NCBI GenBank assembly: GCA_044892505.1 | Contig: CM097882.1 | Span: 379,812,001-379,876,000 of the forward strand | Direction: 5' to 3' | Length of the DNA stretch: 64,000 nt | DNA from: Schmidtea nova | Lineage: Eukaryota | Shown: in pieces, positions 1 to 64,000 of the stretch | Numbering within the stretch: the stretch's first letter is position 1 | How the letters are laid out: the number at the start of each line of letters is the position of its first letter | Position numbers and translations under genes: made by a program | Notes under the pieces: model-generated | Told to the model about the DNA's origin: nothing | Databases searched by the model: none | Seen by the model: the letters and a program-made list of their open reading frames with translations, nothing else

Positions 1-299
1 GTTTCCAGTTTTTTTTTCTCGTCATGATTTTAAATTTTTTTTATTTATATACAGTTAATAAAAATTGATTCACGAGCAATAAATTGATATTTTTATTAAA
101 TTATTTTAATATAGAAAATCGTTAAATTAAAATAGAAAATCGTTAAATTATGCTGCAAGCACTGTATTTATGTGCACTTATTATTAATTGATGGTAATAT
201 GAATATAGTTGACAAATATAGGTACTCACAAATATATAAAATAGATTATATTAATTAAATAGGATTTGTGTAGCTGGGAAAAGTTTTCCATAATCAGGA

Positions 300-2690
300 C
301 TTAATTTGTTCGTTGCTATTCGCAGGTTTTCGACTTGTTAATGTTCAAACATGAAAATGTTTGTTCACAGATATACGTTGATCCAAAAAAGAATAAAGAT
401 GTAGAAACAGCTTAATATATTTACTGATATTCAAAGCTGAATAGAATTCAATTAGTGTTGAGTTTCGAAATAACTCTTTCACATTGTTATCATTTTGAAA
501 TTTATCAACTCTAGTTGAAGGTCATCTGTTGCTGTCTCTGGATTTATAATAAATTGACAAGTCAGCAAGTTTAATTGTTCCTCCTGAGTCCTAGACTCAA
601 TAAATCGCCTTGTAAACTCTTCTTTCATATATGCTTTTCTGCTGTTTTTTTAATAAGTGAGAAAAATGAATCAAATTATGTATATTAAGCTGCATGGAAA
701 ATAGAACAAGCTTGGTTTCAAATGACTTAACAGCAACATATAAATGACCTTTACCTTGCTAAATCACATTAACTTCATTTAATTTGTCAAGAATGTTGAC
801 AGAAAATTCAAAGTCACATAAAACTTTTTATCATTCGCACAAATTCACAATCAATATTATTCAGTTCCAGATGTAGTACAATTCCAGACTCTTTTCAAAA
901 CATTAACCGTTGTGCTACAGGGCATCAGAATATTCACATTTAAGGTTCTCTAAGAAATACACACTGGATAAAGACTGTACCGAAATATTGTGTGTTACCA
1001 TTGTATTACCATTATGGGAATTATTGATATCTCTAAGAAAGTTTTGAATTGTCTCTTATTTAGACCCCGTGATCTAATTAAGCTGATCACTTTAATAACA
1101 ATGTGTATAATAACAATGTGTTTAAAGTTAAGCACTGCTTTGCAAATATCGCTGAATGATGCAATGAAATGACAGTACTTCGTGGCTTGGGTGTTGACTT
1201 TTCATTTTGTCATTGACGAGCTTAATTAGACCAACATTTTTATCTGTTAGGGCAGATGGTTAATCTGTTGTTAAACTGATCAGTTTATTCCACGGAAGGC
1301 GCATTCAGTCAAAACAGTTCTGTAGTCAGTAGAATAAATCTCGACAAGTGGTGCTTTACAAGGATTCCATCGATAGCGATTCTTCAGTAATTGTAAATTG
1401 TTTATCAATTCCTCTGATAAAAATAAGTAACTGAGCTGTGTCTTGAATATCAGTACCTTTGTCCAAAACCAAAGAAAATCACTGAAATGATTTACTTGAG
1501 TTGATTAGCTGATCTTGTAAATTTTCTGCAATGTCATCAGTTCAGCGAGCAACAGTTCTCCTGGAAATGGATACACTTTCTACTTTCACTTCTGGACAAA
1601 CAACGTTAACTATCTGAATTATGCATTCATTGACAAATTCCCTATGTAACTGGGGGTTGTAACTGCCTCAAGCAGTTAATCAGCCCTGTTCTTCAATTCC
1701 ATTTCCAACAATTTTTTCCTTAATCTTCATGCTTTGACTGAAAATCTCTCTTCAAATTGTATTTAAACACAATAACACTATCTTGACATAATAAACATAT
1801 AGCTTTATTCCTTACATTCTCTAAGAAAGTTTTGAATTGTCTCTTATTTAGACCCCGTGATCTAATTAAGCTGATCACTTTAATAACAATGTGTTTAAAG
1901 TTAATCACTGCTTTGCAAATATCGCTGAATGATGCAATGAAATGACAGTACTTCTTGGTTTGGGTGTTGACTTTTCATTTTGTCATTGACGAGCTTAATT
2001 AGACCAACATTTTTACCTGTTAGGGCAGATGGTTAATCTGTTGTTAAACTGATCAGTTTATTCCACGGAAGGCGCATTCAGTCAAAACAGTTCTGTAGTC
2101 AGTAGAATAAATCTCGACAAGTGGTGATTTACAAGGATTCCATCGATAGCGATTCTTCAGTAATTGTAAATTGTTTATCAATTCCTCCGATAAAAATAAG
2201 TAACTGAGCTGTGTCTTGAATATCAGTACCTTCGTTCAAAACCAAAGAAAATCACTGAAATGATTTACTTGAGTTGATTAGCTGATCTTGTAAATTTTCT
2301 GCAATGTCATCAGTTCGGCGAGCAACAGTTCTCCTGGAAATGGATACACTTTCTACTTTCACTTCTGGACAAACAACGTTAACTATCTAAATTATGCATT
2401 CATTGACAAATTCCCCATGTAACTGGGGGTTGTAACTGCCTCAAGCAGTTAATCAGCCCTGTTCTTCAATTCCATTTCCAACAATTTTTTCCTAAATTTT
2501 CATGCTTTGACTGAAAATCTCTCTTCAAATTGTATTTAAACACAGTAACACTATCTTGACATAATAAACAAATAGCTTTATTCCTTACATCCATAAAGAA
2601 ATACTGATATGTCCACTTGTTCTTGAATAAATGACATTCGTTAGTAATTTTCCCTTTTTTACTTAAGTTTTTTTTGTTTGAATACAAATA
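300..2690 (-). pseudogene. Degraded hAT transposase (SPIN/GTF2IRD2/EPM2AIP1-like)
   Basis: Minus-strand fragments include NECHLFKNKWTYQYFF..KAICLLCQDSV.VFKYNLKR (N-terminal zinc finger), IRSRGLNKRQFKTFLE, and FGSTYICEQTFS (C-terminal dimerisation motif, ~340-390). Multiple stops and frameshifts; boundaries approximate. Confidence 0.85.
1011..2589. repeat. Tandem duplication (~0.8 kb x2) inside the hAT relic
   Basis: CTCTAAGAAAGTTTTGAATTG... starts at 1011 and 1819, with near-identical sequence following for ~770 bp. Confidence 0.9.
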
Positions 2691-2852
2691 TTTAAATTAA
2701 AACATTGGTCAATAATAAAAGTCCTCAAACCACTTTTGTGATTGAAAAAAGACTCTAGTGCGAGATGTCTCATAAAAATGTTTGTGATAATAAAATATTT
2801 CTTTGTGAAACTCTGTATTTTATTTAAAGACTTATGCTTATTTTCGGAAGTA

Positions 2853-4429
2853 TGGGTGTTGTTAAAAAATTTATTATTGACTCTAGGGATTGGCACAGCC
2901 CATACCGCAACATAAATGTTATCTACCACACCCGTGTACCCATAGTTACCAACTCAGTAAGCTATGTTGGTAATGTACATGGTGGCGAGGATCCAATGAG
3001 CAGGTGAGCTCCGTTGCCGAAACTACTCCTCATTGTATCCTCTCTTTCGGGTTCTTGCTGCCGATAGAAGGTCTTACGCATCTAGCTACTCTCTATTTCC
3101 AATGGTCCTTTAAATTTATCCATTCTCGATCTACGATCCTTACACTATCTTATCCATCATCCAGTTATCCCAAAAATATATCTCAACTACCCCCCTAAAT
3201 CGTACTTTTCCTTCGCCATCCTATATAATTTAATGATACAACGGCCCGGAGGAACCATTATTTCGGTCCAACAAATTCCAAACCATCGGAGTCATCGGGA
3301 CTGGTAAGTCAATCGAGCCTCTCCTATATTCAGTTTAATCGGGACAAATCAATTGAACAAGACAAAACAAATTTATCGTTAAAATAAAATATTTATTATG
3401 AATTACAATTTACAAAAATAAGGCATACTAATTACATCAAACTTTAAAAACTAAATAAAATAAAAACATACTTGATACCAATGTACCCACAAATAAATAA
3501 TGAACGGTGCTGGCTGGCAGAATTGAATTTTTCTGTGTCCAAAAAATATTCAGCGTAAAACGAGTTAAAATTATGATTTTTCAGCGTCTATTTATATTGT
3601 TTTGAGTGACTGTGTCTACTGCCGATACGGAGTTGCTACACAAATTTTCTATCTCTAATTTTTCGGTGAGAGAAATTTTGTGTATATGCGTTGAATTTTC
3701 TCTCCATTTTCTTCCACTTTACCGACCCCCAACACCAGTCACTCGGACACTACGTGTGAACCCACTCGCTGACTTCTGCGAGGCAGTATGCACGTATTTC
3801 CCAAAAATTTTTATGTTACTATTTTTAGTAACAATTTTCTAAAATTCATGTAGGAGTCATTAATTGCTAACCTTGTTTAATGATTAAATTATTTAGTTAC
3901 AACAAAGGTAATTTAATTAAATTTTATTTATTTATTCGTGTAAAATTTGTTTTATAATTTATTTTTATTATTTCAAAATATTTATTATTTTTTAATATTA
4001 TTAAATTATGTATATTTACTAATTAGCCAATTTATCTTATTGTTTTTCCTCCTATCTCAGTTATTTAGAAGATATTTTAATGGGGATTTCTTCTATAATT
4101 TTTAATAAATTATTATCTTTATTTTTATACTAGTTTTATTCTTTTATCATGCATTTTTATTATCTATAATTTTCCCTATTCAATTCCTGTGGGGTCTTTC
4201 GTATGTAAATTTGACCTGCACTCGAATTGTGTGCTCCTCTTTGAGATGCATCTTTTCATCGTTTCTCCCTAGCTTGACCTGCTTATGAAAAGCGGTTTGT
4301 ATGACTACCGTTTATCCTATATTTTTCATGCTATTTTCTAGTTTAATGTTCTTATTTGTTACCGTGTTTTCTTAATTTAATTTTGATGTATTAAAACAAA
4401 ATTTAAAACTCAATCCTACCAGCCCAACA
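2853..4429 (-). mobile_element. Old solo-LTR-like copy related to the giant element's LTR
   Basis: The minus strand starts TGTTGGGCTGG at 4429 (the giant LTR starts TGTTGGGCCAG). It has a minus-strand TATAAATAG at ~3590 and the conserved motif at 3001-3080. The 4150-4400 block is homologous to 15740-16100. Left end approximate. Confidence 0.65.
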
Positions 4430-4618
4430 ATTACATACTTTTTATAACCACCTTGTAAAACATAGCTGTCATTGGTTTGAAATGTCATAATTCAGTATTA
4501 ACTTCCAATTATAATAGTTATTTTTAGGAAGAAAATCTTTTGAAATTTTGAAAAATCTTTTCTATATTTTAATAGATTATTTTCGACATTTTTCTAAATA
4601 TATTTTTATTCAATTTAG

Positions 4619-7600
4619 GGAAAACTATTCAAATAATTTTTTATCTGAGAGAATTATTTGAATCTGATATGATTAAATCAGCACTCATAATCTTGCCCAA
4701 GTCATTATTAGTAAATTGGGAAAGGGAATTTCAATCTTGGGCTCCTAATTTATCGGTTTTGACGTATTTTGGTAATGACAAAAATAATAAAGTGAGAAAC
4801 CTTCAGAAAATCCAATATAGAGGGGGGATACTAGTAACTACATACGGAACTGTGATGAACAGTTGGGATGATCTTAATTCTGATGAGAACTTCAAATGGG
4901 ATATTATTTTACTCGATGAAGGACACAAAATTAAGAATCCTTCATCGAAAACCTTCAAAACCGTTAATGCGCTGAGAGCTGATTTGCGAATTGTCATGAC
5001 TGGAACCGCTGTACAGAATAATCTGAAAGAATTGTGGGCTCTTTTCGATTTTACCCACCAAGGCAGTTTGTTAGGCACTTATCCGACTTTCAGCCGTTGT
5101 TATGAGAAACCGATTACAGATTCCCGGAAAAAAGACGCGTCACAAGAAGAGAAATCGTATGGAGATAGGATATCGAAGAGTTTGAAGAATTTAATTCAAC
5201 CATACTTTCTAAGAAGAACAAAAGAACAAGTAATCGATCAGATTAATGCTACTTCGGGAAAACTGGCGAAAAAAACTGATTTTGCTGTTTGGATTCCAAT
5301 GACAGACGTTCAAATCGATTTCTATAAAAGATTTCTAGAATCGGAAGAAGTGAAGATTCTGTTATTGCGAACTGAAAAACGATCGCCTTTATTGGAATTG
5401 AATGTTTTGAAGAAGATCTGTGATCATCCGCGGTTATTATCACCGGAACAGTGCACAACATTGGGATTGGAGTATGCTGCAACAATTAATGACACAAATA
5501 TCGATGATTTAATCGCCGAGTCAGGCAAAATGACTTTTGTTATTAAACTTTTAAAACAAATGATTTTGGAAAAGTGTAAATGTTTAATATTTTCCCAATC
5601 GAAAGTCATTCTGACGATTCTAGGAAGATTGTTGTCATCGATGGGGATTACATTTTTACGATTAGACGGTGACGTTTTGAAAGTAGCAGAACGGCAAAAG
5701 ATTGTTGATAAATTCAATAACGATTCCCATGTGAAAATTCTGTTATTAACTCTACAAGTTGGCGGAGTCGGTCTAACGTTGACAGGAGCCAATCGGGTTA
5801 TCATTTACGATTTGAACTGGAATCCCTCAATAGATGCGCAGGCTGTTGACAGGATTTATCGAATTGGACAGGAAAAAGATGTCATCGTATACCGGTTGAT
5901 AACTTGTGGGACGGTTGAGGAGAAAATCTATCGACGTCAGATTTTTAAGGATTCACTCAATCGGCAGACAACCGGTATAAAGGAAAACGATGATAACACT
6001 TATCGATATTTTACGCAGCAAGAACTCTTTGAACTATTTACTTTGAGTAATCCACGCGTTTCAAATACCCAAATCCAACTCAATGAAAAACATGCGCATC
6101 AACGGGAAAACAATGAATATTTAAAGGGGCATTCTGATTGGTTGAAAGATCAAGAAATCTTCGGAATCAGTGATCATGATTTGCTATTCACTCAGCGTGA
6201 TGAAAAAATCAATGTTGATGTAGATATTGAGGAGAAATTAATTGCTAATATGAGGGAAACCGAAAACACTTTGAATAGAGAAGCCCAATTGAAATTGAAC
6301 GAGGAAGAACAGAATTTACGATTACTCATGAGTCGTATTACAATAAATGAGGAAAAAGCGAAAACTAAAGAAAAATATCAAAATTTAGAGTTGTTTATTC
6401 CCAGTAAGAATGATATTAAACGGCCAGTTTACAACGAATCAATTAGAAATATTTTCCAAACGAAATTAGATGATTATATAGCACCAATGAAGCAGAATTC
6501 GGCATCTGAGACTGTTATTGATCTAACAAGTGATATTAGAGGTCAGTTGGATGAGGGGATATCGCGGAATGCATTTGCAGACAACAATACAACAATGATC
6601 AATAATGTGGTGAGTTCGGAACCGAAAGATTCAAATAAGCAAGATGATAATAAAATCGAGCATGGAACAAATAAAGAAGCATCTAGAATAGTAATAGAAG
6701 ACTCCGAGGACGAATATAGCAATAATGAAAGTTCTGAAACAAAATCTGAATCAAGCCAATCAAATAATAATAAACCATATTCAAAAACCGAGGAAATCGG
6801 AAACGATTCAGCGACGAGTAGTTCTTATGAATTGGAAACGGAAACGAATAAACAAGTCCAAAGAATGAAAGTTTTGGATTCCAGTGAAGAGGATATCGCT
6901 TCGAAAGATGATGATGATTACGAGTCAGAAATCGAGCATGGAGTAAACGGAAAAAATCCTAGACGAATCACAGAAAGTTCCGAAGACGAATATCGAGATT
7001 CCTCGCCCAATTATGAAAGTTCTGGGACGGAATCTGAATCCAGCCAATCAAATAATAATAAACCGAATGCGGGAATTGAAGTGATTGATTCTGTGCCAAG
7101 AATTGTCGATGATATGAAACCAGAAGTGGACTATGAAACCGTTCCTCACATGACTTCCAGTGAAGATTACGAGTCAGAAATCGAGCATGGGATAAACGGA
7201 AAAAATCCTAGACGAATCACAGAAAGTTCCGAAGACGAATATCGAGATTCCTCGCCCAATTATGAAAGTTCTGGGACGGAATCTGAATCCAGCCAATCAA
7301 ATAATAATAAATCGGATGCGGAAATTGAAGTGATTGATTCTGTGAAAAGAATTGTCGATGATATGAAACCAGAAGGGGACTATGAAACCGTTCCTCACAT
7401 GACTTCCAGTGAAAATTATAGTGATTCCGTGTCCAACGATGAAAGCACTTATATAAAGCCTGATTCAAATCATTCCAATAATGCATCGAATGTTGGAACT
7501 GCAAAAATAGATTTATCAAATGACAATCTGGAATCGGTTTGTCGAATTATTTTTCATTCTCATTTTATTTTACGTTTTTAGGATGAAAGCTTTGATGATT

Positions 7601-7629
7601 CTGAGGATCTGCTCGATGAAACATTCTGA
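4619..7629 (+). CDS. ERCC6L: SNF2-family DNA translocase ERCC6L/PICH (exons 4619-7536 and 7582-7629; 5' exon(s) not found in window)
   Basis: Acceptor TTTAG at 4618 followed by (G)KTIQII. Contains DEGH, TGTAVQNNLKELWALFDF, LKKICDHPRLL, QAVDRIYRIGQ and the PICH-type YRRQIFKDSLNRQTTG. A 45-nt GT..AG intron (7537-7581) gives a final exon DESFDDSEDLLDETF*, with AATAAA downstream. Confidence 0.88.
6916..7413 (+). repeat. In-frame 249-bp (83-aa) tandem duplication in the acidic ERCC6L C-terminus
   Basis: DYESEIEHG..NGKNPRRITESSEDEYRDSS...VPHMTSSE starts at 6916 and 7165; a diverged third copy lies at ~6650-6790. Confidence 0.95.
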
Positions 7630-10600
7630 TTGGATATAATTATTATTGCATTTATAAGAATTTATAATAAAATAATTTTTCATTGTTTTTTCATTTTTAT
7701 TTAAAATATCTAAATTGAACAGTCAATTTTAAATATTTATTTAAATATAATTTTAAGAATATAATCATATTCATCCTATGTATAATAAAAGATTGGATTC
7801 TGTTATTGGAAAGTTTAAGGATGAAAGTGAGAGTCCTGTATAACGAGTGGATATTCCTGCTGCTATATTAATCTCACAGCCTTGATCAGGAACAAATTTG
7901 ATAGTGGTATTTTAAAACCATTTAAAATGCGAAACTCTTAAACCTGACGGATTTGTGATTGATTTAAAAATGGTTTATTATATGGTTTATACACATGAGA
8001 AGAAATTCGGACTCAATATAGAAACACTCATAAATAAAATGATTCTAACATTTCTGACTGATCTTACTGAAAATAATGATTTCCGATCTATTGAGAATTA
8101 ACATAACGAGTTATAAACTAATAACCAGAGCAAGAACAGCTGCAAATTGGTGTATTGATGGAACCTAAAAATTGATTAATGTGGGACTTCCTGTTGTTAC
8201 AGGATTTAAGGACTTGTCGAATCGGTTTTCTGTTAAATTTATCTGTGATTGAATTAGAAAATACAGCAAATTAAACATTTAGATTAAATACGATTAACCA
8301 TTTATATAAAGAGGCCGCTGAAATGAAAAAAAGCGGATGGAATAAATTATATCAAAAACATGGATGAATATGGCGCAAATAATGAATTTTTACGAAAGAC
8401 AATAGTTGCGGATAATGCTGAGTATATATCAAATGCTATTGAAAAACATGACGGCACTATAAAACGCTTTAATTTCTGGTTCTATACAAGTAAAAACATA
8501 CAAGAAACTTTGCCAACAAAATGATAATGGAAAGGTAATGTATGAGGATGTATTTTCGATGTGAGGTTTTTAATATGAGTTTCGTTTATGGTGTAATTGT
8601 CAAATCAGAAGAATTAATATTGCATGTTTACACAGACCGATATACGATATTTTTGAATTGTGTAAGGATATTTTAGTTTCAATTTTTTTGTGTAATTGGT
8701 AAGACAAATGTCGTAATAGTTTTTAAGCATTCATTGGATGCCGGCGAAATTGACTTACTATCCTTTCAATACTTGAATTTGGATTTTGGGAAATTAGGGG
8801 TTTTGAAAGATTTTATATTTAAACATTTGTTTATTGTAGCTAACAAGTTTATAACTAGCTATTTAGATCTGCAGTTCTCGTATTTTGGTTTTGTTAAAAA
8901 TAAAAGAAGTAATCATATCTATAATTTTCTGAAAAGTATTAATAGGTTGAATAATAACTGTTGATCGATTGTAAGAGGAGAAAATGAAAAGGAAGACCAA
9001 CTGTGTAAATTCAAAAAAATCGGCTCTGAAAAAACTAATGGACAATACGTTATTCAAGTGAAGTCTTTTGGTTTTTCTTATTATCTTGTGTACGTACAGT
9101 GACTTTTTAAAACTCGGACAGTCTTTATTATTTTTTTTATTTGTTATATTTTCTTTCAAAATATGTTTTTTGTATTGGTGTTTTTATAGTGTGTAGATTA
9201 GTAATTTGGTGTGTATAATTAATGTAACTTGTAATATAGTGTTTATATTAGTAATATAGTGTATATATTACTTAGCCTGTAGCAAATTTCAAAAAACAAA
9301 TTAATATACTCGAGAAATTGATTTGTCCATACAAATGTCAAGAATTTTTTGATTACAAACGAAAGGAAACTAAATATTTTAGTTAACAAACTTTACAAAT
9401 ATCCTAAACATGCATGTTTTGATTAACATAGTTATTGGTTAAAAATAATGCCTATGTTGTTTTAAAAATATATTATTAACATAAATTGATTCAAAAGTTA
9501 TTATCAGAATTTTGTACAGAAATAAATTACAATTTGAATCATGTAAAAATATTTTGAGAAGTTCTGAAAAAATCAAAGTGCAGTGAGTGTAAAATTTAAA
9601 AATTAATATTCTAATGAACGTGTAAACAGAATCTTGTAGAGAATTAAATTTTGAATCTAATGAGCTTTTTTAATTGTTGAAAATAATATGCAGCAGTTGC
9701 AGAAAACTTTAAATGTAGTGTCAATAATAAAAATCAATATTATAACCCAAATTTAGATACCATATTATAGAGGATACGTTTTCAAGAAGATTTATGTAAT
9801 AAAACGCTAAAACATTATTTGAGAACGTAGGAAAAGGTTGAAGTGTATAGTTTGCAAAAAATTAAATCAATATTATAACAAACTTTAAATATAGCAACTT
9901 CTAGAGAATATTTTTTCAAATAAAATGAGCTATAAATTCCTCGAAAATAATTTCAAACATGTAAGATAAACTTAAACTTCACAGTGTACCAAAAAATGAA
10001 AATCGATATTATTACAAAAAATTTAAATCATTTTGTAGAGAATAGTTTTTCTGATAGATTGAGATATAAATCTCTTGATAGTAATTTCAAGCACCCCTAA
10101 AAACTTTATGTGCAATGGGTGCAAAATAAAAAATGACTTGTTTAAATAAAAGTTTCACATGGACAGAAAGAGCACTTGATTTTCAGCATGTGTAATGAAA
10201 ATTAACTTTATAAGTTGTTGCAGTTGTTCGGAGAAAGAAAGTATTTGAAAATCATTATTTTTCGAAATATTTTTGGATCACAAGATGGGACATTTGTTTT
10301 TCAGTTGAATGACATTAAGCACATTGAGATTTGTCTAGTAGAGAACTTGGAATTTTGAATTTAGTGGAGATTAAAAATTGATCCCTGAACCCATTTTTAT
10401 AATAAAATTATATGGTAATTTTTCCTTAATAAAAATCGTGAAAAAATTGAATTTGTCATAATTTTTCAAACAAAAAATACTATGAAGGAACCAGGTACGC
10501 TGCCCTCATAACTTGATGCAACAAAAATCCTAGAAAAACCTAAGTAACATTGTGAAAACTCTAATTTGTACACTAAAACACGTTTTAGCACTTTTAGTGA

Positions 10601-13097
10601 TTTTAAACTCGATAATAGAACTTTTAAATAAAATGCAGAACTTTTGAAAATATATTTGAGTTATTACCAAATCTTTATACTTTCTCTGACCAATGTCTTT
10701 TATTTCTAGACAATGTCTATAAATTTGGTTTTGAATGTTTTTCAATATTTATTATTAAAGACATATTTCTTGAAACTTAACTTTGTAACAAGATTTTGAT
10801 AGATTGAATGTACAAAAATAAAACTATTTTGAAAAAAAATGTCTGTTTCGTCAATGTCTACAACTTTTGTCTTGTATTTTTCTCTTTTATATCTTAGAAG
10901 TTATATATTTCTTTAAACGAGACATTGAAACACGATTTTGGTACATAAAGGTTGAGAAAATAAAAAATAGATTTCTAGACTAAAATGTGTATCTCGACAA
11001 TCTCTACAACATTTGTCTTGGAAGTTTTCTTATATCTTTATTATTTCTCTTACTGTTTTCATTTTTTATAAAAGATTTTGGGTTGTCAGGGTAGGAGTCT
11101 TCAACATTTGTTTGAAATACTGTTTTTATTTTTAAGGTGTTTTTAGTTCTTCATTGTTTTCACTTTTTTAGGTCTTCTGTGCATACTATTGAAAACATTT
11201 CAACCCAAAAACTATTCAGCGCAATGTACTCAGTAGGAGGAAGTGAGTGGTCTAGCACAAGCCCTTTACATGTAAATTGTATATATGACGTAATAATCAT
11301 ATAGTTAACCCACAAAAATAAGTTATAGGGTATTGCGTTACATAAGTACAACATAATGTTCCATATGCTATGTATAAATGTGTAATACTTTATATATTAT
11401 ATAATACTCTGGTATATTCGAATATACCAAATTCTGAATTAATTACCGTTACCGGGAAATTATTAAAGAAAATTAATTTTAATTTTAAACGTATAATCAA
11501 TTATTAAAACAAAATCAATTTAGAATAATTATGATAATAAAAATTAAAACAAAATCAATTTAGAATAATTATGATAATAAAAATTAATTATTTTTTAATA
11601 AAAAATTAATCGATTTAAGTACTTGGTAATAAATTTGTCACAATAAATAATTGTTATTAAAAATTTTGATTAACAAAAACAAAAAATTATAATGAAAAGA
11701 CAAAATTTGATAAATAAATTTTATTCACATATATTTGTTTCGATAATTTTTCAAACAGATTTGACTACATCATTAGATTCTTTGAAGCCTTGAATCATTA
11801 TCCTTATTTGATATATCGAATTTTCATCAGGATTTTTCAAATTACAATCTTTATTACAATTCATATAGGTAAAAGCTTCATTAAATTGTATTTCTTTGTT
11901 GACTGCTAACAAAATTTCTGAAATATTTCTTCTGTCAATGTCTTCAATTTTGCCCACTTGAAGATTGTACATGTATTGTTTCTTTGTAACAGATTCTTAT
12001 AAAGAAATTATTAAAAATTGATTTTAAAAAATTAATATATACTGTAAATGAATAAATGATTGGAAATTTAAAATATTCCATTGAGTATTGCAGAAATTGA
12101 ACTGCCCGATTCCTAACCAAATTTCTAACTCCCAACCTAATTCCTAATCAAATTTCCTTCAAGAATAATTTTCATTACTTCTTGTTTCTACATCTTTTTG
12201 TTCGAAGATTCTAAAATAAAATATTAAAAATAATCATTTAAAGTTAATTACTTTTAAGTTGATACATTTTTATTGAAATCTATTTATTAATAATCATTTA
12301 TTTATGTTTTCATAATTTAAAATTTAGCAATTAGATTTCTTTTAACATTTTAATTAAATTTTATTTATTGATATTTATGTGTGTAGATACACACTTTATT
12401 TTAATATATGATAATTAATTATTTTTGCAAAATCTTTTAATAAGCAGATTATATCTGAAAAACTGTAATGCGTCGATTTATGATAAAAACTGTCACGATT
12501 CGATGAAAAGTTACTATTCCCACATCCATTACCGCCTCACATACCTGATTCGCCCTTTGTGTAAAATTGATTAGTCTTTTTTCTTATAGCGACTTTTATA
12601 ATTTTCATAAGAAATATTTGAATCAATTTCAATGTTCCAAAAATAGTTTTTAAATTGGTAATAATAATAAAAATGTCAACCGGAATAGATCTCAATGTTG
12701 TTTTATTGGATGATTTAAAGACGATTGTTAAATTCCACTCTTAATAATAATAGTATAGTCGTGAGGAAATTTATGTAAATTGACATAAATAGTGATTGTA
12801 ATGTAGTGTGGTTGAGAAGGATTGAAGAGCCTAACAGAGTCACCAGTAAAACTTGTGTCGGTACTGTTGGGGTGTGTGTTGTGAATATTTATGTATGTGA
12901 TGTTTGTAGGTTTATATTTTTATAACAATAACAAATCAAGAATTAACAATAGATAATTTTTACAAAATTTATTATTTTAAGCCACAAATAAACTATAAAG
13001 GTAAACCAGTACTCACAAAATCACTAATCTTGCTTAAATTTGAGTATTTATCATAAGAAAATACTATAAATACCACATCTATGAAAATTTAAATCAA

Positions 13098-13582
13098 ATG
13101 TTGTGCAATATAAATTATAAACGTAAATGTTTAGTAGAAGGTATGATATTCCAATGTGAAAACCCCAACAATTTGTAGATAGAAGTGGAATGTATCCCAT
13201 TGTATTTTTTTCGGCTAGGGAACTGTCAGATAATGGCGTGTAAACAACCATTGTTAATTGGAGGTTTACCATACAAAATAAAATATATTTAATTACAATC
13301 ACCGTAACTGTTTACATTAGATTGAGGATTGATTTAAATTAATTGACAAGAAAAACATATTGTGTTTATAAATTAGAAATATTGCCCGGTTTGAGAGTAC
13401 TGAAATTTAATCCATTATGTGTTAATGTATTTACCAGTGGTAAAATAGTTAATCTTGGAATAAAAACATTATAATATCGTGCTTTAGTTGATGAAATTGT
13501 AAATTACTTAAAATCAATGATTATTGATCCTATATTGATGACAGATGCAGAATTTCTAGAGTTTTGGCTTGATATTGAATAA
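13098..13582 (+). pseudogene. Degraded intronless TBP-fold protein
   Basis: Frameshifted reading gives YPIVFFS.GNCQIMACK ... ITITVTVYIRLRIDLN*L..YKLEILPGLRVLKFNPLCVNVFTSGKIVNLGIK. This resembles the two TBP repeats (LIFSSGKMVCTGAK; YEPELFPGL..LIFVSGKVVLTGAK). Confidence 0.55.
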
Positions 13583-13844
13583 TTGTTTTAAAAAACCAAA
13601 ATTTCATTACAATTTGTTTGTTTTTAATTAGAAATTATATTAGTTTTTTCGAGACCTTTTTATTATCTCAACTTTGAAATTCATGTTAAATTATTACTTT
13701 TATTGTAACTTTTAATTGAAATAATAATATTTCAATGTAAGTATTTTCTATTAAATTGCTTTTTTTAAAACTTATATTTGTAATTCATATTTAATTACTT
13801 CTGTTATTAAATAAATTAATAATTAAGAAAATAAGACTTTGCTG

Positions 13845-13845
<1 letters not shown>

Positions 13846-13897
<52 letters not shown>
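13846..13897. repeat. (TA)n microsatellite (others at 16128-16185, ~41647-41686, ~42747-42783, ~52680-52758)
   Basis: Directly visible in the sequence. Confidence 0.98.
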
Positions 13898-13899
<2 letters not shown>

Positions 13900-14392
13900 A
13901 GTGAGAATATATTTTCACTAACGCTTCAGTGAATTCATATCCGAATACGTTTTTACCAGTGGAAATATATTTCTACTGGTGAAAATATAACTTCACTAGC
14001 AAGTTTTAGTGAATGTGTATTCTACCCTAACCTATAATTGAATGTCAGTTTGACAGTTGCGTGTTTTTTGTTTTCATTTAAAATACACATCCTAGTAGAT
14101 TAAGATATGGAAATGGATTCAATTTGAGTTATTTTACGGTCTAGTTATCAAAATAATTCTTATATTCGATGGAAATGCTCTTTCTGTGTTCTCAAAATTA
14201 GGACCTATCGGTCAACCGCTCCAGTTAGGGTGACACATCGACACTTAGGGCCAAATATTTCCACGCGGCGAATTCTCGCTTGTCAATGAATACAAACTCA
14301 CTAAATGTAACCAGTGAATTTGTATCTTCATTGTTAGATATACATTCACTGACCGGCTTAGCGAAAATATATTTTCATCAGTGAAATATATA
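13898..14392. mobile_element. Possible MITE with imperfect terminal inverted repeats
   Basis: CCAGTGGAAATATATTTCTACTGGTGAAAATATA (13956) resembles the reverse complement of TATATTTTCATCAGTGAAATATATATGCTGG (~14368-14398). No TSD confirmed. Confidence 0.4.
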
Positions 14393-16124
14393 TGCTGGGT
14401 TTATGGGTGGGTTTTAAATAATTAATAATAAATAAATAAAAAATAAATAAATAATTAAACAAATAATCATAAATACGTATACTAGGGATGCCTCACCCAT
14501 AACCATACATCAAAACAAATCGCCTCACTCGCACGCCCCTAACTATTCCTATCTAGTTAGGTTGGAACTGCGCGCGGTGGTTGAAAAATGATGGGCAGGT
14601 GAGCTCCATCGCTGGAACTACTCCCCATTTATTTTCACGGGTTCCCGCTGCCGCTAGAAGGTCTTACGCGTTCTTCTCTCAATGTCTACGCTCAACTTCC
14701 TTAAAAAATTAACAAACGTCTTTTAAATAGAGATTTGATTAAGCTACCAACTCCTTACGCTATATAAAACCCAAAATAATGCGCTACACTTTAAAATTAT
14801 ATTTATTTATAAAAACTCTCGAAAATCTCCTTTACTCAAAATCACCGCTATGTCGTTGCATCGCTATGAGTAAAAAAAATCTATTGATCAAGTTCGTCTT
14901 GCTAACATTTTAATTCTGAAATTAAATCGCTACATAAGATGTAAAATTCCTGTAAAACTCCAAAATTATCGCTGAAAAATGCGCAAACCTCAAAACCTAT
15001 CGTTCAACACTCAAAAATCCTATCATTATATGAAACCCTCAAAATCTGTCGCAATTACCAAAACTATTCTCTATGTGTAACGATTCGTTATGTGCAACCG
15101 AAAAAATATCCGAAAAAATCCCAGATTCATAAATTATAAAAAGGTACAACCGCCGTGTGAAGCTACGAGGCTCCACGACGACGACTATGTCTCCCTCGCC
15201 GCGTTAGCAGCATAGGAAGCATATCAATATAACCATTTTATATAATGACTACAATAATACTCATCATCGAATATTTATTTTCGGAAAAATTAGCCTCAAA
15301 ACTTTACTATGGCCACTACATAACAAATTACCCAACCCATCTCACACAAAAATACTCAAATAACACAAAAATACCCGTTCGAAATCGATCCACACGACTG
15401 GCGAAATCAAAACCAAATTTTTTCTCTCAGTAAATTAATGCCAAGTTTAGATTGTGATTTTCAGCATCTATTTATACTAATTTTACTGACGCTTAGATAT
15501 TTCGTTTTTTACCTAATTTATTAATAATTTAAACTTACTTATTAGTTTTAATAAGTGAGCATTTATTTATCTTTCATAAATTTAACTTTATAATTTGATT
15601 TATTTATTTCGAAAATATTTGTTTTTAATTCTATTAAATTAGGTGTGTATCTATTGTTTTATTGTGCATTTATTGATTAAAACAATTTAATTTTAAATCT
15701 ATTTTCATTCCTATCTCTGTTAATTTTTGCGATATTTCAATGGGGATTTATTCTATAATTTTTAATAAATTATTTTCTTTATTCTGATACCGATTTTATT
15801 CTTTGGTCATACTTTCCATAATCACTTTACAAGCACTGATCTTCCCCATTCAATTCTCGTGCGGTCCTTCGTGTGTAAATCCGACCTGCACTCAAATTGT
15901 GTGCTCTCCCTTGAGATGCCTCTCTTTTATCGCTTCAACTCTATCTCGATCGACTTATAAGATGCGGTTCGTATGACTACTATTGTACTTAATTGTTTTT
16001 ATTTTTCCTTGCGTTATTTTACTGCTTAACGTCTTGTCGTGCGTTTCTCTTTGTTTCTCATTGTATGTATTTAATTTTTAATAATTTTTAATTAAATTTT
16101 ATTTTTGATTTCACCAGCTCAACA
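14393..16124 (-). mobile_element. Old solo-LTR-like copy related to the giant element's LTR
   Basis: The minus strand starts TGTTGAGCTGG (16124) and ends ..CCCAGCA (14393), similar to the giant LTR termini. It has TATAAATAG at ~15475 and the conserved motif at 14594-14670. No TSD match found. Confidence 0.65.
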
Positions 16125-16125
16125 C

Positions 16126-16182
<57 letters not shown>

Positions 16183-16188
<6 letters not shown>

Positions 16189-16537
16189 AGATATGTAGAT
16201 GATATCTTTATCACGGCAAATAGCAAAAAGGAAGCGAAAGAAATATTTCGTATTTTCAATGCGGCACACAATGACATAAATTTTGAGATTGAATACCCGA
16301 AAGAAGACGGATACCTCGAACTATTAGATCTGAGAATAAAAATCAACTCAGTCACACCAACGTATGGGGTCTACAGAAAATCAGGCCGCAAAGAAATATT
16401 TATGCACCAAAGATCAGCACTTTCTCATCAGCAGAAGGTAAAAGTCGTTAGAAACGAGAGACAAAATATAGCTAATCGATGTACAAAGAAAAAGGAGAAT
16501 TCAGTAGAACAAGCAATATTTACTGAAGTCTTGCATC
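16183..16537 (+). pseudogene. 5'-truncated Penelope-like element RT fragment; continues at 41266-41298
   Basis: YARYVDDIF..IFNAAHNDINFEIE..LELLDLRI..VYRK. Removing the LTR element and one CATC restores FTEVLH-RNGY, the Penelope L..NGY motif. Confidence 0.85.
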
Positions 16538-16911
16538 TGTTGGGCCAGCCAAATCGAGCAGCATCTGAAAATAATGTACAATCAATAAAATAAATTAAAT
16601 ACAGAATAACAACAAAATAAATTACCAACACCAAAGCGTAACAAAATAAGCGGCAACATCTAAAAGAAATAAAGTATTAACCAAAACAAAATAAAACTCA
16701 AGAACTTACTCATGCGAAACAGAAAAAATCTGAATATGACAGCGCGTGGGCGGATGTCACCGAAGAGCTAAAACAAAATCAAATAAAAATTAAATCGTAC
16801 AAAAAATAAACTTACCGCATGATTAACCAAATAAATCATTGAGTTGAGTTAGGCACCAAAAAGCCGGCAACACAAAATAATGAAGCAAACATACACACAT
16901 ACTCGATGCTG

Positions 16912-17047
16912 ATTGGCTAACCAACAACACCGGTTGAGTATAAATACTGAAGTCAAATCAGTATTTGACAATGTCATTTTACCGAGTGCAAGTTGTAACT
17001 GATAACTTGTAGTAATCTTGTGAACCAATCGAAAATAAAAGGTAATT
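16912..17047 (+). promoter_or_regulatory. LTR core promoter, poly(A) signal and candidate major splice donor
   Basis: ATTGG (CCAAT box) at 16912, TATAAATA at 16939-16946, hairpin GTCAAAT-cagt-ATTTGAC at 16952-16969, AATAAA at 17034-17039, and AG|GTAATT at 17041/17042. Confidence 0.6.
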
Positions 17048-17976
17048 TCGAGTTATGTTTTGATGTATTTAAACCCTCATAATTATGTTAAAATCCATAA
17101 GGTTTTCCGGAGGCCTAACAGCCTGACGGATTCTTTGGCCTCTCAGCGCAACACACCTTATCGGTTGTGAGGTACTGATGCGGCGGGACCATAAGTTTAC
17201 TAAATACTTGATGGGGGAAAAAGGGGATGCACATAGGGTATCGAGTAAGACCTAATGATCATGAACTAAGTCAAGGTAGAGACGGTCTAGTACAAACGCT
17301 ATGCATCACGATAATAAGGTATCGAGTGACAGTTAATGGTCATAAATCGAATCAAGGTAAAGCTCATTTCGCAAGGGAAGATATATACATGAGGTATCTT
17401 GACGAGGGGGTGTACCTTCAAGGAGTGCTGGTACATCAAAAGTCGATGAGAATCGGGATAGGTAAAGCGTAACATGGTGGTCAAAGGACATTAGCGCCAA
17501 GGGGCAGTAGTGAACCGAATGAGTTGCTAATAAATACATATAATCCCACTGAGGGCATGAAAAGTCAGACCCGATAGTAGATAAAATTAGTGCGTTTCTC
17601 AACGAAGTAGTTGACTAAGGGATTACTAAATTTTCCCCGTGACGTGAATCTTGATAGTTGCTGATGATGATCCGTAAATGAACCATGTTGAATGAATGAA
17701 AATGATCGATGAGAAATTAAATGTAACGTAAAATATGATTGTAAATAACAAGTCGAAATGAGCGTAGCTAAAACCAACTGAAATTGCGGAGTGAATCAAC
17801 TCACCCAAGTAAAGTCACCACCTACATGAACACCGCGACCAATGGTCTAGTAAATTATATACGAGCTACAAGGCCTACGGCTAATAGAACGATAAACCAA
17901 GTAGGTTGATCGACATAAATATCGATGGTCGATGATAGAGTCTGTCAGTTAACCTAAAATTCCATTTCAGAGTGAC

Positions 17977-18612
17977 ATGATGAAGACCGAATATCTCATG
18001 AAGGAGCCGGTAGGACCCCTAACCGTCAAATCAGAGGAGTACATTCTACGGAGGAAACGGCGCATCCGCTCCGTCATCACACCAAAATTACCTATCGAAA
18101 TCCAAGGAGAGAAGGAGGCCCCACGCCAAATTTTCAACTCCGCACGTAGACACCTGCGTCGATGGACAAGGACCCATATGAGCACAGCGGCAAGTATTCC
18201 CGCCTGTGCATTCCAACTACAGCTGAGGTGGGAAGGCGATGTCAATTGGACGCCCTCCCCGAACCCCACCAAAGATGGATACGAAAGATGGTTCTATCAA
18301 TTTGTAGATGAAACACAACAACCCCGCTGGGTACTAAGCACCGGAATGATGACCGGGCAGGCATTCGGCCAACTCGGGTATTTGCTGCTAGACAGGCCTC
18401 GGTGTGGTGACACTGGGGAAGTCTTCGTTTACCCGAACGCCCCAGGCAGTGTTTCCGTGGATCAACACCCCGAGCCCAAAGACCTTCGCCTCTGGGAGGT
18501 GTTCATTTATCAAAACAAACTGAGTTGGAATCCGGCCCCCGAACTATACCATGAAACAGGGATTCGCCGAGACGAGAACCCGGCCGATCAAGAGTTACGA
18601 CCATACAATTGA
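17977..18612 (+). CDS. LTR-encoded 211-aa protein of unknown function
   Basis: Intact ORF, identical in both LTRs, preceded by the acceptor-like TTCCATTTCAG. Confidence 0.6.
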   Translation: MMKTEYLMKEPVGPLTVKSEEYILRRKRRIRSVITPKLPIEIQGEKEAPRQIFNSARRHLRRWTRTHMSTAASIPACAFQLQLRWEGDVNWTPSPNPTKDGYERWFYQFVDETQQPRWVLSTGMMTGQAFGQLGYLLLDRPRCGDTGEVFVYPNAPGSVSVDQHPEPKDLRLWEVFIYQNKLSWNPAPELYHETGIRRDENPADQELRPYN

Positions 18613-18789
18613 TCACGAGGACGACATCCCAATGAACGAATATCTGTTGTGAATTAAAAATATATGTATCCATTTAAAAGGGTTTTGTTTTGGTTTTGGA
18701 TGCATGGGGAATGAGTAAGGATAAGGGTGCAGTTGTTTAACGGTAAAATGGTGACTGAGAAACCAAACGATACATACATACCCTAGTTA

Positions 18790-19371
18790 ATGATACATTA
18801 CTCAGATATGGACGAAAATCCCAATCTAGATTACAAGCAAGAGGCACGCGAACATAGAGCACGATCTCGTGTCCTCGAGAGTCGCTTGAGACAGCTGAAT
18901 GAGGAGCACCAGCGGATTAAGGCAACATGGTTTAATCCTGAGAGGGTTAAAACCATCTTACAAGCCCGATACAGAGCGGAACGAACGATCGATGAACAAG
19001 CGAGAGAGGTCGCAGCCCTGAAATTAGAGTTGGCCAATTATTTAAAGGTGTCTACCCAAGACTTCATCGCTGAGCAATTGCGTCCAGTGATTAGAGCGAG
19101 CACCTTTAACAAATGGTTAAATTCGACATCAGCAACGACGAGTACGCAAACCGACGAAGAGATAATCGTAACTACGGCAACCGAGATGACCACAATCATA
19201 CCACGAGGGTCGCAGAGGACAAAACGAAGGAACCGCTTAGGGGCGAAAAAGCGGAGGGAGCGACGCGCATATGCAGATCGCGTAGGAATAGAAGTAGACT
19301 TGCTCAGTGGCCTATCTGAACAAGAACTACTAAATGTAATTAGACCCTCTGTATTGTTAAACTATAAATAA
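18790..19371 (+). CDS. LTR-encoded 193-aa coiled-coil protein with an Arg/Lys-rich motif
   Basis: Intact ORF containing KRRNRLGAKKRRERR; AATAAA follows the stop. Confidence 0.6.
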   Translation: MIHYSDMDENPNLDYKQEAREHRARSRVLESRLRQLNEEHQRIKATWFNPERVKTILQARYRAERTIDEQAREVAALKLELANYLKVSTQDFIAEQLRPVIRASTFNKWLNSTSATTSTQTDEEIIVTTATEMTTIIPRGSQRTKRRNRLGAKKRRERRAYADRVGIEVDLLSGLSEQELLNVIRPSVLLNYK

Positions 19372-19761
19372 ATGTATAAAACTAATGATTTGACTTGTCT
19401 TGTTTGTTTGTGGAATGTCTGAGAATTGAATATAACTAAAACCCGGATTCATGTAAAACTGCAGATGCGCTAAGATTAAATTACCCTAGAGCAAAAGAAA
19501 GAGCATAAGTGGGACCGAAAGAAATCCACAGACGCCTTCTATCGGTAGTGGTGGACCCGTGAATAAACAAGGGAATAGTAGCCGAAAGGTTGCTCACCTG
19601 CCTTGTCATTTCACAACGTTGACACAGTACCAACATGATGAGTAGTTAGGGATACATCATGGGTGTCAGCGGGGGAATGTTTTTATGTTGGCGAGATCAC
19701 CCTAACATATAAAATCATGAGGATCTCAGTTGTCAATCTAACCAACACACCAGCATAAATT

Positions 19762-19780
19762 TGGGGGCTCAGCCGGGATT
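19762..19780 (+). promoter_or_regulatory. Primer-binding site, tRNA-Pro-like
   Basis: TGGGGGCTCAGCCGGGATT lies 6 nt after the LTR end. The canonical Pro PBS is TGGGGGCTCGTCCGGGAT (2 mismatches). Confidence 0.85.
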
Positions 19781-20313
19781 AAATCGATCTTTGTGGGAAA
19801 AAGTGAATTCGATATCTGCGGACAGTTTAGAGCGCCTGAACCGGGATGAATTGAATTTAGCGAGGAAAGGTAAAGTAAATAATAACAGAGGGTTTAAGTG
19901 TCGTGAAGCAAGAATGAATCGGGTTGAAAAATAATAGATAAAAGTATGAGTGTAAAATAATGAGATTGATGAACGTGATGAAAGTATGCATGAGAATGAA
20001 AGTATGAATGATAATGGAATGGAAGTATGAGGACGAATGAAGTATGATGAATAGTATGTGGAATAACAGTATGAAAAGTGATGAAAAGTATGCATGACGT
20101 AAGGTAAAAGTATGCTGAAAAGCGCGTATGAAAATGGTATGAGTGTGAGCAACTAACAAGGATCATGTCGGGGCGACATTCAAGAACACGGGGGGATATA
20201 CACGCAGTGACGCAAAACAGAACAACAGAAAGCGAACAGTAGGACTACCATAGAATAAGAATAAGAAATAATAAATAAAAATCGACAGAAATTAATGGTA
20301 ATTCATTCAGGGG

Positions 20314-20772
20314 ATGGAGAACAAAATAAAAGAAATGCAAACGTTTTTCGAGACAAATAACGAGACAATGGAGATAATAATGAGAAAGTTAAGACGACTC
20401 GAGGTAGGAGGATATCACAAACCGACAAACAAAACAGAAAGAGCCGAAATGATGATGAGCATAAGCGAGAATAAGATAACAGTGGATACAGCAACACGAT
20501 ATCAGTGGTATAGAGAAAGATTAAACAACCCTGAGATGAATATCGAGTGCCACAGGCTAGAACAACAAATTGCAACAAAACACGATGAGTGGATAAGAAT
20601 AACAACCGAACATACGAGACAATATCTGACGTGTTACATCTGTGAAATGAATAAGATACAGATACTGTTGTTGCCGTGTGGGCATTATCGATTCTGTAAT
20701 GAGTGTAAAATAAATGAACGATGTCCTATGTGCAACCTTCCCGTATCCGAGAAAATAACAGTGTACTTGTAA
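20314..20772 (+). CDS. 152-aa protein with a C-terminal IAP/MDM2-type C3HC4 RING (no BIR domain)
   Basis: CYICEMNKIQILLLPCGHYRFCNECKINERCPMCNLPVSEKITVYL at the extreme C-terminus. Confidence 0.85.
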   Translation: MENKIKEMQTFFETNNETMEIIMRKLRRLEVGGYHKPTNKTERAEMMMSISENKITVDTATRYQWYRERLNNPEMNIECHRLEQQIATKHDEWIRITTEHTRQYLTCYICEMNKIQILLLPCGHYRFCNECKINERCPMCNLPVSEKITVYL

Positions 20773-21475
20773 TAGAAATAAAGTTTTGAACAAGTGCAGT
20801 TGTTATTGAAATTATGAGGGTTTAAAAACGATTTGGTAAAAATGACCTAAGTAATTATGAGCTACCTACGAGTAGTCCGTTAAGCACCCATTGGGGGGAA
20901 CCAACTGATCAACTTACCCGAGATGTGTAGAAAGGGGCCAATCGCGGATATTGGAAAGCTCTTGTGATGTGACTGATCACCACATCGTGCATCAGCGGAC
21001 CAATGCGATCTTTTTATATATTTTGGTTGGGGTGAAAGGTAGGGACAACTCAATGAGGTTTAGGCGCGCGCAGAAAAACTATAAAAATAGGATGTTAAAC
21101 TGATCAGTAAAGAGAGAAAGAAAGCAATGAAATGAGTAAGATGAATAACGAAACGTGGTATATGGTGAAAGGCACGTAATCAGCTCGCATAAGGTAAAAT
21201 CAAGTAGAAAGGTTGACGAATCGAGAATAGAATAAAGGGGTATAACAGATGAACCGAGTAAATGGAAAACTCGAGGTTAAATGAATTCCTTGAAAGAAAG
21301 GAAATGATAAGAGGGGTCCTAAAGAGAAAGGATTTGCCCATAGTTCTTGAAAGATAGAACTTAACGAAACGCGACAATAGATTCTCCGAAGAAGCATAAG
21401 TGACCACTGGGAGGAACATCCCGAAGCAACACATGCAACCACTGAGAGATGATATTTCGAGTTTTCGTTCGTGAG

Positions 21476-21993
21476 CATAGGTCTCATAGTGAGCATAGGT
21501 CTCGTCATGAAACATAACATCCTAGTGAGCGTAGGTCTCGTCATAGTGAGCATAGTTCTCGTCCGTAAATATAAATCTCGTAGTGAGCAGAGTTCTCATT
21601 AATAAACACAAGACCAGCGAACATAGTCCTCATCAGTGAGCGTAGTTCTCATTAATAAACATAGTCATCGTAGTGAGCATAGTTCTCCTCAGTGAGCATA
21701 GTTCTCGTCAGTGAGCATAGTTCTCGTCAGTGAGCATAGTTCTCGTCAGTGAGCATAGTTCTCGTCAGTGAGCATAGTTCTCGTCAGTGAGCATAGTTCT
21801 CGTCAGTGAGCATAGTTCTCGTCAGTGAGCATAGTTCTCGTCAGTGAGCATAGTTCTCGTCAGTGAGCATAGTTCTCGACAGTGAGCATAGTTCTCGTCA
21901 GTGAGCATAGTTCTCGTCAGCGAGCATAGTTCTCGTCAGTGAGCATAGTTCTCGTCATTGAGCATAGTTCTCGTCATTGAGCATAGTTCTCGT
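21476..21993 (+). repeat. 19-bp minisatellite (GTGAGCATAGTTCTCGTCA), ~17 near-perfect copies plus degenerate 5' copies
   Basis: Directly visible; the homogeneous part spans ~21673-21993. Confidence 0.97.
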
Positions 21994-22317
21994 TCGAAAT
22001 AAAATATTGAGTAAAAGCCCACGAGAAAGACGACGAAGTGAGGCAGATGAGGACTAAATAAAGTATAAAACTATCCGGATAGTAAAGATCAACAAGCGAT
22101 AATGGAGATGAATAAGTGATAATGGGGATAAATGATGAATAGTGAAAATGAATAGCGAATAATGAGGAATAAGGGTTGAAAGAAACCGAGGTAATAATGA
22201 GAGAGTTGAAGGTGCGCACCTGGGTATTGATAAATGCGAGTAAAGCTGATTATGTAGCCTAATGACGTCAAAGTATGCATACAAGGAGGAGTAGTAAAGT
22301 AAAGTGAGTAAGTAAAG

Positions 22318-22870
22318 GGTGCTGACTGGAAAACCCAGCAGACCATGAGATTCGATGGGAATTAAAGGAAACCGGTTTGTTAAGACAGGTAAAGTGGTAA
22401 AGACGCTAGCTGGAAAACCCAGCAGGTCAATGATAACGATCAGGAAAGATCGAGAGAATAAAAGGGAGTAACAATAAAGTGGTGAAATTGAGGACGCTGA
22501 CTGGAAGACCCAGCATGTCAAAAGTGATGATCATCGGAGCAAAGAACAGGTAAAAGTCGACAGTGAAGAGATAAAGGGTGGAGAATAAGAGCGCTGACTG
22601 GAAAACCCAGCAGACTAATGAAACGACAGTCGTGGTCGAGAATAACGAGATAACAGTAAAAGGGGAGATTAAAAGCGCTGACTGGAAAACCCAGCAGGCT
22701 AATGAGATAATGAGTGATGTTGAGAGAAATAAAGTTGAGATAAAAAAGTGAGATTAAAAGCGCTGACTGGAAAACCCAACAGGCTAATGAGATAATGAGT
22801 GAAGTTGAAAGAAACAGAGTTCGAGATAAAAGGTGAGATTAAAAGCGCTGATTGGAAAGCCCAACAGGCC
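22318..22870 (+). repeat. Seven spaced copies of GCTGACTGGAAAACCCAGCAG (period ~85-95 bp)
   Basis: Copies at approximately 22320, 22405, 22495, 22592, 22677, 22762 and 22846. Confidence 0.9.
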
Positions 22871-23744
22871 AACAAGAGATGTCAGTTGAATTAAAGGTGA
22901 GTAGAGATGAGAATTGAAATGAAGTAGTAAACGTAGTGTGAATAGGAAATAAAGCGAATAGCCGAGAAACAGAGTAGTCGACAGATAAGGGGAAATTTGA
23001 ACTCAGAGCCAGAGAAGCCTGAGAAAAGTAAAGGGGATAATAAGAGCGCTGAGCGACAAAGTAATTGGGGAACTGGGGAAAAGTAATTGGTGTATTTGAT
23101 AAAGAATAGATAATTGATGCGACTGCATAGATAATTTAAATAGACTTAAAATCAAGGGAAATGGGAAAAATGGGGATCTTCATGAATTATGACTACACCC
23201 GTGAGAGGGACGAGAAACACGATAACGGGGACGTATCGTGTAAGTGATTATTTGTTTTAAGGAAACAAATCAATCAAGCAATTCAAAGCAATCTAGCAGT
23301 CAGAACAATCAAAGGAAACAAATCAAAGAAGAAACAAAGCAAAAGCGAAGTAGAAAATCAGTTGAGAATATAAGAAGTTGAGGAATAGACAAAATTGAGG
23401 GACGAGAAACAAGATCAGGTATAATACCAATCTTAACGGAAGCAGAAAGAAAAGCAGCAAAAAGAACAAGAACAGGTAACAAGCCTAAGCAACAAAAGAA
23501 CAAACAAGTAGAGATCAACGACAATTCGAGTAATAAAGAGAATCAAGAAGAAACCCCAGAAGATCTAGAAGTACGAAACGAAGTAGAAACGATAGACAGT
23601 GAACCAGTTAGTGAAAACATAACGAGAAGCGAATCAAGAGATAACGAAACAGAGAGTAGTGAGGAAGAAGAGTCGAATCCAGAAACAAGTGGTGAACTAG
23701 AAGCAAAGAAAACTAGTACAGTATTCCAAGATAGTGGAATCAGG

Positions 23745-26700
23745 ATGAGTGATCACAGAGAGGATCTAAGAGAAAAATTCAAGGGCGAACCATTCAACGG
23801 AGACGCCAGTAGATTGGATACGTTCCTGAAGGAATTTGGTATATTTGTGGATATATGCGGATGGAGTGCAGAAACGTTGGCAAATCGAATCCCGCTATAC
23901 TTGAAAGATAGCGCATTGGATCTGTATATTGAAAAGAGATCGGGAAGTAGTCCACCCAGAACGTGGGAAGCGATCAAGGAGTTCTTCCAACAGACGTTTG
24001 GGATAAACAAAGTGCTGAATGAAGCATTCGATGAGTTCTCAGCAAGAAAACAGAGGAGAAATGAGTCAAATGCGGTGTACGCAAGTGAATTAAGAAAGTT
24101 GGCGAAACTGGCATTCAACAGAGGAAGTCCAGTAGACGAAGAATTGATGACAGCGTTATTCGTACGAGGTCTCAGGAGACCTGACATCAGAGCACAAGTG
24201 GGATGCAAAGGATGTAAAACAGTAGATGAAGCGTTGGAAGCAGCCAACCTATTCGAATTGCATATGGCAATGAATGACATGAGAATTACGGCGGTAATGG
24301 GAAAAACGACGGAAGATGAAGAACAAGGAAAAAGAAACATGAATCAAAGTATTCCCCATTCGCAGAGATTGTTCAAAGAACCGCCAACGAGGAAGAATAA
24401 CGGATATATTACGGTGAATACGAATGGAGGAAATAGTTACAATGATAGGCAGAATAGGCAATGTCAGACGTGTGGAAAAAACGGACATTGGCAACAAGAT
24501 TGTTTTCAGAATGTAGCCTGCAAACTGTGCGGACAAAAAGGTCACTCAGAGAATCGATGTTATGGGAAAACGTGTTACACATGTGGAAAAACCGGACACA
24601 TGTCAAAAGACTGTAATCAACAGAGAAATTGGTCAAACAGTGGAAATAGACCGAATTACGGGAATCGACCAAGCTATGGGAATCAAGGTCAACAACGGAA
24701 CAACCCAAACAGCAGTGCAAACGAAGCTAGTATGAAAGAAGCTAAGTTGAGACAGGAGGTGTCTAGATTACACGAGATAATCGAAAGCATGGCAAAGGGA
24801 AGCCAACAAGCTGCTCAACCAAAGATAAACATGATCCAGTTAATAGAAGCTGAGGCTGAAAGAGAAAATAGAGAAAGCCAACAGAAACATAACCAAGAAT
24901 GGGCTAGAGTACGACGAGAAGAAGAACAAGTCAGGCAACAACGATTACAACAGTTAAAAAAGGGAAATCCAAGGATCAACATGATGCGAGCAATGATGGA
25001 AGAGAAGCAGCAGGATGAGTCAGACGAGTTAGAAGTTAAAGAGAAAAGAAACGAAGAGCAGAAACAAGAAGAAGTGAGTCAGGAAGTAGAAGCCACAGAG
25101 CAGAATCAAAAAGTTGAAGAAGTAGAAAAAGAAACAGAAATAGAAAAAGAAACAGAAAAAGAAACGAATCAAGAAGAGGAAGTGAGAATCAAACAAAGAG
25201 GAATGTTGGTGATCATGCCGAATGATCACGTGTGGCGATTCAAATACGATGTAAAAGAAGAAGTGGGAAGATTGTTCAATAAAGTAAATGAGATGATGCC
25301 GGGAGTGACGAAACTGCCCAGAGAAGCATTCCTACAAACAGAAGATCTACCAGAAGTGAAGTTAAAGATGACTGATATATGGGAAGATATGGGAGTAACG
25401 GAGACGAAAATAAACGTGATGATCATCAGAGAGGTGGAACCGGAGAAAATCCCACCACCAGTGAAACATCAAACTCGGATCAGTCGAATATTCAAAGGAA
25501 AAATAAGACGAAGACGGTTGGAAGAAATAGATGAGTTGGAGAAAAGAATGGGAAAAGCTGAAGTAACAGGAAACGAGAATGAACTAATACAAGAAGTTAG
25601 CAAAAACGAAGCGAGACCAATCGCACATATTGGGATGCTGAGACACCCAAGACAAGAGTTGTCAGATGAAGAAGACGACAGCGAAGTTAGCAGTCTGGCA
25701 GGAGACATGCTAAAGGAACCGGAAAACGAGGATAAAAAGATGGAAGTAGTCGAGACAATAGAAACAATGTCAGTAAAGGAAGACGAAATTCAGAAGCTGA
25801 TGGATAACGCGTTGGAAGTAATCCATAACGAGGAGTTTATTGACACGAAACGATACCGAAAGTTTATACGAGCAGTATGGCAAATGAAGTACAAAGAGTG
25901 GTTACAAGAAAGAGAAGTGAGGGTAATACAAGAGTTCATAGAGAAGTTATTGAAAGAACCACTCAACGAATATGTAATACAAATATGGATAAACGAGTGT
26001 TCACCGAGAATCTGGATAAGGAACCCAATGACAGACGGAATTTACCGATGGGTTGAGGACAGATTGGGAAGCTCGTACCAAGACAAATTCATATATTCGG
26101 AAAACGGATTGGTGAGAAAAGGAACGCATATGATAGACACGGGCATCTGGCCAGGAGAAATAACGACGTTATCTATATGCAACACCAAGAAGGAAGAGAA
26201 CTTACAAGGAATCGTCAAAGAAGCGAATACGTGTTATGAGATGAGAATAAAACCTCAGTTGCTAGAGGCAAAGGAAAGAATCTTGGCAGAGAATTTGAAT
26301 ACGATGATAGAACAGATCATACAACAAATCAAGAAACATCGAAAGAAATTGACGAAAAGCGAGTATGAGAATTTGAAACAGTGTATCGAGAACATACGAG
26401 ATACAAGTCAAACGAGACATTCAAATTTCAAAACAGACAAGCTAATCGCAAAGATGGGAAAAGAAATGTTTAAAAGAGGAGAAGTATCAGATCTGAAGAT
26501 TACCGTGAGATTACCGAATGAAGAGACAAGACAAATTGAGGTAATACCAGATAGTAAAGTGGGAGAAATAGTAGATGTCATCAATGAGACGATATTACAA
26601 CGAGAACGGGAAGATGAATTCGAGGATGACATTGCGATAAAATACAAAGAACACCTACTAAACGAACGTGACGAAAGACGAGCGTATAAAATCGGCATAT

Positions 26701-29700
26701 GGGATAATTATCAGACAATACATGTCATCAGAATGGATGATGTGCAAAGAGCAACACCAAGGGATGAAAAAAGGAGAAAGAAACGACAAGAGGACGTTAT
26801 GCGCAAGCTGAGGCAGATAGTAGAAATCTATCGGAACTGGCAGATGAAGCCAGAATGGGAGACAATATTAGGAGAAGTGGATCTTAACAGACGACGATTG
26901 ACGCCAGTGGAAAAACAATGGGATAACAAGGAGAAATGTTGGAAAGTGAAAAGAGGCGTGTATGAAGAAGATCCGGAAGGAGAAGACGGATATGAACTGA
27001 ATACGAAACGGATATGTATGGTAACAAGGAAGTTATTACCAACGGACTTAGACGGACCAGAAACTGCAGTAATATGGGCAGAATTGGAGAAACAGAAAAC
27101 GAGTGAATTGATAGAGCTGTTGAGAGGAAACACTCGGGGAAAAAGACAAACAATAAAAGGCTTAGCACAATTCATAATCTCAAATGGAGAAGATATAACG
27201 AACTTGAGAAAAGTAGCTAAAGCGATAGCAGAATACAAGAGAGTTAACGAGTGGTGTCCAGAGCAACTAGACGATGTAATAAAAAAGTGGAGAAACAAAG
27301 AGTTTGCGGAGGAAACGCCACAGAAAATACATTTGAGGATAATGTATCCGAATCAGAGAAAAGAAGAGTTTTGGGTGATGCTAACGGAAAAAGTGAAAAG
27401 TGTTAAAGAGAAACTGATGTACGAACTACCATTCCACCTGCAACATCAAGGACGATCGTTGGATAACAATTTGGAAATCTGGCTGACACCAGTGCAATTG
27501 GATCTAATGAATACGCTAACAGTGGCACAAATAGTGGGTCAACCACTGAAGTTTAAAGAGGAAAAGAAAGCGAAAGGAAGCATGAGTACACCAAGTCCGA
27601 TGAAGTCAACAATGACCCCAGGAACAAGTTCGGGACAAGCAAAGACAACACCAATAAAAACGAGAGAGAGAACACCGCCAGAAGCGTATGACGTCGATGA
27701 GATACTAACAGATAGTGATGAGGCGATAGAAGAACTAACGAAGTTGACTCAAAAACCAACGGCGAATATTTTCGACAGAATAATAGAGATGCCAATAACG
27801 TCACCAGCAGAAATCGACGACCAAGGAGTGGAACAGGAGGTAGTCATAGAAATGGTAAACGATTCGGAAGACGAACAAGAACAACCACAGTTTACTCAAG
27901 AAATGGAAAGATGGTTGGAACAACGAGCAAACGAAGGAAGAGATGTGACGGAAGAAACAGGAAGAGCAACGAGATTTGTAGAAACCGGAACTGGAATGGA
28001 AAAACGACCAAGAGGAAGATCAAAGATAGATCCAGCAACAGCAATTCCAAAGACAAGAGAAGAAAGGAGACAAGAGCAATGGGAGATTTGCTTGAAGAAA
28101 TTGGATAAAATCGCAGAGATCAGAGGAAAAGAAGAGAATCAAGTTTGTCAAGGAGAAGAATGGCTCACCAAAACGATAATGGATGTGTTAGCGATAATTG
28201 ATCCAGAATTAAAGAATTTGTGGCGGATAAACGAACCTAGTACAAAGGCACGGATGCTACACAATGCAATAGCACCGATTATGCCAGAATTAATTAAAGC
28301 GAAAACAAAATCGAATCATCTAGATTGGCAAGGAACCACAATGTTAATAAAAAGGCTACTGAACGGAGCAGAAACGGACAGCAAATATCTAGTAGCAATC
28401 TCGTATACAATATACAATTTGTTAACGCTAAGCCGAGGAAGTCCGAAGTCAAGTCCGATGGGAAGACATATTAAAAATACGGCGTTGATTATCGAGAAAG
28501 AAATTGAACCATATATCCTCAGAAAAGGAGGATGGGAAAAGTTCATAAAAGAGAACCAGACGAAAGAAGGCTCAAACGTCATGAGAAAGAAACTCGAAGG
28601 AGTATTGAGAGAAATGGAGAATAGACAAACGATGCAAGGAAACGGAAGATCGACGTTGAATTTGAACTCGATAATCATGATGATGTTAGTATGGTTGTTA
28701 AGCACAGAAGGTGTAACAACGTTCGAAGTATTTGATTGCGATCAAATGAAGTTAGGAGAAAAGTACTCATTGAGAGGTACGGAGCAATGCAAAGATGCAA
28801 CTCCCGTAGAGTTAAAAGAGATTAAAAAGGAACAATGGTACAACGTGTATCAAGAGGCAGAACTAATAAAGACAATGGTGAATGAATGCAAGGTGCAGAA
28901 GACGAGATTCGCATTTTATTGTGGGAGAGGACATTATTCAGCAATTGTCATGCCAGGAACAGAAAGAGAACCAATCGTGTTGCAAGGAGAAGACTGCGAA
29001 GCATTATTTAAACATGGAGAAGTAACAACGAGAGATAAAATCAAGATAAGAGGAAAGCCAGGAATGATGTTACAGCAGACGTATTATGTAGCAGGACGAA
29101 TTACGGGAGGAGAAGGGTATTGTCAAGGAGAAACCTACCCAATATTCGGAGTGCCTGCAACCAACTTAGTTGTGATGGATACGTACATAGTTGAACTGAA
29201 AAGTTACGAAGCATTTTTTGAACCAACCACAGGAGAAATGAAAACGTTATCCATGTGTAAAATCGACAGAAGCATGTGTCAAACGGGAATGTCAACATTG
29301 GTGTATAAACCAAAGGTGAACGAATGTCAATTACAACTGCTACAAGGAGCAAAGTTTGACGAAATTCAAGGGAAAACATTCCAAGAAGAAGATGATGATG
29401 ACAAAGCTAGAGCAAAACATCTCAAAGAGGCTTTAGAGAATAAAAGACAATTGAGACCAGATCACAAAGAAAAACGGATAGAGATGAGAACCACACCAAC
29501 AGTGCTGATAACCACAAATCAGGATGTGGGAATGAGATTCATAAAAGGGAAAGCAACCCTTAAGTGCAGTACAACAGTATACGAAACAAACTATCCAGGA
29601 ATATACGTGTCAAAGCAAGAAGTGCCGAATGCGAAACCCAAGATTGACACCATGGATATCAAGCTACACTTGTATGTGAATAATAAAATGGATTTCTTAT

Positions 29701-32700
29701 TCCATAGAGGACAAGCCTCATTGCAAAAAGTGTACTATGACCTGATAAACAACGATTGTATACTGAATCGAGAAATATTAAAGACAAAGTTGGCCGTAGC
29801 GATTACGAATCCAGATAGCGCGATGCCGTTATTACCACTGAGAGAAGGACATTTCGGAAGAGTGGTCGGAGAAGCAATGTATGTATACATTTGCGAAAAG
29901 ACACACGCATCGCTAGCAACAACAACGCAGTTGAAACCTGGACAATGTACAAACGAACTAGAAATCGATTACAAAGGAAAAGTACGATACGTTCAACCGG
30001 TGACGAGAATCATCAATCCACCAAGTTTTGAACCAAATCCATTCAACTGTAGTAACGCGTACGGACCGCTTTATCAGAAGCCAGATGGCAAATGGGTCAT
30101 GTTCCCAGGAAGAACTGAAGTATTAGCACCAAGAGAATTTGAGCTAATGCAGTTGTCAAAAGATAGACAGTTCAGCGACGTAGATGTCTCAAACAACGGA
30201 ATCTATAGTCCAAAAGATCTGGAAGCAGCAAGACAGAATATACTATTTCCGGCAAGAAGAGAAGCATTACTGTCAAATATCGTAACGATAACGGGAGGAA
30301 CGAATTATCGAGAAGGACCGAATTACGAACTGCTGTTGTCACCGGCACATTTCAAGAAAGCCACAGAAAATATGATGAAGGCGATGTGGGGAAGATTCCT
30401 GATATTTGGACAAATGATGGCTGGAATACTGGGAGTTATATTGATAATACAAATCGTCAGAGTGATAATAACGCAGATGTTAGCGTGTTTCGACATCTAC
30501 AAGAGAGAAAAGAAAGTGAATTGGAAAATGGTAGTAGGATTTTTACCATTCCTTGCGAAAACGATGGTGTTACATGGACACTCAAAAGACATACATCGAA
30601 TAAAGAGGTTGTTGAAGATACTTGCAAAAATGAAAGGAACTAACGAAGATGTCGGAAGAAAATTCAAAAAGATAATGCAAGATGAACAAGCAAGACGACA
30701 ACTGAAGAAGGAAAGGAAAGGATTATGGGAAAGAGTGAGAGGATATCGAACACAAGATGATTCAAGTAATGATGACGATGATGATGACGATCGAGGAGGA
30801 CAAGCGAATATAAACCAGATTCCACAGTATACCGAAAAGAGTGCAGTTGAGAATTGGAGATACAGCGCTCCACCTCAGTCGATGTATAACGAACCGATAT
30901 ACAAAGCGAAGCCGAATATGATGCAGATGATGCCGATGACAAGTATATACCCGATAATTCCAGAAGGATGCAAAGTAAAACGAGGTAGTAGCGTAAACTC
31001 GTTGGAAGACACGCACACGATAGCAGTTATGTCCACAAATATGGGACCCATCTTAACAACAACCGTAGAAATAAACGGAAGAGAAATTGAAGCTATGATC
31101 GATACAGGCGCGAATATTTCGGCGATCGACATTAATTATATACCAGAGAAAAACCAAGGAGAAATCGAGAAGACGAATGTACATGTAATCGCGTGCAGTC
31201 AAGAGACAGTAGAAGTAGCCGGAAGATGGTTTGTAAAAATTAAGCATCGAGGTGCAGAGATCAACACGTACATCGCTGTAATACCATCGCTGAGTGTACC
31301 ATGTATTATTGGAACTGACCTGATGCCAGACCTGTTCAAGGAAATCGTGATTGATCTAGGAGCAATGAAACTAAAAGATAGAACAGGAAAAATTTGCAGA
31401 ATGAAAGTTAAAGTGGCAAGTGCAGAACAAATAGTAGTGCCAGCGAGACATGAAAAGATGTGTTATGTCAAGATCGATTCAACAATAAAGGGAGATATGA
31501 TATTCGAACCAAGTAAGAAGTTCGAAGCGAAGAAGGAATTACCAATGGCAAGAGAACTGGTTACGACAAACCAAGAAGGTGAGATACCGATTAATCTGGT
31601 AAATTTCGACGAAGAGGACAAGATAATATACGAGAATGAGAGATTGGGTAAATTGACACCCATGTCCGAAATCGAAATACCAGACAAGAATGAGTGGGCA
31701 AAGGCCAAAGAAACGATCAAGCAAAGTAGACTAGGAAACATAGAACCATCCAAAGATATGGAAATACGAGAATTCGAGTCTAGCACACTCGCGGTTCAAG
31801 CGTATGAAAGATTAATTGAAGAAATTAATGTCGAGGACGACATTTTTAAAGGACCAGGGGGTGGTTCCAAAGATCACAACGATAAAGGAGACGCCGAAAA
31901 GGAGAACAACGAGGATAACAACAGCAACAGCGACAACAAAAGAACGGAAGATGAGGAAAGAGAGAGACAAGAAGAACCGAAGCCAACGAGAAACGACAAG
32001 AAAGGAGAAGCCGAAGAACGAGACAACAGTGGAACAAAAGATGAACATGCGAACTATGGAAAACGAACAGGAAGTCTACTTTTGAGACCAGAAATGTTGT
32101 GTATTGCGATATTGATAACAATCATCGGACAAGGAGAAGCCAAGAAACAACACGTCACGCTAGAGATAATCAGAGGAAACGAAGTATACGAAAGAATATG
32201 CTGGAAAGAAAACATGAGGAAAAACGATACGCTGAAGTGCATATTGTCAGATTTGAAGAAAGACGTCATCCAAATCAAAGGATTGGAGAAAGAAAAGTCA
32301 TACATAATATGCGCAATAAAGCAGAGAGGAGAACCGAAAGCACCTCAAGTAACTGCATGTCAATTATATAAAGCAACAGAAGCGCTGAAAATACAGAAAT
32401 GGATTGAGAAAAGAAGCGAAGAGACAACGAGAAGAACAGAAGTAGAATCGGAGAAAGGGAAGAATCAATCTGAAGCAGAAAAAGGAATCGGAAACCGAAC
32501 GGAGAAAGAAAGAATAACCAAAAATTCAGCGGGAAAATTAACATTCCAACCGGAATTGATATGTGTAGCATTAATACTAATCCTCATTAAGAGAATCATG
32601 GAGGACATAGATATTAGCGTAATGACGTTAGTAAATATCCAAGACCAACGAACAACGAACGGAAGATGTTGGGGACGAAACAATGAGGTAATTGGAATCA

Positions 32701-34019
32701 GCGAAACAAGAGAAAGTCGAGAGGCAGAGACAAATGAGGAAATCGAGATAACCGAAATGGAAACAGAGAAAACATGTGAACTATGCCTCATGGAAAAGGC
32801 AGCAAACGGAAACAGACCAGGAACAAGCGAGTGTAAAGTGTTCCAAGCAAAGGAGATAATTGAGTTCCCAAAAAGAAAGAAACAAGATCAAGAAACGATT
32901 GCGAATGAAGTAGTAACAGTGGAGATAAAAAACATTGGTCGGAGAACAATTGGGATGTGTTGGAGAAAATACATCGGAGTACCGACCAACAACGTACTAC
33001 CGCAATGCAAAACGAGAGAACGAGGAATCCCGTTTCAACTAAATGGATTCGAAGTCGGACAAGCATATGAAATTTGCGTAATCCGAAGAATAAGAGAAAT
33101 AATACAAAGAAGCCTGGAATGTAAACTATACAAGACGCCAGAGCAAATTAACGGAACAAGAACGATCGAAATGGGAGGAAGTCGACAGAGGAAAAGAAAG
33201 TCAAGAAGAACCACGACAGCCAACAGTCAAGGAACTCAACAGGCAACAACAGAAAGGATGACAATAGAAAACGAACCGGAATCAACAACGTTGATAATAT
33301 GGAAGATCCATAAAAAGGTCCTAGAAATCTGTTGGACGTTGATGCCAAACAGTATGGGAAAGTCCCCACGAAACTGTCAAAAGACATCAAATGACAAAAG
33401 GGAAACAATCGAGGTAGAAATGAGGAAGTTGAAAACAAATGCAGAATACGAAGTGTGTGCAATCGAAGAAGTAGATGCACAAGGAAATCAACAGGAAAGG
33501 TGTGAAACCTATTACACGCCAAGAAACGTAACGATAAAGAGGAGAATCAAAAAGTTAGAATTCCGAGAATTGAGTCAGAAGAGAGAACAAAACGAGAAGG
33601 AGGAGACAATACCAAGTCGACAAGAAAAATGGGAACCAGAGAAAGTGATCGAAGAAGTCAGACGGAGACAACAACAATACGAACAATGGGAAGCAGAATG
33701 GAAAGGTCAATATGGCGTGATGATAAACCAAAGTGAGACTCCAAGAAGGAGCATTGGGAAAACAATAATGGGATTAATCAGCATGGGAGTATTCATAGGG
33801 TGTATACCACTGATAACGATCATGATAGTATGTTGGAGATATGGCATGAGAAATAAGACCATAGCAGTAAAATGGCCAGACGTAAAGGTCATGAATTACA
33901 ACATAAAACTACCAAAAGAAGTACGAGAAGAGCTGAAAAGACGGTCAAGACATGAAGAGATGTGGGTACAGATCGAGGACGAGGAACTGTACGAAGGAAA
34001 ACCAGTAATAGTTGTATAG
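23745..34019 (+). CDS. 3424-aa polyprotein: Gag + 3 CCHC, UBL domains, Bcl-2-like domain, chuvirus-type env, retropepsin, dUTPase-like segment, 4 FN3-like modules, TM
   Basis: Gag FNGD..F..EF..RKQ..NES; knuckles at 24462-24614; EPYILRKGGWEKF (BH2-like) at 28500-28544; signal peptide followed by FDC..YSL..C..FYCG from 28668; TM at ~30395-30480; AMIDTGANIS (DTG at 31101) and IIGTD; terminal TM at ~33765-33836. Confidence 0.93.
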   Translation: MSDHREDLREKFKGEPFNGDASRLDTFLKEFGIFVDICGWSAETLANRIPLYLKDSALDLYIEKRSGSSPPRTWEAIKEFFQQTFGINKVLNEAFDEFSARKQRRNESNAVYASELRKLAKLAFNRGSPVDEELMTALFVRGLRRPDIRAQVGCKGCKTVDEALEAANLFELHMAMNDMRITAVMGKTTEDEEQGKRNMNQSIPHSQRLFKEPPTRKNNGYITVNTNGGNSYNDRQNRQCQTCGKNGHWQQDCFQNVACKLCGQKGHSENRCYGKTCYTCGKTGHMSKDCNQQRNWSNSGNRPNYGNRPSYGNQGQQRNNPNSSANEASMKEAKLRQEVSRLHEIIESMAKGSQQAAQPKINMIQLIEAEAERENRESQQKHNQEWARVRREEEQVRQQRLQQLKKGNPRINMMRAMMEEKQQDESDELEVKEKRNEEQKQEEVSQEVEATEQNQKVEEVEKETEIEKETEKETNQEEEVRIKQRGMLVIMPNDHVWRFKYDVKEEVGRLFNKVNEMMPGVTKLPREAFLQTEDLPEVKLKMTDIWEDMGVTETKINVMIIREVEPEKIPPPVKHQTRISRIFKGKIRRRRLEEIDELEKRMGKAEVTGNENELIQEVSKNEARPIAHIGMLRHPRQELSDEEDDSEVSSLAGDMLKEPENEDKKMEVVETIETMSVKEDEIQKLMDNALEVIHNEEFIDTKRYRKFIRAVWQMKYKEWLQEREVRVIQEFIEKLLKEPLNEYVIQIWINECSPRIWIRNPMTDGIYRWVEDRLGSSYQDKFIYSENGLVRKGTHMIDTGIWPGEITTLSICNTKKEENLQGIVKEANTCYEMRIKPQLLEAKERILAENLNTMIEQIIQQIKKHRKKLTKSEYENLKQCIENIRDTSQTRHSNFKTDKLIAKMGKEMFKRGEVSDLKITVRLPNEETRQIEVIPDSKVGEIVDVINETILQREREDEFEDDIAIKYKEHLLNERDERRAYKIGIWDNYQTIHVIRMDDVQRATPRDEKRRKKRQEDVMRKLRQIVEIYRNWQMKPEWETILGEVDLNRRRLTPVEKQWDNKEKCWKVKRGVYEEDPEGEDGYELNTKRICMVTRKLLPTDLDGPETAVIWAELEKQKTSELIELLRGNTRGKRQTIKGLAQFIISNGEDITNLRKVAKAIAEYKRVNEWCPEQLDDVIKKWRNKEFAEETPQKIHLRIMYPNQRKEEFWVMLTEKVKSVKEKLMYELPFHLQHQGRSLDNNLEIWLTPVQLDLMNTLTVAQIVGQPLKFKEEKKAKGSMSTPSPMKSTMTPGTSSGQAKTTPIKTRERTPPEAYDVDEILTDSDEAIEELTKLTQKPTANIFDRIIEMPITSPAEIDDQGVEQEVVIEMVNDSEDEQEQPQFTQEMERWLEQRANEGRDVTEETGRATRFVETGTGMEKRPRGRSKIDPATAIPKTREERRQEQWEICLKKLDKIAEIRGKEENQVCQGEEWLTKTIMDVLAIIDPELKNLWRINEPSTKARMLHNAIAPIMPELIKAKTKSNHLDWQGTTMLIKRLLNGAETDSKYLVAISYTIYNLLTLSRGSPKSSPMGRHIKNTALIIEKEIEPYILRKGGWEKFIKENQTKEGSNVMRKKLEGVLREMENRQTMQGNGRSTLNLNSIIMMMLVWLLSTEGVTTFEVFDCDQMKLGEKYSLRGTEQCKDATPVELKEIKKEQWYNVYQEAELIKTMVNECKVQKTRFAFYCGRGHYSAIVMPGTEREPIVLQGEDCEALFKHGEVTTRDKIKIRGKPGMMLQQTYYVAGRITGGEGYCQGETYPIFGVPATNLVVMDTYIVELKSYEAFFEPTTGEMKTLSMCKIDRSMCQTGMSTLVYKPKVNECQLQLLQGAKFDEIQGKTFQEEDDDDKARAKHLKEALENKRQLRPDHKEKRIEMRTTPTVLITTNQDVGMRFIKGKATLKCSTTVYETNYPGIYVSKQEVPNAKPKIDTMDIKLHLYVNNKMDFLFHRGQASLQKVYYDLINNDCILNREILKTKLAVAITNPDSAMPLLPLREGHFGRVVGEAMYVYICEKTHASLATTTQLKPGQCTNELEIDYKGKVRYVQPVTRIINPPSFEPNPFNCSNAYGPLYQKPDGKWVMFPGRTEVLAPREFELMQLSKDRQFSDVDVSNNGIYSPKDLEAARQNILFPARREALLSNIVTITGGTNYREGPNYELLLSPAHFKKATENMMKAMWGRFLIFGQMMAGILGVILIIQIVRVIITQMLACFDIYKREKKVNWKMVVGFLPFLAKTMVLHGHSKDIHRIKRLLKILAKMKGTNEDVGRKFKKIMQDEQARRQLKKERKGLWERVRGYRTQDDSSNDDDDDDDRGGQANINQIPQYTEKSAVENWRYSAPPQSMYNEPIYKAKPNMMQMMPMTSIYPIIPEGCKVKRGSSVNSLEDTHTIAVMSTNMGPILTTTVEINGREIEAMIDTGANISAIDINYIPEKNQGEIEKTNVHVIACSQETVEVAGRWFVKIKHRGAEINTYIAVIPSLSVPCIIGTDLMPDLFKEIVIDLGAMKLKDRTGKICRMKVKVASAEQIVVPARHEKMCYVKIDSTIKGDMIFEPSKKFEAKKELPMARELVTTNQEGEIPINLVNFDEEDKIIYENERLGKLTPMSEIEIPDKNEWAKAKETIKQSRLGNIEPSKDMEIREFESSTLAVQAYERLIEEINVEDDIFKGPGGGSKDHNDKGDAEKENNEDNNSNSDNKRTEDEERERQEEPKPTRNDKKGEAEERDNSGTKDEHANYGKRTGSLLLRPEMLCIAILITIIGQGEAKKQHVTLEIIRGNEVYERICWKENMRKNDTLKCILSDLKKDVIQIKGLEKEKSYIICAIKQRGEPKAPQVTACQLYKATEALKIQKWIEKRSEETTRRTEVESEKGKNQSEAEKGIGNRTEKERITKNSAGKLTFQPELICVALILILIKRIMEDIDISVMTLVNIQDQRTTNGRCWGRNNEVIGISETRESREAETNEEIEITEMETEKTCELCLMEKAANGNRPGTSECKVFQAKEIIEFPKRKKQDQETIANEVVTVEIKNIGRRTIGMCWRKYIGVPTNNVLPQCKTRERGIPFQLNGFEVGQAYEICVIRRIREIIQRSLECKLYKTPEQINGTRTIEMGGSRQRKRKSRRTTTANSQGTQQATTERMTIENEPESTTLIIWKIHKKVLEICWTLMPNSMGKSPRNCQKTSNDKRETIEVEMRKLKTNAEYEVCAIEEVDAQGNQQERCETYYTPRNVTIKRRIKKLEFRELSQKREQNEKEETIPSRQEKWEPEKVIEEVRRRQQQYEQWEAEWKGQYGVMINQSETPRRSIGKTIMGLISMGVFIGCIPLITIMIVCWRYGMRNKTIAVKWPDVKVMNYNIKLPKEVREELKRRSRHEEMWVQIEDEELYEGKPVIVV

Positions 34020-34141
34020 AGGGTGGAATATGAGTGTAAATAGTAGTGTAAAAACCAATGCATAACCGTATACGTATGGGTATAAATATTATAAAACATA
34101 AAAACAGAAAAAAGAGAATGATGTATATAATCTAGAAAACG

Positions 34142-34492
34142 ATGAATCAAGAAAATATCGAGATGTCGATGATGACAAGATGGAAAGTGCAATGTGACCT
34201 GCTAGCCAGAACAGTAAATGAATTACAGAGCCAGTTGACGGCCAAAACACAATTATTAACCGAGAGTTATAACTGTAATTTCGAAGCAATGAACAAAATT
34301 GAGATTCAACAACTACAGATAAACGAATTACAGAACGAGAACCGAACATTAAATGAAGTGAACAACTGGCAAGCAGAGGAAATTGACCGATTAACGAGAC
34401 ATGAAGAAGAAGAGATACCGGATAGTTGGACGAGCTGGATTGTGAATGAGATAGACGTGTATCCAGAGCCGGATTCAACTGAGGATGTATAG
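34142..34492 (+). CDS. 116-aa coiled-coil cargo protein
   Basis: Intact ORF with the same purine-rich sense strand; its C-terminus (YPEPDSTEDV) resembles that of the 386-aa ORF (FHEPEETDV). Confidence 0.65.
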   Translation: MNQENIEMSMMTRWKVQCDLLARTVNELQSQLTAKTQLLTESYNCNFEAMNKIEIQQLQINELQNENRTLNEVNNWQAEEIDRLTRHEEEEIPDSWTSWIVNEIDVYPEPDSTEDV

Positions 34493-34581
34493 TGAATAAG
34501 CGGAAAATTGTGTAAATACGTGTAAATAAAGAACCAGAAAAATCAAAAATATGGGGAAATTGATGTAAATATTGTTGTAGA

Positions 34582-35994
34582 ATGAGAGCAGAAAGTGAAG
34601 CAGATTACCAAACAATCGAGATTCTAAGAGGAGAGAATCGACAATGGGGAGTAAATGTGACGTGTGTAAAGTGTAAAAATTTACTGTTAAAACCGAGACA
34701 AACGGAATGTGGATGCAGGATGTGCACCAAGTGTATATTGCAAATAATCAGTGAAAGTGAGACAAGAAAGTGTCCAGAGTGTGACGATAAACTACTGATC
34801 AACGAGACAAAACCAGATAAAGCAATACAAAAGGAGATCTGGAAGATAAAAACAGAGTGTATAAACCAACCATGCGAATGGAAAGGACAAATAATCGAGC
34901 TAAGACAACATCTGGAGAAATGTGAAAACAAGAAAGCGATATGTGAAAAGTGCCAACAGACGATAACCATCAAGCAGTCAAAAAAGCACAAGGACGAGTG
35001 CAAAGCAGAGATAATAGAGTGTCAATACTGCGAACAAAGAGAGACGAGAGAAGTAATCGAAACAGAGCATCTCAACGTAGCAGAAGAGAAAGTGTGTAGA
35101 AAATTCAGAGGAATTTGTCCAAGTAATTGTGGAGCAGGAGAAGAAGTGATGTTGAAAGAACATTGGGAACAGTGCGAATCCAGACCAAGAAAGTGCGTAT
35201 GGAGTAAACAAGGATGTGCAGTAAAGAAAACGAGCAAAGAGATGAAAGAGCATTTGGAAACGGAAACGGTACAACACGCCGAGATGTTAACAGCGAATTT
35301 GAACGGAATGGAGCAAACCATACAGAAACTGGGAAAAGAAATCGAATCTCAGAGGATAATGACGGAGTTATTACTGGAAACGAGAGAGCAATTCGAGCTC
35401 ACCGGAGAAAAAATGATGGAGAAAATCAAAGTCATAGAGACATTGGTAAAAGAAGTAAACGTGAGACATCAAATGTGGATACGAGATACAGAGGATATCG
35501 AGAATTTACCGGTCGCACCATATGTATGGAAAATCAAGAACTTCAATGACAAATTCGCAGCAGCAAAAGCAGGAAGTCAAGTGTCGGTAACAAGTCCACC
35601 ATTCTATCTGTGGAAAAATGGATACAAAGTCCGGATGAGAATTTATGCAAATGGAGATGGATCAGGAAAGGAAACGCATGTGTCGTTATTCTTCGCGTTG
35701 TGTAAAGGTGGTTACGACGACATATTAGAATGGCCACTAGAAACAAAGGCTATAATGAGAGTGAAAAACTCGAAAGAAACAATAGCGAGAGTATTCAAAA
35801 TTGATGGTAAGCACGAAGCTTACAAAAGACCAACCACAGAATGTTCATTAGCGACTGGAGAACCAAAATTCATACCACACCAAACAACGTGGGAGATGTT
35901 GTACGATGACAACTTATATGTAGAATTGGAAATCGAAAAGAAAGCAAGTACAACAGTGATGAACACGAAGTGCACGAAAGGATGGTTAGAGTAG
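34582..35994 (+). CDS. TRAF: Intronless full-length TRAF-family protein (RING, TRAF zinc fingers, coiled coil, MATH)
   Basis: CVKC..PRQTECGCRMCTKC..CPEC; PDKAIQKEI..C.N..C.W.G; CVWSKQGC; MATH domain YVWKIKNF..SPPFY..GYKVRMRIYANGDGSGKETHVSLFF.L.KG.YDDILEWP. Confidence 0.95.
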   Translation: MRAESEADYQTIEILRGENRQWGVNVTCVKCKNLLLKPRQTECGCRMCTKCILQIISESETRKCPECDDKLLINETKPDKAIQKEIWKIKTECINQPCEWKGQIIELRQHLEKCENKKAICEKCQQTITIKQSKKHKDECKAEIIECQYCEQRETREVIETEHLNVAEEKVCRKFRGICPSNCGAGEEVMLKEHWEQCESRPRKCVWSKQGCAVKKTSKEMKEHLETETVQHAEMLTANLNGMEQTIQKLGKEIESQRIMTELLLETREQFELTGEKMMEKIKVIETLVKEVNVRHQMWIRDTEDIENLPVAPYVWKIKNFNDKFAAAKAGSQVSVTSPPFYLWKNGYKVRMRIYANGDGSGKETHVSLFFALCKGGYDDILEWPLETKAIMRVKNSKETIARVFKIDGKHEAYKRPTTECSLATGEPKFIPHQTTWEMLYDDNLYVELEIEKKASTTVMNTKCTKGWLE

Positions 35995-36083
35995 TCAGAG
36001 TGAACAACCCTGTAAATAAAGTGTAAAAATCGACGACAACAATAAACATATAGTATAACAAGTGTAAATTTGTAAATTACAGA

Positions 36084-37244
36084 ATGGAAAACGCAAATGA
36101 ACATGTAAGCGAAGATGACACGAGAAACGAGATGTCAAACGAACGAGAATCAATAGAAAGAGAAATCGAAAGGAGATGTAAAATGGAAGTGGAACAAAGA
36201 ACCAGAGAATTAAACGAAGTAATGACAAATAATTTCTACGAGAAACTAAAATGTGAGAGACGAACGGAGTTATATCAACTAGAACTCGAGGAAGTAAATA
36301 AAGAGATAGTACAACTGACAACACAAATGGAGAAGCTAAAAGGAACGAATGTACGAAGTCGACAGAAGATAGAAGAGACCTATCAGTTGATGAGGAAACA
36401 AGCAGAACATTATAAAAATATGATGAAAACACGAAGAGAAGAGAGGGAGAAACAAGAGGAAAAGATGGAGGTAAAAATACTAGCAATCAAGGCTCAAGCG
36501 AGACATTGGAAGATGGAGTCGAAACGAGTGTATAAAGAAGCCAAAGAAATAATCAGAAAGACAGCATACAGCGAAGATTGGAAACTGTATCAAGAGATAG
36601 ACGAATTGAAAGAGGAATTGGAACAGAAAAAGCGACAAGAACAGACAAACAAAGAATGGAGTCGAAAACGACAGCGATTTATTCGAGAACAGGCGAAGGA
36701 ACTAAAGAAAACGCAATGGCAAATACAGATGATAAATGGAGAAATGCGAGGCATTAGACAGAAAGAGGAAGCGGAAAGACAAAAGTTGATCAGGGAAAAA
36801 GAAAGTCTGGAAAGAGATGTAAATGGCTACCAAGGAGTAGTGACTCAAAAGAAAATGGAACTGAAAGCTGTGAAGGAAAGACATGCGGAATCAAACCGAG
36901 CTTATGAGGAAAATATAACGAACTTGACGAAAGAAAACGAGGAACTGAAACAACAAATAAGAACCCTGAAAGCAGAGAAAGAAACCCCAGAAATAGAAAC
37001 CGAACCACCAGAAGCAGAAGCCCTGAAGAGAAAAGTGGAAGAAATGGAAAGACAAATCGAAACTCTGAGCGAACAATCAGACTACATGGAGTATCTGTTA
37101 GATGAAGAGATACAAATCTCTCGAACGTATCAAGATGAAATCGCAATGTGGCGAAGCAGAGTGGTGTGGTTACCGTTTATACCACCACCACCAATGGAAC
37201 TCCAAGATGAAGGGTTCCATGAACCAGAGGAGACGGATGTGTAA
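36084..37244 (+). CDS. 386-aa coiled-coil cargo protein
   Basis: Long intact E/K/R-rich heptad ORF. Confidence 0.75.
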   Translation: MENANEHVSEDDTRNEMSNERESIEREIERRCKMEVEQRTRELNEVMTNNFYEKLKCERRTELYQLELEEVNKEIVQLTTQMEKLKGTNVRSRQKIEETYQLMRKQAEHYKNMMKTRREEREKQEEKMEVKILAIKAQARHWKMESKRVYKEAKEIIRKTAYSEDWKLYQEIDELKEELEQKKRQEQTNKEWSRKRQRFIREQAKELKKTQWQIQMINGEMRGIRQKEEAERQKLIREKESLERDVNGYQGVVTQKKMELKAVKERHAESNRAYEENITNLTKENEELKQQIRTLKAEKETPEIETEPPEAEALKRKVEEMERQIETLSEQSDYMEYLLDEEIQISRTYQDEIAMWRSRVVWLPFIPPPPMELQDEGFHEPEETDV

Positions 37245-37317
37245 AAAGAGGCGAAAAATCCGTGTGTAAAAATGTACAAATCAATGTAACAGGTATTAAT
37301 CAGTAGAATAATCAGAA

Positions 37318-37842
37318 ATGAACTGGCTCAAAACCCTACCAATCCTAACGATTATGTTAACTACAACAATAATGACCTGTTCAACAACCGAAATCCAAAG
37401 AACCCTGTCAAACGAGATATCCCAAGAAATCGAAAAACAACTAAACGAAGTCAGAGAAGACTTGGAACAATTAATCCGACAAATGCGAATCAGTCATGAT
37501 CATCGCAAACCCTTACAAACCCTATTCAACCAAATCGAGAAGATCCGAGAAATCCATAAAACATTCCAAGATCACCTAAAGCCCATCAAAGGCCAAACCC
37601 AAATCGAATCCGAAATCCGAAACAGATGGATCATCGTGGGAATAGTCACAATGACAATACTGACAATCATCCTGATCATCGTGATTACGCATACCCTATA
37701 TCGAATCAGAAGCCTCAAACAACAACAAACGATAATGTGTAGATGCGCCAAACGAGAAGCAAAAACCCAACAAAGGATGAGAAGTCATCTACGACAAATC
37801 CAAGCCCGATACGAAATGCAGTCAACCAGTGAAAGGACCTGA
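37318..37842 (+). CDS. 174-aa predicted type I membrane protein (signal peptide, helical ectodomain, TM)
   Basis: N-terminal MNWLKTLPILTIMLTTTIMTC and TM WIIVGIVTMTILTIILIIVITHTLY. Confidence 0.75.
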   Translation: MNWLKTLPILTIMLTTTIMTCSTTEIQRTLSNEISQEIEKQLNEVREDLEQLIRQMRISHDHRKPLQTLFNQIEKIREIHKTFQDHLKPIKGQTQIESEIRNRWIIVGIVTMTILTIILIIVITHTLYRIRSLKQQQTIMCRCAKREAKTQQRMRSHLRQIQARYEMQSTSERT

Positions 37843-39486
37843 AAACCGACCCCTATGAGCCAGAAACATTGAACTGTGTATAAACAATAAAAACATGACA
37901 AGGACAATGTGTGACTTTGTAAAAATGGGTATAAAAGCTACCACCTTATGTGGTTTTGCATGTAAGTTCTGTCACGAACTTTTTATGTATGTTGATGTAG
38001 GTATATGCATGTAATTGCGGGACGCAATTTTAGGGGACCCCGAGTGATGTTGGGCCAGCCAAATCGAGCAGCATCTGAAAATAATGTACAATCAATAAAA
38101 TAAATTAAATACAGAATAACAACAAAATAAATTACCAACACCAAAGCGTAACAAAATAAGCGGCAACATCTAAAAGAAATAAAGTATTAACCAAAACAAA
38201 ATAAAACTCAAGAACTTACTCATGCGAAACAGAAAAAATCTGAATATGACAGCGCGTGGGCGGATGTCACCGAAGAGCTAAAACAAAATCAAATAAAAAT
38301 TAAATCGTACAAAAAATAAACTTACCGCATGATTAACCAAATCAATCATTGAGTTGAGTTAGGCACCAAAAAGCCGGCAACACAAAATAATGAAGCAAAC
38401 ATACACACATACTCGATGCTGATTGGCTAACCAACAACACCGGTTGAGTATAAATACTGAAGTCAAATCAGTATTTGACAATGTCATTTTACCGAGTGCA
38501 AGTTGTAACTGATAACTTGTAGTAATCTTGTGAACCAATCGAAAATAAAAGGTAATTTCGAGTTATGTTTTGATGTATTTAAACCCTCATAATTATGTTA
38601 AAATCCATAAGGTTTTCCGGAGGCCTAACAGCCTGACGGATTCTTTGGCCTCTCAGCGCAACACACCTTATCGGTTGTGAGGTACTGATGCGGCGGGACC
38701 ATAAGTTTACTAAATACTTGATGGGGGAAAAAGGGGATGCACATAGGGTATCGAGTAAGACCTAATGATCATGAACTAAGTCAAGGTAGAGACGGTCTAG
38801 TACAAACGCTATGCATCACGATAATAAGGTATCGAGTGACAGTTAATGGTCATAAATCGAATCAAGGTAAAGCTCATTTCGCAAGGGAAGATATATACAT
38901 GAGGTATCTTGACGAGGGGGTGTACCTTCAAGGAGTGCTGGTACATCAAAAGTCGATGAGAATCGGGATAGGTAAAGCGTAACATGGTGGTCAAAGGACA
39001 TTAGCGCCAAGGGGCAGTAGTGAACCGAATGAGTTGCTAATAAATACATATAATCCCACTGAGGGCATGAAAAGTCAGACCCGATAGTAGATAAAATTAG
39101 TGCGTTTCTCAACGAAGTAGTTGACTAAGGGATTACTAAATTTTCCCCGTGACGTGAATCTTGATAGTTGCTGATGATGATCCGTAAATGAACCATGTTG
39201 AATGAATGAAAATGATCGATGAGAAATTAAATGTAACGTAAAATATGATTGTAAATAACAAGTCGAAATGAGCGTAGCTAAAACCAACTGAAATTGCGGA
39301 GTGAATCAACTCACCCAAGTAAAGTCACCACCTACATGAACACCGCGACCAATGGTCTAGTAAATTATATACGAGCTACAAGGCCTACGGCTAATAGAAC
39401 GATAAACCAAGTAGGTTGATCGACATAAATATCGATGGTCGATGATAGAGTCTGTCAGTTAACCTAAAATTCCATTTCAGAGTGAC

Positions 39487-40122
39487 ATGATGAAGACCGA
39501 ATATCTCATGAAGGAGCCGGTAGGACCCCTAACCGTCAAATCAGAGGAGTACATTCTACGGAGGAAACGGCGCATCCGCTCCGTCATCACACCAAAATTA
39601 CCTATCGAAATCCAAGGAGAGAAGGAGGCCCCACGCCAAATTTTCAACTCCGCACGTAGACACCTGCGTCGATGGACAAGGACCCATATGAGCACAGCGG
39701 CAAGTATTCCCGCCTGTGCATTCCAACTACAGCTGAGGTGGGAAGGCGATGTCAATTGGACGCCCTCCCCGAACCCCACCAAAGATGGATACGAAAGATG
39801 GTTCTATCAATTTGTAGATGAAACACAACAACCCCGCTGGGTACTAAGCACCGGAATGATGACCGGGCAGGCATTCGGCCAACTCGGGTATTTGCTGCTA
39901 GACAGGCCTCGGTGTGGTGACACTGGGGAAGTCTTCGTTTACCCGAACGCCCCAGGCAGTGTTTCCGTGGATCAACACCCCGAGCCCAAAGACCTTCGCC
40001 TCTGGGAGGTGTTCATTTATCAAAACAAACTGAGTTGGAATCCGGCCCCCGAACTATACCATGAAACAGGGATTCGCCGAGACGAGAACCCGGCCGATCA
40101 AGAGTTACGACCATACAATTGA
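39487..40122 (+). CDS. 3'-LTR copy of the 211-aa ORF
   Basis: Identical translation to 17977-18612. Confidence 0.6.
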   Translation: MMKTEYLMKEPVGPLTVKSEEYILRRKRRIRSVITPKLPIEIQGEKEAPRQIFNSARRHLRRWTRTHMSTAASIPACAFQLQLRWEGDVNWTPSPNPTKDGYERWFYQFVDETQQPRWVLSTGMMTGQAFGQLGYLLLDRPRCGDTGEVFVYPNAPGSVSVDQHPEPKDLRLWEVFIYQNKLSWNPAPELYHETGIRRDENPADQELRPYN

Positions 40123-40299
40123 TCACGAGGACGACATCCCAATGAACGAATATCTGTTGTGAATTAAAAATATATGTATCCATTTAAAAGGGTTTTGTTT
40201 TGGTTTTGGATGCATGGGGAATGAGTAAGGATAAGGGTGCAGTTGTTTAACGGTAAAATGGTGACTGAGAAACCAAACGATACATACATACCCTAGTTA

Positions 40300-40881
40300 A
40301 TGATACATTACTCAGATATGGACGAAAATCCCAATCGAGATTACAAGCAAGAGGCACGCGAACATAGAGCACGATCTCGTGTCCTCGAGAGTCGCTTGAG
40401 ACAGCTGAATGAGGAGCACCAGCGGATTAAGGCAACATGGTTTAATCCTGAGAGGGTTAAAACCATCTTACAAGCCCGATACAGAGCGGAACGAACGATC
40501 GATGAACAAGCGAGAGAGGTCGCAGCCCTGAAATTAGAGTTGGCCAATTATTTAAAGGTGTCTACCCAAGATTTCATCGCTGAGCAATTGCGTCCAGTGA
40601 TTAGAGCGAGCACCTTTAACAAATGGTTAAATTCGACATCAGCAACGACGAGTACGCAAACCGACGAAGAGATAATCGTAACTACGGCAACCGAGATGAC
40701 CACAATCATACCACGAGGGTCGCAGAGGACAAAACGAAGGAACCGCTTAGGGGCGAAAAAGCGGAGGGAGCGACGCGCATATGCAGATCGCGTAGGAATA
40801 GAAGTAGACTTGCTCAGTGGCCTATCTGAACAAGAACTACTAAATGTAATTAGACCCTCTGTATTGTTAAACTATAAATAA
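40300..40881 (+). CDS. 3'-LTR copy of the 193-aa ORF
   Basis: Differs from the 5' copy by one L/R substitution. Confidence 0.6.
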   Translation: MIHYSDMDENPNRDYKQEAREHRARSRVLESRLRQLNEEHQRIKATWFNPERVKTILQARYRAERTIDEQAREVAALKLELANYLKVSTQDFIAEQLRPVIRASTFNKWLNSTSATTSTQTDEEIIVTTATEMTTIIPRGSQRTKRRNRLGAKKRRERRAYADRVGIEVDLLSGLSEQELLNVIRPSVLLNYK

Positions 40882-41640
40882 ATGTATAAAACTAATGATT
40901 TGACTTGTCTTGTTTGTTTGTGGAATGTCTGAGAATTGAATATAACTAAAACCCGGATTCATGTAAAACTGCAGATGCGCTAAGATTAAATTACCCTAGA
41001 GCAAAAGAAAGAGCATAAGTGGGACCGAAAGAAATCCACAGACGCCTTCTATCGGTAGTGGTGGACCCGTGAATAAACAAGGGAATAGTAGCCGAAAGGT
41101 TGCTCACCTGCCTTGTCATTTCACAACGTTGACACAGTACCAACATGATGAGTAGTTAGGGATACATCATGGGTGTCAGCGGGGGAATGTTTTTATGTTG
41201 GCGAGATCACCCTAACATATAAAATCATGAGGATCTCAGTTGTCAATCTAACCAACACACCAGCACATCGTAATGGATACAATAATATTCGATTGTGATA
41301 TCACGTTATGATGATCTGAAAGTAGGCAGTTATGTGGAGCATGAGTCATCGCCGAACAAAGGAAATGACGTCACCCCCCATGGGTTAGGAAAATTTTTAT
41401 GACATATCGCGATGACTCATCGATGACTCATTTCAAATTTGAATTTTATGACGTCATCAACGACTCATTTCAATTTCAAATTTTAAATTTGAATTTCCAA
41501 AGGTCAAATAAGGTCAAACCTTCAAACAAGGGTATCATTCGAATGGTCTTTGAGAGGTGCACACAATGGTCATACCCTCGAATGTTTATGGAGGGTTCTT
41601 AACCTTCAAAGGGTGCAAAACCTTCAACCTTTTTCAAACC

Positions 41641-41687
<47 letters not shown>

Positions 41688-41967
41688 ATAGGTCTAGGCG
41701 CTTTCTTTTGTTATATGTTTGAAGGAGTGTGTGTGAAGGAGTTGTAGTTGCTTGTTAAGGAGATTTAGTACGAACCCAAAAGAGTCTCCCAAAACTTGTT
41801 GTGGGGACAATTGGGGTGCCTGTGTTTGTAAGTAAGTATTTACAATGAATTAAATCAGTAAAAAAAAATTGAATAAAAGTTAAATTTTACAATGAGTATA
41901 TTATCACAAACAGTATAATTAAAAACCACGAAATGTTACTTTTTTTTATCTTCTTTACAATTTAGCA

Positions 41968-42440
41968 GCCTTTGACGAGGGAGATGATAAATATTGAAAA
42001 AAGGAATTTGAGAAATCGAATGGGGTAATTCTATTCTTTAAATTCTTTTAATTTGCTGGGTAATTTCTATCAATTTTCTTTGGCTTTTTCTTTTAGCAAT
42101 CTTTGCTTCTTTACAATTTACCAGCCTTTGACGAGGGAGATTATAAATATTGAGAAAATGAATTTGAGAAATCGAATGTGGTAATTCTATTCTTTAAATT
42201 CTTTTAATTAGCTTGGTAATTTCTATCAATTTTCTTTGGATTTTTCTTTTAGCAATCTTTGCTTCTTTACAATTTACCAGCCTTTGACGAGGGAGATTAT
42301 AAATATTAAAAATAAATTTGGGAAATCGAATGTGGGAATTCTATTCTTTAAATTCTTTCAATTTGTTTGGTAATTTCTATCGATCTTCTTTGGCTTTTTC
42401 TTTCAGCGATCTCGTAAAATAGTAGAATTCTCTTCTTCTA
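41968..42440. repeat. 156-bp tandem repeat x3 within a (TA)n-flanked insert in the Polinton left arm
   Basis: GCCTTTGACGAGGGAGAT occurs at 41968, 42124 and 42280. Confidence 0.85.
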
Positions 42441-42746
42441 TTTTCTTTTGATAGTTATTATGATTTCTTTTCAGATTCTTCCTTAGTAATCCTAATTTTT
42501 CCACTTATAATTTTTTGTATTAATTTTTTTTTTAAAATCCATTATTTCAATTTTTCAATTTGGCTTACTATAGCTTTTGCTATAGCAAGCCAAATTTGAA
42601 TTTTAAACGTAATAATAATAATGTTGGTAATAACAATAATAATTGAAATAAATATTTGCAGTCATAATGAAAAAGGGAGGGTTCCTGGTGTCCGCAAGGG
42701 CACCGTCCATAGTAATGACGGCGCTTACAAACAAAAATATAACATT

Positions 42747-42785
<39 letters not shown>

Positions 42786-43630
42786 TTCGAAAGGTATTTG
42801 AAGGGTGAGTATGATGGTCATACCCTTGAAGATCTATGGTGGGTGCTCAACCTTCAAAGGGTGCAAAATTTTCAACCTTTTTCAAACCTTGTGTGTAATA
42901 TTTCAAACAAAAGGTAATTGAGATGTGCACACAATGGTCATACCTTCGAAGGTGTACGGTGTGTCCTCAACCTTCAAGGGGTCAAAAATCTTCAAATATA
43001 TTTAAACTTTACAAGTTATATATCAAACAAAAGGTAATTGAGAGTTGAGTATGATGGTCAACCCTCGAAGGTGGGTGGTCGACCCTTGAAGGGTTCAAGG
43101 TTCAAAATTTTAAAAACTATATAATATATGTATCAAACAAAAGGTAATTGAGAGTCGACTATGATGGTCATACCCTTGAAGGTTGGTGGTCGACCCTCGA
43201 AGGGTCCAAGGTTCAAAACTATGTAATATATGTATCAAACAAAAGGTAGTTGGAAGGCGAGTATGATGATCATATTTTTTGTGTGTGTATGTGTGTCAAC
43301 CAGATAATACTACGTTGTGAGTCTCTTGTGTGTAAGACAGATAACAGTACGCCGTTGTGAGTCCTTTCCGTGTGTAAGCCANNNNNNNNNNNNNNNNNNN
43401 NNNNNNNNNNNNNNNNNNNNNNNNNNNNNNNNNNNNNNNNNNNNNNNNNNNNNNNNNNNNNNNNNNNNNNNNNNNNNNNNNNNNNNNNNNNNNNNNNNNN
43501 NNNNNNNNNNNNNNNNNNNNNNNNNNGGCTGTGCCGAAATATTGTGTTATTGTTTATAAAAAAAAATTTTGATCTATAGTCATTGATAATAATAATAAAA
43601 AAAGATCAAAGGTGAAAAAAGATAATTATG

Positions 43631-43668
<38 letters not shown>

Positions 43669-43948
43669 TTATAAAAAACTTTCAAAAACTAAACAAAGTT
43701 TTACTAATAAAAAACATTTTAAAAACGATAACAAATAAATTAACAAATCTATTGAGTGAAAATCAATCAAGCAAAATAATCATGATCATTGTTAAAATCG
43801 TCAATAAAATCATCTGGATTGTCTGGATCATTTCCTTCATTATTTTGATACAAAACTGGAGAGATTGGCTGATTGAAAGGTTCTGGATCGTCATCTGGTT
43901 CATCAATAAAGGTATCACCCACCCGAAAATTGCCATAGGCTAAAACTT

Positions 43949-44246
43949 TTATTTTTTGTTACCCAAAACCTTTTGTCGTCCATATTTGTCAGTTCTTTTT
44001 TTGTTGTTCTTTATGCTATATAGCTGATGATTTTTGCTGCATATTCTAAATTGCGGTACCTTGTAAATCCTATTGTTCACATAACAATCAAGATACGACT
44101 CATGACTCAGTCTAGTATCTTTCAAATCAACTCCCTTAGCCTTCATGTTACTCGCATCACCCAACAAACTGTAACATTTAGGCCTTAGGAACACCCACTC
44201 CTTATATAATAGTCCTTTACTCTCGTCTTTGAACTTGCCAATGACA
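43949..44246 (-). pseudogene. Inverted copy of the pPolB C-terminus in the left arm
   Basis: GKFKDESKGLLYKEWVFLRPKCYSLLGDASNMKAKGV... duplicates 49902-50230 with a few substitutions and indels. Confidence 0.9.
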
Positions 44247-44739
44247 ATCATTTCTAATATTATTATTATAAAATAATAAAATATTTACTTCTTAAAATTC
44301 ATAAAGCATTTAATTTTCATAAAATTCATAAAATTTTTAAAATATTATTATTATTTTATAATAATATTATCATTTCTGATATTATAAAATAATAAAATAT
44401 TTAATAATATATATTCTTAGATATCATATAAAAAATCATCAAAATATTTACATTTTTTCGATCCAATCGTTAATCCAGCAGCATTAAAATCTGATCCATT
44501 ACAAGTAGAACCAGCTGCATTCGGGGCATAAAAGCGAGAACCAGCAGTAATTTGAGCATCAGTTTGACCATAATTTATTACATTATTAATTTATAAAGAT
44601 TATTGTCAATTAAAATTAAATTAATTACTCTTATAAGTATAACAGTATCACCCACCTTTTATGCCCTAATTGTTATATTATTGATAACATACCATATATA
44701 CAATTTTATGAAAAACACTGTATTCATTTGAGTCAGTAT

Positions 44740-47700
44740 ATGACATCTAAAAAATCACTTTTTAATAAAGTATATTCAACACATAACCAACAAACAATAA
44801 TTCATCAACAAATACCAGACCAAGTACAAAATATTAACAAAGAGCTTGATAACAATCAAATAAATGAATTAATTAATATTAATAAACAATTAAATAATAA
44901 CCTAAATATTTTAATTAATAATTTAAATAATAATAAAAGAAAAGTTTTTAATGAGGATTCAATTCCTCAAAAATATCAAATAATTGAAATAAGTGACGAT
45001 GAAATCAATGACGATGAAATTATCGAAATCAATGACAATGAAATCATCGAAATCAGTGATCATGATGATGATCAAATAATTAATAATAATTTAATTAATC
45101 AAGTAGGATGCGGAAATGTCGAGGTTATTTCCGACTTAAACGATTCCCACATAATTTTAAAAATGGATGTATCATCCTTAAACTTAAAAATTGTTGTTGT
45201 TCCAGATATTTTAATTAATAAATTAAATTTAACAGTTTCGCAGAAGAGTTCTGTAAAATTTCAGTTTTGTATAAAGGTAGAATTTGAGAAAGATGACGAA
45301 CTCCAATCTTTCGTAATCTCAAATTCTGCCAGAATTATGAGTGATACCTTCATTGATGAAGGTATTGCTCTTTTAATCGAAAAAATTATTAAAATTAACG
45401 AAAAGGGTTCAAATTGGACGATACATAAAATTAAATATATAAGTTTTTTTAACAAAATATAGTGAAATTAGTCGCTTAAGTGGTCGTCGATTTCTCGCAA
45501 CTCCTAAAACTTTACTTAGTAAATACTGCATTGTTAATATTGAAAATCAGGATGAGTTTTGCTTTCTTTATAGCATTTTGGCTATTTTAAAATATGATAG
45601 TATTATTCCTGAGTTGAGACATCTTCCTTCCTATTATAACCTTTCACAACTAAAGCAGGATGCTGCTGATATGCCCATGAAACTTGGAAATATTTCTAAG
45701 TTTGAACGACAAAATCCAGGGTATGCAATTAATGTTTTGTCGTATGATGAAACTGCGTTGATTGATATAAGTAATGCCGACTCTATAATGAAACATCCCT
45801 TTATAGATATAATTTATAAAAGTAAGGTTGTAGGAGGAACACCAATTAACTTACTGCTTTTAGATAATAATAAAAGTTTTCATTACACCGCCATAACTGA
45901 TTTAAATCGATTCTTAAATTGCAGAAATGCATCAATAACTTCTGTCCGTATTTGCTGTCAATGGTGTCCTCGGTGTCTTAACGGTTTCCGAACTGATGAT
46001 TGTTTTAATCGTCATCGTGGTCTTTGTGAAAATAATCAATTGTGTACAACTTTGTACACTTTGCCTAAAAACCCTTTGCTTGAATTTACTGATTGGAAGA
46101 AAACTGTCACTCCTCCCTTTGTCATTTATGCCGATTTTGAGGCAATTTTACCGAAGGACACCAAATATTATCAAAAACATTTACCGATTGCAGCTGGCTT
46201 ATAACTAATTAATAACTTCACCGGTGAAAAAATCTACAAATCATTTTTAGGGCTAGATTGTGTAGATCAGCGGTTCTCAAATTCTTTGAAATTTTCTGCG
46301 AGGCGGTCCCTTTAAAAATTGTTAGATAGCTTGCGGACCCCTAATAATAAAAAATAAAAAAGGTATAGCAAATAAAACATATATATTAAGAAAATATTAC
46401 ATCGTAAAAGTTAAATAACAATTTTAATGCGACGGATGCATGCGTTTTCCCAGAACTAGAGCTTCTAGATTTGGCTTTGTCTTGGCCAGTGCAACTCGCA
46501 TATCATTTGTCGCGCATAATCTATTTCTTGCTTTTGTTTTAATTGTAAGTAGTGTAGAAAAAGCCGACTCACACTCATAGGTGGTTGCAAATGGAATGAG
46601 GACTTTTAGAGCCATCTTTGCAACATCAGGATAGGACAGTGCCATTTCAATCCAAAAGTCACTACAGCAAGTTCCACGGAAAACATGTTTTGCACCCTCA
46701 TCGTTTATTAAATCAATAAATTGTTCCTGAACTAAATTGTCGTCCGAGGGCAGGTCACTAATGGATACTTCAAATGGGTTAGTGATAAACCGATGGTGTT
46801 TTTCAAATTCTCGCAGATCAGGAAAATAGTGAGACATTTCTTTGCTAAGAACGAATACATGCTGTTCCATCATTTCAAGAATATCTGCATCGACTTCAAG
46901 CTCATTTTCATCAATATATGTATTCAGCTGTGGAAATGGAGCAAAATTCTTATTCTCTAACTTTGTAATCCATAGTTCGAGCTTCATTTTGAAAGCCAGA
47001 TTGATATAATTCACGGATTCAAATATGTCTACCAAAAATGACAAGGAAATAAGAAAACGGACATCGGAGAATTTTGTGTGCATGTCTGGTTTGGTATCTT
47101 TCAAAAATTGCTGAATTTCTTTATGGAGTATAAAAACCCTCTTTAAAACTTTCCCTTTGGAAAGCCACTTCACGTGTGAGTGCAACAAGAGTTTTTCAAT
47201 TCCGGAATCACTTTCTTTGCATAACTCGGAAAACAAACGAGAGTTAAGTGCATTTGATTTTATGAAATTTACTGCTGTAATCACATGATTGAGAACATTT
47301 TTCAACTTGTCAGGCATGGTTTTTACCATTAAAGCTTGGCGATGAATAGTGCAGTGTGTACCAATCATGTTTGGGGATTTTTGTTTAACCAAAGTTTGAA
47401 ACCCAGAACGACAACCAAGCATTGCTGGAGGACCGTCAGTACACACGCCAATAAGATTTTCCCATTTGATATCATGCGCTTCAAAGAATCTGTCCACTTT
47501 ATCAAAGATTTCTTTTGCAGTTGTTTTGGTATTGAGAGTTTCACAGAACAAAAATTCATCTTCCAGGTGTTTATCATACGTATATCGTACGTAGACGCAA
47601 AGTTGTGCTAAGTTGGCGACATCCGTCGTTTCATCAAGTTGGATTGCAAAGAAGGAAAACGTTGAGTTTTGAATTTTTGACACCACTTGCGACAGAATGT

Positions 47701-50232
47701 TTTCGGACATTTCTGCTATTCGCCTCCGAACAGTGTCGTTTGACAGGCAAACGTAACTTAGCTTGCTGAGCTCCGAACATCCCAGAACATTTGATATTAT
47801 ATCTTTGCAGCAAGGTAATATCAACTCTTCTCCGATATTGTGTGGTTTTTGGGCCGCAACTATTTTCCTTGAAACCTCATAGGACGCCCTCAGACCAGCC
47901 TAAGACCAGGGCTAATGTTGAATTGATTTTTAATAACAGAAATGATTAAATTATTTTTTGATGTTTTTTTTTTAAATGATTTAAAAAAATAAATATGCGT
48001 TAGTTCGTCCGGTCCCACCGAAACTGCGTCGCGGTCCCCTAGGGGACCGCGGACCCCACTTTGAGAACCGCTGGTGTAGATCAATTTCTTCATGAAATTG
48101 AAGATATAAGTAAATATATTGTAAGTCCCTATTTTTATAAAAATTACAATAAGAAAATGATCTTCACTGGCGATGATCAAATAACTTTTAATAACAGCAC
48201 AAACTGTCATTTGTGCAAGAAACTGTTTGTAGAACCAGTTAGAGATCACGCCCATCTTTCATGTCAATTTATTGGTGCAGCTTGCAAAAAGTGTAATCTT
48301 AGCAGGCAAATAAGACACACTTTGCCTGTTGTCTTTCATAATTTGAGAGGGTATGATCTACATCATATCCTCAAATTTGGCTTATCCCGGTATACATCTT
48401 GGAATATAAGCTGCATTCCAATTACTAGCGAGAAGTTTCTTTCACTTTTTGCTAATATTGATTCTTTGTCTGTGAAATTTATTGACTCTTGTCAATTTGT
48501 GTCTGAATCATTAAAAGGTGCTGTTGCAACACTAACATCTTTGCCATTAACATCGTCAGAGTTCAGTAGAATTATAATTAACAGCAAGGGAATTTTTCCT
48601 TACGATGTTGCGACCTCTTTAGATGTTTTAAGGTCAACATCAGAATTACCACCTATTTGGAAAGGTGTTGATGCAGAGGAATATGAGTTGGCTAAAGTAA
48701 TATGGCGAGAAACATCATGTACTTGCCTTTTGGATTACATGATGGTGTATCTAAAACTTGATGTGTTTTTACTGGCTGACTTTTTTCAGCAATTTCGGGC
48801 TAAGAGCATTGCCAATAACAAACTTGAGCCCCTTAATTTCTTTGGGATTCCCGGTATGAGTTGGAGTTCGGCTTTGATGACTCTTGAGAAACCGATTACA
48901 TTATTGACCGACATGGAAATGTACAATTTCTTTGAAAGGGGAATTCGTGGGGGGCTTACTTTTGTAAACAAACATTATGTTAAAAGTAGTGTGGATACAG
49001 ATTTGTTGTATATCGATATCAACAACCTGTATGGATGGGCTTTATCACAAAAGCTACCCGAGGGTAATTTTCAATGGGTGACCGATGATAATTTATTAAC
49101 TAATTTATTAATTGAATGCGCTACGGTAGATCTAAGTTTGCTTAGCTATGGTTATACCATAGAAGTAGATTTAGAAATACCGGCATCTTTTCACGATAAA
49201 TTGGATGATTTTCCAATTGCCACTGAAAAGATGTGCGGTCCTTTTTCCAAAGTTAAGAAGCTGTTGCTAACGCACAACTCCAAAAAGAACTACGTTCTTC
49301 ATTGGAGGCTTCTACAGATTTTTATTAATTTAGGTGCACTTGTAACAAAAATACATAGGGCAATTAAATACGATCAAAGCTATGTATTTAAAAATTACAT
49401 TGACACTAACACACAGTTAAGAGCAACATCAACAAGTAAATTAGACAAAAATTACTACAAGTTCCTTAACAACAGTTTATATGGAAAAACTGTTGAGAAC
49501 TTGAAAAAACGCATTAATCTGCGACTCTGCAATTCAGCACAAAAACTAATCACATATGCCTCAAAACCGGCATTTAGGATAACCACAAGGATAGACGACG
49601 ATTTGATTTCGGTTTTGCTTAGGAAGGAATCAGTGTGTTTGGATAGACCTAGTTACATTGGGCAAACTGTACTAGATTTATTCAAACTGAGAATGTACGA
49701 GTTGCAGTACAATGAGTTACAAAAATATCGTAACGAATTGAACTGTCAGATTAATATAGTTGCTGGAGACACTGATTCCTTCTTTTTGGAGATTAAAAAT
49801 TGTAGTCTTGACATTCTTTTAGCTGCTATGATTAGAGACCAGTTGCTTGACACATCCAATTATGACCCTAATCATCCGTTATATAATAGGAACCTTGACT
49901 CTGTCATTGACAAGTTCAAAGACGAGAGTAAAGGACTATTATATAAGGAGTGGGTGTTCCTAAGGCCTAAATGTTACAGTTTGTTGGGTGATGCGAGTAA
50001 CATGAAGGCTAAGGGAGTTGATTTGAAAGATACTAGACTGAGTCATGAGTCGTATCTTGATTGTTATGTGAACAATAGGATTTACAAGGTACCGCAATTT
50101 AGAATATGCAGCAAAAATCATCAGCTATATAGCATAAAGAACAAAAAAAAAGAACTGACAAATATGGACGACAAAAGGTTTTGGGTAACAAAAAATAAAA
50201 GTTTTAGCCTATGGCAATTTTCGGGTGGGTGA
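44740..50232 (+). pseudogene. Protein-primed family B DNA polymerase (Polinton type), frameshifted and split by a hAT
   Basis: VIYADFE (ExoI), CHLC..VRDH.H..AAC..CNL, FHNLRGYD, DINNLYGWAL (motif A), KFLNNSLYGKT (motif B), GDTDS (motif C), KAKGV. Removing 46268-48081 restores ..LGLDCVDQFLHEIE. Confidence 0.92.
46268..48073 (-). mobile_element. Buster-type hAT transposon, internally deleted
   Basis: Terminal inverted repeats CAGCGGTTCTCAAA and TTTGAGAACCGCTG; 8-bp TSD GTGTAGAT. The 466-aa ORF has IQLDETTD, CTDG..AM, HCTIHR and TTYECESAFS; the BED domain is missing. Confidence 0.95.
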
Positions 50233-51109
50233 TACCTTTATTGATGAACCAGATGACGATCCAGAACCTTTCAATCAGCCAATCTCTCCAGTTTTGTATC
50301 AAAATAATGAAGGAAATGATCCAGACAATCCAGATGATTTTATTGATGATTTTAACAATGATCATGATTATTTTGCTTGATTGATTTTCACTCAAAAGAT
50401 TTGTTAATTTATTTGTTATCGTTTTTAAAATGTTTTTTATTTGTAAAACTTTGTTTAGTTTTTGAAAGTTTTTNNNNNNNNNNNNNNNNNNNNNNNNNNN
50501 NNNNNNNNNNNNNNNNNNNNNNNNNNNNNNNNNNNNNNNNNNNNNNNNNNNNNNNNNNNNNNNNNNNNNNNNNNNNNNNNNNNNNNNNNNNNNNNNNNNN
50601 NNNNNTTTGATCTTTTTTTATTATTATTATCAATAATTCTCATAATGACTATAGATAAAATTTTTTTTATAAACAATAACACAATATTTCGGCACAGCCT
50701 TTATCAAGTGTGTATTTCACACTTGTGTATTTCACACTTGTGTATTACACTTGTGTATTCACACTTGTGTATTACACACTTGATAAAGGCTGTGCCGAAA
50801 TATTGTGTTATTGTTTATAAAAAAAAATTTGATCTATAGTNNNNNNNNNNNNNNNNNNNNNNNNNNNNNNNNNNNNNNNNNNNNNNNNNNNNNNNNNNNN
50901 NNNNNNNNNNNNNNNNNNNNNNNNNNNNNNNNNNNNNNNNNNNNNNNNNNNNNNNNNNNNNNNNNNNNNNNNNNNNNNNNNNNNNNNNNNNNNNNNNNNN
51001 NNNNNNNNNNNNNNNNNNNNNNNNNNNNNNNNNNNNNNNNNNNNNNNNNNNNNNNNNNNNNNNNNNNNNNNNNNNNNNNNNNNNNNNNNNNNNNNNNNNN
51101 NTTATATAA

Positions 51110-51142
<33 letters not shown>

Positions 51143-52404
51143 GATAAGTTATTATTATTATTTTAAGTTTTTTAATTTATATANNNNNNNNNNNNNNNNN
51201 NNNNNNNNNNNNNNNNNNNNNNNNNNNNNNNNNNNNNNNNNNNNNNNNNNNNNNNNNNNNNNNNNNNNNNNNNNNNNNNNNNNNNNNNNNNNNNNNNNNN
51301 NNNNNNNNNNNNNNNNNNNNNNNNNNNNNNNNNNNNNNNNNNNNNNNNNNNNNNNNNNNNNNNNNNNNNNNNNNNNNNNNNNNNNNNNNNNNNNNNNNNN
51401 NNNNNNNNNNNNNNNNNNNNNNNNNNNNNNNNNNNNNNNNNNNNNNNNNNNNNNNNNNNNNNNNNNNNNNNNNNNNNNNNNNNNNNNNNNNNNNNNNNNN
51501 NNNNNNNNNNNNNNNNNNNNNNNNNNNNNNNNNNNNNNNNNNNNNNNNNNNNNNNNNNNNNNNNNNNNNNNNNNNNNNNATGCTTACACACGGAAGGGAC
51601 TCACAACGGCGTACTGTTATCTGTCTTACACACAAGAGACTCACAACGTAGTGTTATCTGATTGACACACATACACACACAAAACTATGATCATCATAAT
51701 CGTCTTCCAACTACCTTTTGTTTGATACATATATTACATAGTTTTGAACCTTGGACCCTTCGAGGGTCGACCACCGACCTTCAACGGTATGACCATCATA
51801 CTCGACTCTCAATTACCTTCTGTTTGATACATATATTATATATTTTTTTAAATTTTGAACCTTGGACCCTTCAAGGGTCGACCACCCACCTTCGAGGGTT
51901 GACCATCATACTCAACTCTCAATTACCTTTTGTTTGATATATAACTTGTAAAGTTTAAATATATTTGAAGATTTTTGACCCCTTGAAGGTTGAGGACACA
52001 CCGTACACCTTCGAAGGTATGACCATTGTGTGCACATCTCAATTACCTTTTGTTTGATATATTACACACAAGGTTTGAAAAAGGTTGAAGGTTTTGCACC
52101 CTTTGAAGGTTAAGGACTCTCCATAAACCTTCGAGGGTATGACCATTGTGTGCACCTCTCAAAGACCTTTCGAATGATACCCTTGTTTGAAGGTTTGACC
52201 TTATTTGACTTTTGGAAATTCAAATTTAAAATTTGAAATTGAAATGAGTCGTCGATGACGTCACAAAATTCAAATTTGAAATAAGTCATCGATGACGTCA
52301 TCGATGAGTCATCGCGATGAGTCATAAAAATTTCCCTAACCCCCCGGGGGTGACGTCATTTCCTTTGTTCGGCGATGACTCATGCTCCACATAACTGCAT
52401 ACTT

Positions 52405-52499
52405 CTGAAGACGTTTCAAATAGACGTAGATGGATTGATAAAAACAGTGTCAGTCGATCGTCTGAAGCCAGCATTCATACCTTCGGTCTAGAGGGGAGA
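52405..52499 (+). pseudogene. Gypsy integrase C-terminal remnant plus polypurine tract
   Basis: KTFQIDVDGLIKTVSVDRLKPAF* followed by AGAGGGGAGA. Confidence 0.65.
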
Positions 52500-52676
52500 T
52501 ATGGTGGATTATTTTTAATCATAATTTAAAATAATTAAAATCTTTTTAGGAAGAAAAAGTTTGTTTTAATAAACAAAAAATAGAAGAAAATAGAATTTTT
52601 AATGTAGAATATATTTTTACTTATCATCCTTCGCATTTTTAATAATATTTGAAGAATGATAAATGATTCTTACATA

Positions 52677-52762
<86 letters not shown>

Positions 52763-53329
52763 TTCAACTTTTTTATTGCCTTATTTTTTGATTATTTAAA
52801 TAAGCAGTTTTATTTCTTAACAGTGTTTGGTGAATTCTTTTCTTTATTAATGTAAATGTTTAATAATGGTAATTATGATTTATTGTTGGATTCATAAATA
52901 CTTTATAAAATATAAACAAACTAAAATAATCGAAATATTTATGATTTTCTTAGATTTTCTTTGTCATTTCCTTCTTTTCTTCGTTAAGAACTTCGTTAAT
53001 ATGTCATAAAAGTTCCTGATATTTAAAGGAGCATTAATTAAAACAAAAATATTATTTTTAGGAAAATATGTTTTATTATAAAAATCTTTGTGGATGATCT
53101 TCCGGCCATTTTCTCACATCATCGTGAGTATGAGGCTGAAATTGGAATTCGCATTGACAGCATTGGATTGGACTGTTTTGTTGAACTCACACTGACTACC
53201 TGCATCGTAACAAGTTGGGATACCACAGTGAGTTATCGACTCGGAAGGTCAAGAAGATTAAAATAAAAAAAATAATTTGTTTAAAATAAAAATTATTATC
53301 ATTGTACTTTTTGTCATCATTAGAAGTAG

Positions 53330-56300
53330 TGGTTATAGTGCTATAGTTTACCTTTTTCTTTTTCATTAGTCGTGTTTTTAAAGTTTCCATTTCTTTATAT
53401 TGGCGATGTGTGATGAAAAATCTTGCTAACAACATCACACATTCAATAACTAATTTCCACGACCAACCCGTGATAACATACAATCTGTGTCGATAACACT
53501 TGCGACATTATTACTTTAATCACAATAACAATCAATAAATTCCAATTAGTCCAGCACAGGCTTGTCCAATAAATATGAATTTTCCCCATATCTTTTTCAT
53601 CGTATTGTACGTTATCCTTTTATCAGCTGTAAATAGGTAGTTATAATACACTTTTATGTTCATTTTTCTTTATTATTATGTGTTGTTATTTATAGTTAGT
53701 TGATAAGTTTTATGTTAGTCGGGAAGATATTGTAAAGTCTGAGAGAGTCTTCCAAAAACTGTGTGGAGACACTCGGGGTTTGTGCTTATATATATATATA
53801 ACTTGTGTTGCGTGCAAGTACAAACAACTAAACTAACAAAACTAATTATTTTATAAAACTCTATATTTAAAATGACGACTAAAAAGTAAACGCTACTCAC
53901 GATAATGTTATTGGATTGAAATAGGAACAAACTATTGTCCGTAATAATTAAATTAATATTAAATTTTCTTATAGCCGAATATGATTAATTGTTGACGATA
54001 ATGTTGTTGAATTATTCCCTTTGTTCAATTGTACCGAACCGGTTGAACTGGTTGTGTTTTGTACTTTTGAAATTTCCAATTATTTTTCTTAACAAAAATC
54101 AAAATCGTTTTTTCTATTTTCTTTTAGGCTTAGAATATATTCTTATTATTTTTTTGAATTAATCTATTCTCGAATTTCTCTAGGTTAGTTGTTGGATAAT
54201 TTGTTAAATTGCAATTTCCTCCGCAATTAAATTTTATCTTTTATAAATAAATTAATTTTCTATATTTGTAATTTGGCTTACTATAGCAATTTGCTATAGC
54301 AAGCCAAATTCAAATTTACAATACAAATTATCATGGCCAACTACTAAAATAATTATAATCACACAAATAATTGGGGGGATTTCCGTACCCAATATACAAC
54401 CAATAATAATAATAATAACGACAACAATGACCCTAAAGATAATCACCATCATAAGAGCGATAACAATAATGATAATAACAATACTAAAGATAATAACAAC
54501 AAAAATGGCAGTGATAACATACACTTTTCCAGTTCCACTCGGGAGGATAGTGTCTATCATTTCCATAATTACTCTTTCCTTTTTTTGAGGGAAATAATAA
54601 GTTTCTCCGAGCTTCTTCAATATCATCAGTGAAATATAACCCACTTTGAGTCATACTATCTAGAGATGAAAAATTATTCAAATATTCCAAATTTATCATT
54701 TCCAATTTTTTTGAAATTTTCACCCTCTTTGATCAGGTAGTGCAATCCATGATTCAGGTGTCAAACGATATAAAATGGGGCTAATAATCTATTGCTTTGT
54801 AATACTTTGGGTTTCACGTCCTCTTTCAATAAAATTCGTGTTACTGTTCCATGAATCTTAGTTTTCCATTAAAATTTACTTGCAATTCGTTTGTACATTG
54901 GTCATATTTCTTCAATTTAATGAGTACCACTTTACATTTATAGCTATGTAATGCTTCATCAAAAATTCGAGCAAATACTCCATTCTTCGACATCAAAATT
55001 GAAGCAACCAAATTAGGATCAGTAATAGCCATCGCCATCGCCATTCTATTTCGTTTTTTTTGATTAATTTGCAGTCATTTAGTATAATTTCTCGGTACCA
55101 GGGATACCATCTTTAAGATTTAAATATGCGGGACAAAAATATGCGGGACAAAATCTCGAAATTGAAATAAAGAAAAAAAACACATAATTTGAATATTTCA
55201 AATATTCAATGTATATATATTATTATAATATTTATTATAGTCACAAATAATGAAAAAAATAAAATTACAAAAAATTATAAAAAACTAAATAATAAAAAAA
55301 TATATGCTTAATGAAAAATAAACAAAACATAACAAAACAGAAAAAAAGGAATACAACTGACGAATGTACTTTTAATGTGCATTAATAATATTTAATTAAA
55401 TTTTTACCTATTAAATGTTTACTTGAATACTTTTTTTTATCATTTGTCTTTGACCACAAGGACGAGAATGACGAACTGTCATCACAATTCAAAAGTCCCA
55501 GTAGGCAATTTGTACTGCACAAAATATCCCAACTCGTGAAATAAAAATCCAAATTAAAACAAACCCCACCAAACCAAATAAAGTGACAATTTTCGTTACA
55601 GGGCTTGTATATTTTTAATTCAGACGTATAATTAATTTTGTTTTATGTGAAATTTTTTAAACTCGTTTTAGAGAGACATGCGGGAAAATTAGTTTGCGTG
55701 TGGGACACGGGAAATATCTTAGGTGTGTGGGACAATCCCACCTAGGGCGGGACAGATGGTAACCCTGCTCGGTACACACTTTCAACCGTATCCAGGCCAA
55801 AATAGAATAATTATTCAATTTTATTGTTGAAATAATTTGTTAATTTAATCTCTTCTCAGTATAACTTTATTTGAGCTTCTTCTGTAATTTATTTATACAT
55901 ATATTCCTTCATAATTCATTATATAAACAGTTTGTACACACTTGGTATTTACACCCTTTATTAAAAATCTCATTCCAACATGCGGGAAGATTGCCATTTA
56001 TACAGTTGGAGTTCCCTTCATTCGTACAGGAGTAATTCTAATTGTCGTATTTATTATCGAATTTAGAACTCATGTTGCAAAATGGATGCGTTTGGAGTTT
56101 TTCTGCATCATCATCGAACAATCCATCAAAGTGTCTTAACTATGTTTCATCTCTTTTATTACAACAACTTTATCAATGACAGTTTTATCCACTTATACGT
56201 TTCACCTTCGCAATCACGATTTCATTTGATTACCCCTTTGACTGCAATTGTTTCTCAAATTTTATGATTCAATTTAGCTTTCAGATTAATTTCCGAATTT

Positions 56301-59300
56301 ATTTTTAATCCTTCATTTAGAAAAGCTGCCAAACAGTTTTTGCGAGTTATTTCAATTACTCTCGGAATTGAGTGCATTTTAATCAACGAAGAATGACTCC
56401 ATTTTTCCGATTTTTCCGACTCCAAACAACCATAAGTGACAATTTCTAAGACAAAATAAGCAAGAACTGTCAGCACTACGCCTCTGTCCAAGCAATTTTT
56501 AATTAACTCCTTAATGACTGTTTCATCACAAAATATACTGTCTTTAACGTTATTTTGAAGTATGATTGGAAGTCGTTTTTTCTTCTGTTTCGCAAGTTGT
56601 TGTATAAATTCATCTTCGCATATATTCTCTTCTTCCAGTGCATTTAGTTCCATTACCAAACCTTTCAAAATCGATTCTGTTTTCTTCAAATCATTTAAAT
56701 CTGTTTTATCTAAATCAGTTAAGTCATCTTTTCCAATAGTCTCCCAGTTTTCTGCTTACGGTCATTTATTTCATCGCACTATCGATTTCTATAAAATTCA
56801 ATTCGCATTTTATTTCTTCAGTATTTAGCGGTTCATCATTGTTAAGGCTGTTTTCCTCTTCTAATTGTTATTATTGTTATTGTTATTTTTGTGATTTTTG
56901 AAAAACTTATTTGTAATCGCGCTCTTTGTTGTCGTGGGCGTCTTTTCTGATACAGGTGATCCCCCTTCTTTTATTTTTGTCATTTCGGTTATGTGTAAAA
57001 GTATTGTGAAAAGTAGTTGATTAATTATGAAGAATTGAAATAAAATTTTAAAAATCTATCGGAAATTAAAACAATAAAAAACTATGGAAGATACAAAACA
57101 GCAAAGAAAAAAACTATAGAAACTATTGGAAAATTTTTAACTAAAGAAAAAATTGGAAAGATTATCAAGAGACTGTCAAGTTTTACTCAAATATAATTCT
57201 GTGTTCTATACATACGTGAGTTGTGATTATTTTTATACTTTGTTAGTTTGATAAATTTTGTCTACAAAGTGTTTTTGTTGTTTGCTACATTATAATTCAT
57301 AATATACACAATCACACACGCACACATACAGACACATACATAACATTCACCCCAGCTGTCCCGACACTTTTGAATAGGTGACTCAGCTGGGCTCTACAGA
57401 TTTCTTTTTCAGATAAATTCATACTACAAAAATATACTACCTATTAAAATGCCCTACAGTCACTTATATTATTAACTTCCTGATTCACGGCATCAGTTTC
57501 AATGAAATCATAAGTCATATCTCCATTTTTCATTTCATTCAAATCTTTATCTTTTGACTCGTAGTTTTCAAACTCAGCTTTGTTTAGTTCATCAGATAAT
57601 TCAGTATTAATTACTTTAGATTTCATATCCTCATCTGTATCCTTTGCAATTCTAGGCCAGTGAGTGACGATAACCTCATTATCAATCACGTAATCTGGTT
57701 TATTCGTGGCATAAACATTATTTATATAATTTGGATTAAATCCATAATTAATTAAATATTCGTCACCGTCTAGCTCGACTCCTCTAAATGTTAATATAAT
57801 AATCCAATCATTACCCATTGTCTCTGCAGATTTTCGTCGTAATTTCGATGCCTTTACGCTCCGGTGCTCTTGAAAGTGCTCAACATTTCCTCCAATGTTT
57901 AGAGCTATTACTAATGACTTCAGATTATATCCGTTTCCCTGTATTCATGTCCTAGTTTTCGTATAGTCTCTTTTAATCTCGCTTGATAACTCGTCTTTTT
58001 ATGAATATAAGGTAAATTACATTCAAACAGTTTCTCTTTAGACTTTTAACACATTTCTGAATTCAACATAGATTTAAGACATTTATTAATCTCATCTTCA
58101 TCTTCAATATATAACATATCTCGCAAATCTTGTAAAGTTTCATCTCCACATTTAAATTCTGAACTTTAAATATTATCAGTGTTTATAATTTTTACCTCAT
58201 TTTTGAATCCATGGATAAAACCACACTCGACCAAGTATTCTTCATCCCTCAGTTGTCCCATTTGCTGTTGTATGATCTCTACGCTGCTTCCGTTATATTT
58301 AGTTAAAATAAGCCTTTCAAACTTTTTATTTGTCCTTAAGGATTAATAGAAAATTGAATTCTCAAATTATTGATGTCTGTGGCTTCAACAAAAATATCAT
58401 CCAAGTTGTTTTTGGATCTTAATACTCTCCAAAATATTCTCATTAATTTGGTGATTTCGTCATCTTGATGCGTGCCTTAGGACTTAGTACATAAGTTCAA
58501 TATACTTTTCAATTTACTTTCTCTGAGTGACATTCGACTTAGCTCTGTAATCCACTACTTCAATCTTGGATTGTTTGTTTCCATCCTTACCAGCCATCCT
58601 TCAAATCTCTTTATCGACAACGTAGCCTTTTAGTTTAACAAGTCATATTTTACTTTATTAGCAAATCTTTCCTTCACTTCAGATACATTTTCGTATACCA
58701 TATAAGAGTCTGCTTCTTCCTTTGATTCAAATTTTGATATCAACTTGTTTAATTTCTGTCTCATTTCCCGAAATTCATTTTCCATTTTCTTTGATTTCCA
58801 TAGATTCTTTGCTGAAGTTATTGATCTTTCTTGTTTCTCGACATTGACCGCGAATACCTTAGACTTTCATGTGTTTTTTAAATTCAATTCTATCTTCATT
58901 GCTTTCTTCACCCATTCTTCAAAACTTGAAAGATTCACGTAATATAATACTTTTTTTGATTTCAGGATGAAATGCAGTTATAAACTGATCTTGAAGCAAT
59001 TATTTAATATTTAACCGTTTTAACTTGCTCAGCCTTTGTTTCGAATGCTTTTTCTGCTAAAGTAGTTAAATGGTAGGTGAACTCACTTAATGATTCATTT
59101 GTATTTTGCACTCGATTGTAAAGTTTTTGCTCCATTATTCTTTTTATATCTCCTCCAAACAATTTCATTAACATTGCATCTTTTAATTTGGCCCAATCAT
59201 TTCCAACTGTCTTCTTATCCACTTACTGCCAAGCTTCTCATGCAGCTCTCTGTAAATATAATGGAAATCTTTGTACCATAATGACTTATGACCACCCATA

Positions 59301-59635
59301 GGCCGAAGCGTACATATTATAATCACCCATAAAATCAGCAAGGTCTACCGGATCTCCTAAATATTGATTAACCGGTAACTTTTGATAACTTGCAAAATCA
59401 ATCATCTCAGCATTATCATTGGCTATCTTGACTATTTTTCGACTTCATAAAGTATGCTCATTCAATTCTAAATAATAAAAGATGAAGAATTAATAATTAA
59501 TACCTCTTTAGACTTTTCCTTAATTTTCAATTACATTAAAAGTTTCAACTTTTTCTTCACACTTCCTTTTTGTACAAATCTTTTGTTCAAATCTTTTCCA
59601 CCAACTTTAGATCACGCCGGGCTCACCGAAATATA
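53330..59635 (-). mobile_element. Decayed relative of the giant element (gag, UBL, Bcl-2-like, env TM remnants), interrupted by later insertions
   Basis: tRNA-Trp-like PBS (C)GGTGAGCCCGGCGTGAT at 59611-59628; gag YLGDPVDL..F..Y..GWS..RFPLYL..W..LK..KLYNRVQNTNES; UBL LTFRGVELDGDEYLINYGF; env TMKKIWGKFIFIGQACAGLIGI. Confidence 0.7.
55099..55767. mobile_element. Non-autonomous hAT element (MITE), 669 bp
   Basis: Terminal inverted repeats CAGGGATACCATC and GATGGTAACCCTG; perfect 8-bp TSD CTCGGTAC. Confidence 0.92.
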
Positions 59636-60729
59636 TGTTGGGTTTTAATTAACTCAAATATTAATCTTCAGTATCTCTGACTCCTCGTGTTCTATTAATC
59701 AACAACTAATAACACTCCCAACGTATATTTGTTTGAAATTAATACAACCTTTTTACAATTCATTTATTACATAAAAATGATAGAACTTCTCAATTATTCG
59801 ATCGAGCTCCGCTGTAGGATATCTTGACTTTGTGCACGTTTACAATAAGTCGCCTAGTGCACTAGTTTCGTTTTGACCGAACTCTATTTCTTTAATAATT
59901 TGGTTTCTTATGATTAAACTCTTTTCAGTTTCTCTACTATTTTCTCTAACTATTTTCTTTAATTTAACCGCTTCCCTAAACCTTTCTATTTCTTCTAACT
60001 CTTTATTCTTTAACCTAAGCCCTGTCTCTTCTCCCTAACTGAGGCAAAATGCCAATTTTTTTCAATTTTGAGTTTCCTTATATACTAGAATACTCATTTT
60101 GATTAATTAGTTTTTTGGTCAAATCGCCTTTGTCTGACAACGCTTTGAAAATCGGTTTTCTTGAATATCGTTTGAGAACTAATAGTTATTGATTACGTTC
60201 TTCTGTTATCCTTTCGTAAAAATCAATTTTGTTTATTACCATTACTTATGCTACTGAGATAATAGCCTTCCGAAATCCACTCTGTTTACTCTCAATGTTT
60301 GTCGAGATTGGGTTTTTTCATCTCTCGGGTTCTTTTTTGGCTCGGGTTTCCTATTAGTTCGGGTTTTTCATTAGCCAATTAATTAAAATATTTACGATTT
60401 TCTGTTTTTACGTATTTACATGCTTTTCAATCTTTTCTAAACATTTTCTGACCAATTCTTAATAATGATCTTCCTCGCCATTATCTAATCTATACTTGTC
60501 CCGTTTTCCCATTTTTATTTCGATAAGTTAACCATCTATTAATTTTTCCTCAAATTTGCACATTTTGCATTTCGAATCTAACTGTACCATTCCTAATTCA
60601 GTTTGCATCACAATTTTCTATGCTATGAGTTCTATGCTTTTTCACAATTTTCTATCTATCTGTCTTATTCAATTTAAATTTTATTTTCATTTAAAATTTT
60701 ATTTAAAATATTTTTTTAGTTTAAAGACC
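59636..60729 (-). repeat. Probable 5' LTR (partial) of the decayed minus-strand element
   Basis: The minus strand ends ..CCCAACA, followed by TATATTT and the PBS, a spacing like the giant element's. The other boundary is uncertain. Confidence 0.5.
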
Positions 60730-61560
60730 TGTTGAGTGATATGGGTGTTGTTATAAAATTTATTGTTCTAAAAATTTATTGCCTCTATGGAATTACACAA
60801 CCCATAGCCCATCATATATATTAAACTACCTGATTCGAGTACACATAGTTATTCCCTAATTAACTATATTGGTACTGTAGACGGTGAAAGAATCTAGAGA
60901 GTAGTTGAGCTTCGTTGCCGAAACTACTCCTCACTATATTCTCTTTCTCTTGTTCTTGCTGCCGGTAGAAGGACTTACGCATCTACTTACTTCTCGGTCC
61001 TATAACATGACTTAATCTTAGTTTTCGATTTCCTGACACCATCTTCGATTTTCGCTTATTCATTTTTAAAATTATATATGCAACCTCTCTTAACCACCTC
61101 AGGTGTACTCTACACGTATGTCCCTAATTTGCTTATCCCATCTCCCAATATTTAATTGTCAATAAAGTTTAGTTAATTCTCGCCGTGCCCGCGGAACTCC
61201 AGAGAATCCCCAGAAGTTATGGCATTACACCACCAGGATGCATCTATTTAGTTTATGAGCAAAGTTTAATGGGAGATTAAACATACATAAATTCAAACTT
61301 ATAATTCAAAATATTTATTAGATTCAATTCAAAATTTACAGGAAACTTCGAATTACATAATAAAATAAAACATATCTGTAAGTTCACGAAGATTTAATTC
61401 ACTCAAATGTTTACATAAACTGGCTGGTGGAATCACTCAAAAGCTGACTGCCGTTAATTTTAGTCTCAAAAACTGGTAAAATTATGAATTTTCAACGCCT
61501 TTGTATACTATTTTTGAGTGACTGTATGTCCACTACTGATGCGGGGCTAGAAAAACTGTG
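60730..61560 (-). mobile_element. Third old LTR-like copy of the same family
   Basis: Homologous to 2853-3640 (ATGGGTGTTGTTA.AAAATTTATT, the conserved motif at 60900-60980, and the AAATTATGA.TTTTCA..TTTTTGAGTGACTGT block). Confidence 0.6.
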
Positions 61561-61759
61561 GGGGTATGCTAAAGAGAATTTCAATTGACAGGCTCAAGCC
61601 GTGTGTAGAAAACGAGCAGCAGACGCAATGAATCTTGGATAGGAGTTATATTGGAATATTAATTATCTTGTAATTAATATTTCAAATAAATTAAAAACAA
61701 ATATTTTGTTTTAATTTAGAAATTGTAGTATAATAATATATTTTTAAAAAACGAGTTTT

Positions 61760-64000
61760 ATGTCTTTAGATAACATAATAAATGGTGTCAGCAGCCTTCA
61801 ACTCGCAAATGTTTCTGTCAAGATTCCATCACCCTTCGCCAATTGGAATCTATGGTTTGCTCAGGTCGATGCCAGTTTTCAATTATCAAGAATCTCAGAA
61901 GAGGCCACTAAATATTTACACTTGATATGTAACCTGCCATCCGAAACACTCAAAATTTTAACATTTGCTAGATGGCAATAACCCTCTGGCATACATCAAT
62001 CTCAAAGCAGCTATCATTGATGACTACACGCAGAACAACAATATCTCCCTTTCAGACATCATAAGAGAACAATCATTGGGAGATAGAATGCCAACGGAGG
62101 CCTTACGTCAAATCCAAAGATATCTTCAGCTCTTTGATCATACTATCGATCCCAATGGCACAATGGCTCGTGAAATATTCTTGAGAGTTCTACCAAAGAA
62201 CATACAATTCTGTCTATTATCTCAACCAGAAAACAATCTCCACTCTTTAGCCATGCTCGCCGACAAAATCATGGCCTTCAACAAATGTACTAGTCAGAGA
62301 AACAGCATAACATCCGTAACAGAAGAAGACAAAAAAATCAGCGAGATTTCCATGCTGCGTGAAGAACTGAATGCACTCAGACGAACAAACCAGAATCATG
62401 CAAACTGTGCTTCTATCACAAGACGTTTGGAGAGCGAGCAAGAAAATGTCAGCAGCCCTGCAGTTGGACCAATAAAACATTCAATCAGGACCAGGGAAAT
62501 GGGAAGAGGTTTCATTAAACCTGAGGAATGAAACCTGCCGAATAGTATCAACACACTCAGGCACCAACTCAAATATTTTTAACATCAAAGCGAAACTTAA
62601 GGACCGATTCATCGACTTTCTTATTGACACTGGAGCTGACATCAGTGTAATACCAATGTCTTCATTTGAGGCCGACAGCAAATGCAACACCAATCAATCT
62701 TTAGTCTCTACCAATAACACTCCGATACAGTGTAATGGTGAGAAAACGTTACATTTCACAATTGATGGTTTCAGTGACAAATTTAAATGGACGTTTGCCG
62801 TAGCAAGCGTCACAAGGCCAATAATAGGCGCTGATTTTCTATCGCAATTTAGAATAAATGTAGATTACAGTACCAGAACAATATTCAAATCAAAATCCAA
62901 CGAAAGTACAAGCAAGACAATATGTGTATCAAACATTCAATTCTACCGAGACATGATAGCGGAATCCGAGAATTCCGAGCAAAACATTATAAAGCCAAAA
63001 ACAAATCTTCGTATATACACCTCCGGAATTCCAGTAGCCCAACGTCAACGAAGACTCTTCGGGGACAAACTCAAAGCCACTAAGGAAGAATTTGACAGAC
63101 TTCTGGTGGCGGGGATCATACGCCACAGCAAAAGCGAATGGGCTTCGCCACTACTAGTAGTAAAAAAAGGAGTCGGTACTTGGAGGCCTTGTGGAGATTA
63201 CCGACTCTTGAATGAAATTACGAAAGCAGATAAATATCCATTACCTAGAATTAATGATATTTTAGACAGAATATCTGGCAGCAAATATTTCACGAAACTA
63301 GATCTGAAGAAGGCATACCACCAAATCCCAATCCATCCCATGGATACCTCGAAGACAACAGTGATCACGCCTTTTGGCCTATTCGAGTATGTAAAGATGC
63401 CGCTCGGCCTTAGGAATGTATCACAGACGTTTCAGCGATACATGGACGATACGCTTTCCAAGACGAGGCGATATTGCCTCAATTACATTGATGATGTGCT
63501 GATATTCTCGAACAATGTGGAGGAACATCGTGACAACGTGAAGAGTGTGATGCAGACACTAATCGCAGCTGGCCTGAAAATCAATAAAGACAAATGTGAA
63601 TGGGAGAAAACAAATGTCGATTTCTTAGGATTTAATATATCGTCATCAGGAATCAGGCCAGAGTTGATGCTATCATGAGTATAAATAAACCTGACAACTT
63701 AAAGGAACTGAGACACTTCATCGGGAGTATAGGATACTATCATTGGCAAATACCACATCTATCATCGATCCTATCTCCCCTACATCAATTGGTATCATCA
63801 TCGATTAAAGATAAAAAGAACTATCTGTGGTTGAAGGTCCACAATGATGCAAAACGACAACTTAACTCCATAACACATCTCAAATACCTTGATGAAAAAC
63901 TGCCGTTCATATTACAGACAGACGCTTCCTCCATTGCTGTAGGAGCAAGTTTAAACCAGATGAGAAATAGTGAAAACTATATACCCATTGCCTTCTTCTC
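61760..64000 (+). pseudogene. Frameshifted Ty3/Gypsy gag-pol (Mag/CsRn1-like), runs off the window
   Basis: Gag VSVKIP..LWFAQV.A.F and LGDRMP; protease FLIDTGADISVIP; RT YPLPRI..LDLKKAYHQIP..KTTVITPFGLFEY..YIDD; RNase H TDASSIAVGASL. Confidence 0.92.

What the first reader, a model, noticed from the sequence alone, without database searches (positions are those of the whole stretch)
16538..41265. Recently inserted 24.7-kb endogenous-retrovirus-like element with no RT or integrase but a cell-death/ubiquitin-signalling cargo kit
Seen in sequence: near-identical 3.2-kb LTRs, a perfect 4-bp TSD, a PBS and uninterrupted ORFs, so the insertion is recent. No ORF carries RT YxDD, RNase H or integrase DDE motifs. 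It keeps gag, protease and env, and carries Bcl-2-like, IAP-type RING, TRAF, UBL and FN3-like membrane modules. Inference: it is a non-autonomous element that supplies its own particle, borrows RT/IN in trans from a helper, and manipulates host apoptosis or TNF-receptor signalling. Established knowledge: giant Gypsy-type Burro elements are known from Schmidtea mediterranea, so overlap with them must be checked. An RT-less, env-bearing, cargo-rich form may be undescribed.
Basis: partly seen in the sequence, partly recalled or inferred. Interest (0 to 1): 0.96.

Follow-up and report, generated by a model that had tools for sequence, protein, structure and literature searches.

The report
Pol-less copy of giant Burro-type retroelement
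This is a very young 24.7-kb insertion of a Burro-type giant flatworm retrovirus-like element that has lost its reverse transcriptase and integrase but keeps everything else, so it is a defective variant of a known kind, not a new kind of element.

Summary
There are two 3,218-bp LTRs with 3 mismatches, TG..CA ends, a 4-bp target duplication (CATC) and a tRNA-type primer site. One open frame of 3,424 codons has no stops. No RT, RNase H or integrase appears in any of six frames by three independent tests.

The rest is largely already described. Burro/GYPSM1 elements of Schmidtea are published as giant Gypsy-like elements. Their single polyprotein carries gag, TRAF/MATH, ubiquitin-like and BCL2-like motifs, an in-frame mononegavirus-type env, protease, a dUTPase-like domain and RT-RH-IN. 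This copy has that layout, plus separate TRAF and IAP-type RING ORFs. It lacks nearly all of pol beyond the dUTPase-like domain, through one in-frame internal deletion.

After the pol remnant comes a membrane tail of four tandem, tentatively FN3-like modules. Four pol-bearing relatives carry a comparable membrane tail after integrase.

The copy must have been made with RT/IN from a pol-bearing relative. The tools could not show whether it belongs to a propagating non-autonomous lineage or is a one-off deletion, because no planarian genome was searchable. Interest is moderate.

The parts
16534..16537 (.). Target-site duplication, left copy (CATC)
   Evidence: the same 4 bases lie directly outside both LTRs.
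16538..19755 (+). 5' LTR, 3,218 bp, TG..CA ends. Holds two open frames of 219 and 194 codons (17953-18609, 18787-19368).
   Evidence: 99.9% identical to the 3' LTR; both open frames are longer than in any of 500 block shuffles; no Pfam hit.
19762..19779 (+). Primer-binding site, 18 nt, 6 nt after the LTR. Its complement ends in CCA.
   Evidence: read from the sequence. The cognate tRNA was not identified, and the window holds no tRNA gene.
20314..20772 (+). Upstream accessory ORF of 152 aa with a C-terminal IAP-type RING. No BIR domain.
   Evidence: zf-C3HC4_3, E 3e-9; cIAP/XIAP RING chains, E 5e-6 to 2e-5; no BIR.
21460..21993 (+). Tandem array of a 19-bp unit in the leader (about 20 copies in its 93%-matching core, 21622-21993). 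A second array of an 85-bp unit lies at 22572-22869.
   Evidence: Tandem repeats are drawn in the published Burro maps.
23745..34019 (+). Giant polyprotein ORF of 3,424 aa with no stop or frameshift. Order: gag, cargo, Bcl-2-like, env, pol remnant, membrane tail.
23745..24644 (+). gag: capsid-like N-terminus and three CCHC zinc knuckles (aa 240-290)
   Evidence: zf-CCHC and retroviral NC chains; 40% identity over 309 aa to the gag of P0002; match to P0001 gag.
25977..26180 (+). Candidate ubiquitin-like module (aa ~745-812), tentative
   Evidence: a 3-row profile with P0001 and a window remnant hits ubiquilin, ubiquitin, SUMO and ISG15, E 0.014-0.8. No single-sequence hit.
28062..28649 (+). Bcl-2-like module (aa ~1440-1635) with a GGWE motif shared with P0001; weak support
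   Evidence: a 2-row profile hits Bcl-xL chains first (E 0.005-0.07) over the BH1-BH2 part. No single-sequence hit. The position matches the BCL2-like motif published for Burro.
28650..30614 (+). env: class III fusion glycoprotein of Monjiviricetes type, with a signal-like segment (aa 1636-1660) and a TM anchor (aa 2224-2242), in frame
   Evidence: PF24664, E 1e-67; 34-36% identity to the env of P0001, P0004 and P0038; hydrophobic segments.
31005..32069 (+). pol remnant, given as one part. It holds the protease (DTG; aa 2439-2529), a dUTPase-like domain, a short lead-in of RT and an acidic low-complexity stretch. pol is broken by one internal in-frame deletion that removes nearly all of RT and all of RNase H and integrase. 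No stops, no frameshifts.
   Evidence: RVP, E 7e-9; retropepsin chains E 3e-17 and a dUTPase chain E 0.008; all 85 relatives match only this part; no RT, RH or IN.
32070..34019 (+). Membrane tail: two signal-like hydrophobic segments, four tandem ~95-aa modules (tentatively FN3-like), a TM anchor (aa 3344-3362) and a 62-aa cytoplasmic end
   Evidence: the modules are related (z 4-12) with invariant T, C-W, C and C; model pLDDT 55, all-beta; the PDB list is dominated by FN3 domains but no hit has E<0.1; no relative among 1.84 billion representatives.
34142..34492 (+). Accessory ORF, 116 aa, unknown
   Evidence: no family.
34582..35994 (+). Accessory ORF, 470 aa: full-length TRAF homologue (RING, TRAF zinc finger, coiled coil, MATH)
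   Evidence: MATH E 4e-25, zf-TRAF, TRAF3_RING. TRAF5/3/2/1 chains E 5e-27 to 1e-24; TRAF6 RING-zinc-finger E 5e-13.
36084..37244 (+). Accessory ORF, 386 aa, probably coiled coil, unknown
   Evidence: only a weak MAD hit (E 0.003); no PDB hit.
37318..37842 (+). Accessory ORF, 174 aa, unknown
   Evidence: no family.
38048..41265 (+). 3' LTR, 3,218 bp, with twins of the two LTR open frames
41266..41269 (.). Target-site duplication, right copy (CATC)

Best explanation
The feature is a recently integrated copy of a Burro-type giant Ty3/gypsy, retrovirus-like element of a flatworm. It has lost nearly all of RT and all of RNase H and integrase through one in-frame internal deletion. It keeps the cis signals (LTRs, primer site). 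It also keeps one polyprotein: gag, a ubiquitin-like and Bcl-2-like cargo, a class III env, protease, a dUTPase-like domain and a membrane tail. Separate RING and TRAF ORFs and three unknown ORFs remain too.

Shown: the anatomy, the youth of the insertion and the absence of pol.

Inferred: the copy cannot reverse-transcribe or integrate by itself, so the RT/IN that made it came from a pol-bearing relative. In Ty3/gypsy elements and retroviruses these enzymes enter the particle as a gag-pol fusion that co-assembles with gag. A helper would therefore need a compatible gag and would have to recognise the same LTR ends and primer site.

My leaning, not shown: it belongs to a lineage copied in trans (about 0.5). 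The alternative is a deletion made in the single replication cycle that produced it, or after integration (about 0.35).
For: - LTR pair, target duplication and primer site.
- Open 3,424-codon frame with coding periodicity throughout, including the tail.
- Domains.
- Absence of RT/RH/IN by four searches, with a positive control.
- Collinearity with the pol-bearing relative P0001 (gag, ubiquitin, env, ankyrin, PR, RT, RH, IN, membrane tail).
- All 85 database relatives match only the protease-proximal part.
- Four pol-bearing relatives carry a signal-like segment and a TM anchor after integrase, so a tail that directly follows the pol remnant is what a deletion of RT-RH-IN would leave.
- P0002, a relative, is itself an internally deleted gag..PR..IN product, so such derivatives occur in this group.
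- The published Burro description matches the layout and the cargo.
Against: - No other copy of this element and no pol-bearing partner with matching LTRs could be searched for. No planarian genome, Repbase or Dfam was available, and the element's own proteins are not in the protein collection.
- The tail shows no detectable sequence similarity to the tails of relatives, so its homology to them rests on architecture alone.
- The in-frame state of the deletion has a one-in-three chance and does not show selection.
- The host species was not verified.
- The polypurine tract is weak.
Confidence: 0.78

Rival explanations
1. One reading: an established RT-less lineage, kept by selection, that makes its own particle and fusogen, takes RT/IN from a helper and uses its TRAF, RING, Bcl-2-like and UBL cargo to alter host cell-death signalling.
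For: - Everything except pol is intact in a 10.3-kb frame, and five further ORFs are open.
- The copy integrated with a clean target duplication.
- Multi-copy non-autonomous lineages are sampled more often than singletons (established knowledge: ETn/MusD and IAP I-delta-1 in mouse; LARDs in cereals).
- The tail has four modules, where the relatives' tails are shorter.
Against: - The copy is so young (3 LTR mismatches) that intact frames need no selection.
- No second copy was seen, and no helper was identified. The RT fragment in the window is a generic, broken Ty3/gypsy RT.
- The cargo is inherited from pol-bearing Burro-type elements, not special to an RT-less form.
- No functional data exist.
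Confidence: 0.5
2. A one-off defective copy. The deletion arose by template switching during the reverse transcription that produced this insertion, or by a genomic deletion soon after integration. No lineage and no trans-mobilisation are involved.
For: - Large deletions are common products of retroviral reverse transcription (established knowledge).
- A short lead-in of RT is retained, as expected from a deletion and not from a design.
- An in-frame outcome has a one-in-three chance.
- Only one copy is in the window.
Against: No parent sequence is available, so no junction signature could be examined. Size-biased sampling favours multi-copy lineages.
Confidence: 0.35
3. A copy made from a spliced subgenomic RNA. 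Pol-bearing siblings would splice out RT-RH-IN to express the membrane tail, and one such spliced RNA was packaged and reverse-transcribed.
For: - Relatives place a signal-peptide-bearing membrane protein after integrase, and that protein needs some route to expression.
- Spliced-RNA-derived copies are known for some retroelements (established knowledge).
Against: No sibling sequence or transcript data were at hand, so no splice sites could be compared. The retained frame would have to be a property of the intron.
Confidence: 0.08
4. An assembly artefact: a pol region collapsed or dropped in the assembly.
For: Planarian genomes are hard to assemble because of Burro repeats. N runs exist elsewhere in the window.
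Against: There is no gap inside the element. The frame stays open across the whole ORF. A collapse would not be expected to leave a clean in-frame join, although one frame in three would do so by chance.
Confidence: 0.04

Closest known systems
Burro1-4 / GYPSM1 giant Gypsy-like LTR elements of Schmidtea mediterranea, and the Burro-like element of Dugesia (Girardia) tigrina (Jurka 2007; Grohme et al. 2018; Arkhipova and Yushenova 2019, PMC6431247)
   Same: - Long LTRs, leader tandem repeats and one huge polyprotein.
- gag with three CCHC knuckles at the N-terminus.
- In-frame mononegavirus-type env between gag and protease.
- A dUTPase-like domain after the protease.
- TRAF/MATH, RING-type, ubiquitin-like and BCL2-like cargo.
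- Accessory ORFs that in other members are subdomains of the polyprotein.
   Different: - RT, RNase H and integrase are missing.
- The polyprotein has 3,424 aa, against 4,873 and 5,140 aa.
- TRAF is a separate downstream ORF.
- No BIR domain or ankyrin repeats were found.
- It ends in a four-module membrane tail that the review does not mention.
- Nucleotide identity to Burro1-4 could not be measured.
P0001 (4,057 aa, ENA metagenome contig ERZ2227838 NODE_75) and P0004, P0014, P0038: pol-bearing GAG-ENV-POL polyproteins
   Same: Collinear gag, Bcl-2-like region, env, protease and dUTPase-like domain (24-36% identity). They carry a membrane tail at the C-terminus.
   Different: They carry RT, RNase H and integrase between the dUTPase-like domain and the tail. 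Their tails are not detectably similar in sequence to this one.
Non-autonomous, internally deleted LTR elements copied in trans: mouse IAP I-delta-1 and ETn/MusD; plant LARDs and BARE2 (from established knowledge; LARDs also cited in PMC6431247)
   Same: Intact LTRs and primer site, with loss of the replication enzymes. These families depend on a related autonomous element for RT/IN.
   Different: Those families are shown to be multi-copy and to have named helpers; here neither is shown. This copy keeps an unusually large intact coding load (gag, env, protease, cargo).
Env-carrying Ty3/gypsy elements with GAG-ENV-POL order in Platyhelminthes, Nematoda and Bryozoa (PMC13524379)
   Same: A class III fusogen placed between gag and pol.
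   Different: That paper classes the flatworm env as HSV/gB-type and treats it as a separate ORF. Here the best Pfam match is the Monjiviricetes fusion glycoprotein family, the env is in frame with gag, and pol is absent.

Membership tests
Burro-type giant Ty3/gypsy elements of dugesiid planarians | Very long element with long LTRs and leader tandem repeats | tested here: met
   24.7 kb overall, LTRs of 3.2 kb, and 19-bp and 85-bp arrays. It is shorter than the >30 kb of full Burro copies, as expected without pol.
Burro-type giant Ty3/gypsy elements of dugesiid planarians | Single huge polyprotein that starts with gag and two or three CCHC knuckles | tested here: met
   3,424-aa ORF with three knuckles at aa 240-290.
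Burro-type giant Ty3/gypsy elements of dugesiid planarians | env of mononegavirus type in frame between gag and protease | tested here: met
   PF24664, E 1e-67, upstream of RVP in the same frame.
Burro-type giant Ty3/gypsy elements of dugesiid planarians | Apoptosis and ubiquitin cargo (MATH/TRAF, BIR/RING, Ubi/SUMO-like, BCL2-like, ankyrin) | tested here: inconclusive
   TRAF and the IAP-type RING are clear. The Bcl-2-like and UBL modules are supported only by small profiles, E 0.005-0.07 and 0.014-0.8. BIR and ankyrin were not found.
Burro-type giant Ty3/gypsy elements of dugesiid planarians | PR, dUTPase-like, RT, RNase H and integrase in the polyprotein | tested here: not met
   PR and the dUTPase-like domain are present. 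RT, RH and IN are absent. The element therefore fits only as a deleted derivative.
Burro-type giant Ty3/gypsy elements of dugesiid planarians | Sequence identity to Burro1-4/GYPSM1 references; Ty3/gypsy placement of the RT | not testable with these tools
   No Repbase, Dfam or planarian genome was available, and the element has no RT to place in a tree.
Non-autonomous LTR retroelement copied in trans | Intact LTRs, primer site and polypurine tract, with target-site duplication | tested here: met
   The polypurine tract is weak.
Non-autonomous LTR retroelement copied in trans | No RT or integrase of its own | tested here: met
Non-autonomous LTR retroelement copied in trans | Several copies at different loci with the same internal structure | not testable with these tools
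   Only one copy is in the window. Its proteins are absent from the public collections searched.
Non-autonomous LTR retroelement copied in trans | An autonomous partner with matching LTR ends, primer site and gag | not testable with these tools
   The window's other retroelement pieces (53376-59384 on the - strand; 62476-63998 on the + strand) are divergent and broken.

The most novel reading that the evidence does not exclude
A self-packaging 'satellite' lineage of the giant planarian retrovirus-like elements. It would have shed RT/IN yet keep, under selection, its own capsid, fusogen, protease and host-signalling genes, and would live off the enzymes of pol-bearing Burro relatives. In addition, the membrane tail after integrase (here four FN3-like modules) would be a second surface protein of this clade that has not been described.
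Probability: 0.3. Interest if true: 0.6.

Novelty: new variant of a known kind. Interest (0 to 1): 0.4.

Why it matters
Burro elements make up a large share of planarian genomes, and BURRO1 transcripts rise when the PIWI protein SMEDWI-2 is knocked down (PMC8532177). A young, pol-less copy that is otherwise intact shows that members of this group were being copied very recently. If siblings exist, it would also show that giant retrovirus-like elements have defective riders, as mouse IAP and MusD do.

It is also a clean natural example of which parts a defective copy retains: gag, env, protease and the cell-death and ubiquitin genes. The membrane tail after integrase, seen in four relatives and expanded here, deserves a description of its own. 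None of this changes the known picture of Burro biology unless a lineage under selection is shown.

Tried and rejected
- **Exact look-ups.** Look-ups of the giant ORF and the TRAF ORF in public assemblies found nothing. P0002 could not be placed on a contig, and the cluster look-up gave only UniParc ids without an organism.
- **Whole-ORF homologue search.** It gave one hit, P0001.
- **Representative search with protease plus tail.** No hit at all to the tail.
- **Structure of aa 480-1679 from a single sequence.** It failed (pLDDT 35) and was not used for fold search.
- **Single-sequence searches for cargo domains.** Pfam and PDB searches for Bcl-2, ubiquitin, fn3 and dUTPase found nothing. Only small profiles gave named but marginal hits.
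- **Tail homology.** BLAST, phmmer and hhalign between this tail and the relatives' tails were not significant.
- **Other scans.** There is no Rfam family in the window and no tRNA gene to name the primer.
- **Literature.** The Grohme et al. 2018 paper was not held.
- **Rejected: RT/IN on the minus strand or in the 4-kb leader.** The six-frame tests were negative.
- **Rejected: the neighbouring RT at 62476-63998 as a specific helper.** It is a generic Ty3/gypsy RT, broken, with no similarity to this element's protease region.
- **Rejected: the 7-bit match of the pol profile at 34136-34489 as a pol remnant.** It is not collinear, it is at noise level and it has no Pfam support.


Full report
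**1. Observation**

The window holds two direct repeats of 3,218 bp at 16538-19755 and 38048-41265. They differ at 3 positions and have no gaps. They begin TG and end CA, and the four bases CATC lie directly outside both, as a target-site duplication. Six bases after the 5' LTR is an 18-nt site (19762-19779) that starts TGG and whose complement ends CCA, like the 3' end of a tRNA. The window holds no tRNA gene, so the primer could not be named. The tract before the 3' LTR is only weakly purine-rich. N runs lie only outside the element. The element has about 40% G+C with a strongly purine-rich + strand, and it sits in flanks of 23-33% G+C. The insertion is therefore real and very young.

**2. 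Anatomy**

A 4-kb leader carries a 152-aa ORF with a C-terminal IAP-type RING and two tandem arrays. One frame of 3,424 codons follows (23745-34019). It has no stop, against 330 and 170 stops in the other two + frames, and it shows the same codon-position bias from end to end. In order, it holds:
- gag with three CCHC knuckles;
- about 1,100 residues of cargo;
- a Bcl-2-like region;
- a class III fusion glycoprotein of the Monjiviricetes family (PF24664, E 1e-67) with a signal-like segment and a TM anchor;
- a retropepsin with DTG (profile E 3e-17 to ASPRV1/DDI1);
- a dUTPase-like domain (one dUTPase chain, E 0.008);
- an acidic low-complexity stretch;
- a membrane tail.

Downstream lie ORFs of 116 aa, 470 aa, 386 aa and 174 aa. 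The 470-aa ORF is a full TRAF with RING, TRAF zinc finger and MATH; it matches TRAF5/3/2/1 chains at E 5e-27 to 1e-24.

**3. No RT, RNase H or integrase**

- Pfam on the giant ORF, even at E 10, gives none.
- Pfam on 50 other + strand open segments gives none.
- tblastn with the pol of the relative P0001 gives no hit in six frames at E 10.
- A profile built from RT-RH-IN of nine relatives hits only the neighbouring element at 62476-63998 (E 2e-67 and 3e-20). Inside this element it finds nothing above 7 bits.

pol is broken once, by an internal in-frame deletion. There are no stops and no frameshifts in the giant ORF.

**4. What is already known**

Arkhipova and Yushenova (PMC6431247) summarise Burro/GYPSM1 of Schmidtea mediterranea. 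These elements exceed 30 kb and have a 4,873-aa ORF1. That ORF1 holds gag with three knuckles, MATH_TRAF_C, Ubi2/SUMO-like, BCL2-like, an env in frame between gag and pol with hits to mononegavirus glycoproteins, PR, a dUTPase-like domain, RT, RH and IN. BIR, ankyrin and Smc motifs, tandem repeats and accessory ORFs are also described, and an accessory ORF in one member can be a subdomain of the polyprotein in another. A GAG-ENV-POL order with a class III env is also reported for flatworm Ty3/gypsy elements (PMC13524379).

**5. Relatives found here**

The whole-ORF search returned one protein, P0001 (4,057 aa). It carries gag, ubiquitin, env, ankyrin, PR, RT, RH and IN, and it is collinear with the window's ORF in gag, the Bcl-2-like region plus env, and PR plus the next domain.

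The exhaustive representative search used protease plus tail as the query. It returned 85 proteins, and all of them match only the protease-proximal part. Homology with pol-bearing relatives continues through the dUTPase-like domain and a short lead-in of RT, and then ends. This points to descent from a pol-bearing ancestor by deletion, and not to an element that never had pol.

The closest relative, P0002, shares 40% identity in gag and 57% after the protease. It is itself an internally deleted product that joins gag, part of PR and the integrase zinc-binding domain.

**6. The tail**

After the pol remnant come two signal-like hydrophobic segments, four tandem modules of about 95 residues, a TM anchor and a 62-residue end. 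The modules have invariant T, C-W, C and C, and pairwise z-scores of 4 to 12.

A model of one module, built with the other three as its alignment, is all-beta but of low confidence (pLDDT 55). Its PDB matches are dominated by FN3 domains (tenascin and Tencon, erythropoietin receptor, gp130, fibronectin) at TM about 0.5, but no match has E below 0.1. FN3-like is therefore tentative.

Four pol-bearing relatives (P0001, P0004, P0014, P0038) each have a signal-like segment and a TM anchor after integrase. Their ectodomains are weakly similar to one another (E 3e-4 to 0.02). The window's tail shows no detectable sequence similarity to them or to anything in 1.84 billion representatives. The likeness is one of architecture only. 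The review I could read does not mention such a tail.

**7. Cargo claims**

- TRAF and the IAP-type RING are solid.
- The Bcl-2-like region is supported only by a two-row profile with P0001, which hits Bcl-xL chains first (E 0.005-0.07) over BH1-BH2. A GGWE motif is shared by both rows.
- One ubiquitin-like module (aa ~745-812) is supported by a three-row profile that hits ubiquilin, ubiquitin, SUMO and ISG15 (E 0.014-0.8).
- Single-sequence searches find neither.
- BIR and ankyrin are absent.

**8. How it most likely works**

*Shown:* the copy has the cis signals and cannot make RT or integrase.

*Inferred:* the enzymes came from a pol-bearing relative. In this class of element they enter the particle as a gag-pol fusion. 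A helper would therefore need a compatible gag and would have to recognise the same LTR ends and primer site.

Three routes remain open:
- A lineage copied in trans, as with mouse IAP I-delta-1 or ETn/MusD (my leaning, about 0.5, because multi-copy lineages are sampled more often).
- A deletion made in the one replication cycle that produced this copy, or after integration (about 0.35).
- A copy of a spliced RNA that removes RT-RH-IN to express the tail (about 0.08).

An assembly artefact is unlikely (about 0.04), since there is no gap and the frame is open. The intact frames do not show selection, because the copy is too young to have decayed and an in-frame deletion has a one-in-three chance. 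Effects on host cell death or TNF-type signalling are plausible from the domains but untested, here and in the literature.

**9. Limits**

- No planarian genome, Repbase or Dfam could be searched.
- The element's own proteins are not in the public collections.
- The host was not verified. A dugesiid planarian is inferred from the AT-rich flanks and the Burro-like content.
- The Grohme et al. 2018 paper was not held.

**10. Rule compliance**

The pol profile was used only as a search model.

One possible slip has to be stated. My reasoning, one notebook entry and some script tables record the outer bounds of stretches that align with relatives, or of open segments. These loosely bracket the pol deletion and the frame change of the neighbouring RT fragment.

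**11. Verdict**

This is a pol-deleted variant of a known kind, of moderate interest. The open question is whether it is one of a lineage.

Noticed in passing
window 53376-59384, - strand: Degraded remnant of another Burro-like element. Pieces match gag, the ubiquitin-like region and env of P0001 (25-48% identity). It is broken many times (breaks not counted), has no nucleotide similarity to the young element, and borders N runs at 50474-51579.
   Followed up: partly
window 62476-63998, + strand: RT and RNase H of a Ty3/gypsy element that runs off the window's end (42% identity to P0001 RT; Pfam RVT_1 E 1e-35). It has one change of frame. It shows no similarity to the young element's protease region, so it is not a specific helper candidate.
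   Followed up: partly
window 17953-18609 and 18787-19368 (twins at 39463-40119 and 40297-40878): Each LTR holds two + strand open frames of 219 and 194 codons, longer than in any of 500 block shuffles. There is no Pfam hit. They could be further accessory genes at the 3' end of the transcript.
   Followed up: partly
proteins P0001, P0004, P0014, P0038 (L001:11000-12454 for P0001): Pol-bearing relatives all carry, after integrase, a signal-like segment, a Cys/Trp-containing ectodomain, a Ser/Thr-rich stalk, a TM anchor and a basic end. This is a membrane protein at the end of the polyprotein that the review I read does not describe.
   Followed up: partly
protein P0010 (UniParc UPI0006023D27): A 217-aa database protein joins a protease/dUTPase-like piece of a Burro-like element to a ThiF (E1-like) domain. 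It is either a chimeric transcript or further ubiquitin-pathway cargo.
   Followed up: no
protein P0002 (UniParc UPI00060AF4C5): The closest database relative is itself an internally deleted product: gag with three knuckles, part of the protease, the next domain, then the integrase zinc-binding domain.
   Followed up: partly
window 4669-7581, + strand: 970-codon ORF with an SNF2-related domain and a helicase C-terminal domain (E 8e-52, 2e-21). It is probably a host gene exon or an intronless gene.
   Followed up: no
window 46424-47824, - strand: 466-codon ORF with a hAT dimerisation domain (E 6e-9): a hAT transposase remnant. Next to it is a 723-codon ORF (48061-50232, + strand) with no family.
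   Followed up: no
window 41535-43023: Tandem and dispersed repeats of about 120 and 156 bp lie just downstream of the insertion, and an (AT)n run lies at 16128-16185 just upstream. The element landed in repeat-rich, AT-rich DNA.
   Followed up: no

Follow-up and report, generated by a model that had tools for sequence, protein, structure and literature searches.

One conserved splice donor in the LTR of a giant Burro-like planarian element and a likely common leader for its accessory ORFs

The largest LTR retrotransposons include the Burro-like elements, whose cargo is apoptosis- and ubiquitin-related. One such element, 24.7 kb long with eight ORFs (seven accessory ORFs and a polyprotein), lies within the 64,000-nt stretch of Schmidtea nova DNA analysed here (the window; contig CM097882.1, positions 379,812,001 to 379,876,000, forward strand) and raises the question of how these ORFs are expressed. 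A sequence-only reading had proposed that every ORF has a YAG 1–6 nt before its ATG, and that expression resembles either the alternative splicing of complex retroviruses or the resolution of a polycistron by a spliced leader.

The two LTRs differ by 3 mismatches over 3.2 kb, and a 4-nt target duplication, CATC, flanks the element; an ERCC6L-like gene is its neighbour. The 18-mer that follows the 5' LTR may resemble a tRNA-Pro primer site.

16538..19755, + strand: 5' LTR, 3,218 nt, TG...CA, bearing two ORFs (LTR comparison and reading of the ends)
19762..19779, + strand: primer-binding-site-like 18-mer after the LTR, common to family B
23382..34019, + strand: polyprotein frame, first ATG at 23745, 3,424 aa, with Gag zinc knuckles, a mononegavirus-like fusion protein and a protease
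38048..41265, + strand: 3' LTR, with second copies of the promoter, the donor (38551/38552), L1 and L2

The polyprotein carries its domains in one frame (zf-CCHC at residues 275–291, PF24664 at 1912–2253, protease at 2439–2529), and the env-like fusion domain thus lies in frame between gag and protease, as in Burro / GYPSM1, the giant Gypsy-like elements of planarians (PMC6431247). Other shared features are the single huge ORF, the Gag knuckles, accessory ORFs and thousands of related copies. Of the cargo domains known from Burro, TRAF/MATH and RING are present here and ankyrin in a sister copy, and BIR and BCL2 gave no Pfam match in this copy. RT, RNase H and integrase are missing from the polyprotein of this copy, and a sister copy has about 4.6 kb extra near 31.7 kb with matches to RT, RNase H, integrase and ankyrin. 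The open frames of the sisters run to near 5,085 aa, in keeping with the PR-RT-RNase H-integrase ORF of about 5,000 aa known from Burro, and the sisters reach near 29 kb, compared with 24.7 kb here and more than 30 kb for Burro. This copy differs from Burro / GYPSM1 in lacking RT-RNase H-integrase at 24.7 kb, in having TRAF as a separate downstream ORF, and in bearing two ORFs inside the LTR. Matched by described features and domains rather than against the Burro1 sequence, the element is probably a Burro / GYPSM1-like giant of the Gypsy type.

All eight acceptor-like junctions lie where the sequence-only reading had placed them, with AGs ending at 17970, 18786, 20310, 23743, 34135, 34580, 36082 and 37315 and the first ATG following after 6, 3, 3, 1, 6, 1, 1 and 2 nt, respectively. 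Since a YAG lies 0–6 nt ahead of 102 of the element's 548 sense-strand ATGs (0.186), the chance of finding eight out of eight is about 1e-6. The rule holds for the seven accessory ORFs and does not hold for the polyprotein, where the site is a coincidence private to this copy. The accessory ORFs are as follows.

17977..18612, + strand: L1, LTR ORF of 211 aa, no family above cut-off; ATTAAA at 18653 with a GU-rich tract after it
18790..19371, + strand: L2, LTR ORF of 193 aa; acceptor 18786; AATAAA at 19367 with a U/GU-rich tract
20314..20772, + strand: RING-finger ORF of 152 aa (PF13920, E 3e-9); acceptor 20310; AATAAA at 20777
34142..34492, + strand: o116, 116 aa, weak coiled-coil-like matches only; acceptor 34135
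34582..35994, + strand: TRAF-like ORF of 470 aa with RING, TRAF zinc finger and MATH (PF21355, E 4e-25); acceptor 34580
36084..37244, + strand: coiled-coil ORF of 386 aa; acceptor 36082
37318..37842, + strand: o174, 174 aa, with hydrophobic stretches; acceptor 37315; AATAAA at 37886

Comparison with related families supports most of these sites. Family B, whose accessory ORFs share 28–56% protein identity with those of family A (the family of this copy), has a YAG 0–3 nt before the ATG of most accessory ORFs in a differing upstream sequence. Its LTR ORFs (159 and 166 aa), which do not match L1, also have a YAG, one with a long T tract, and there too a poly(A)-like signal follows the first LTR ORF. 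In families C and D, a YAG stands 0–3 nt before the single 3' ORF (3/3 copies each). The AG sites of the RING, o116, TRAF and 386-aa ORFs are T-rich and kept across families at 42–56% protein identity: family B retains a YAG 3 nt before the RING ATG, a TTTAG 3 nt before that of its o116 counterpart (50% identical), and a T-rich tract with TAG 2 nt before that of the 386-aa ORF. The TRAF acceptor is kept in all 13 family-A copies with a start found (14 examined). No relatives of the RING ORF were found at E 1e-8 among 33 candidates. An acceptor weight matrix ranked six of the seven accessory sites 37th or better among 2091 AGs and 17th or better among the 473 non-coding ones (TRAF and 386-aa ranking 2 and 4 of 2091), although it was trained on 11 sites of families B, C and D, some of them orthologous, and is not a fully independent test. 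Two sites count against the model: that of L2 scores poorly (309th among 473 non-coding AGs) and is missing in the family-A variant L029, and that of o174 is the least conserved, with a YAG in one of six family-B copies and none in the other five.

The LTR has one conserved promoter and one conserved donor.

16910..16946, + strand: promoter, inverted CCAAT box (TGATTGG) and TATA box (TATAAATA at 16939)
16960..17041, + strand: predicted non-coding leader exon, 5' end placed from the TATA box; length varies by copy
17042..17970, + strand: GT..AG intron of 929 nt between LTR donor and first acceptor, exactly missing in the sister LTR L071/L073

The CCAAT and TATA boxes keep the same spacing in 6/6 family-A and 6/6 family-B LTRs, and only two such pairs occur in the whole element. 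The candidate donor that had been pointed out about 100 nt past the TATA box and next to an AATAAA is present (AAG|GTAATT at 17041/17042, AATAAA at 17034) and is the conserved one: it reads AAAG|GTAATT, GTATGT or GTATGG in 6/6 family-A LTRs and GTAATT in 6/6 family-B LTRs. The leader itself diverges by indels between copies while the donor stays constant, and the distance from TATA box to leader-exon end is 104–122 nt in seven family-A LTRs. A second candidate promoter, at the 3' end of the LTR (TATA at 19708, with a donor at 19869/19870 past the primer site), did not hold up, as its TATA box is absent in family B and the joined-copy search for its donor gave one chance match against one control match. 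A read-depth peak at 19452–19779 was likewise dropped as promoter evidence because the region has 2,291 first-look genome candidates compared with 466 for the middle of the LTR.

Use of the LTR donor is recorded in the genome itself. In L071/L073 the leader is joined to the first ORF at exactly the predicted GT..AG, giving an LTR of 2,307 nt instead of 3,218 nt, and all 12 siblings with the same leader read on into the GT (GTAA). At the DNA level, this shows that the first intron is cis-spliced. The first ORF does not call for trans-splicing. The proposal of complex-retrovirus-like splicing is upheld to this extent: its donor is conserved, and the exact junction to the first acceptor exists in one sister copy. 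That only one of the eight predicted junctions is shown, and in a single 5'-truncated copy, counts against the one-leader model. Joined DNA copies were also sought for five other junctions, those of the L2, RING, o116 and TRAF ORFs and of the polyprotein acceptor, and none was found; such copies would not be expected, as those splices remove the primer site. The polyprotein search gave two matches, both unspliced variants, and a family-B search for the first ORF gave one chance match. A first search with this copy's own leader yielded only three chance matches and missed L071/L073 because the leader sequence varies, while generic leader-end searches gave 11 matches (four unspliced family-B variants, six unrelated sequences and the known junction copy). 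Contigs from four sequencing runs not recorded as RNA, aligned to 16500–21400, showed no GT..AG joint among the 15 listed of 18 and are uninformative.

The polyprotein is predicted to use a different acceptor from the one first proposed. AATCAG|23743 is replaced by ATCGGG-ATG in 4/4 other family-A copies and by ATTGAA-ATG in 6/6 family-B copies, and the frame that contains it extends upstream through 121 open codons in 5/5 family-A copies.

23240..23261, + strand: predicted polyprotein acceptor, TTTTAAG at 23261, rank 5 of 2091 AGs

Its family-B counterpart is ATTTTAG in 6/6 copies. No ATG lies between 23261 and 23744, compared with 162 when counting from 16970. Position 23261, missing from the sequence-only reading, is thus predicted to be the better polyprotein acceptor.

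We consider it likely that one conserved LTR promoter and donor serve the element and that the short leader is cis-spliced before each of the other accessory ORFs. Transcription would start at the CCAAT/TATA promoter, as its conservation suggests, and the leader is spliced to L1, as the junction copy shows at the DNA level. It would otherwise skip to L2, RING, the four 3' ORFs or the polyprotein acceptor at 23261, so that every ORF would be first on its own mRNA; for the acceptors beyond the first, we infer that this use is rather probable. The L1, L2, RING and o174 mRNAs probably stop at poly(A) signals just past their stop codons, as alternative last exons. RNA that retains the primer site would be packaged and is probably not the gag mRNA, as 162 AUGs precede gag. 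The model needs introns of 17–25 kb in which as many as seven poly(A)-like sites are bypassed, which counts against it. It supplies exact junction coordinates. If the scheme is true, a Gypsy-type element would have arrived independently at the gene expression of complex retroviruses, the real start and mRNA of the polyprotein would not be those of naive annotation, and the LTRs of this genome would be spliced expression units.

Complex retroviruses (HIV-1, and foamy viruses with a major donor in R) use one 5' donor and several acceptors near accessory start codons. The element resembles them in its single 5' donor, whose use is attested by conservation and the exact junction copy, in acceptors placed before accessory start codons, and in that some RNA must stay unspliced; of several acceptors joined to the donor, one is found as DNA, and the five others sought are not. 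It differs in being Gypsy-type, in its donor, which lies within the LTR and ahead of the primer site, in ORFs that do not overlap and of which several have their own poly(A)-like signal, and in that no Rev-like factor was identified, L1, L2 and the other small ORFs having no assigned function. The env of Retroviridae is separately spliced, whereas here it lies within the polyprotein. The adenovirus major late transcription unit likewise joins a common leader to alternative acceptors and uses alternative poly(A) sites, although in this DNA virus full-length RNA is not needed as genome. Fish foamy-like elements are mentioned in PMC6431247, whose section on Burro is silent on accessory-ORF expression. 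No description of Burro splicing was found in the literature searched, including PMC6431247 and PMC8532177; supplements of the primary Burro paper may describe transcripts.

A mixed system, in which the first LTR intron is cis-spliced and the tightly packed 3' cluster is an operon resolved by the host's spliced leader once the gene upstream has been cleaved at its 3' end, is an alternative that we hold to be unlikely. The 3' spacers measure 122, 89, 89 and 73 nt, as had been claimed, and the five spacers between co-oriented ORFs span 73–177 nt. Such spacing agrees with flatworm spliced-leader operons, whose co-oriented genes are separated by about 100 nt and each have an acceptor ahead of the start codon: PMC8629364 gives a peak near 100 bp for Macrostomum, and PMC12582326 a cut-off of 300 bp. 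The latter also states that flatworm leaders end in AUG and that cis- and trans-splicing widely use the same acceptors. At 12 of 19 distinct sites the AG-to-ATG distance is divisible by three and thus in frame with an AUG-ending leader, an excess that such a leader would favour and that speaks against the one-leader model, with a binomial P of 0.007 that assumes an independence which fails. However, an A-rich start context (AAA-ATG) alone may favour a distance of 3, three of the seven family-A sites are out of frame with such a leader, and the AG-to-ATG distance at o116 drifts between 6, 7 and 8 nt among sister copies, so that no reading frame is imposed from upstream. Unlike flatworm operons, the element has a competing cis donor upstream, used at least for L1 and seen joined once. 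AATAAA is also without enrichment in the spacers (3 vs 2.0 in shuffles for the four of family A); in family B the counts are 8 vs 4.0 and 7 vs 3.7, and 174 and 322 of 5000 shuffles, respectively, gave as many. Cer1 of C. elegans (PMC3315495) is likewise of the Gypsy/Ty3 type; its spliced RNA can bear the host leader SL1, and its long RNA has to bypass consensus splice sites. It differs in having one spliced product and no accessory gene array.

It is also conceivable, if quite improbable, that one or more internal promoters drive the 3' cluster, with the acceptors serving a local leader or the AG marking a local start site. Foamy viruses use internal promoters. In families C and D (one copy each), a CCAAT and TATA pair, a GTAATT donor and a TTTTAG acceptor lie between the polyprotein and the 3' ORF. 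This ORF seemingly has an internal promoter followed by a short intron of its own, contrary to the one-leader model. A CCAAT and TATA-like pair in the first 3' spacer of family A is kept in 11/11 family-A copies listed.

34020..34141, + strand: 122-nt spacer with two TGTAHATA motifs, the CCAAT and TATA-like pair (34055–34088) and acceptor 34135

Some 50 nt separate this TATA box from the o116 acceptor, a stretch that holds no donor, the CCAAT box is missing from the family-B spacer, and the other spacers have no CCAAT-TATA pair. The spacers hold an excess of GTAAAYA (5 vs 0.31 in shuffles), which we take to resemble a forkhead motif, yet the variants TGTATATA fit UGUAHAUA and not the forkhead motif.

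That no acceptor but the first is genuine, the rest being chance or relics and the downstream ORFs being reached by re-initiation or internal entry on polycistronic RNA, is highly improbable, for while the polyprotein site proved to be chance and those of L2 and o174 are weak, the RING, o116, TRAF and 386-aa sites combine T-richness and conservation with top matrix ranks.

Returning to the common leader, a bolder extension, which we regard as doubtful, would make the element an eight-gene virus-like unit with fully separate genome RNA and mRNAs, a spliced polyprotein mRNA with a non-AUG start, solo LTRs acting as spliced two-gene units, and a four-gene 3' operon cut by the host's spliced leader under Pumilio control.

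The spacers of the 3' cluster have further features. A hairpin in the first of them is weak and does not fold consistently (-4.4 to -4.9 kcal/mol). AGGTAA occurs 10 times in non-coding and 3 times in coding parts of the element, and its excess was rejected as U1 protection sites since the family-B stretches do not show it. A role of UGUA as CFIm poly(A) element was rejected as well, as PMC5068929 reports no UGUA enrichment 5' of planarian poly(A) signals. The repeat TGTAAATAAAG, said to be shared by two 3' spacers, is found at 34521 and 36011, and the shared TGTAAA repeats are borne out by 10 occurrences vs 0.45 in shuffles. These repeats fit the Pumilio-type element UGUAHAUA, predicted from six TGTAHATA matches in the four 3' spacers vs 0.08 in shuffles; as the weakest step of the proposed mechanism, the motifs would recruit a Pumilio-type protein.

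The element at 16538-41265 is an LTR element whose LTRs, both of 3,218 nt, differ from each other at 3 positions, and a 4-nt duplication is present on both sides of it. The polyprotein, a single frame of 3,424 aa, combines Gag zinc knuckles with a mononegavirus-like fusion domain (PF24664) and a protease, and one RING and one TRAF-like protein are encoded by ORFs of their own. In sister copies, the open frame extends to about 5,085 aa and encodes RT, RNase H, integrase, and ankyrins; relative to these, the window copy is missing ~4.6 kb near 31.7 kb. This type of element is already known, and its make-up agrees with how Burro elements of planarians are described (PMC6431247), so a planarian host is probable. 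The fusion region gave 2,636 first-look candidates across the genome, and four families were sampled: A, the element's own (5 copies), B (6 copies, with a longer polyprotein), plus C and D, both smaller and represented by 3 copies apiece. Two family A copies (L025 and L026) have internal deletions within the cluster of 3' accessory ORFs, with TRAF truncated and the coiled-coil ORF and o174 partly or wholly gone.

The sequence-only reading placed a YAG 1-6 nt before every ORF of the element, and all of its coordinates were correct on re-checking the sequence. A YAG at most 6 nt upstream is found at 102 of 548 sense-strand ATGs of the element, which puts eight of eight by chance near 1e-6. The polyprotein site is private to the window copy, as this position reads ATCGGG-ATG in all four other A copies and ATTGAA-ATG in all six B copies; thus, the YAG rule covers the seven accessory ORFs.

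Acceptor-like sites before the ORFs: end of AG, distance from AG to ATG, and rank among 2,091 AGs and among 473 non-coding AGs by a weight matrix trained on 11 sites of families B, C, and D, a test that is not fully independent because some training sites are orthologous to tested sites
17970, L1, 6 nt, ranks 9 and 6
18786, L2, 3 nt, ranks 1089 and 309
20310, RING, 3 nt, ranks 6 and 5
23743, polyprotein, 1 nt
34135, o116, 6 nt, ranks 25 and 11
34580, TRAF-like, 1 nt, ranks 2 and 2
36082, 386-aa coiled-coil, 1 nt, ranks 4 and 4
37315, o174, 2 nt, ranks 37 and 17

In family B, the accessory proteins of which are 28-56% identical to the element's own, the YAG lies 3 nt from the ATG of o116 and TRAF and 2 nt from that of the coiled-coil ORF (6/6 copies), 3 nt from that of RING in five of six copies (one further ATG lies upstream in the sixth), and 0-1 nt from those of the LTR ORFs, among them two first ORFs without a match to L1. 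TTTTAG precedes the single 3' ORF by 6 nt in C and 3 nt in D (3/3 copies each). However, the acceptor-like site of L2 is weak and absent from one A variant, and five of six B copies have no YAG before o174. The first LTR ORF is exchangeable: one A copy (L029/L031) has a 65% identical variant, and family B has unrelated ORFs of 159 and 166 aa (L033, L040), each likewise preceded by its own acceptor-like site. The best-scoring AG of the entire element, at 38000, lies 47 nt upstream of the 3' LTR and is not followed by an ORF, and its score may reflect the local U-rich tract.

At the promoter, TGATTGG followed by TATAAATA was found in 6/6 A and 6/6 B LTRs. The 100-140 nt downstream of the TATA region vary by indels, and this variable leader ends in AAAG followed by GTAATT, GTATGT, or GTATGG in family A; GTAATT comes next in family B. 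Next to the donor, 6/6 A LTRs carry an AATAAA or ATTAAA, which B lacks. A junction motif for a joined leader and L1 gave two genomic matches, one of them unrelated, vs two control matches. The remaining match (L071/L073) belongs to a 5'-truncated family A copy; in its 3' LTR, promoter and leader directly join the first bases past the L1 acceptor. This LTR measures 2,307 nt vs 3,218, and the gap is exactly the 929-nt GT..AG interval. Its leader variant has 28 matches in the genome, with GTAATT or GTAAAT next in all 12 others read, and a search for a non-G continuation yielded, besides this copy, two unrelated sites. The two ends of the interval have AG alone in common, and therefore a random deletion at both predicted ends is very unlikely; reverse transcription of spliced RNA is the simplest cause. 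The leader-to-L1 splice leaves the primer site in the RNA. Junction searches of the genome found no joined copies for the L2, RING, polyprotein, o116, and TRAF acceptors, as expected because those splices, L2 excepted, remove the primer site. The splice-site array is a real feature, in which the proposed donor is borne out for the first intron by an exact junction, while we infer its joining to the other acceptors.

One leader is probably spliced in cis onto these acceptors, given that the donor is in use, that three of seven A sites are out of frame with a leader ending in AUG, and that the AG-to-ATG distance of o116 drifts freely. These same points speak against resolution of the 3' cluster by spliced-leader trans-splicing, which we consider unlikely, although the size of the 3' spacers fits it and 12 of 19 distinct sites, which are not independent, are in frame with a leader-end AUG. 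In flatworms, spliced leaders terminate with an AUG, and their acceptors also serve cis-splicing (PMC12582326); the most frequent operon spacer in Macrostomum is near 100 bp (PMC8629364), and Cer1 RNA can bear SL1 (PMC3315495). Expression of the 3' cluster from internal promoters is less likely still, but this third route is real in C and D, whose 3' ORF is equipped with a CCAAT, a TATA, a donor, and an acceptor of its own (one copy of each family read):

L054 2693-3090, family C, internal CCAAT and TATA, GTAATT donor, and short intron before the single 3' ORF
L063 2539-2954, family D, the same arrangement

A Pfam search with this ORF (468-482 aa) gave no match. Splicing of one leader to many acceptors in cis is a mechanism known in complex retroviruses, and no description of a Burro-type element with such splicing was found in the literature searched, which excludes the original Burro paper with its supplements.

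The promoter is separated from the first polyprotein ATG by 6.8 kb with three ORFs and 162 ATGs, and cap scanning to this ATG is therefore implausible. Position 23261 carries an acceptor-like site, fifth among the 2,091 AGs, with a counterpart in 6/6 B copies; the 483 nt after it hold no ATG in A, vs an ORF mean of 25 per kb, and B is likewise ATG-free. The frame is open before the first polyprotein ATG for 121 codons in 5/5 A and 173-197 codons in 6/6 B copies. Because this upstream open frame (23382-23744) starts near AAA-ATT-GAG in both families, its sequence suggests a non-AUG start. The acceptor-to-ATG distance does not maintain the reading frame and an in-frame stop lies between, so the start codon would not come from any upstream exon. 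Families C and D have a similar 34-codon extension before the polyprotein ATG (RPYYELRS / RPFYQLRS). Between RING and gag lie a 19-nt tandem repeat in 16 copies (21615-22051) and a unit that recurs seven times at 85-nt spacing, built around a small inverted core, CTGG-AAAA-CCCAG (22300-22912), together a candidate packaging region.

The 3' spacers contain TGTAHATA 6 times in A and 7 times in each of two B copies, vs ~0.1 in shuffles (reached by 0/5000), with zero antisense occurrences; the whole element has 7, none within coding sequence. The motif fits the Pumilio element UGUAHAUA. Shuffles gave no enrichment of AATAAA in the 3' spacers. L1, L2, and RING are followed in A, and mostly in B, by an AATAAA or ATTAAA and, downstream of it, a U/GU-rich tract.

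Elsewhere in the window, a fragment adjoining the element insertion (16096-16537) has a YVDD reverse-transcriptase motif broken by a (TA)n run, which we take to be Penelope-like. Long inverted arms (41320-52404) surround a 691-aa ORF with no Pfam match above the cut-off and a DTDS motif, which we take to be typical of family-B DNA polymerases. The remaining features are as follows:

4669-7581, host ERCC6L-like SNF2 helicase ORF, 970 aa in a single frame, with a 249-nt internal duplication
46424-47710, minus strand, hAT transposase within the inverted-arm region
62088-63678, separate ordinary Gypsy-like gag/RT fragment

Follow-up and report, generated by a model that had tools for sequence, protein, structure and literature searches.

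Defective retroviral genomes, like the non-autonomous deletion derivatives of LTR elements, keep their LTRs and primer site, lose pol, move when complemented in trans and recombine with helpers. In flaviviruses, alphaviruses and hepaciviruses, a single chain threaded through the membrane of the ER is cut by signal peptidase and by a protease that the virus itself encodes. Among retrotransposons, the planarian Burro elements have been described with Gag, SUMO-like, BCL2, Env and protease (PR) in that order in one frame and with a dUTPase-like motif between PR and reverse transcriptase (RT), the largest of them exceeding 30 kb (PMC6431247). Elements with the gene order GAG-ENV-POL and a gB-type env are reported from nematodes, bryozoans and flatworms in the accessible part of PMC13524379, in whose main text the word Burro is absent. 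The accessible parts of PMC8532177 and PMC11410931 describe Burro1 as transcribed and abundant, and that of PMC13465017 cites a mutualism between host and transposon in which the Burro1 B-IAP cargo has an anti-apoptotic function.

The locus considered here is an LTR element of 24.7 kb (16538-41265) within a window of 64 kb, the whole stretch of DNA analysed. It encloses a stop-free plus-strand frame of 3,424 aa (23745-34019, from the ORF list and translation), in agreement with an earlier note that had read this frame as one polyprotein of the order Gag-UBLs-Bcl-2-Env-Protease-FN3x4-TM (Table 1). The two LTRs differ by 3 mismatches in 3,218 bp, and the element is young. The primer-site word, which we take to resemble a tRNA-Pro site, recurs after the 5' LTR in other copies and in one sister family. 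RT, RNase H and integrase are absent from the whole of the window element, which would measure ~29.4 kb were the deleted part described below added back. Each LTR also carries two ORFs (17953-19371; 39463-40881) that are kept in many copies, and the second is recognisable in sister families; the two in the 5' LTR (219 and 194 codons) match no Pfam family, and some copies have short LTRs of ~1.5-1.7 kb without both ORFs. Between the RING gene and gag lies a long leader (21460-22912) in which a 19-nt unit and an 85-nt unit each form a repeat array, the former in tandem.

The window also holds an intronless 1,001-codon ORF for an SNF2-family helicase with internal 249-nt repeats (4576-7581); an element with long inverted repeats (41320-52404) around a hAT transposase fragment (46424-47899, minus strand) and a 729-codon ORF (48043-50232); and, near the window end, an unrelated gypsy-type protease-RT fragment (62476-63678).

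Table 1. Features of the LTR element and its polyprotein frame (window coordinates)
Feature	Position	Strand	Basis or remarks
5' LTR	16538..19755	+	3,218 bp, TG...CA ends; CATC 4-bp target duplication on both sides of element
Primer-binding-site-like 18-mer	19762..19779	+	6 nt past 5' LTR
Accessory ORF with terminal C3HC4 RING finger	20314..20772	+	PF13920, E 3.5e-9
Gag: capsid and three CCHC zinc knuckles	23745..24614	+	Pfam
Possible ubiquitin-like module 1, label unproven	25188..25430	+	without Pfam match; pN/pS 0.040
Likely ubiquitin-like module 2	26478..26744	+	orthologues match Ubiquitin_4, E 0.03-0.07; pN/pS 0.065
Possible ubiquitin-like module 3, label unproven	27318..27569	+	without Pfam match; pN/pS 0.075
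Likely diverged Bcl-2-like helical domain	28050..28580	+	position and weak sister alignment; pN/pS 0.029
Predicted internal env signal peptide	28668..28721	+	hydropathy, conservation
Env ectodomain	28722..30413	+	chuvirus-like (HSV gB-type, class III) fusion glycoprotein, 14 cysteines; pN/pS 0.022
Env transmembrane helix	30414..30473	+	hydropathy, sister families
Retropepsin	31059..31331	+	catalytic DTG at 31101; pN/pS 0.025
Conserved ~100-aa domain after protease	31377..31679	+	conservation; without Pfam match; place of the dUTPase-like motif of Burro
Deletion junction	31688..31694	+	7-nt microhomology
Predicted second internal signal peptide	32094..32141	+	hydropathy, conservation
FN3-like repeat 1	32142..32384	+	repeat alignment, profile
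Conserved hydrophobic stretch, 11 residues	32556..32588	+	duplicate of second signal
FN3-like repeat 2	32607..32864	+	first cysteine pair: one member missing
FN3-like repeat 3	32901..33149	+	most variable domain, pN/pS 0.37
FN3-like repeat 4	33270..33530	+	predicted fold pLDDT 85; FN3 top PDB rows
C-terminal transmembrane helix, then basic tail	33774..33830	+	hydropathy
Small acidic/coiled-coil accessory ORF, 116 aa	34142..34492	+	kept in other copies
Whole TRAF gene (RING, zinc fingers, MATH)	34582..35994	+	domain scan
Coiled-coil accessory ORF	36084..37244	+	domain scan, other copies
Accessory ORF, signal-like start and TM segment	37318..37842	+	hydropathy, other copies
3' LTR	38048..41265	+	paired with 5' LTR

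Pfam searches on the window protein identify a Gag capsid (PF03732, E 7e-6), three zinc knuckles (PF00098), an env corresponding to the Monjiviricetes fusion glycoprotein (PF24664, E 8e-74) and a retropepsin (PF00077, E 1e-10, DTG at aa 2453). These lie in that order in one frame, with env between gag and protease as had been proposed. The part of the proposed order that places the FN3 repeats directly after the protease has a different origin. An env DNA search of the 1.25-Gb genome gave 797 first-look candidates, of which 40 were scored and the 20 best other copies taken. All 20 of these best-matching copies depart from the window sequence at ~31694 and enter RT-RNase H-integrase in frame (Pfam confirmation in two of those copies). 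In each of ten downstream stretches two ankyrin blocks (Pfam confirmation in one stretch) are followed by the window sequence, which resumes at 31688, and most stretches read in frame across the FN3-like block to the same stop. Three copies joined across overlapping stretches yield one frame of 5,087-5,089 codons (4,966-4,968 aa from the first Met), and 27 of 150 scored matches, counted by hand, lie in frames of 5,076-5,114 codons. The window copy thus lacks, in frame, ~4.65 kb (~1,550 codons) encoding RT, RNase H, integrase and the two ankyrin blocks, a segment bounded by two copies of a 7-nt word. The adjacency of protease and FN3-like repeats is a deletion junction and not the family's normal protein: Gag, Env and protease keep the order given in the earlier note, whereas the protease-FN3 join is the scar of an in-frame deletion. 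Because the ends of the deletion do not read GT..AG, the missing segment is not a spliced intron. Pattern counts in the genome give 5 loci with the deletion junction against 116 with the protease-to-RT junction. The frame from capsid through protease is open in 10 of the 20 other copies; in the remaining 10 the position of the break differs from copy to copy, and no common domain border is affected. With no stop or shift between domains common to other copies, the reading of the frame as a single polyprotein is not refuted by them.

In its undeleted form the family closely resembles Burro1-4/GYPSM1. Both consist of one ORF of ~4,900-5,100 aa (here 4,966-4,968 aa) with a retrotrans_gag domain and three CCHC knuckles in Gag, a mononegavirus-like env in frame before PR (here PF24664 followed by PF00077) and a domain between PR and RT. 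Both continue through PR-RT-RH-IN into ankyrins, the part deleted in the window copy, and share TRAF/MATH cargo, long LTRs, TG..CA ends and a short target duplication. The BCL2-like and Ubi2/SUMO-like motifs of Burro have candidate counterparts here, by position or weak similarity. The window copy differs in that its TRAF is a separate downstream ORF and that no BIR domain was detected in its RING ORF; the cargo of Burro1 B-IAP is directed at apoptosis control, and the window copy has its RING gene upstream of gag. The order that the earlier note considered unusual, with env before protease in one frame, is already known (PMC6431247). By its layout the element is putatively Burro-type, and from this likeness the host is probably a planarian. 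With the GAG-ENV-POL errantiviruses, as described in the accessible part of PMC13524379, the window element shares gene order and the HSV/gB-type class of fusogen; there the ectodomain lies between a signal or TM segment and a TM segment, and a furin site is not always present. A fused frame, accessory cargo and a second membrane protein are not described in that part of the paper, whose definition of an errantivirus, needing full-length RT and integrase, leaves out the window copy and takes in its undeleted relatives.

For the UBL and Bcl-2 labels of the earlier note, direct domain searches found no match on the window protein itself. The UBL label is nevertheless suggested by the second module, whose orthologue in two sister families weakly matches Ubiquitin_4 (E 0.03-0.07). 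The Bcl-2 label likewise lacks a direct match, but in another family PF00452 scores near or over cut-off at the same place ahead of the env signal, and the PF00452-positive sister domain aligns weakly with the window segment (hhalign probability 20%, E 0.001). A Bcl-2 profile run on the window segment itself reached 6.8 bits, not above shuffles (best 8.6). Both labels, weakly supported here, lean on the published annotation of Burro.

The four tandem repeats are real and carry an invariant CW..C..C pattern. Pfam fn3 matches none of the four on the window protein. A profile built from eight repeats recovers 72 library proteins at E<=1e-3, and PF00041 is present in 13 of the 15 top library proteins scanned; individual repeats score low against this profile. 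FN3 likeness for the repeat block is 0.88, a value that serves as a lead only. Repeat 4, the sole repeat modelled well, was folded with 15 native repeats only and gave a model with pLDDT 85 and six assigned strands. A search of the PDB places FN3 domains or scaffolds in all of its first six ranks, with TM-scores reaching 0.68; T-cell-receptor Ig domains rank lower, and no Foldseek row reaches E<=0.001 (best E 0.017). Profile likeness and the predicted fold of repeat 4 agree with the FN3x4 label, and the four C-terminal repeats are predicted to be FN3-like beta-sandwiches.

Pairwise pN/pS values were computed over full-length copies (20 upstream, 10 downstream). From capsid to protease they lie at 0.02-0.14 in every domain (env 0.022, protease 0.025, Bcl-2-like 0.029, UBL-like 0.04-0.075), and they are 0.09-0.37 for the FN3-like repeats and 0.15 for the TM-tail. 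Every domain of the polyprotein is under purifying selection in the family, the FN3-TM block included. The layout recurs in two sister families of this genome, whose frames span ~5,140 and ~5,680 codons, the latter with the FN3-TM cassette duplicated in tandem (L061:6733-9999, L062:1-1125). Signal and TM segments are kept in these families at 65-75% identity, and the FN3-TM block is the most divergent between families (39% vs 81-97% for env). A further multi-copy family (L073, L074) has a zinc knuckle, a SUMO-like module, a PF00452 Bcl-2 domain and env in one frame, and many Bcl-2 matches in the genome sit in frames of ~3,060 codons.

Among 4,407 public candidate proteins, 5 match the env region (2,296-4,029 aa). 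Four of the five have env ahead of PR-RT-RH-IN in one chain, and three end after integrase with a signal-like segment, an ectodomain, a TM segment and a basic tail; the FN3 profile matches none of the ectodomains of these distant relatives. Distant env-before-pol polyproteins also show an extra protease-like domain after integrase; the regions noted in them are P0003 aa 3350-4029, P0004 aa 3350-3865, P0006 aa 2460-2871 and P0005 aa 2745-2840. There is one cassette in the window family, two in one sister family, and other ectodomains occur in distant relatives.

Hydrophobic segments occur at 28668, 30414, ~32070-32126, ~32532-32588 and 33774, close to the positions previously proposed. A membrane-threaded chain with a cytoplasmic protease, also put forward in the earlier note, is consistent with the single signal-like segment ahead of env and the single strong TM segment behind it, both found in two sister families. 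Hydropathy, charge and conservation make it likely that the chain is threaded through the membrane and cut by both signal peptidase and the encoded protease. In parent and derivative alike, the Gag, UBL-like and Bcl-2-like parts would remain cytosolic. Signal 1 (aa 1642-1659) would send env into the ER, where signal peptidase would free it, and the env TM helix (aa 2224-2243) would bring the chain back to the cytosol. The protease would then hang on the cytosolic tail of env, accompanied in the parent by RT-RH-IN-ankyrin, and would cut the linkers, probably at repeated I-[N/A]-[M/V]-[I/M] words. Ten such words occur against 2.5 in shuffles, an enrichment biased by the choice of the word after inspection, and they are kept at aligned places at only some sites. 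Signal 2 (aa 2784-2799) and the last TM helix (aa 3344-3362) would turn the FN3 block into a type I membrane protein of its own, with a basic tail and with luminal repeats that have paired cysteines. The 11-residue stretch between FN3 repeats 1 and 2 (aa 2938-2948) misfits this simple model of one signal and one TM segment. The viral polyproteins named at the outset offer a parallel in working only; they belong to unrelated viruses, and no homology is claimed.

The five deleted loci have the features of a non-autonomous derivative, in that RT and integrase are lost while LTRs and primer site are kept. The window copy departs from the usual derivatives of this kind in keeping gag, env, protease, a second membrane module and all accessory genes in frame. 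Three of the five have paired LTRs >99.5% alike and their own 4-bp target duplication, the LTR ends of the remaining two being incomplete within the stretches fetched. The frame is unbroken at two of the five and interrupted by stops or a frameshift at the other three, one of which is also cut short. The family shows two other pol deletions that keep the frame (L076, L077); their ends differ from those of the window deletion and overlap by 13-14 nt, and one deletion ends ~22 nt from it.

We conclude with good confidence that the locus is a Burro-type giant Ty3/gypsy element whose polyprotein gene has lost RT, RNase H, integrase and ankyrins without a shift of frame. It likely spreads only by borrowing enzymes from full-length copies, and its remaining polyprotein is predicted to pass through the ER membrane and to be cut into pieces. 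The structural half could come from the window copy itself, RT and integrase being needed in trans. A misjoined assembly, by collapse or chimera in a repeat-rich genome, has a negligible chance of accounting for the protease-FN3 join, since the identical junction recurs on three contigs, at five loci that differ in their flanks and diverge by 4-5%. The history of the deletion calls for closer argument. The deleted copies are ~4-5% apart, as far from one another as from full-length copies even within 150 nt of the junction. This speaks for a rival reading in which separate full-length parents each underwent the deletion at this short repeat on their own, every product being a dead end; the two different in-frame pol deletions, one ending ~22 nt off, also speak for such recurrence. 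However, a base 9 nt to the right of the junction is common to all five deleted loci and occurs in 6 of 99 undeleted copies (5 of 17 among undeleted copies with the full 7-nt repeat; chance ~0.002 or less), and two deleted loci also share a variant immediately left of the junction, so that recurrence appears quite improbable. Apart from the junction-adjacent base, no allele is present in at least three deleted copies yet absent from the full-length sample. The deleted lineage is most simply read as a mosaic, produced by one deletion and then repeated recombination with helper genomes. The deletion would have arisen once, likely by template switching at the 7-nt repeat, and its descendants would since have exchanged much sequence with helper genomes co-packaged with them. 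Young LTRs and mosaic flanks suggest that the deleted copies are mobilised in trans by helper enzymes.

That usefulness explains the persistence of the pol-less form, whether by supplying extra Gag, Env, protease and FN3 that correct the 1:1 ratio of Gag to Pol in a one-frame element or as an anti-apoptotic cassette for the host, is very unlikely. All three distinct pol deletions are in frame, pN/pS among deleted copies equals that among full-length copies, and a host-protective role of Burro1 cargo is mentioned second-hand in the accessible part of PMC13465017; yet the form numbers only 5 copies vs 116, three of the five are broken, low pN/pS can come through recombination with helpers, and three in-frame events are a small sample. 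A rival of another kind concerns expression. Words reading YAG lie just 5' of the ATGs of gag and the accessory genes (20308, 23741, 34133, 34578, 36080 and 37313), in a context T-richer than the remainder of the A-rich strand, a pattern that suggests splicing onto each of them. In this rival reading a spliced subgenomic mRNA of its own would be the main source of the FN3-TM block, and perhaps of env, the fusion to pol being incidental. The ATGs of gag and four accessory ORFs sit 1-3 nt past YAG, and Met2784, at the start of the second signal, is preceded in the window copy by a CAG 2 nt away. This CAG is, however, CGG in 4 of 10 full-length copies, Met2784 is missing in 1 of 14 copies and is Leu in one sister family, the Met codons near env are without a preceding acceptor-like word, and the frame through IN-ankyrin-FN3 is open in three families. 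We regard separate expression as improbable, and favour the single cut polyprotein.

The headline domain order is thus known, and its tail module is possibly undescribed. The FN3 repeats, second signal, C-terminal TM helix and pol-less sublineage are not named in the accessible part of the Burro section of PMC6431247, and neither the C-terminal signal-FN3x4-TM module nor the pol-less sublineage was found in the accessible part of the literature. For scans of genomes the locus carries a caution: an order of domains that looks striking in a single repeat copy can turn out to be the scar of a deletion. As a natural pol-less derivative, the sublineage has mosaic flanks that point to co-packaging and frequent template switching. 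The family itself carries, behind integrase, a predicted second type I membrane protein that is conserved in three families of the genome and paralleled in distant relatives; it would give a retrotransposon a two-glycoprotein surface like that of gB-using viruses. A bolder possibility, tentative and on balance unlikely, is that this signal-FN3-TM module at the far end of Pol, released from one chain together with a class III fusogen and fast-varying between families, works on the surface of an infectious particle, either in attachment or as a decoy for receptors, with pol-less satellites riding their helper like defective interfering genomes.

Follow-up and report, generated by a model that had tools for sequence, protein, structure and literature searches.

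A domain of the Bcl-2 family is encoded in the Gag-Env-protease polyprotein of a Burro-type retroelement of the planarian Schmidtea nova. Its homology to Bcl-2 proteins and its Bcl-2 fold are well supported. We lean towards a role as a virus-style survival factor, which would sequester host death proteins during expression of the element. That Burro elements carry a BCL2-like motif immediately before an in-frame env has already been published and is not new here. Since the motif itself is in print, the value of the locus lies in a bounded domain (aa ~1590-1726), a predicted fold and diverse homologues, which make the function easy to assay. Planarian tissue turnover leans on cell death. If the domain is a working Bcl-2 protein, it would follow that a transposon present in well over 100 recent copies can bias the survival of host cells. 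The window referred to below is the whole stretch of 64,000 nucleotides that was analysed, and all positions are positions in the window.

The element carrying the domain

The domain belongs to an LTR element of 24.7 kb, the parts of which are all read on the forward strand. Two LTRs of 3218 bp with TG...CA ends (16538-19755 and 38048-41265) form its bounds, and a target-site duplication of 4 bp, CATC, stands just before the 5' LTR and again after the 3' LTR. The LTRs differ by three mismatches over 3218 bp, which, together with the target duplication, argues for a recent insertion. Both the size above 20 kb and the very long ORF by which Burro-type elements are recognised were found. This ORF is a single open frame of 3545 aa from stop to stop (23382-34019), and the order Gag(CCHC), BCL2-like, env and protease is present within it, followed by a C-terminal region with hydrophobic segments. 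The Gag part comprises a capsid region and three CCHC zinc knuckles (23745-24635; Retrotrans_gag E 3.6e-6, zf-CCHC in three stretches, E 1.1e-14). Env is a Monjiviricetes-type fusion glycoprotein (28674-30503; PF24664, E 1.1e-67), in frame with Gag on one side and a retroviral-type aspartic protease (31059-31331; RVP, E 7.8e-9) on the other. A small upstream ORF (20302-20772) has a RING finger at its end (Pfam zf-C3HC4_3, E 3.5e-9), and an accessory TRAF-like ORF with RING, TRAF zinc finger and MATH domains lies downstream (34564-35994; MATH, E 4e-25). No BIR was found in the scanned ORFs of this copy, and the window is absent from the 150 scored BIR matches. Ubiquitin/SUMO-like and dUTPase-like domains gave no Pfam match in the candidate stretches of the polyprotein; one homologue from outside the genome (P0002) has a weak ubiquitin match (E 0.005) ahead of its Bcl-2-like domain.

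The window copy carries an in-frame internal deletion, with its junction at 31688-31705. The ~4.6 kb absent in comparison with sister copies correspond to the reverse transcriptase (RT), RNase H, integrase and ankyrin repeats, which follow the protease in the sister copies L035 and L034. Frames in sister copies reach ~5090 aa. Four other copies span the same junction (40 scored). The window copy, the LTRs of which are near-identical, and at least four others sharing the junction are a non-autonomous subfamily that is still spreading. Deletion-bearing copies have lost RT, RNase H, integrase and ankyrins and have kept Gag, the Bcl-2-like domain, Env and protease. A genome search with the domain gave 139 copies at 81-100% identity and 11 at 69-70% (150 scored of 1021 candidates, so that both counts are lower bounds). 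A stop lies inside the domain match in at least 20 of the 150 scored copies.

Env may have a history that differs from the rest of the polyprotein. Between the window family and the family at 69% identity (the 69% family), Env is 97% identical (window 28722-30671 against L034), with a dS of 0.42-0.51, whereas dS exceeds 1.3 or is saturated in Gag, the Bcl-2-like domain and the protease. This low divergence suggests that the two families have recently exchanged Env. Beyond the protease and the deletion, the stretch 32070-33840 contains a pair of hydrophobic segments that resemble signal sequences, several repeats of ~100 aa with Cys residues, and a C-terminal transmembrane segment. The repeats give the impression of extracellular beta domains and have no relevant Pfam match; this part of the polyprotein is perhaps a second surface protein. 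The section on planarian elements in PMC6431247 makes no mention of a region of this type.

Other observations were made in and around the element. The long leader that separates the polyprotein from the 5' LTR contains a 19-bp tandem array at 21480-22010 and a series of ~85-bp repeats at 22300-22910. Two open frames with no useful Pfam match, one of 219 aa and one of 194 aa, lie in each LTR (17953-19371 and 39463-40881). The stretch 41320-52404 is taken up by another element, whose long inverted arms pair in several blocks of 240-500 bp (94-99% complementary) and enclose a hAT-type transposase ORF (46424-47899) and unannotated ORFs. An SNF2 helicase ORF without introns, which contains repeats of 249 bp, lies at 4576-7581, and a second protease-RT ORF (61962-63678) lies at the end of the window.

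Position and motifs of the domain

The Bcl-2-fold domain (28149-28559) is delimited by a structural match and a profile match and comprises eight predicted helices. The earlier note had placed a Bcl-2-like domain at 28170-28560 in the Gag-side polyprotein, which is almost the same range. The Gag-side location is right, yet the domain lies ~1150 residues past the zinc knuckles and immediately ahead of Env. An extra predicted helix N-terminal to the fold (28062-28118) is kept in the sister families and is located outside the structural match, which starts at model residue ~29-31.

The peptide that had been aligned with BH2 of Bcl-xL (aa 1704-1721, 28491-28544) contains PYILRKGGW at aa 1710-1718, i.e., the motif P-Y-I-x3-G-G-W, and BH2 of canonical pro-survival proteins is present in this form. 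GGW is near-invariant in a 20-row alignment of homologous domains (Gly in 19 and 20 rows, Trp in 19), in which near-duplicates occur, so that the rows are not independent cases. The peptide reported at BH1 spacing and without NWGR was likewise found. It covers the passage from helix 4 to helix 5 (aa 1654-1681, 28341-28424), where TDSK (28374-28385) replaces NWGR, 53 residues before the BH2 Trp. Over the same 20 rows, the Trp and the Gly of NWGR are each kept only once, and every row has Arg or Lys at the final position; in the window family it is Lys. No clear BH3 or BH4 motif was seen in the window domain.

A weakly hydrophobic stretch (aa 1763-1780, 28668-28721; mean hydropathy 1.52 over 19 aa) opens Env and begins ~42-45 residues after GGW. 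Ten element proteins have 29-56 residues between the two, and two cellular proteins have 19-22. The Env profile starts here (position 5 of 653), and the stretch is likely the Env signal peptide. It may also be a candidate membrane anchor for the Bcl-2-like domain; as it belongs to the Env profile, it may be a signal peptide alone.

Homology to the Bcl-2 family

Direct searches with the window sequence alone found 0 Pfam families, one unrelated PDB match (phmmer, E 1.9) and no usable match in the ESM Atlas. The longer proteins of a 5.8-billion set gave no match either (316-2000 and 876-2500 aa covered, which is shorter than these polyproteins). The link to Bcl-2 is transitive: PF00452 matches nine of 14 aligned rows directly (best E 2e-8), the window row not being one of them. 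In a scan of the genome with the Pfam Bcl-2 family, 150 of 1679 candidates were scored and at least 33 exceeded the cut-off. The best 30 loci consist of 16 element-type and 14 host-gene-like ones. In most of the element-type loci, the match is followed by a linker, then by a hydrophobic stretch, and then by the start of Env as in the window. A further family has 44-47% identity to one element-type family. Three families of shorter elements (L047, L048 and L098), with frames of ~2990-3080 aa, have the Bcl-2-like domain and Env much nearer to Gag and a stronger Bcl-2 signal than the window element.

Profile comparisons connect the window family to these sisters over 119 columns at 24% identity (hhalign 78%, P 1.8e-5). 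When a profile of the sister-family domains only was run against the whole window polyprotein, the best stretch was aa 1596-1727, with 15.5 bits for the window domain, a score that 0 of 3000 shuffles reached. Shuffles that kept the BH2 motif and the downstream part reached it in eight of 3000 cases. With BH2 masked, the score fell to 4.6 bits, which 47 of 3000 shuffles attained; the sequence signal outside BH2 is thus weak by itself. Against the PDB, the sister-family profile matched Bcl-xL at E 4e-7 without the window family and at 3e-8 with it, and a 20-row profile to which nine more homologues had been added reached E 2.4e-10. In all three runs, the 60 matches listed were all Bcl-xL/Bcl-2.

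A profile search of 1.84 billion representatives retrieved 14 proteins from outside the genome. Six have Gag or Env markers, three are fragments placed by likeness only, and five are cellular-type Bcl-2; the ten that were looked up all lack a name. The nine non-cellular ones entered the 20-row alignment (A4), which includes no recognised cellular Bcl-2. At least five element families of the genome, and the six outside proteins with Gag or Env markers, carry the domain at the same place.

A chance match of GGW in a helical region without any relation to Bcl-2 would be in keeping with the missing direct Pfam or PDB match and with the drop into the shuffle range once BH2 is masked. It is hardly credible, however, as syntenic homologues exceed the Pfam Bcl-2 cut-off and profile and fold searches converge on the same family, which largely refutes it. 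The Bcl-2-like identity put forward in the earlier note is borne out by the shuffle test, the Bcl-xL match and the structural ranking given below.

Predicted fold

A model from the single sequence (pLDDT 55) was set aside; it was poor and gave generic helical matches only, with no Bcl-2 fold. The AlphaFold model built on alignment A4 (pLDDT 77, pTM 0.75) has one extra N-terminal helix and eight more. All 47 matches listed by Foldseek are Bcl-2-family chains, the best at E 4.3e-3 and none below 1e-3. In a wide VIA search, Bcl-2 folds occupy every rank from 1 to 34, led by a match with Z 11.6 (rmsd 2.7 Å, 134 residues aligned), and the first unrelated chain follows at Z 5.5. The match spans model residues 31-167. 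A library of viral structures returned nothing at E 1e-3 or better, and several named viral Bcl-2 proteins head its list. The window domain is predicted to keep the eight-helix Bcl-2 fold around the central helix 5. The earlier note had named the absence of a Bcl-2 fold in structure prediction as the result that would leave GGW to chance; the alignment-based model gave the fold.

The structural ranking also bears on the target of the domain. Some poxvirus proteins (A46, A52, B14, K7) use a Bcl-2 fold to act on innate-immune or stress signalling. The window domain could do the same without binding BH3 helices, perhaps together with the TRAF-like protein of the element. The loss of the BH1 Trp and Gly, the TRAF-like and RING ORFs that the element also carries, and the existence of such a viral subgroup (PMC7022251) fit this explanation. 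It is nonetheless rather unlikely, given that canonical members match at Z 9-11.6, well above A52, A46 and B14 at Z 5.6-6.7, that BH2 and the basic BH1 residue are retained, and that such activity is, by the account in the cited part of the review, absent outside poxviruses (PMC7022251).

Constraint and origin

When the window family is compared with the 69% family, the domain is 72% identical, with a pN of 0.155 at a saturated pS of 0.84. It thereby resembles Gag (70% identity) and the protease (78%) and far exceeds the linker after the domain (35%). The low-complexity linker before the domain is 64% identical as well, so the constraint on the domain stands out modestly. Neighbouring unannotated stretches have 57-70% identity.

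These values agree with a captured fold that has been kept without any survival role. Such a fold might act as a structural spacer within the Gag-Env precursor, tether it to a membrane, or promote cell death. The degenerate groove motifs point in the same direction, and the structures of Bak, Bax and Bok match the model too (Z 9.2-9.5). Such an explanation is improbable all the same in view of the recurrence of the domain at one place in at least five families and six outside proteins, and of the conservation of BH2 and the basic residue at 14-25% overall identity.

The element domains were set against host Bcl-2 genes in an unrooted tree of 31 rows and 86 columns with long branches, from which four near-duplicate rows of A4 and four more host-type loci (two with an intron-like break in the match) were left out. 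The 16 element-type rows stand on one side of a branch with a support of 98/96. Four host loci and the outside protein P0008 adjoin them (90/96, not starred). The grouping fits a single host capture, and the element domain was likely captured once from a host gene. The four neighbouring loci belong to an expanded set of short host-type Bcl-2-like genes. In this set (L043, L045, L046, L057, L049, L063 and L066), W-S-R/K or a similar sequence replaces NWGR. A BH3 exon was not found in the 20 kb upstream of each of two Bak-like host genes.

Proposed function

The anti-apoptotic role inferred in the earlier note is plausible, and the survival factor towards which we lean can be drawn up as follows. 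The polyprotein precursor would be made with the Bcl-2-like domain in the cytosol, and the hydrophobic stretch would direct Env to the ER. Two cuts would be made, an upstream one by the element protease and another, at the Env signal, by signal peptidase. The outcome would be a cytosolic product of ~570 residues with the Bcl-2 domain near its C-terminus, held at the membrane (at the ER first) by the Env signal stretch, which would then occupy the place of the tail anchor of cellular family members. The groove, with Lys at the position of the NWGR Arg, would take the BH3 helices of host Bak, Bok or BH3-only proteins. A death inhibitor would be produced one-to-one with Gag and Env, and the producing cell would be spared.

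The size of the product follows from the last candidate protease site ahead of the domain, at aa 1210. The candidate sites are a repeated motif with eight occurrences, one of them just before the protease. Shuffles contain it 1.0 times on average and five times at most (500 shuffles), a control that overstates the enrichment, as the pattern was written after viewing the sequence.

The evidence on the groove is divided. The loss of the NWGR Trp and Gly counts against BH3 binding, as does the Lys in place of Arg in the window family; in Bcl-xL, the changes G138E/R139L/I140N abolish Bax binding (PMC5348979). When the domain was modelled together with a host BH3-like stretch of 34 residues, with the alignment unused, the score was 0.01, which favours neither side. 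In viral Bcl-2 proteins that have SPGR or NDNR here, BH3 is still bound via the Arg (PMC8310162), and together with the Arg or Lys kept in all 20 rows, this favours a functional groove.

The putative anchor admits another target. Tethered at the ER, the domain could act mainly on autophagy or ER stress, through Beclin-like BH3 segments or calcium channels, and ease the load of Env production rather than block mitochondrial apoptosis. An anchoring signal peptide would place the domain at the ER, and the viral proteins M11, E1B19K and A179L bind Beclin-1 (PMC7022251). The anchor, however, is itself inferred, and a main role of this kind is unlikely.

The survival role can be set beside other genes of the window element and of other repeats. 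A BIR-RING (IAP-like) ORF adjoins a TRAF ORF ~36% identical to that of the window in another high-copy repeat family, in which the TRAF ORF is followed by the IAP-like ORF of ~399 aa (L117, 3-2436). No BIR-RING ORF follows the TRAF ORF in the window element. The TRAF-like ORF of the window element and the BIR-RING/TRAF pair of the other family would fit a toolkit for death control. A wider proposal can be advanced tentatively: Burro-type elements may reuse the Env signal peptide as the tail anchor of a virus-style Bcl-2, taken up long ago, and only once, from a group of divergent host paralogues. The domain would be part of a Bcl-2/TRAF/IAP toolkit and is kept even where copies lack RT and integrase. 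If true, a retroelement would actively edit cell survival in its host. In the open-access literature, neither a functional test of the domain nor a statement of the signal-as-anchor idea was found.

Comparison with known systems

Among cellular pro-survival proteins, Bcl-xL, Bfl-1/A1, Hydra Bcl-2-4 and Trichoplax Bcl-2L2 resemble the window domain in the predicted eight-helix fold (Z 10-11.6, rmsd 2.7-3.0 Å), the BH2 motif P-W/Y-I-x3-GGW, the spacing of BH1 and BH2, the basic residue at the NWGR Arg and the hydrophobic stretch after BH2. In contrast to them, the window domain has TDSK for NWGR and no clear BH3 or BH4, at 8-18% identity. It also lies inside a polyprotein, and its hydrophobic stretch is ~20 residues further off and coincides with the Env start.

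Viral Bcl-2 homologues such as A179L, KsBcl-2, BHRF1, M11, M11L, TANV16L and GIV66 are encoded by separate genes of DNA viruses and their activity has been tested, whereas the window domain is part of a retroelement polyprotein and is known from sequence and a model. The tested viral proteins come from large DNA viruses, and viral proteins with a Bcl-2 fold also serve in the control of autophagy or NF-kB (PMC7022251). Shared features are a host-derived fold, a degenerate BH1 and a mobile genome, and the viral structures match the window model.

The closest known systems are the Burro/GYPSM1 elements of planarians. According to the section on them in PMC6431247, which cites Jurka 2007 and Grohme et al. 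2018, they encode Gag, MATH/TRAF, BIR, ankyrin and a BCL2-like motif, with an in-frame env between BCL2 and protease. The window element differs in that its TRAF is a separate downstream ORF, that RT, RNase H, integrase and ankyrins are gone from this copy, and that Pfam does not recognise its strongly diverged Bcl-2 domain directly. By the published description, the likeness extends to the length above 20 kb, the one huge ORF and the Gag with three CCHC knuckles. It further includes the BCL2-like motif just before an in-frame env akin to mononegavirus-type fusion proteins, the protease that follows, the RT-RNase H-integrase and ankyrin repeats (in the sister copies of the window element) and the MATH/TRAF cargo. 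The same source has already proposed that Burro/GYPSM1 elements meddle with host apoptosis (PMC6431247).

Follow-up and report, generated by a model that had tools for sequence, protein, structure and literature searches.

The 64-kb window (the whole stretch of DNA analysed) contains what, judged from its sequence, is a freshly inserted LTR retroelement with intact envelope and capsid genes but without detectable reverse transcriptase (RT), RNase H (RH) or integrase (IN), and its novelty lies in this combination. We interpret it as a recently inserted, non-autonomous, Burro-like GAG-ENV-(POL) member of Ty3/Gypsy that is mobilised by a helper, with a probability of about 0.7. The element occupies 16538-41265 (24.7 kb) and is bounded by a 4-bp target duplication; both flanks belong, in the same frame, to a short RT-like fragment (Pfam RVT_1, E 0.002). 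Its features are listed below.

16534..16537, + strand: left target-site duplication CATC (right copy 41266-41269)
16538..19755, + strand: 5' LTR, 3,218 bp, TG...CA, 99.907% identical to the 3' LTR
17953..18612, + strand: ORF within the LTR, 211 aa from ATG, no family (copy 39463-40122)
18787..19371, + strand: second ORF within the LTR, 193 aa from ATG, no family (copy 40297-40881)
19762..19779, + strand: primer-binding-site-like 18-mer starting TGG, 6 nt past the LTR
20302..20772, + strand: 152-aa accessory ORF (ATG 20314) with a RING finger at the C-terminus (Pfam zf-C3HC4_3, E 3.5e-9)
21615..22912, + strand: leader repeats, comprising a 19-bp tandem array (21615-22051) and ~85-bp repeats (22300-22912); repeat families D2, D11 and D12
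23382..34019, + strand: single polyprotein ORF of 3,545 codons between stops, with its first Met at 23745
23745..24614, + strand: Gag, a capsid-like region plus three CCHC knuckles (24462-24614; zf-CCHC, E 1e-8)
28338..28568, + strand: Bcl-2-like segment ending GGWEKF, just upstream of Env (two-step evidence)
28668..28712, + strand: internal hydrophobic stretch resembling the Env signal peptide, cleavage point inferred
28713..30386, + strand: predicted class III (gB/chuvirus-type) fusion glycoprotein ectodomain, 14 conserved Cys, 1 sequon (Pfam, fold model, fold searches)
30387..30498, + strand: Env transmembrane block WGRFLIFGQ... (helix 544-597 of the model)
31059..31331, + strand: retropepsin, catalytic DTGA at 31101-31112 (Pfam RVP, E 7.8e-9)
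31362..31754, + strand: weak dUTPase-like domain, homologous to the post-protease region of relatives, no Pfam match
31755..32066, + strand: polar linker of ~104 aa, where relatives hold RT-RNase H-integrase
32067..33848, + strand: membrane tail, in which a signal-like segment and repeat 1 are followed by a second hydrophobic segment, repeats 2-4 and a transmembrane helix
32145-32378, 32604-32852, 32904-33140 and 33279-33524, + strand: tail repeats 1-4
33750-33848, + strand: tail transmembrane helix
34136..34492, + strand: small coiled-coil-like accessory ORF, 116 aa from ATG
34564..35994, + strand: TRAF-like ORF with RING, zinc fingers and MATH, 470 aa from ATG (TRAF-mep_MATH, E 4e-25; zf-TRAF, 3e-5; TRAF3_RING, 1.4e-4)
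36054..37244, + strand: long charged coiled-coil-like accessory ORF, 386 aa from ATG
37312..37842, + strand: accessory ORF of 174 aa from ATG, hydrophobic at its N-terminus and in an internal stretch
38048..41265, + strand: 3' LTR, 3,218 bp

The LTR pair differed by 3 mismatches, without gaps, over its 3,218 bp. With LTRs so nearly identical, intact ORFs need not mean that selection has acted since Pol was lost. The primer-binding-site-like sequence at 19762 is presumably of the tRNA-Pro type; ARAGORN detected no tRNAs in the window, and hence no tRNA gene that would match the 18-mer. No Rfam family was found in 16000-42000.

The polyprotein frame is free of stops throughout its 3,545 codons (the other two frames have 339 and 184) and encodes in order Gag, the three CCHC knuckles, the Bcl-2-like segment, Env, protease and the dUTPase-like domain, the TRAF ORF being separate. 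A Gypsy-like gag and protease accompanying the glycoprotein had been proposed from sequence, and the CCHC knuckles and the DTGA motif bear this out. BLASTP matched Gag to the Gag regions of relatives P0001, P0002, P0009 and P0018; the Pfam Retrotrans_gag match was obtained in relatives only (P0016, E 1.7e-4), and a search of the PDB with the capsid gave no informative match. A profile built from four relatives matched the Bcl-2-like segment (iE 1.7e-13), and relative P0007 in turn gave E 0.00096 against Pfam Bcl-2, short of the curated cut-off. Direct library searches with the element's own segment returned no match, and Bcl-2 did not appear among the 60 best of the 226 rows obtained with profile A2. 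For the dUTPase-like region, dUTPase or dCTP deaminase made up four of the six PDB rows at E<=10 (best E 0.11). The ubiquitin-like profile from relatives reached only iE 0.16, at 26490-26594, and this domain is not claimed.

The envelope was examined by a motif scan of the + strand. FDC was located at 28731-28739 and YSL at 28764-28772; EC.V..T.F.FYCG..HYS matched literally at 28884-28940, and W.RFLIFGQ..AG..G.I.I..I matched literally at 30387-30455 within a hydrophobic block with a Kyte-Doolittle peak of 2.55. Thus the sequence-only reading, which had proposed these cysteine and transmembrane motifs, had the right place and strand and two literal matches, whereas its first motif was shorthand that has no match as written, the actual spacing being FDC-x8-YSL-x5-C. 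None of the three motifs turned up in 2000 shuffles, a circular control since the motifs were taken from the same sequence. The independent tests were the Pfam match and cysteine conservation. PF24664 (Monjiviricetes_fusion) matched at E 1.1e-67, with 228.9 bits versus a curated cut-off of 27. All 14 ectodomain cysteines were retained in all ungapped close relatives, and in distant relatives they were retained in 90-99 of 91-99 ungapped rows per position. The element's glycoprotein (G) carries one N-glycosylation sequon versus a median of four in 95 stand-alone relatives. A hydrophobic stretch also occurs at the position of the Env signal in relatives P0002, P0006, P0008 and P0015. The layout of a class III fusogen, namely a signal peptide (cleavage inferred), a conserved-cysteine ectodomain and a C-terminal transmembrane segment, is present. 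The location originally given for the glycoprotein, 28668-30600, was correct; it is not an ORF of its own but approximately residues 1763-2407 of the 3,545-codon frame.

The AlphaFold monomer model of G had a pLDDT of 90 and a 48-residue central helix (318-365). In a Foldseek search of the PDB, all 34 among the matches listed were herpesvirus gB (best E 1.1e-13), with TM-scores to solved gB of only about 0.4. Chu-like glycoproteins ranked top among viral predicted structures (best E 5e-38, identity 16-21%). The top four rows of the VIA fold comparison were gB, with Z 9.3-7.6 (best Z 9.3, rmsd 11.1, 431 aligned). Furthermore, 36 of the 38 PDB sequences matched by the family profile were gB; the profile was needed, as G searched singly gave nothing useful (3 rows, best E 0.64). 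The structural search on which the fusogen reading hung thus returned gB and chuvirus-type G as best matches and no non-fusogen. Together with PF24664, these matches uphold the proposal that a Gypsy-type element carries a chuvirus-type glycoprotein of the gB-like class III, and the model indicates a gB-like class III fusogen fold with a predicted fusion function. Herpes gB depends on partner glycoproteins.

The origin of G was then considered among 156 family proteins, 111 of which have at least 480 aa of G. Two quick trees with SH-aLRT support were built, the first from the 16 polyprotein rows, all included, and 50 of the 95 stand-alone rows, the second with 16 of the 95 stand-alone rows; no identifiable chuvirus G was among the rows. 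In both, the element's G fell inside a 17-row polyprotein group (itself and 16 embedded relatives) with a support of 95. In-frame RT with YxDD was found in 8 of these 16 relatives, and P0002, P0006, P0008, P0015 and P0018 have the Gypsy-type order RT-RH-IN. The best PDB match of profile A2 was Ty3 Gag-Pol (E 5e-15). By the Pol domain order of its relatives, rather than by an RT tree, the element is assigned to Ty3/Gypsy by descent.

The earlier suggestion that this Gypsy element recently and independently captured a chuvirus glycoprotein can hardly be sustained on these data. Chu-like glycoproteins are indeed the best viral predicted-structure matches, but they are 16-21% identical to G, compared with 35-40% for the retroelement-embedded relatives, and the env rows of Schmidtea errantiviruses 5 and 6 appear by eye colinear with it. 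The tree contradicts such a capture, as G nests within a clade of gag-env-pol polyproteins; env of this kind in Gypsy-type elements is already in print (PMC6431247, PMC13524379). Because G nests among 16 polyprotein-embedded relatives, the capture appears to be old and already known. As for env-bearing Pao elements, a separation was seen: P0061, which has DUF5641 ahead of G, fell among the stand-alone glycoproteins and apart from the element's G in both quick trees, while a capture of the element's own did not emerge. We take DUF5641 in P0061 to be a Pao integrase-end marker.

What the first reading overlooked was the absence of the enzymes. RT, RNase H and integrase were undetectable between the LTRs in all six frames, including as a frameshifted or reverse-strand pol. 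A Pol profile from six relatives found an unrelated Gypsy at 63028-63995 (iE 1.7e-66), which served as a positive control, and gave negative scores only inside the element. Past the dUTPase-like domain, the frame continues into a membrane tail with four repeats that bear cysteines. By the PR-RT-RH-IN criterion, the element is neither an autonomous Ty3/Gypsy (Metaviridae) member nor an errantivirus as PMC13524379 defines it.

Such an absence might mark a one-off defective copy, in which an autonomous Burro-like element lost RT-RNase H-integrase during its last replication, after insertion or in assembly, leaving a dead end whose env is too young to have decayed. The scarcity of LTR differences (just 3 in 3,218 bp) fits this account, and so do the lack of a second copy in the 64-kb window, the one in three chance that a random deletion keeps frame, and the protease-dUTPase-tail junction without RT, which recurs in 0 of 16 relatives. 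Yet the Pol profile detected no remnant of an RT start or integrase end at the junction, and the element contains no N runs. Moreover, P0001, P0003, P0004 and P0005, considered as protein sequences, likewise end after protease-like domains without RT, P0003 with a zinc-finger-like motif. The extra proteases of P0004 resemble the post-integrase protease of P0006 more than its pre-RT protease (63.5 vs 38.5, 50.4 vs 36.2 and 59.3 vs 42.4 bits), although the pattern against P0153 was mixed. On balance, we regard a one-off defect as unlikely.

Considerably less probable is a blocking role, in which the copy without Pol would be tolerated for the interference that its Env or its repeat tail exerts on arriving Burro-like particles or chu-like viruses. 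Pol lost with Env kept is the expected look of co-option, and blocking has been suggested for solo chuvirus glycoproteins in mosquitoes (PMC7642597). Retention of Gag, protease, both LTRs, the primer site and the accessory genes in a very young insertion is nevertheless more in keeping with a mobile unit than with a fixed host gene.

The tail repeats are mutually homologous, since for each repeat 0 of 500 shuffles equalled the real score. They gave no Pfam match; as fibronectin III they scored 0.81 with Atlas fn3 (bar 0.9) and a best relevant E of 1.3 with a PDB profile, so that a fibronectin-III-like nature is a lead only. The tail model, folded without alignment, had a pLDDT of 38.9 and 0 fold matches at E<=0.001, too poor to speak on fold. 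A signal, a lumenal domain and a transmembrane segment follow integrase in 5 of the 16 relatives, which is the position of the element's tail; no similarity to the relatives' tails was detectable (best iE 0.04, at the transmembrane segment, and otherwise nothing above 1 bit). The literature searched, covered in part, yielded no mention of this post-integrase tail in the five relatives. Nor, with subscription journals and Repbase thinly covered, did it describe any Burro-like element that bears env but no Pol, or any tail of fibronectin-III type.

Under the favoured reading of a helper-mobilised element, RNA from the 5' LTR would be translated into the polyprotein, of which Gag and the Bcl-2-like part would remain cytosolic. 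The internal signal peptide would thread Env into the ER, with the transmembrane block as anchor; protease on the cytosolic side would cut the remainder, and the later signal would bring the repeat tail, or at least some of it, into the lumen. Env would trimerise and cover Gag particles, and an autonomous relative in the same cell would supply the enzymes for reverse transcription and integration of the element's RNA. Env could then give such particles entry into another cell, while the Bcl-2-like, RING and TRAF proteins would probably dampen apoptosis and immune signalling in the producer cell. Neither a helper element nor a second copy lies within the window, which counts against this reading.

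A tentative extension, to which we give rather less than even odds, is a durable, multi-copy lineage of "satellite" elements, Burro-like but Pol-less, whose Gag, working class III fusogen, anti-death, signalling and membrane-repeat genes are under selection and whose RT and integrase are borrowed; P0003 and P0004 may be parallel Pol-less cases. If true, an invertebrate would harbour an enveloped retroelement that depends on a helper and escapes RT-keyed surveys. Multiple copies would indicate that, in an invertebrate retroelement, the half concerned with structure and entry can be maintained separately from the enzymes, and would be evidence for an Env selected for the element's own spread, which bears on cell-to-cell movement of gB-type elements, whose entry mechanism is stated as unknown in PMC13524379. 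As chuvirus/gB-type env in a Gypsy element is already in print, the value lies in the Pol-less variant. Because surveys of enveloped retrotransposons require both RT and integrase, elements with an intact Env but no Pol fall outside them by design.

Among known systems, the closest is Burro / GYPSM1, a group of giant, Gypsy-like planarian elements compared here from part of its description (PMC6431247), with a domain order that the element matches. That 2019 report placed env between gag and pol, with matches to negative-strand RNA virus glycoproteins. Shared with the element are giant size, multi-kb LTRs and tandem repeats; one polyprotein with Gag and CCHC knuckles, and env in frame between Gag and protease; and TRAF/MATH in an accessory ORF. 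For Burro's BCL2-like motif before env and dUTPase-like domain after protease, the element has candidate counterparts, which are weak or indirect. Burro, however, exceeds 30 kb and has a PR-RT-RH-IN core, whereas the element has 24.7 kb and none of RT, RNase H and integrase. In contrast to Burro as there described, the element has its TRAF ORF downstream of the polyprotein, yielded neither ankyrin nor BIR and lacks a confirmed ubiquitin-like domain; the four-repeat C-terminal membrane tail has no counterpart in that part of the description. Because the PR-RT-RH-IN core is absent, the element is filed as a Burro-like derivative and not as Burro.

PMC13524379 is a survey of Gypsy elements with gB-type env, among them flatworm elements of GAG-ENV-POL order, and its catalogue of Chuviridae-like gB env beside gypsy pol includes six Schmidtea elements. 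These HSV/gB-type "errantiviruses" (Platyhelminthes, Nematoda, Bryozoa; GAG-ENV-POL) are, like the element, Ty3/Gypsy with Chuviridae-like gB env before pol. Smed_errantivirus_1-6 are of cysteine type C1a, and the env domain I/II rows of 5 and 6 share with the element's G, by eye, their spacing and the words PGTERE and GMRFIKG. The survey demanded full-length RT and integrase, which places the Pol-less element outside it. Jingchuvirales/chu-like G and herpesvirus gB have the fold and cysteine scaffold in common with the element's G, which differs in being embedded in a retroelement polyprotein and is 16-21% and 10-13% identical to them, respectively. Anakin, the BEL/Pao elements with a chuvirus glycoprotein in mosquitoes (PMC7642597), likewise carry the PF24664 family in an LTR element, but on a Pao backbone instead of a Gypsy one. 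An env placed after integrase goes with the Anakin type, whereas the element has env before protease and relatives with Gypsy-type Pol. Finally, the plant non-autonomous TR-GAG elements, as part of PMC4350172 describes them, resemble the element in having LTRs and Gag without replication enzymes; they are under 4 kb with a Gag ORF alone, whereas the element has 24.7 kb, env and at least seven accessory ORFs.

The motifs that a sequence-only reading had taken for a chuvirus-type glycoprotein were found where it had placed them, the first in shorthand form. The glycoprotein region (28668-30600) is indeed present, but instead of being a gene of its own, it constitutes residues ~1763-2407 of one 3,545-codon frame (23382-34019, +), which contains 0 stops versus 339 and 184 in the other + frames. 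Pfam matched Monjiviricetes_fusion to residues 2033-2374 of this polyprotein (E 1.1e-67, the better of two stretches), with zinc knuckles on the upstream side and a retropepsin on the downstream side. The A content of the coding strand over 23382-34019 was 42%, compared with 35% in the flank.

A search of 1.84 billion representatives with the glycoprotein yielded 943 matches at E<=0.001, the best 150 of which were considered, and an AlphaFold model was built from a 119-sequence alignment. The model (mean pLDDT 90, pTM 0.69) comprised a 48-residue central helix and beta-rich domains. Herpesvirus gB occupied all 34 of the 34 PDB rows shown by Foldseek (best E 1.1e-13, TM about 0.4) and ranks 1-4 in a second, independent structural aligner (best Z 9.3, rmsd 11.1, 431 aligned), in which the rows below rank 4 were single helices. 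The family profile retrieved gB in 36 of 38 rows of PDB sequences (best E 0.0017). Among predicted viral proteins, the highest-ranking structures belonged to Tacheng Tick Virus 4, a chuvirus, and to viruses of chu-like type, with E from 5e-38 to 2e-35 and 16-21% identity. All 14 ectodomain cysteines (14/14) were conserved. By sequence and modelled fold, the window glycoprotein is a predicted class III fusogen.

The polyprotein belongs to a Burro-like element bounded by two LTRs:

16538-19755, 5' LTR, 3,218 bp, TG...CA
38048-41265, 3' LTR, 3,218 bp, TG...CA

The pair differs by 3 mismatches over 3,218 bp, CATC abuts both outer ends, and an 18-mer resembling a primer-binding site lies just after the 5' LTR. 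In LTR elements, reverse transcription is primed by tRNA and target duplications are made by integrase. Read together, the left and right flanks restore a single short RT-like fragment in the same frame, which supports a true insertion. This fragment (16186-16537 plus 41266-41310; YVDD motif, Pfam RVT_1 E 0.002) is presumably Penelope-like.

The polyprotein runs from Gag through three CCHC knuckles, about 1,200 residues without assignment and a Bcl-2-like segment to a signal peptide, Env, TM, protease, dUTPase-like domain, polar linker and membrane tail. The Bcl-2-like segment is a putative assignment from an indirect match, and the dUTPase-like domain is a tentative one, weakly indicated. The tail contains four mutually related repeats with cysteines. 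Its hydrophobic segments at 32055-32135 and 32520-32600 are alike, which suggests that a signal-plus-repeat unit was duplicated within the tail and makes any topology assigned to repeats 2-4 tentative. The Gag frame is open for 121 codons upstream of the first Met (23382-23744), possibly reflecting a non-ATG start or a spliced leader. Outside the polyprotein, further ORFs specify a RING protein, a complete TRAF-like protein and several others without family assignment. The spacers preceding the four downstream accessory ORFs (34030-34142, 34500-34582, 36010-36084 and 37235-37318) each contain GTGTAAA twice, together with an AG a short way 5' of the ATG, and may act as acceptor sites for splicing or trans-splicing of subgenomic mRNAs.

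A profile of Pol built on six relatives matched an unrelated Gypsy fragment at 63028-63995 with iE 1.7e-66, but throughout the stretch enclosed by the LTRs its scores were negative in each of the six frames. Likewise, neither tblastn with this fragment as query nor a scan for motifs found Pol inside the element. The protease-dUTPase profile was covered at positions 6-241 of 292, the match ending at 31752. With no detectable Pol between its LTRs, the element would therefore be unable to reverse-transcribe or integrate itself. That such a Pol-less element serves in interference seems quite improbable.

Elsewhere in the window, a second Gypsy element unrelated to the Burro-like one (61962-64000; Gag-like ORF, protease, RT) has a frameshift near 63660 and runs off the window end. 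Inverted arms (41320-44246 versus 49902-52404, 94-99% complementary) enclose ORFs 44620-46204 and 48043-50232, presumably protein-primed DNA polymerase B, interrupted by a transposase-like ORF (46424-47899, -). A long single-exon SNF2 helicase ORF (4576-7581; Pfam SNF2-rel_dom E 1e-56) with 249-bp internal repeats is, we assume, ERCC6L/PICH-like.

Among the best 150 of 943 matches, the closest glycoproteins (35-40% identical over full length) were all polyprotein-embedded. Two quick trees, rooted at the midpoint only, compared 17 polyprotein rows with 50 or 16 of the 95 stand-alone ones; in both, a branch with SH-aLRT 95 set the window glycoprotein and 16 polyprotein-embedded relatives apart from the rest. 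A recent capture of the glycoprotein by this element is very improbable. The earlier interpretation holds for the class III glycoprotein but not for a new env capture, which in such elements is known and old.

An in-frame RT with YxDD was present in 8/16 of these relatives; 1/16 stops at the RT start and 7/16 stop earlier. Two of the related proteins, P0003 and P0004, could represent further Pol-less forms, but in this comparison of proteins alone a frameshift or broken assembly may also account for them. For the window element itself, a one-off dead-end deletion or an assembly error is an unlikely explanation of the missing Pol. Five complete relatives carry a signal, lumenal domain and TM helix C-terminal to integrase, and the window tail occupies the matching position; profile comparison detected no sequence similarity between it and their tails. 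Two to four protease-like domains occur in relatives P0001, P0003, P0004, P0005, P0006, P0153 and P0154; in three of these (P0006, P0153, P0154) one such domain follows integrase. P0088 has an RNase H domain in frame behind a glycoprotein of this family. Judging from the relatives, a triclad flatworm is a plausible host of the element.

The analysis shows the element's anatomy, the fold of its glycoprotein, the missing enzymes and the young age, and we consider the element, with a probability of about 0.7, a helper-mobilised non-autonomous Burro-like element. Non-autonomous LTR elements use reverse transcription and integration enzymes in trans; here, a helper element in the same genome would provide them. 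Signal peptidase and the protease would process the polyprotein, Env would sit on Gag particles, and these particles might enter cells, while the Bcl-2-like, RING and TRAF proteins may have anti-death or signalling roles.

What is new here is the Pol-less, Env-intact, freshly inserted form of a known element type, which gains interest if multi-copy and under selection. Neither a Pol-less env-bearing element of Burro-like kind nor its tail was found in the literature covered, most subscription journals and Repbase lying outside its scope. The survey in PMC13524379, in its available portions, made RT and integrase an entry requirement; the same portions describe Gypsy elements with gB-type, Chuviridae-like env across animals and place the order GAG-ENV-POL in flatworms, nematodes and bryozoans. 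Flatworms contribute nine elements, of which six come from Schmidtea. The accessible parts of PMC12440569, PMC13238120 and PMC8532177 offer context only, and Anakin is Pao-type in those of PMC7642597. According to excerpts of PMC6431247, planarian Burro elements have Gag, CCHC knuckles, a BCL2-like motif, a dUTPase-like domain and MATH/TRAF, along with an env that follows gag and precedes pol in the same frame and matches arthropod and fish mononegavirus glycoproteins. Judged by eye alone, the excerpted env rows of Smed_errantivirus_5 and 6 (PMC13524379) are colinear with the window glycoprotein.

Follow-up and report, generated by a model that had tools for sequence, protein, structure and literature searches.

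A pol-deleted copy of a Burro-type giant gypsy element in Schmidtea nova and the FN3-like membrane cassette at the end of its polyprotein

The window considered here, 64,000 nucleotides of Schmidtea nova contig CM097882.1, holds an LTR element of 24.7 kb (16538-41265) that carries one very large ORF with smaller ones on either side, all on the forward strand. Its Gypsy/Metaviridae hallmarks are paired LTRs of the TG...CA type, the 5' one of 3,218 bp (16538..19755) and the 3' one (38048..41265) with 3 mismatches relative to it, a 4-bp target-site duplication, CATC, on both sides, and a PBS-like sequence right after the 5' LTR (19762..19778; 1 match, 0 in 100 shuffles) which is presumably of the tRNA-Pro type. 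Inside the 5' LTR are two ORFs of no known family, 17977-18612 (211 aa) and 18790-19371 (193 aa), and the same two are present in the 3' LTR; the LTR variants of other copies are only 70-78% alike or have an internal deletion relative to the window LTR. A RING-finger ORF of 152 aa (20314..20772; zf-C3HC4_3, E 3e-9), in which no BIR match was found, precedes gag, and the 5' leader between the two contains a 19-bp tandem array and an array of ~85-bp repeats (21460-22050, 22300-22912), with similar arrays in other copies. The first large ORF after the main one (34582..35994) encodes a complete TRAF with RING, zf-TRAF and MATH (Pfam, MATH E 4e-25), and is followed by a coiled-coil ORF (36078..37244) with no Pfam family over cut-off and a small ORF with hydrophobic segments (37318..37842). 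The insertion site (16200-16537 and beyond 41265) is a decayed reading frame that by eye is similar to a Penelope-type RT C-terminus and to which Pfam matched no family. Close behind the 3' end of the element, long inverted repeats (41320-44246 versus 49902-52404, 94-99% over about 600 bp) that hold internal 102-120-bp repeats suggest a DNA transposon.

The main ORF is open from stop to stop over 23382-34019 (3545 aa), and from its ATG it encodes a polyprotein of 3,424 aa (23745..34019). Gag (23892..24620) is a Pfam Retrotrans_gag match with three CCHC knuckles read from the sequence. Env (28683..30503) comprises a signal-like segment, a Monjiviricetes-type fusion protein (PF24664, E 1e-67) and a TM near 30420. 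Just before it, at 28110-28560, is a helical segment with a GGW motif that we take to resemble Bcl-2 BH2, a segment with no match in Pfam, PDB or Atlas. The aspartic protease (31059..31331; PF00077, E 8e-9; aa 2560-2650 of the frame) is followed by a beta segment without Pfam match (31350..31687). RT is missing after the protease, as the initial annotation had noticed: Pfam recovers the protease and no RT, RNase H or integrase from the main ORF, alignment agrees that all three are absent, and the copy is not autonomous.

It was also right that four repeats and a TM come after the protease in that single frame (23382-34019), two hydrophobic segments (32070-32138 and 32550-32594) having been overlooked. 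The cassette consists, in order, of an internal signal-peptide-like hydrophobic segment (32070..32138; hydropathy, and a helix in the model), module 1 (32151..32384), a second conserved hydrophobic segment (32550..32594), modules 2 (32616..32852), 3 (32907..33140) and 4 (33279..33521), a transmembrane helix by hydropathy (33765..33836) and a tail of 60 aa in which an acidic Tyr motif is conserved (33837..34019). The motifs by which the repeats had been recognized lie at 32280 (GLEKEK), 32757 (METEK), 33048 (FEVGQ) and 33429 (LKTNA), and the repeat pattern is real, its unit being longer than had been written, with CW...C at the N-terminus: CW...C...L....Y.(I/L/V)C...C..(Y/F). All 27 aligned modules, from 8 loci, have the C, the W and the two C-terminal Cys without exception. 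Strongly basic clusters between modules 2 and 3 and between 3 and 4 (32870-32900, 33180-33215) are present in all subfamilies and are possible cleavage or glycan-binding sites.

What fold do such modules adopt? Structure prediction gave six strands per module in both models, strand A missing, and the modelled modules superpose on FN3 strands B-G as a beta-sandwich, aligning from near FN3 residue 14. Module 3 was modelled with pLDDT 80; module 2, which is without the second Cys, fell below pLDDT 50 and its fold is not resolved. All 50 VIA rows were FN3-type by title, and of the 103 proteins matched by the module profile, 21 of the 23 scanned have Pfam fn3. PF00041 was nowhere above cut-off (sub-threshold in 3/27 modules, best E 0.053). 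Fibronectin type III likeness, as the initial annotation had proposed, is thus supported at moderate strength overall, the models pointing to modules 1, 3 and 4 as six-stranded sandwiches with disulfides probably at C-C' and F-G, to judge from strand adjacency. With PF00041 domains, the Cys-bearing ones of LRFN/FLRT/ELFN included, they share the B-G sandwich, the L-x4-Y corner and the F-G Cys pair; they differ in having no strand A in any modelled module, in having an extra Cys pair on C/C' and in remaining below Pfam cut-offs. Given the shallow alignments behind the models, 'FN3-like' is a better label than 'canonical'.

The F-G Cys pair, invariant in 27/27 modules, is presumably a feature of LRFN/FLRT FN3 domains, and Fn3_ELFN is approached by two of the 27 modules (E 0.065, below cut-off). 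It is on likeness to Cys-containing FN3 domains, and on the modules coming in frame after the protease region with no RT, that the initial annotation had based its proposal that pol was replaced by a captured and amplified LRFN/FLRT-type ectodomain. However, the same Cys pair is present in unrelated FN3s, Pfam finds no LRR array or Ig domain in the cassette or the upstream frame, and no host FN3 is close to the modules (best E 0.068, with 30 of 123 host fn3 loci scored), so that kinship of this sort is not sustained as an origin.

The pol-bearing relatives settle the matter. A genome search with the protease region gave 147 scored places and one with modules 3-4 gave 150; in most copies some 6.5 kb separates the two regions, and a single frame of ~5,085 aa often takes in both. 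In two pol-bearing copies (L041, L058) Pfam finds PR, RT, RNase H, IN and ankyrins with the modules after them, all in a single frame, which puts the PR-RT-RNaseH-IN order in place at the level of the family. When RT-bearing copies were checked for a missing cassette the opposite was found: pol-bearing relatives, aligned with the window, have the same modules after pol, the very observation that the initial annotation had named beforehand as telling against itself. All four long-frame subfamily-1 loci examined align in two blocks, split at 31688-31708, and alignment to pol-bearing copies puts the deletion junction at a 7-bp overlap, 31688..31694. The net loss there, in 5/5 junction copies, is 4,641 bp with the frame kept, and what is absent is RT, RNase H, integrase and ankyrin repeats. 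Sequence on either side of the junction is native to the element; a post-ankyrin segment that includes LIEEINVEDD and an acidic linker (together 31695..32069) are part of full-length copies too, and LIEEINVEDDIFKG (31812), near which the replacement boundary had been sought, is a peptide that pol-bearing copies conserve in each of the three subfamilies. Genomic pattern counts were 5 for the junction, 109 for the intact arrangement and 0 for controls. The cassette therefore adjoins the protease in the window copy because of an in-frame RT-RNaseH-IN-Ank deletion. Signal, four Cys modules, TM and tail are the normal C-terminus of the family's polyprotein, after integrase and ankyrins, and what the window holds is a Burro-type giant gypsy element in the form of a young deletion copy that is not autonomous. 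The exchange of pol for a captured receptor is refuted by the pol-bearing relatives, the counts of 5 versus 109 and the deletion itself, and retains next to no probability; our account of the anatomy and origin of the element, function being a separate matter, we regard as very probable.

Three subfamilies, with polyproteins of about 5,085, 5,140 and 5,650 aa, carry the cassette at 35-38% identity. In subfamily 3 the whole cassette is present twice in tandem in a single frame at 4/4 loci (L061-L064), with 4+3 modules, two of the seven being read by eye, and two TMs. Pairwise identity among the four modules of the window is 14-26%, and modules 2 and 4 cluster by position across subfamilies; module amplification is therefore old. 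Module dN/dS comes to 0.14 in subfamily 1 and likewise in subfamily 3, from 2 pairs in each, and to 0.32 in one subfamily-2 pair. Comparing subfamily 2 with subfamily 3 gives 0.16, and comparing the window with one full copy gives 0.19; the RT value is 0.02. Subfamilies 1 and 2 are 41% identical in the modules versus 96% in RT.

Near-identical LTR pairs in three junction copies, 99.9% (window), 100% (measured over 1,667 bp, in a copy with its own 4-bp target-site duplication) and 99.6%, point to recent insertion without an RT of their own. One base 10 nt downstream of the junction is common to 5/5 junction copies and missing from all 23 intact locus records, which represent 19 places; this favours a single origin. 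Over the module region the junction copies do not form one clade, and 5' of the junction they are no closer to each other (95.1% versus 95.4%); recombination with helper copies would reconcile this non-clonal pattern with the shared base. The deleted lineage would keep Gag, Env, protease, cassette protein and accessory ORFs in frame and be copied by the RT and integrase of intact relatives. It has company: a second in-frame pol deletion, of 4,809 bp, occurs four times in the same subfamily (L049-L052). Could pol-less copies be kept for making the cassette protein, which by occupying or removing the Env receptor would let carrier cells resist further entry? The two multi-copy deletions, of 4,641 bp (x5) and 4,809 bp (x4), and two of four single-copy ones do keep the frame into the cassette. 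However, frame retention in 4 of the 6 independent pol deletions seen at the examined loci, set against a 1-in-3 expectation, is a suggestive bias only (P about 0.1), escape from nonsense-mediated decay would also explain it, and with 109 intact patterns to 5 junctions the deleted copies add little dose, so that superinfection exclusion of this kind is improbable.

How might the cassette protein be made? From hydropathy its topology would be type I, the second hydrophobic segment leaving the placement of modules 2-4 ambiguous. The polyprotein would enter the ER at the Env signal, return to the cytosol for the protease, plus pol in full copies, and re-enter the ER at the post-integrase signal, with signal peptidase releasing a separate type I membrane glycoprotein. 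The likeliest job for it, if one short of probable, would be attachment or cell contact, as a second surface protein that acts alongside the fusion-type Env, and the retention of the cassette across the clade considered below together with its fast divergence between subfamilies would fit a host-facing surface protein.

Another reading makes the cassette a decoy or a mimic of a receptor, through which host survival or immune signalling would be altered, its ectodomain binding a host ligand or receptor and its tail signalling via the element's TRAF, RING and ankyrins. The window tail matches PxExx(acidic), which we take to be a TRAF6-type motif, though subfamilies 2 and 3 do not conserve the last position of the motif. 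In favour are the invariant tail residues across subfamilies 1 and 2, the acidic Tyr motif among them, and the complete TRAF that comes as the next large ORF, with the RING and ankyrins also carried; in addition, PMC13465017 reports at second hand that planarian stem cells are protected by a Burro1 IAP. Against this, no host receptor donor was found, and in public relatives within the clade a membrane cassette persists after integrase where no ankyrins are matched, a pattern that fits a core role better. A mimic is accordingly possible if on the doubtful side, and some smaller chance belongs to a job other than attachment, mimicry or superinfection exclusion.

Those relatives were placed by an RT-RNaseH tree (FastTree) of the 109 listed public pol matches, of 120, that passed filters. 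Five of the 109 have a TM after integrase (P0104-P0107, P0110), and all five are in a clade (SH 99) with the three subfamilies and with P0109, whose protease is preceded by the same env; among the other tree members the tail after integrase is long but free of a TM in 19 and short in 85. These six unnamed proteins are, at 44-47% identity, the closest pol sequences among the matches listed. A signal-like segment accompanies the TM after integrase in 5/5 and Cys beta modules are present in 4/5, P0110 being the exception; in P0106 there is a cassette of signal, Cys module and TM before the protease too (residues 50-245). A profile of the relatives' modules matches 19/103 FN3-rich proteins at E <= 0.1 (0 shuffled, 0 reversed), a set preselected by the module profile of the window family, and one of 80 loci, the metagenome contig L122 (E 2e-9), which repeats the post-integrase layout of signal, modules and TM. 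What the window family shares with P0104-P0107, P0110 and L122 is a signal-like segment and TM after integrase; they differ in having one or two modules, against four, or 4+3, in the window's subfamilies, a different Cys pattern and no ankyrin match, and their modules are at most candidate homologues of those in the window. In a different gypsy element (L116:2324-10974) the region fused on behind integrase is env-like (signal...TM), and the two ORFs that come next resemble deoxynucleoside kinases by eye.

A broader conjecture is that the env-before-protease gypsy clade, Burro-type elements included, encodes a post-integrase FN3-like attachment glycoprotein paired with a fusion-only Env, by analogy with viruses that have separate attachment and fusion proteins; that the domains here, being without strand A, have an open edge at which they could bind host FN3 proteins by strand complementation; and that pol-less satellites spread keeping it in frame. 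We rate this unlikely as it stands. The pol-for-receptor swap falls away, the window element being a deletion copy of a kind already known; what remains is that, within the half of the Burro-type polyprotein that had no explanation, one part can be annotated as a conserved, receptor-like membrane protein, and the relatives suggest that a wider clade of retroelements has such a post-integrase protein in common. Were it an attachment protein or a signalling decoy, it could be used to find out whether these giant elements pass from cell to cell like viruses and in what way they influence host survival pathways.

Section 7 of PMC6431247 describes Burro/GYPSM1 as giant gypsy-like LTR elements of dugesiid planarians with an ORF1 of ~5,000 aa, env in frame between gag and pol, ankyrins and TRAF; the same source reports a dUTPase-like domain where the window has its post-protease beta segment, and Burro is also reported to have a BCL2-like one at the position matching 28110-28560. 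Neither FN3 nor a membrane protein after integrase is named in that section, 'fibronectin' has 0 matches in the main text, and among the papers that literature searches brought up none described an FN3-like tail, although the primary Burro papers and their supplements may contain one. By architecture, compared with Burro by description only, the window element matches the Burro type. Shared are the ~5,000-aa ORF1 (many copies have frames open over 5,076-5,685 aa), gag with three CCHC, a length of roughly 29 kb when undeleted (24.7 kb here after the 4.6-kb loss), a mononegavirus-like env in frame between gag and protease (the PF24664 match being at the Burro-type position), and PR-RT-RH-IN then ankyrins, with MATH/TRAF and RING cargo, the ankyrins and MATH/TRAF being found with Pfam. 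Candidate segments for BCL2-like, Ubi/SUMO-like, dUTPase-like and BIR motifs had no match in Pfam, PDB-sequence or Atlas searches, those of Burro having been found with HHpred, and none of the named Burro1-4/GYPSM1 is among the 120 pol matches listed; unlike Burro/GYPSM1, the window element has TRAF on a separate downstream ORF.

Non-autonomous LTR retrotransposon derivatives with internal deletions, like defective retroviral genomes, are an established phenomenon. The window copy shares with them both LTRs, PBS and gag, the loss of pol at a short overlap, and recent insertions with their own target-site duplications; it differs in keeping a 3,424-aa frame with Env, protease and C-terminal membrane protein, together with all of the accessory ORFs.

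Follow-up and report, generated by a model that had tools for sequence, protein, structure and literature searches.

A full-length TRAF gene maintained under purifying selection in a giant Burro-type LTR element of Schmidtea nova

We analysed a window of 64,000 nucleotides from the genome of Schmidtea nova, which contains a giant LTR element (positions 16538-41265, 24.7 kb) carrying an open reading frame for a full-length TRAF protein. The element has LTRs of 3,218 bp with TG...CA ends and is bounded by a CATC target duplication. The 5' LTR (16538..19755, + strand), within which ORFs of 211 and 193 aa are located, is directly preceded by one CATC, and the 3' LTR (38048..41265, + strand), which differs from it by 3 mismatches, is directly followed by the other. 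The stretch after the 5' LTR (19756..19780, + strand) is, judging from its position, a putative primer-binding site; 2,886 copies of its 20-mer are present in the genome. The 5' untranslated region contains a tandem array of 19-nt repeats as well as repeats of 84-85 nt (window positions 21460-22050 and 22300-22910).

All genes of the element are encoded on the + strand. The first is a 152-aa ORF (20314..20772; dN/dS 0.19), which ends in an IAP-type RING (matches to the RINGs of cIAP2, cIAP1 and XIAP at E 5e-6 to 2e-5) and has no BIR domain. It is followed by a 3,424-aa polyprotein (23745..34019), comprising Gag with CCHC knuckles, a mononegavirus-like fusion glycoprotein, an aspartic protease and a C-terminal hydrophobic segment. 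The fusion protein (PF24664, E 9.9e-68, aa 1912-2253) lies in frame between the CCHC knuckles of Gag and the protease. A helical stretch of the polyprotein (dN/dS 0.04) was screened for a BCL2-like domain and had no match in Pfam, PDB or the Atlas; its model reached a pLDDT of 51, and Bcl-xL appeared as weak rows at E >1 in one comparison and was absent from another. Downstream of the polyprotein lies a cassette of four accessory ORFs of 116 aa (34142..34492; dN/dS 0.06), 470 aa (the TRAF, 34582..35994), 386 aa (a coiled-coil protein, 36084..37244; dN/dS 0.12) and 174 aa (37318..37842; dN/dS 0.14, with hydrophobic segments at the N terminus and internally). The C terminus of the 386-aa protein, ETDV, is conserved in 91-95 of 95 copies, and we take it to resemble a class I PDZ-binding motif; that of the 116-aa protein is TEDV. 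No classical PxQxT motif is present in the tails of the element's own proteins.

The surroundings of the element include further mobile DNA. A nested inverted-repeat DNA element (41320-52404) adjoins the 3' LTR and contains a hAT-type ORF (46424-47710, - strand) together with ORFs of 240, 177 and 691 aa. Positions 4669-7581 hold an intronless 970-aa ORF for a SNF2-type helicase, and at 62656-63678 there is an ORF of 340 aa that belongs to another element and includes a reverse-transcriptase domain.

The copy in the window is devoid of approximately 4.6 kb coding for reverse transcriptase (RT), RNase H, integrase and ankyrin, by which its sister copies are longer. The RT-integrase stretch is complete in 15 of 20 sampled sister copies, partial in one and missing from four, so that a family without RT can be rejected, and the copy in the window derives from a family that is autonomous. 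The LTRs are highly variable within this family (about 1.4-3.3 kb, with a middle part that is 70-98% identical or missing), while the internal region is approximately 95% identical. The size of the element, its long LTRs, the target duplication and the position of the fusion protein identify it as Burro-type, an assignment made from the layout and not from identity to the named Burro1-4 sequences.

The TRAF gene is a single unbroken frame of 470 aa, from the ATG at 34582 to a TAG ending at 35994. Its C-terminal part (aa 314-451) is a MATH/TRAF-C domain, recognized above the Pfam cut-offs (PF21355, E 3.9e-25; PF22486, E 6.2e-25) and matching the C-domains of TRAF5, TRAF3, TRAF1 and TRAF2 in the PDB at E 5e-27 to 1e-24. 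The N-terminal part consists of a C4C4-type RING (aa 28-67) and five Cys/His zinc-finger clusters (aa 93-232). The corresponding Pfam matches fall below the cut-offs (TRAF3_RING, E 1.4e-4, 21.9 bits against 26.9; zf-TRAF, E 3.1e-5, 25 bits against 27), and the region matches the RING-zinc-finger part of TRAF6 in the PDB (E 4.8e-13). An AlphaFold2 model based on a 121-row alignment (mean pLDDT 91.5, pTM 0.57) predicts a single long helix at aa 229-304 (pLDDT mostly >90), the coiled coil (TRAF-N) placed ahead of the MATH domain, and a beta-sandwich at 314-451. A Foldseek search with this model returned TRAF1/2/3 domains as the best matches (E 3e-17 to 1e-15) and also the N-terminal domain of TRAF6 (E 8e-11). 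The protein thus has the RING, TRAF zinc fingers, predicted coiled coil and MATH domain that define the TRAF family, and the statement of the initial annotation that all domains are intact and in frame is borne out.

The same annotation had noticed that the RING histidine is replaced by cysteine (motif CGCRMC), which is correct: the ligands are C28-C31-C43-C45-C48-C51-C64-C67, each conserved in 96-99 of 99 element copies, and the canonical His of C3HC4 RINGs is absent, with Cys at position 45 in all 99. A reading of this change as a lesion specific to the element did not hold. Cys is also found at this position in all three named Dendrocoelum TRAFs and in all six full host-type frames of S. 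nova that were aligned; of 120 aligned relatives, 31 have Cys and 67 have His. On this comparison, Cys45 is characteristic of the triclad clade and no lesion; the residue came along with the donor gene.

The peptide-binding pocket of the TRAF-C domain presents a mixed picture. R353, Y355 and D359, which we take to be the counterparts of TRAF2 binding residues, are conserved in 92-93 of 93 copies. Elsewhere the pocket has changed: E412/A413/Y414, S422, E427 and L386 are fixed at the same level, in place of the S/S/F, N, C and F found in most relatives. Host triclad TRAFs likewise deviate at part of the pocket. The partners of the element protein may therefore differ from those of classical TRAFs.

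Several features suggest how the gene might be expressed. The spacer ahead of it (34493..34581, + strand) contains an AATAAA, three TGTAAA motifs and a TAG ending 1 nt before the ATG, which is a predicted splice acceptor. All six ORFs of the window element have a pyrimidine-AG no more than 12 nt from their start, compared with 96 of 367 background ATGs. The spacers, 373 nt in total, contain 10 TGTAAA motifs against 0.45 in shuffled sequences (maximum 5), and their heterozygosity is 0.02-0.05 (0.02 in the pre-TRAF spacer) as compared with 0.12 at four-fold sites. Spliced-leader splicing occurs in flatworms. We infer that splicing takes place at the conserved AG before the TRAF start, either in cis or by a spliced leader, and that the protein is probably made from an mRNA that has been spliced. 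Four sequencing runs from one study, whose kind is unrecorded, covered the stretch evenly and contained no GT-AG joint, an outcome that speaks neither for nor against expression.

A second family of elements in the same genome carries a related cassette. A genome search with a database relative (P0009) gave 91 scored matches, all of which belonged to this other family. Three copies examined in full are about 25 kb long, have LTRs that are 99.95-100% identical, and lack Gag and RT. The cassette comprises a homolog of the 116-aa ORF (38% identity), a TRAF, an IAP with BIR and RING, a homolog of the 386-aa ORF (30-31% identity) and two more ORFs; the window family has the same order minus the IAP. 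The TRAF of this family (485 aa) is 36% identical to that of the window and has the CGC RING, and the IAP (389 aa; BIR PF00653, E 9e-14) has cIAP1 as its best PDB match and no relatives among the database proteins searched. A 24-mer from the spacer between the two genes occurs 1,078 times in the genome. The dN/dS values, 0.14 for the TRAF and 0.16 for the IAP, were obtained from 18 copies in which both genes were checked and may be biased low, these copies having been chosen mostly by protein similarity. A pyrimidine-AG is found near the start of 7 of the 8 ORFs of this family, or of all 8 if the second in-frame ATG of the TRAF is counted. The family (loci L218-L243, e.g. L221:118-3646; L224-L227) is of Burro type and very young, with 4-5 further accessory ORFs beside the TRAF-IAP pair.

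A third arrangement is seen in a Burro1-type element of the same genome, which has a 4,706-aa frame with the MATH domain alone inside the polyprotein. This element (C1 97.57-97.60 Mb, loci L061-L064) has LTRs of 3,966 bp (99.7% identical) and a 131-aa RING-like ORF upstream. In one rearranged copy (L067:2026-5937) the fusion-protein/protease frame reads directly into the MATH domain of the TRAF, so that a polyprotein-MATH fusion has been re-formed.

The number of copies of the window family allowed selection on the TRAF to be measured. A protein search yielded 3,158 candidates, the best 90 of which are 95-100% identical; as such a list favours intact copies, it was kept out of the selection statistics. 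An unbiased sample was drawn with a non-coding 20-mer located upstream of the cassette, which occurs 130 times in the genome (reversed control, 0), indicating at least 130 copies of the family. The statistics rest on 100 of these 130 places, chosen regardless of the state of the TRAF: the gene is intact in 74 copies, whereas 12 have a stop, 6 a frameshift, 7 a partial gene and 1 no gene at all. The pairwise dN/dS is 0.10 (dN 0.023, dS 0.23; 86 copies), as compared with 0.04 for Gag, 0.02 for the fusion protein, 0.02 for RT and 0.03 for integrase (15-16 of 20 copies).

We classed the TRAF variants, per codon column, by the number of copies that carry them. Omega was 0.74 (0.60-0.91) for singletons, which included 22 stops, 0.22 for variants present in 2-4 copies (1 stop) and 0.13 (0.10-0.18) for those present in 5 or more of the 100 copies (no stops), with off-frame controls at 1.0-1.9. 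The 12 stop-bearing copies carry 16 distinct stop alleles, all of them private. Given that shared variants are constrained and private ones nearly neutral, purifying selection on the TRAF acts, on these statistics, during replication of the element, and copies decay once inserted. Where LTR pairs could be aligned over at least 1.4 kb (11 of 20 copies) they were 99.0-100% identical. The insertions are thus young, the divergence between copies arose in replication, and, as read from these patterns, only lineages with a working TRAF went on spreading. The distances of neighbouring regions scarcely correlate (r 0.19, 0.03 and -0.01; 57 copies), which points to frequent recombination.

These data leave very little room for the TRAF being a passive passenger, captured recently or decaying neutrally, a reading that we consider scarcely credible. 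It could draw on the 26 of 100 copies that are broken, partial or without the gene. A neutral passenger is, however, refuted by the dN/dS of 0.10, attained at a dS of 0.23, and by the privacy of every stop allele; moreover, the gene has been kept in two families whose TRAFs are only 36% identical, and no close host TRAF was found. The neutral decay against which the initial annotation had proposed to check its idea is therefore not seen among inherited variants.

The large share of intact copies might also suggest that they aid the animal, for instance in stem-cell survival or regeneration, and that selection at the level of the host adds to the upkeep of the gene, as for the IAP of Burro1 (a precedent available second-hand, PMC13465017). 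A singleton omega slightly below 1 points in the same direction. The high proportion of intact genes is, however, explained by the youth of the insertions. Private variants are near neutral, with stops among them, the TRAF is disabled as often per kb as the neighbouring ORFs (0.15 against 0.13-0.19), and no domesticated single copy was found. We regard such a contribution, which would be compatible with the role preferred below, as improbable.

The origin of the gene was approached through the TRAFs of the host. A family search of the genome found host-type TRAFs, many of them clustered on one contig (C2 405-455 Mb). Many members of this cluster have RING and MATH in separate frames, and there are several tandem arrays with a spacing of 4-5 kb. 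The nearest named relatives of the host-type TRAFs are those of Dendrocoelum. At least eight distinct host-type loci (6 among the 30 best, 2 among the extra loci) encode everything between RING and MATH in a single stop-free frame, and in several others the two domains lie in separate frames. The lack of introns, which the initial annotation had taken as a sign of retro-capture, is consequently no proof of it, being shared by host-type loci.

Its remaining arguments for an old capture followed by selection fared better. No host TRAF nearly identical to the element protein was found, the best host frames being 32-33% identical over long alignments and 42% in the MATH domain. The A-rich codon style was also confirmed: at four-fold third positions the TRAF (A 0.59, T 0.05) resembles the element polyprotein (A 0.56, T 0.07) and differs both from eight host TRAF frames (A 0.25-0.41, T 0.20-0.41) and from the flanking SNF2-type ORF (A 0.33, T 0.27). 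In full-length trees, built from 23-55 rows chosen among about 150 matches and the genome loci, the element TRAF falls inside a triclad-type clade (100/100), where it is joined by unnamed database proteins of similar composition (99/99) and forms one clade with the TRAF of the second family (100/99), although the element rows were flagged for biased composition, which may inflate their grouping. The phylogeny that the initial annotation had called for sets the element TRAF apart from both host groups, its placement in either being rejected (p-AU 8e-5 and 2e-6). The element and two host clades form a three-way fork at the base of the tree (host monophyly, p-AU 0.45). Transfer from host to element would be the simplest reading of this fork. 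The low identity to host TRAFs, the element-like codons and the clade with the TRAF of the second family make it likely that the capture is old. The MATH domain inside the Burro1-type polyprotein joins the element TRAF group in three trees (95/84, 93/93 and 92/79), which suggests that it and the full-length TRAF stem from one capture with different fates.

Its dN/dS shows the TRAF protein to be of importance, but the ratio is silent on the direction of its effect. TRAF2 recruits cIAPs via its coiled coil. On balance we favour, with modest confidence, a role of the captured TRAF as a trimeric signalling adaptor which recruits IAP ubiquitin ligases and keeps the host cell of the element alive. 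A TRAF captured long ago from the triclad family, and retained by selection in replicating lineages, would be made from a spliced transcript of the element, form a trimer, as expected from its family, and bind an IAP as in the TRAF2-cIAP complex. The pairing of TRAF and IAP genes is seen only in the sister family, and no BIR domain was detected in the window element or in 145 loci of its family; the IAP would therefore be supplied by the host, or in trans by the sister family. A diffusible accessory protein can be under selection only if the copy that makes it profits, and survival of the producing cell fits this need, as a copy's TRAF would thereby raise its own propagation. RNAi of host planarian TRAFs is reported to raise cleaved caspase-3, and host TRAFs to be needed for cell survival (PMC7586133). 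Burro1 is transcribed on loss of PIWI control (PMC8532177), and its BIR-RING IAP shields stem cells from apoptosis, according to a second-hand report (PMC13465017).

The protein might instead act as a decoy, joining host TRAF trimers or occupying receptor sites and so damping innate-immune or wound signalling (TAK1/p38/JNK, RIG-I-like), for which no IAP would be needed; the absence of BIR from the window family would fit this. Conservation of the coiled coil and of the surface formed by R353/Y355/D359 (92-93 of 93 copies) contrasts with drift elsewhere in the pocket. Planarian traf2-1 is described as an inhibitor of infection-driven signalling (PMC4993586), and TRAFs of Dugesia as responsive to poly(I:C) (PMC7958881). 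A pure decoy would, however, be expected to drop its RING and zinc fingers, as did the Burro1-type polyprotein, which has MATH only. Among variants in 5 or more copies, omega is 0.06 in the RING and 0.16 in the zinc fingers, similarly to the MATH domain (0.13), with 0.09 in the coiled coil; constraint is not clear for the last 18 residues. We therefore hold a decoy to be a possibility of distinctly lower rank than the adaptor.

A pro-death function, in which the TRAF would trigger caspase activation and aid the release of particles, is very unlikely in our opinion. Its model is ORF111L, a viral TRAF of a fish iridovirus reported to promote apoptosis (PMC3352826), and the fusion glycoprotein of the element is indeed under strong selection. 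Against this, the TRAF adjoins an IAP in the sister family, and an element passed on through stem or germ cells would presumably lose by killing them.

If the adaptor role is extended to both families, Burro elements would have captured a TRAF-cIAP survival module in ancient times and would still possess all of it, arranged as a spliced, operon-like cassette. Its roughly 1,200 copies in one genome would fall into two families, one autonomous, with a TRAF but no IAP, and the other far more numerous and non-autonomous, with both genes but neither Gag nor RT. The two would exchange replication enzymes for anti-death signals in trans, and would provide some of the TRAF and IAP activity in the stem cells of the animal. 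We advance this wider picture tentatively, and consider it doubtful as a whole.

Signalling genes taken from the host are a hallmark of large DNA viruses, but LTR retroelements rarely have them. The IAP of Burro1 has been reported, second-hand, to support planarian regeneration (PMC13465017), and our finding adds its classical partner, a TRAF which, by sequence statistics, is selected on the side of the element and offers a target for knock-down. Planarians have an expanded TRAF/MATH repertoire, with 121 MATH domains reported (PMC6109357); part of this expansion, and RNAi directed against "TRAFs", may include element-borne genes. In the literature searched, with supplements and some key Burro papers outside the search, we came across no description of an LTR element with a full-length TRAF that includes the RING, of selection acting on such a gene, or of a TRAF-IAP tandem, and the main text of PMC11410931, in the part available to us, has no mention of TRAF or MATH. 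That Burro elements have MATH_TRAF_C cargo, in Dugesia tigrina as a separate ORF, is already published (PMC6431247).

The closest known systems are Burro1 (GYPSM1) and Burro2-4 of Schmidtea mediterranea, giant Ty3/gypsy-like LTR elements of 25-30 kb (PMC6431247). As described there, they share with the present element a single frame for Gag, protease and a mononegavirus-like fusion protein, with env between gag and pol, as well as ankyrin after the integrase (here in sister copies) and TRAF-derived and IAP-like cargo. In Burro1, however, only MATH_TRAF_C is present, inside the polyprotein, whereas the window element encodes the whole RING-zinc-finger-coil-MATH protein in a separate downstream ORF and, unlike Burro1, its family has no BIR. 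The Burro-like element of D. tigrina does have MATH_TRAF_C in a separate accessory ORF, but this lies upstream and only MATH is named for it (PMC6431247), while the TRAF of the window is full length, lies downstream in a four-gene cassette and has measured selection. ISKNV ORF111L, compared by description only, is likewise a captured TRAF carried by a virus, though that of a large DNA virus of fish, and reported as pro-apoptotic (PMC3352826). Vertebrate TRAF2/3/5 and the TRAF2-cIAP module resemble the element proteins in domain order and fold, and the adjacent TRAF and BIR-RING IAP genes of the sister family recall the same partnership; the RING of the element TRAF is nevertheless C4C4 and not C3HC4, and its serine-rich pocket is lost. 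With the host TRAFs of triclads (Dendrocoelum TRAF-2, -4 and -5; Smed-TRAF-2A/B) it has in common the clade (100/100), the CGC RING, a similar length and often a single frame, and it differs from them in its 27-33% identity, its element codons, its altered TRAF-C pocket and its more than 100 mobile copies.
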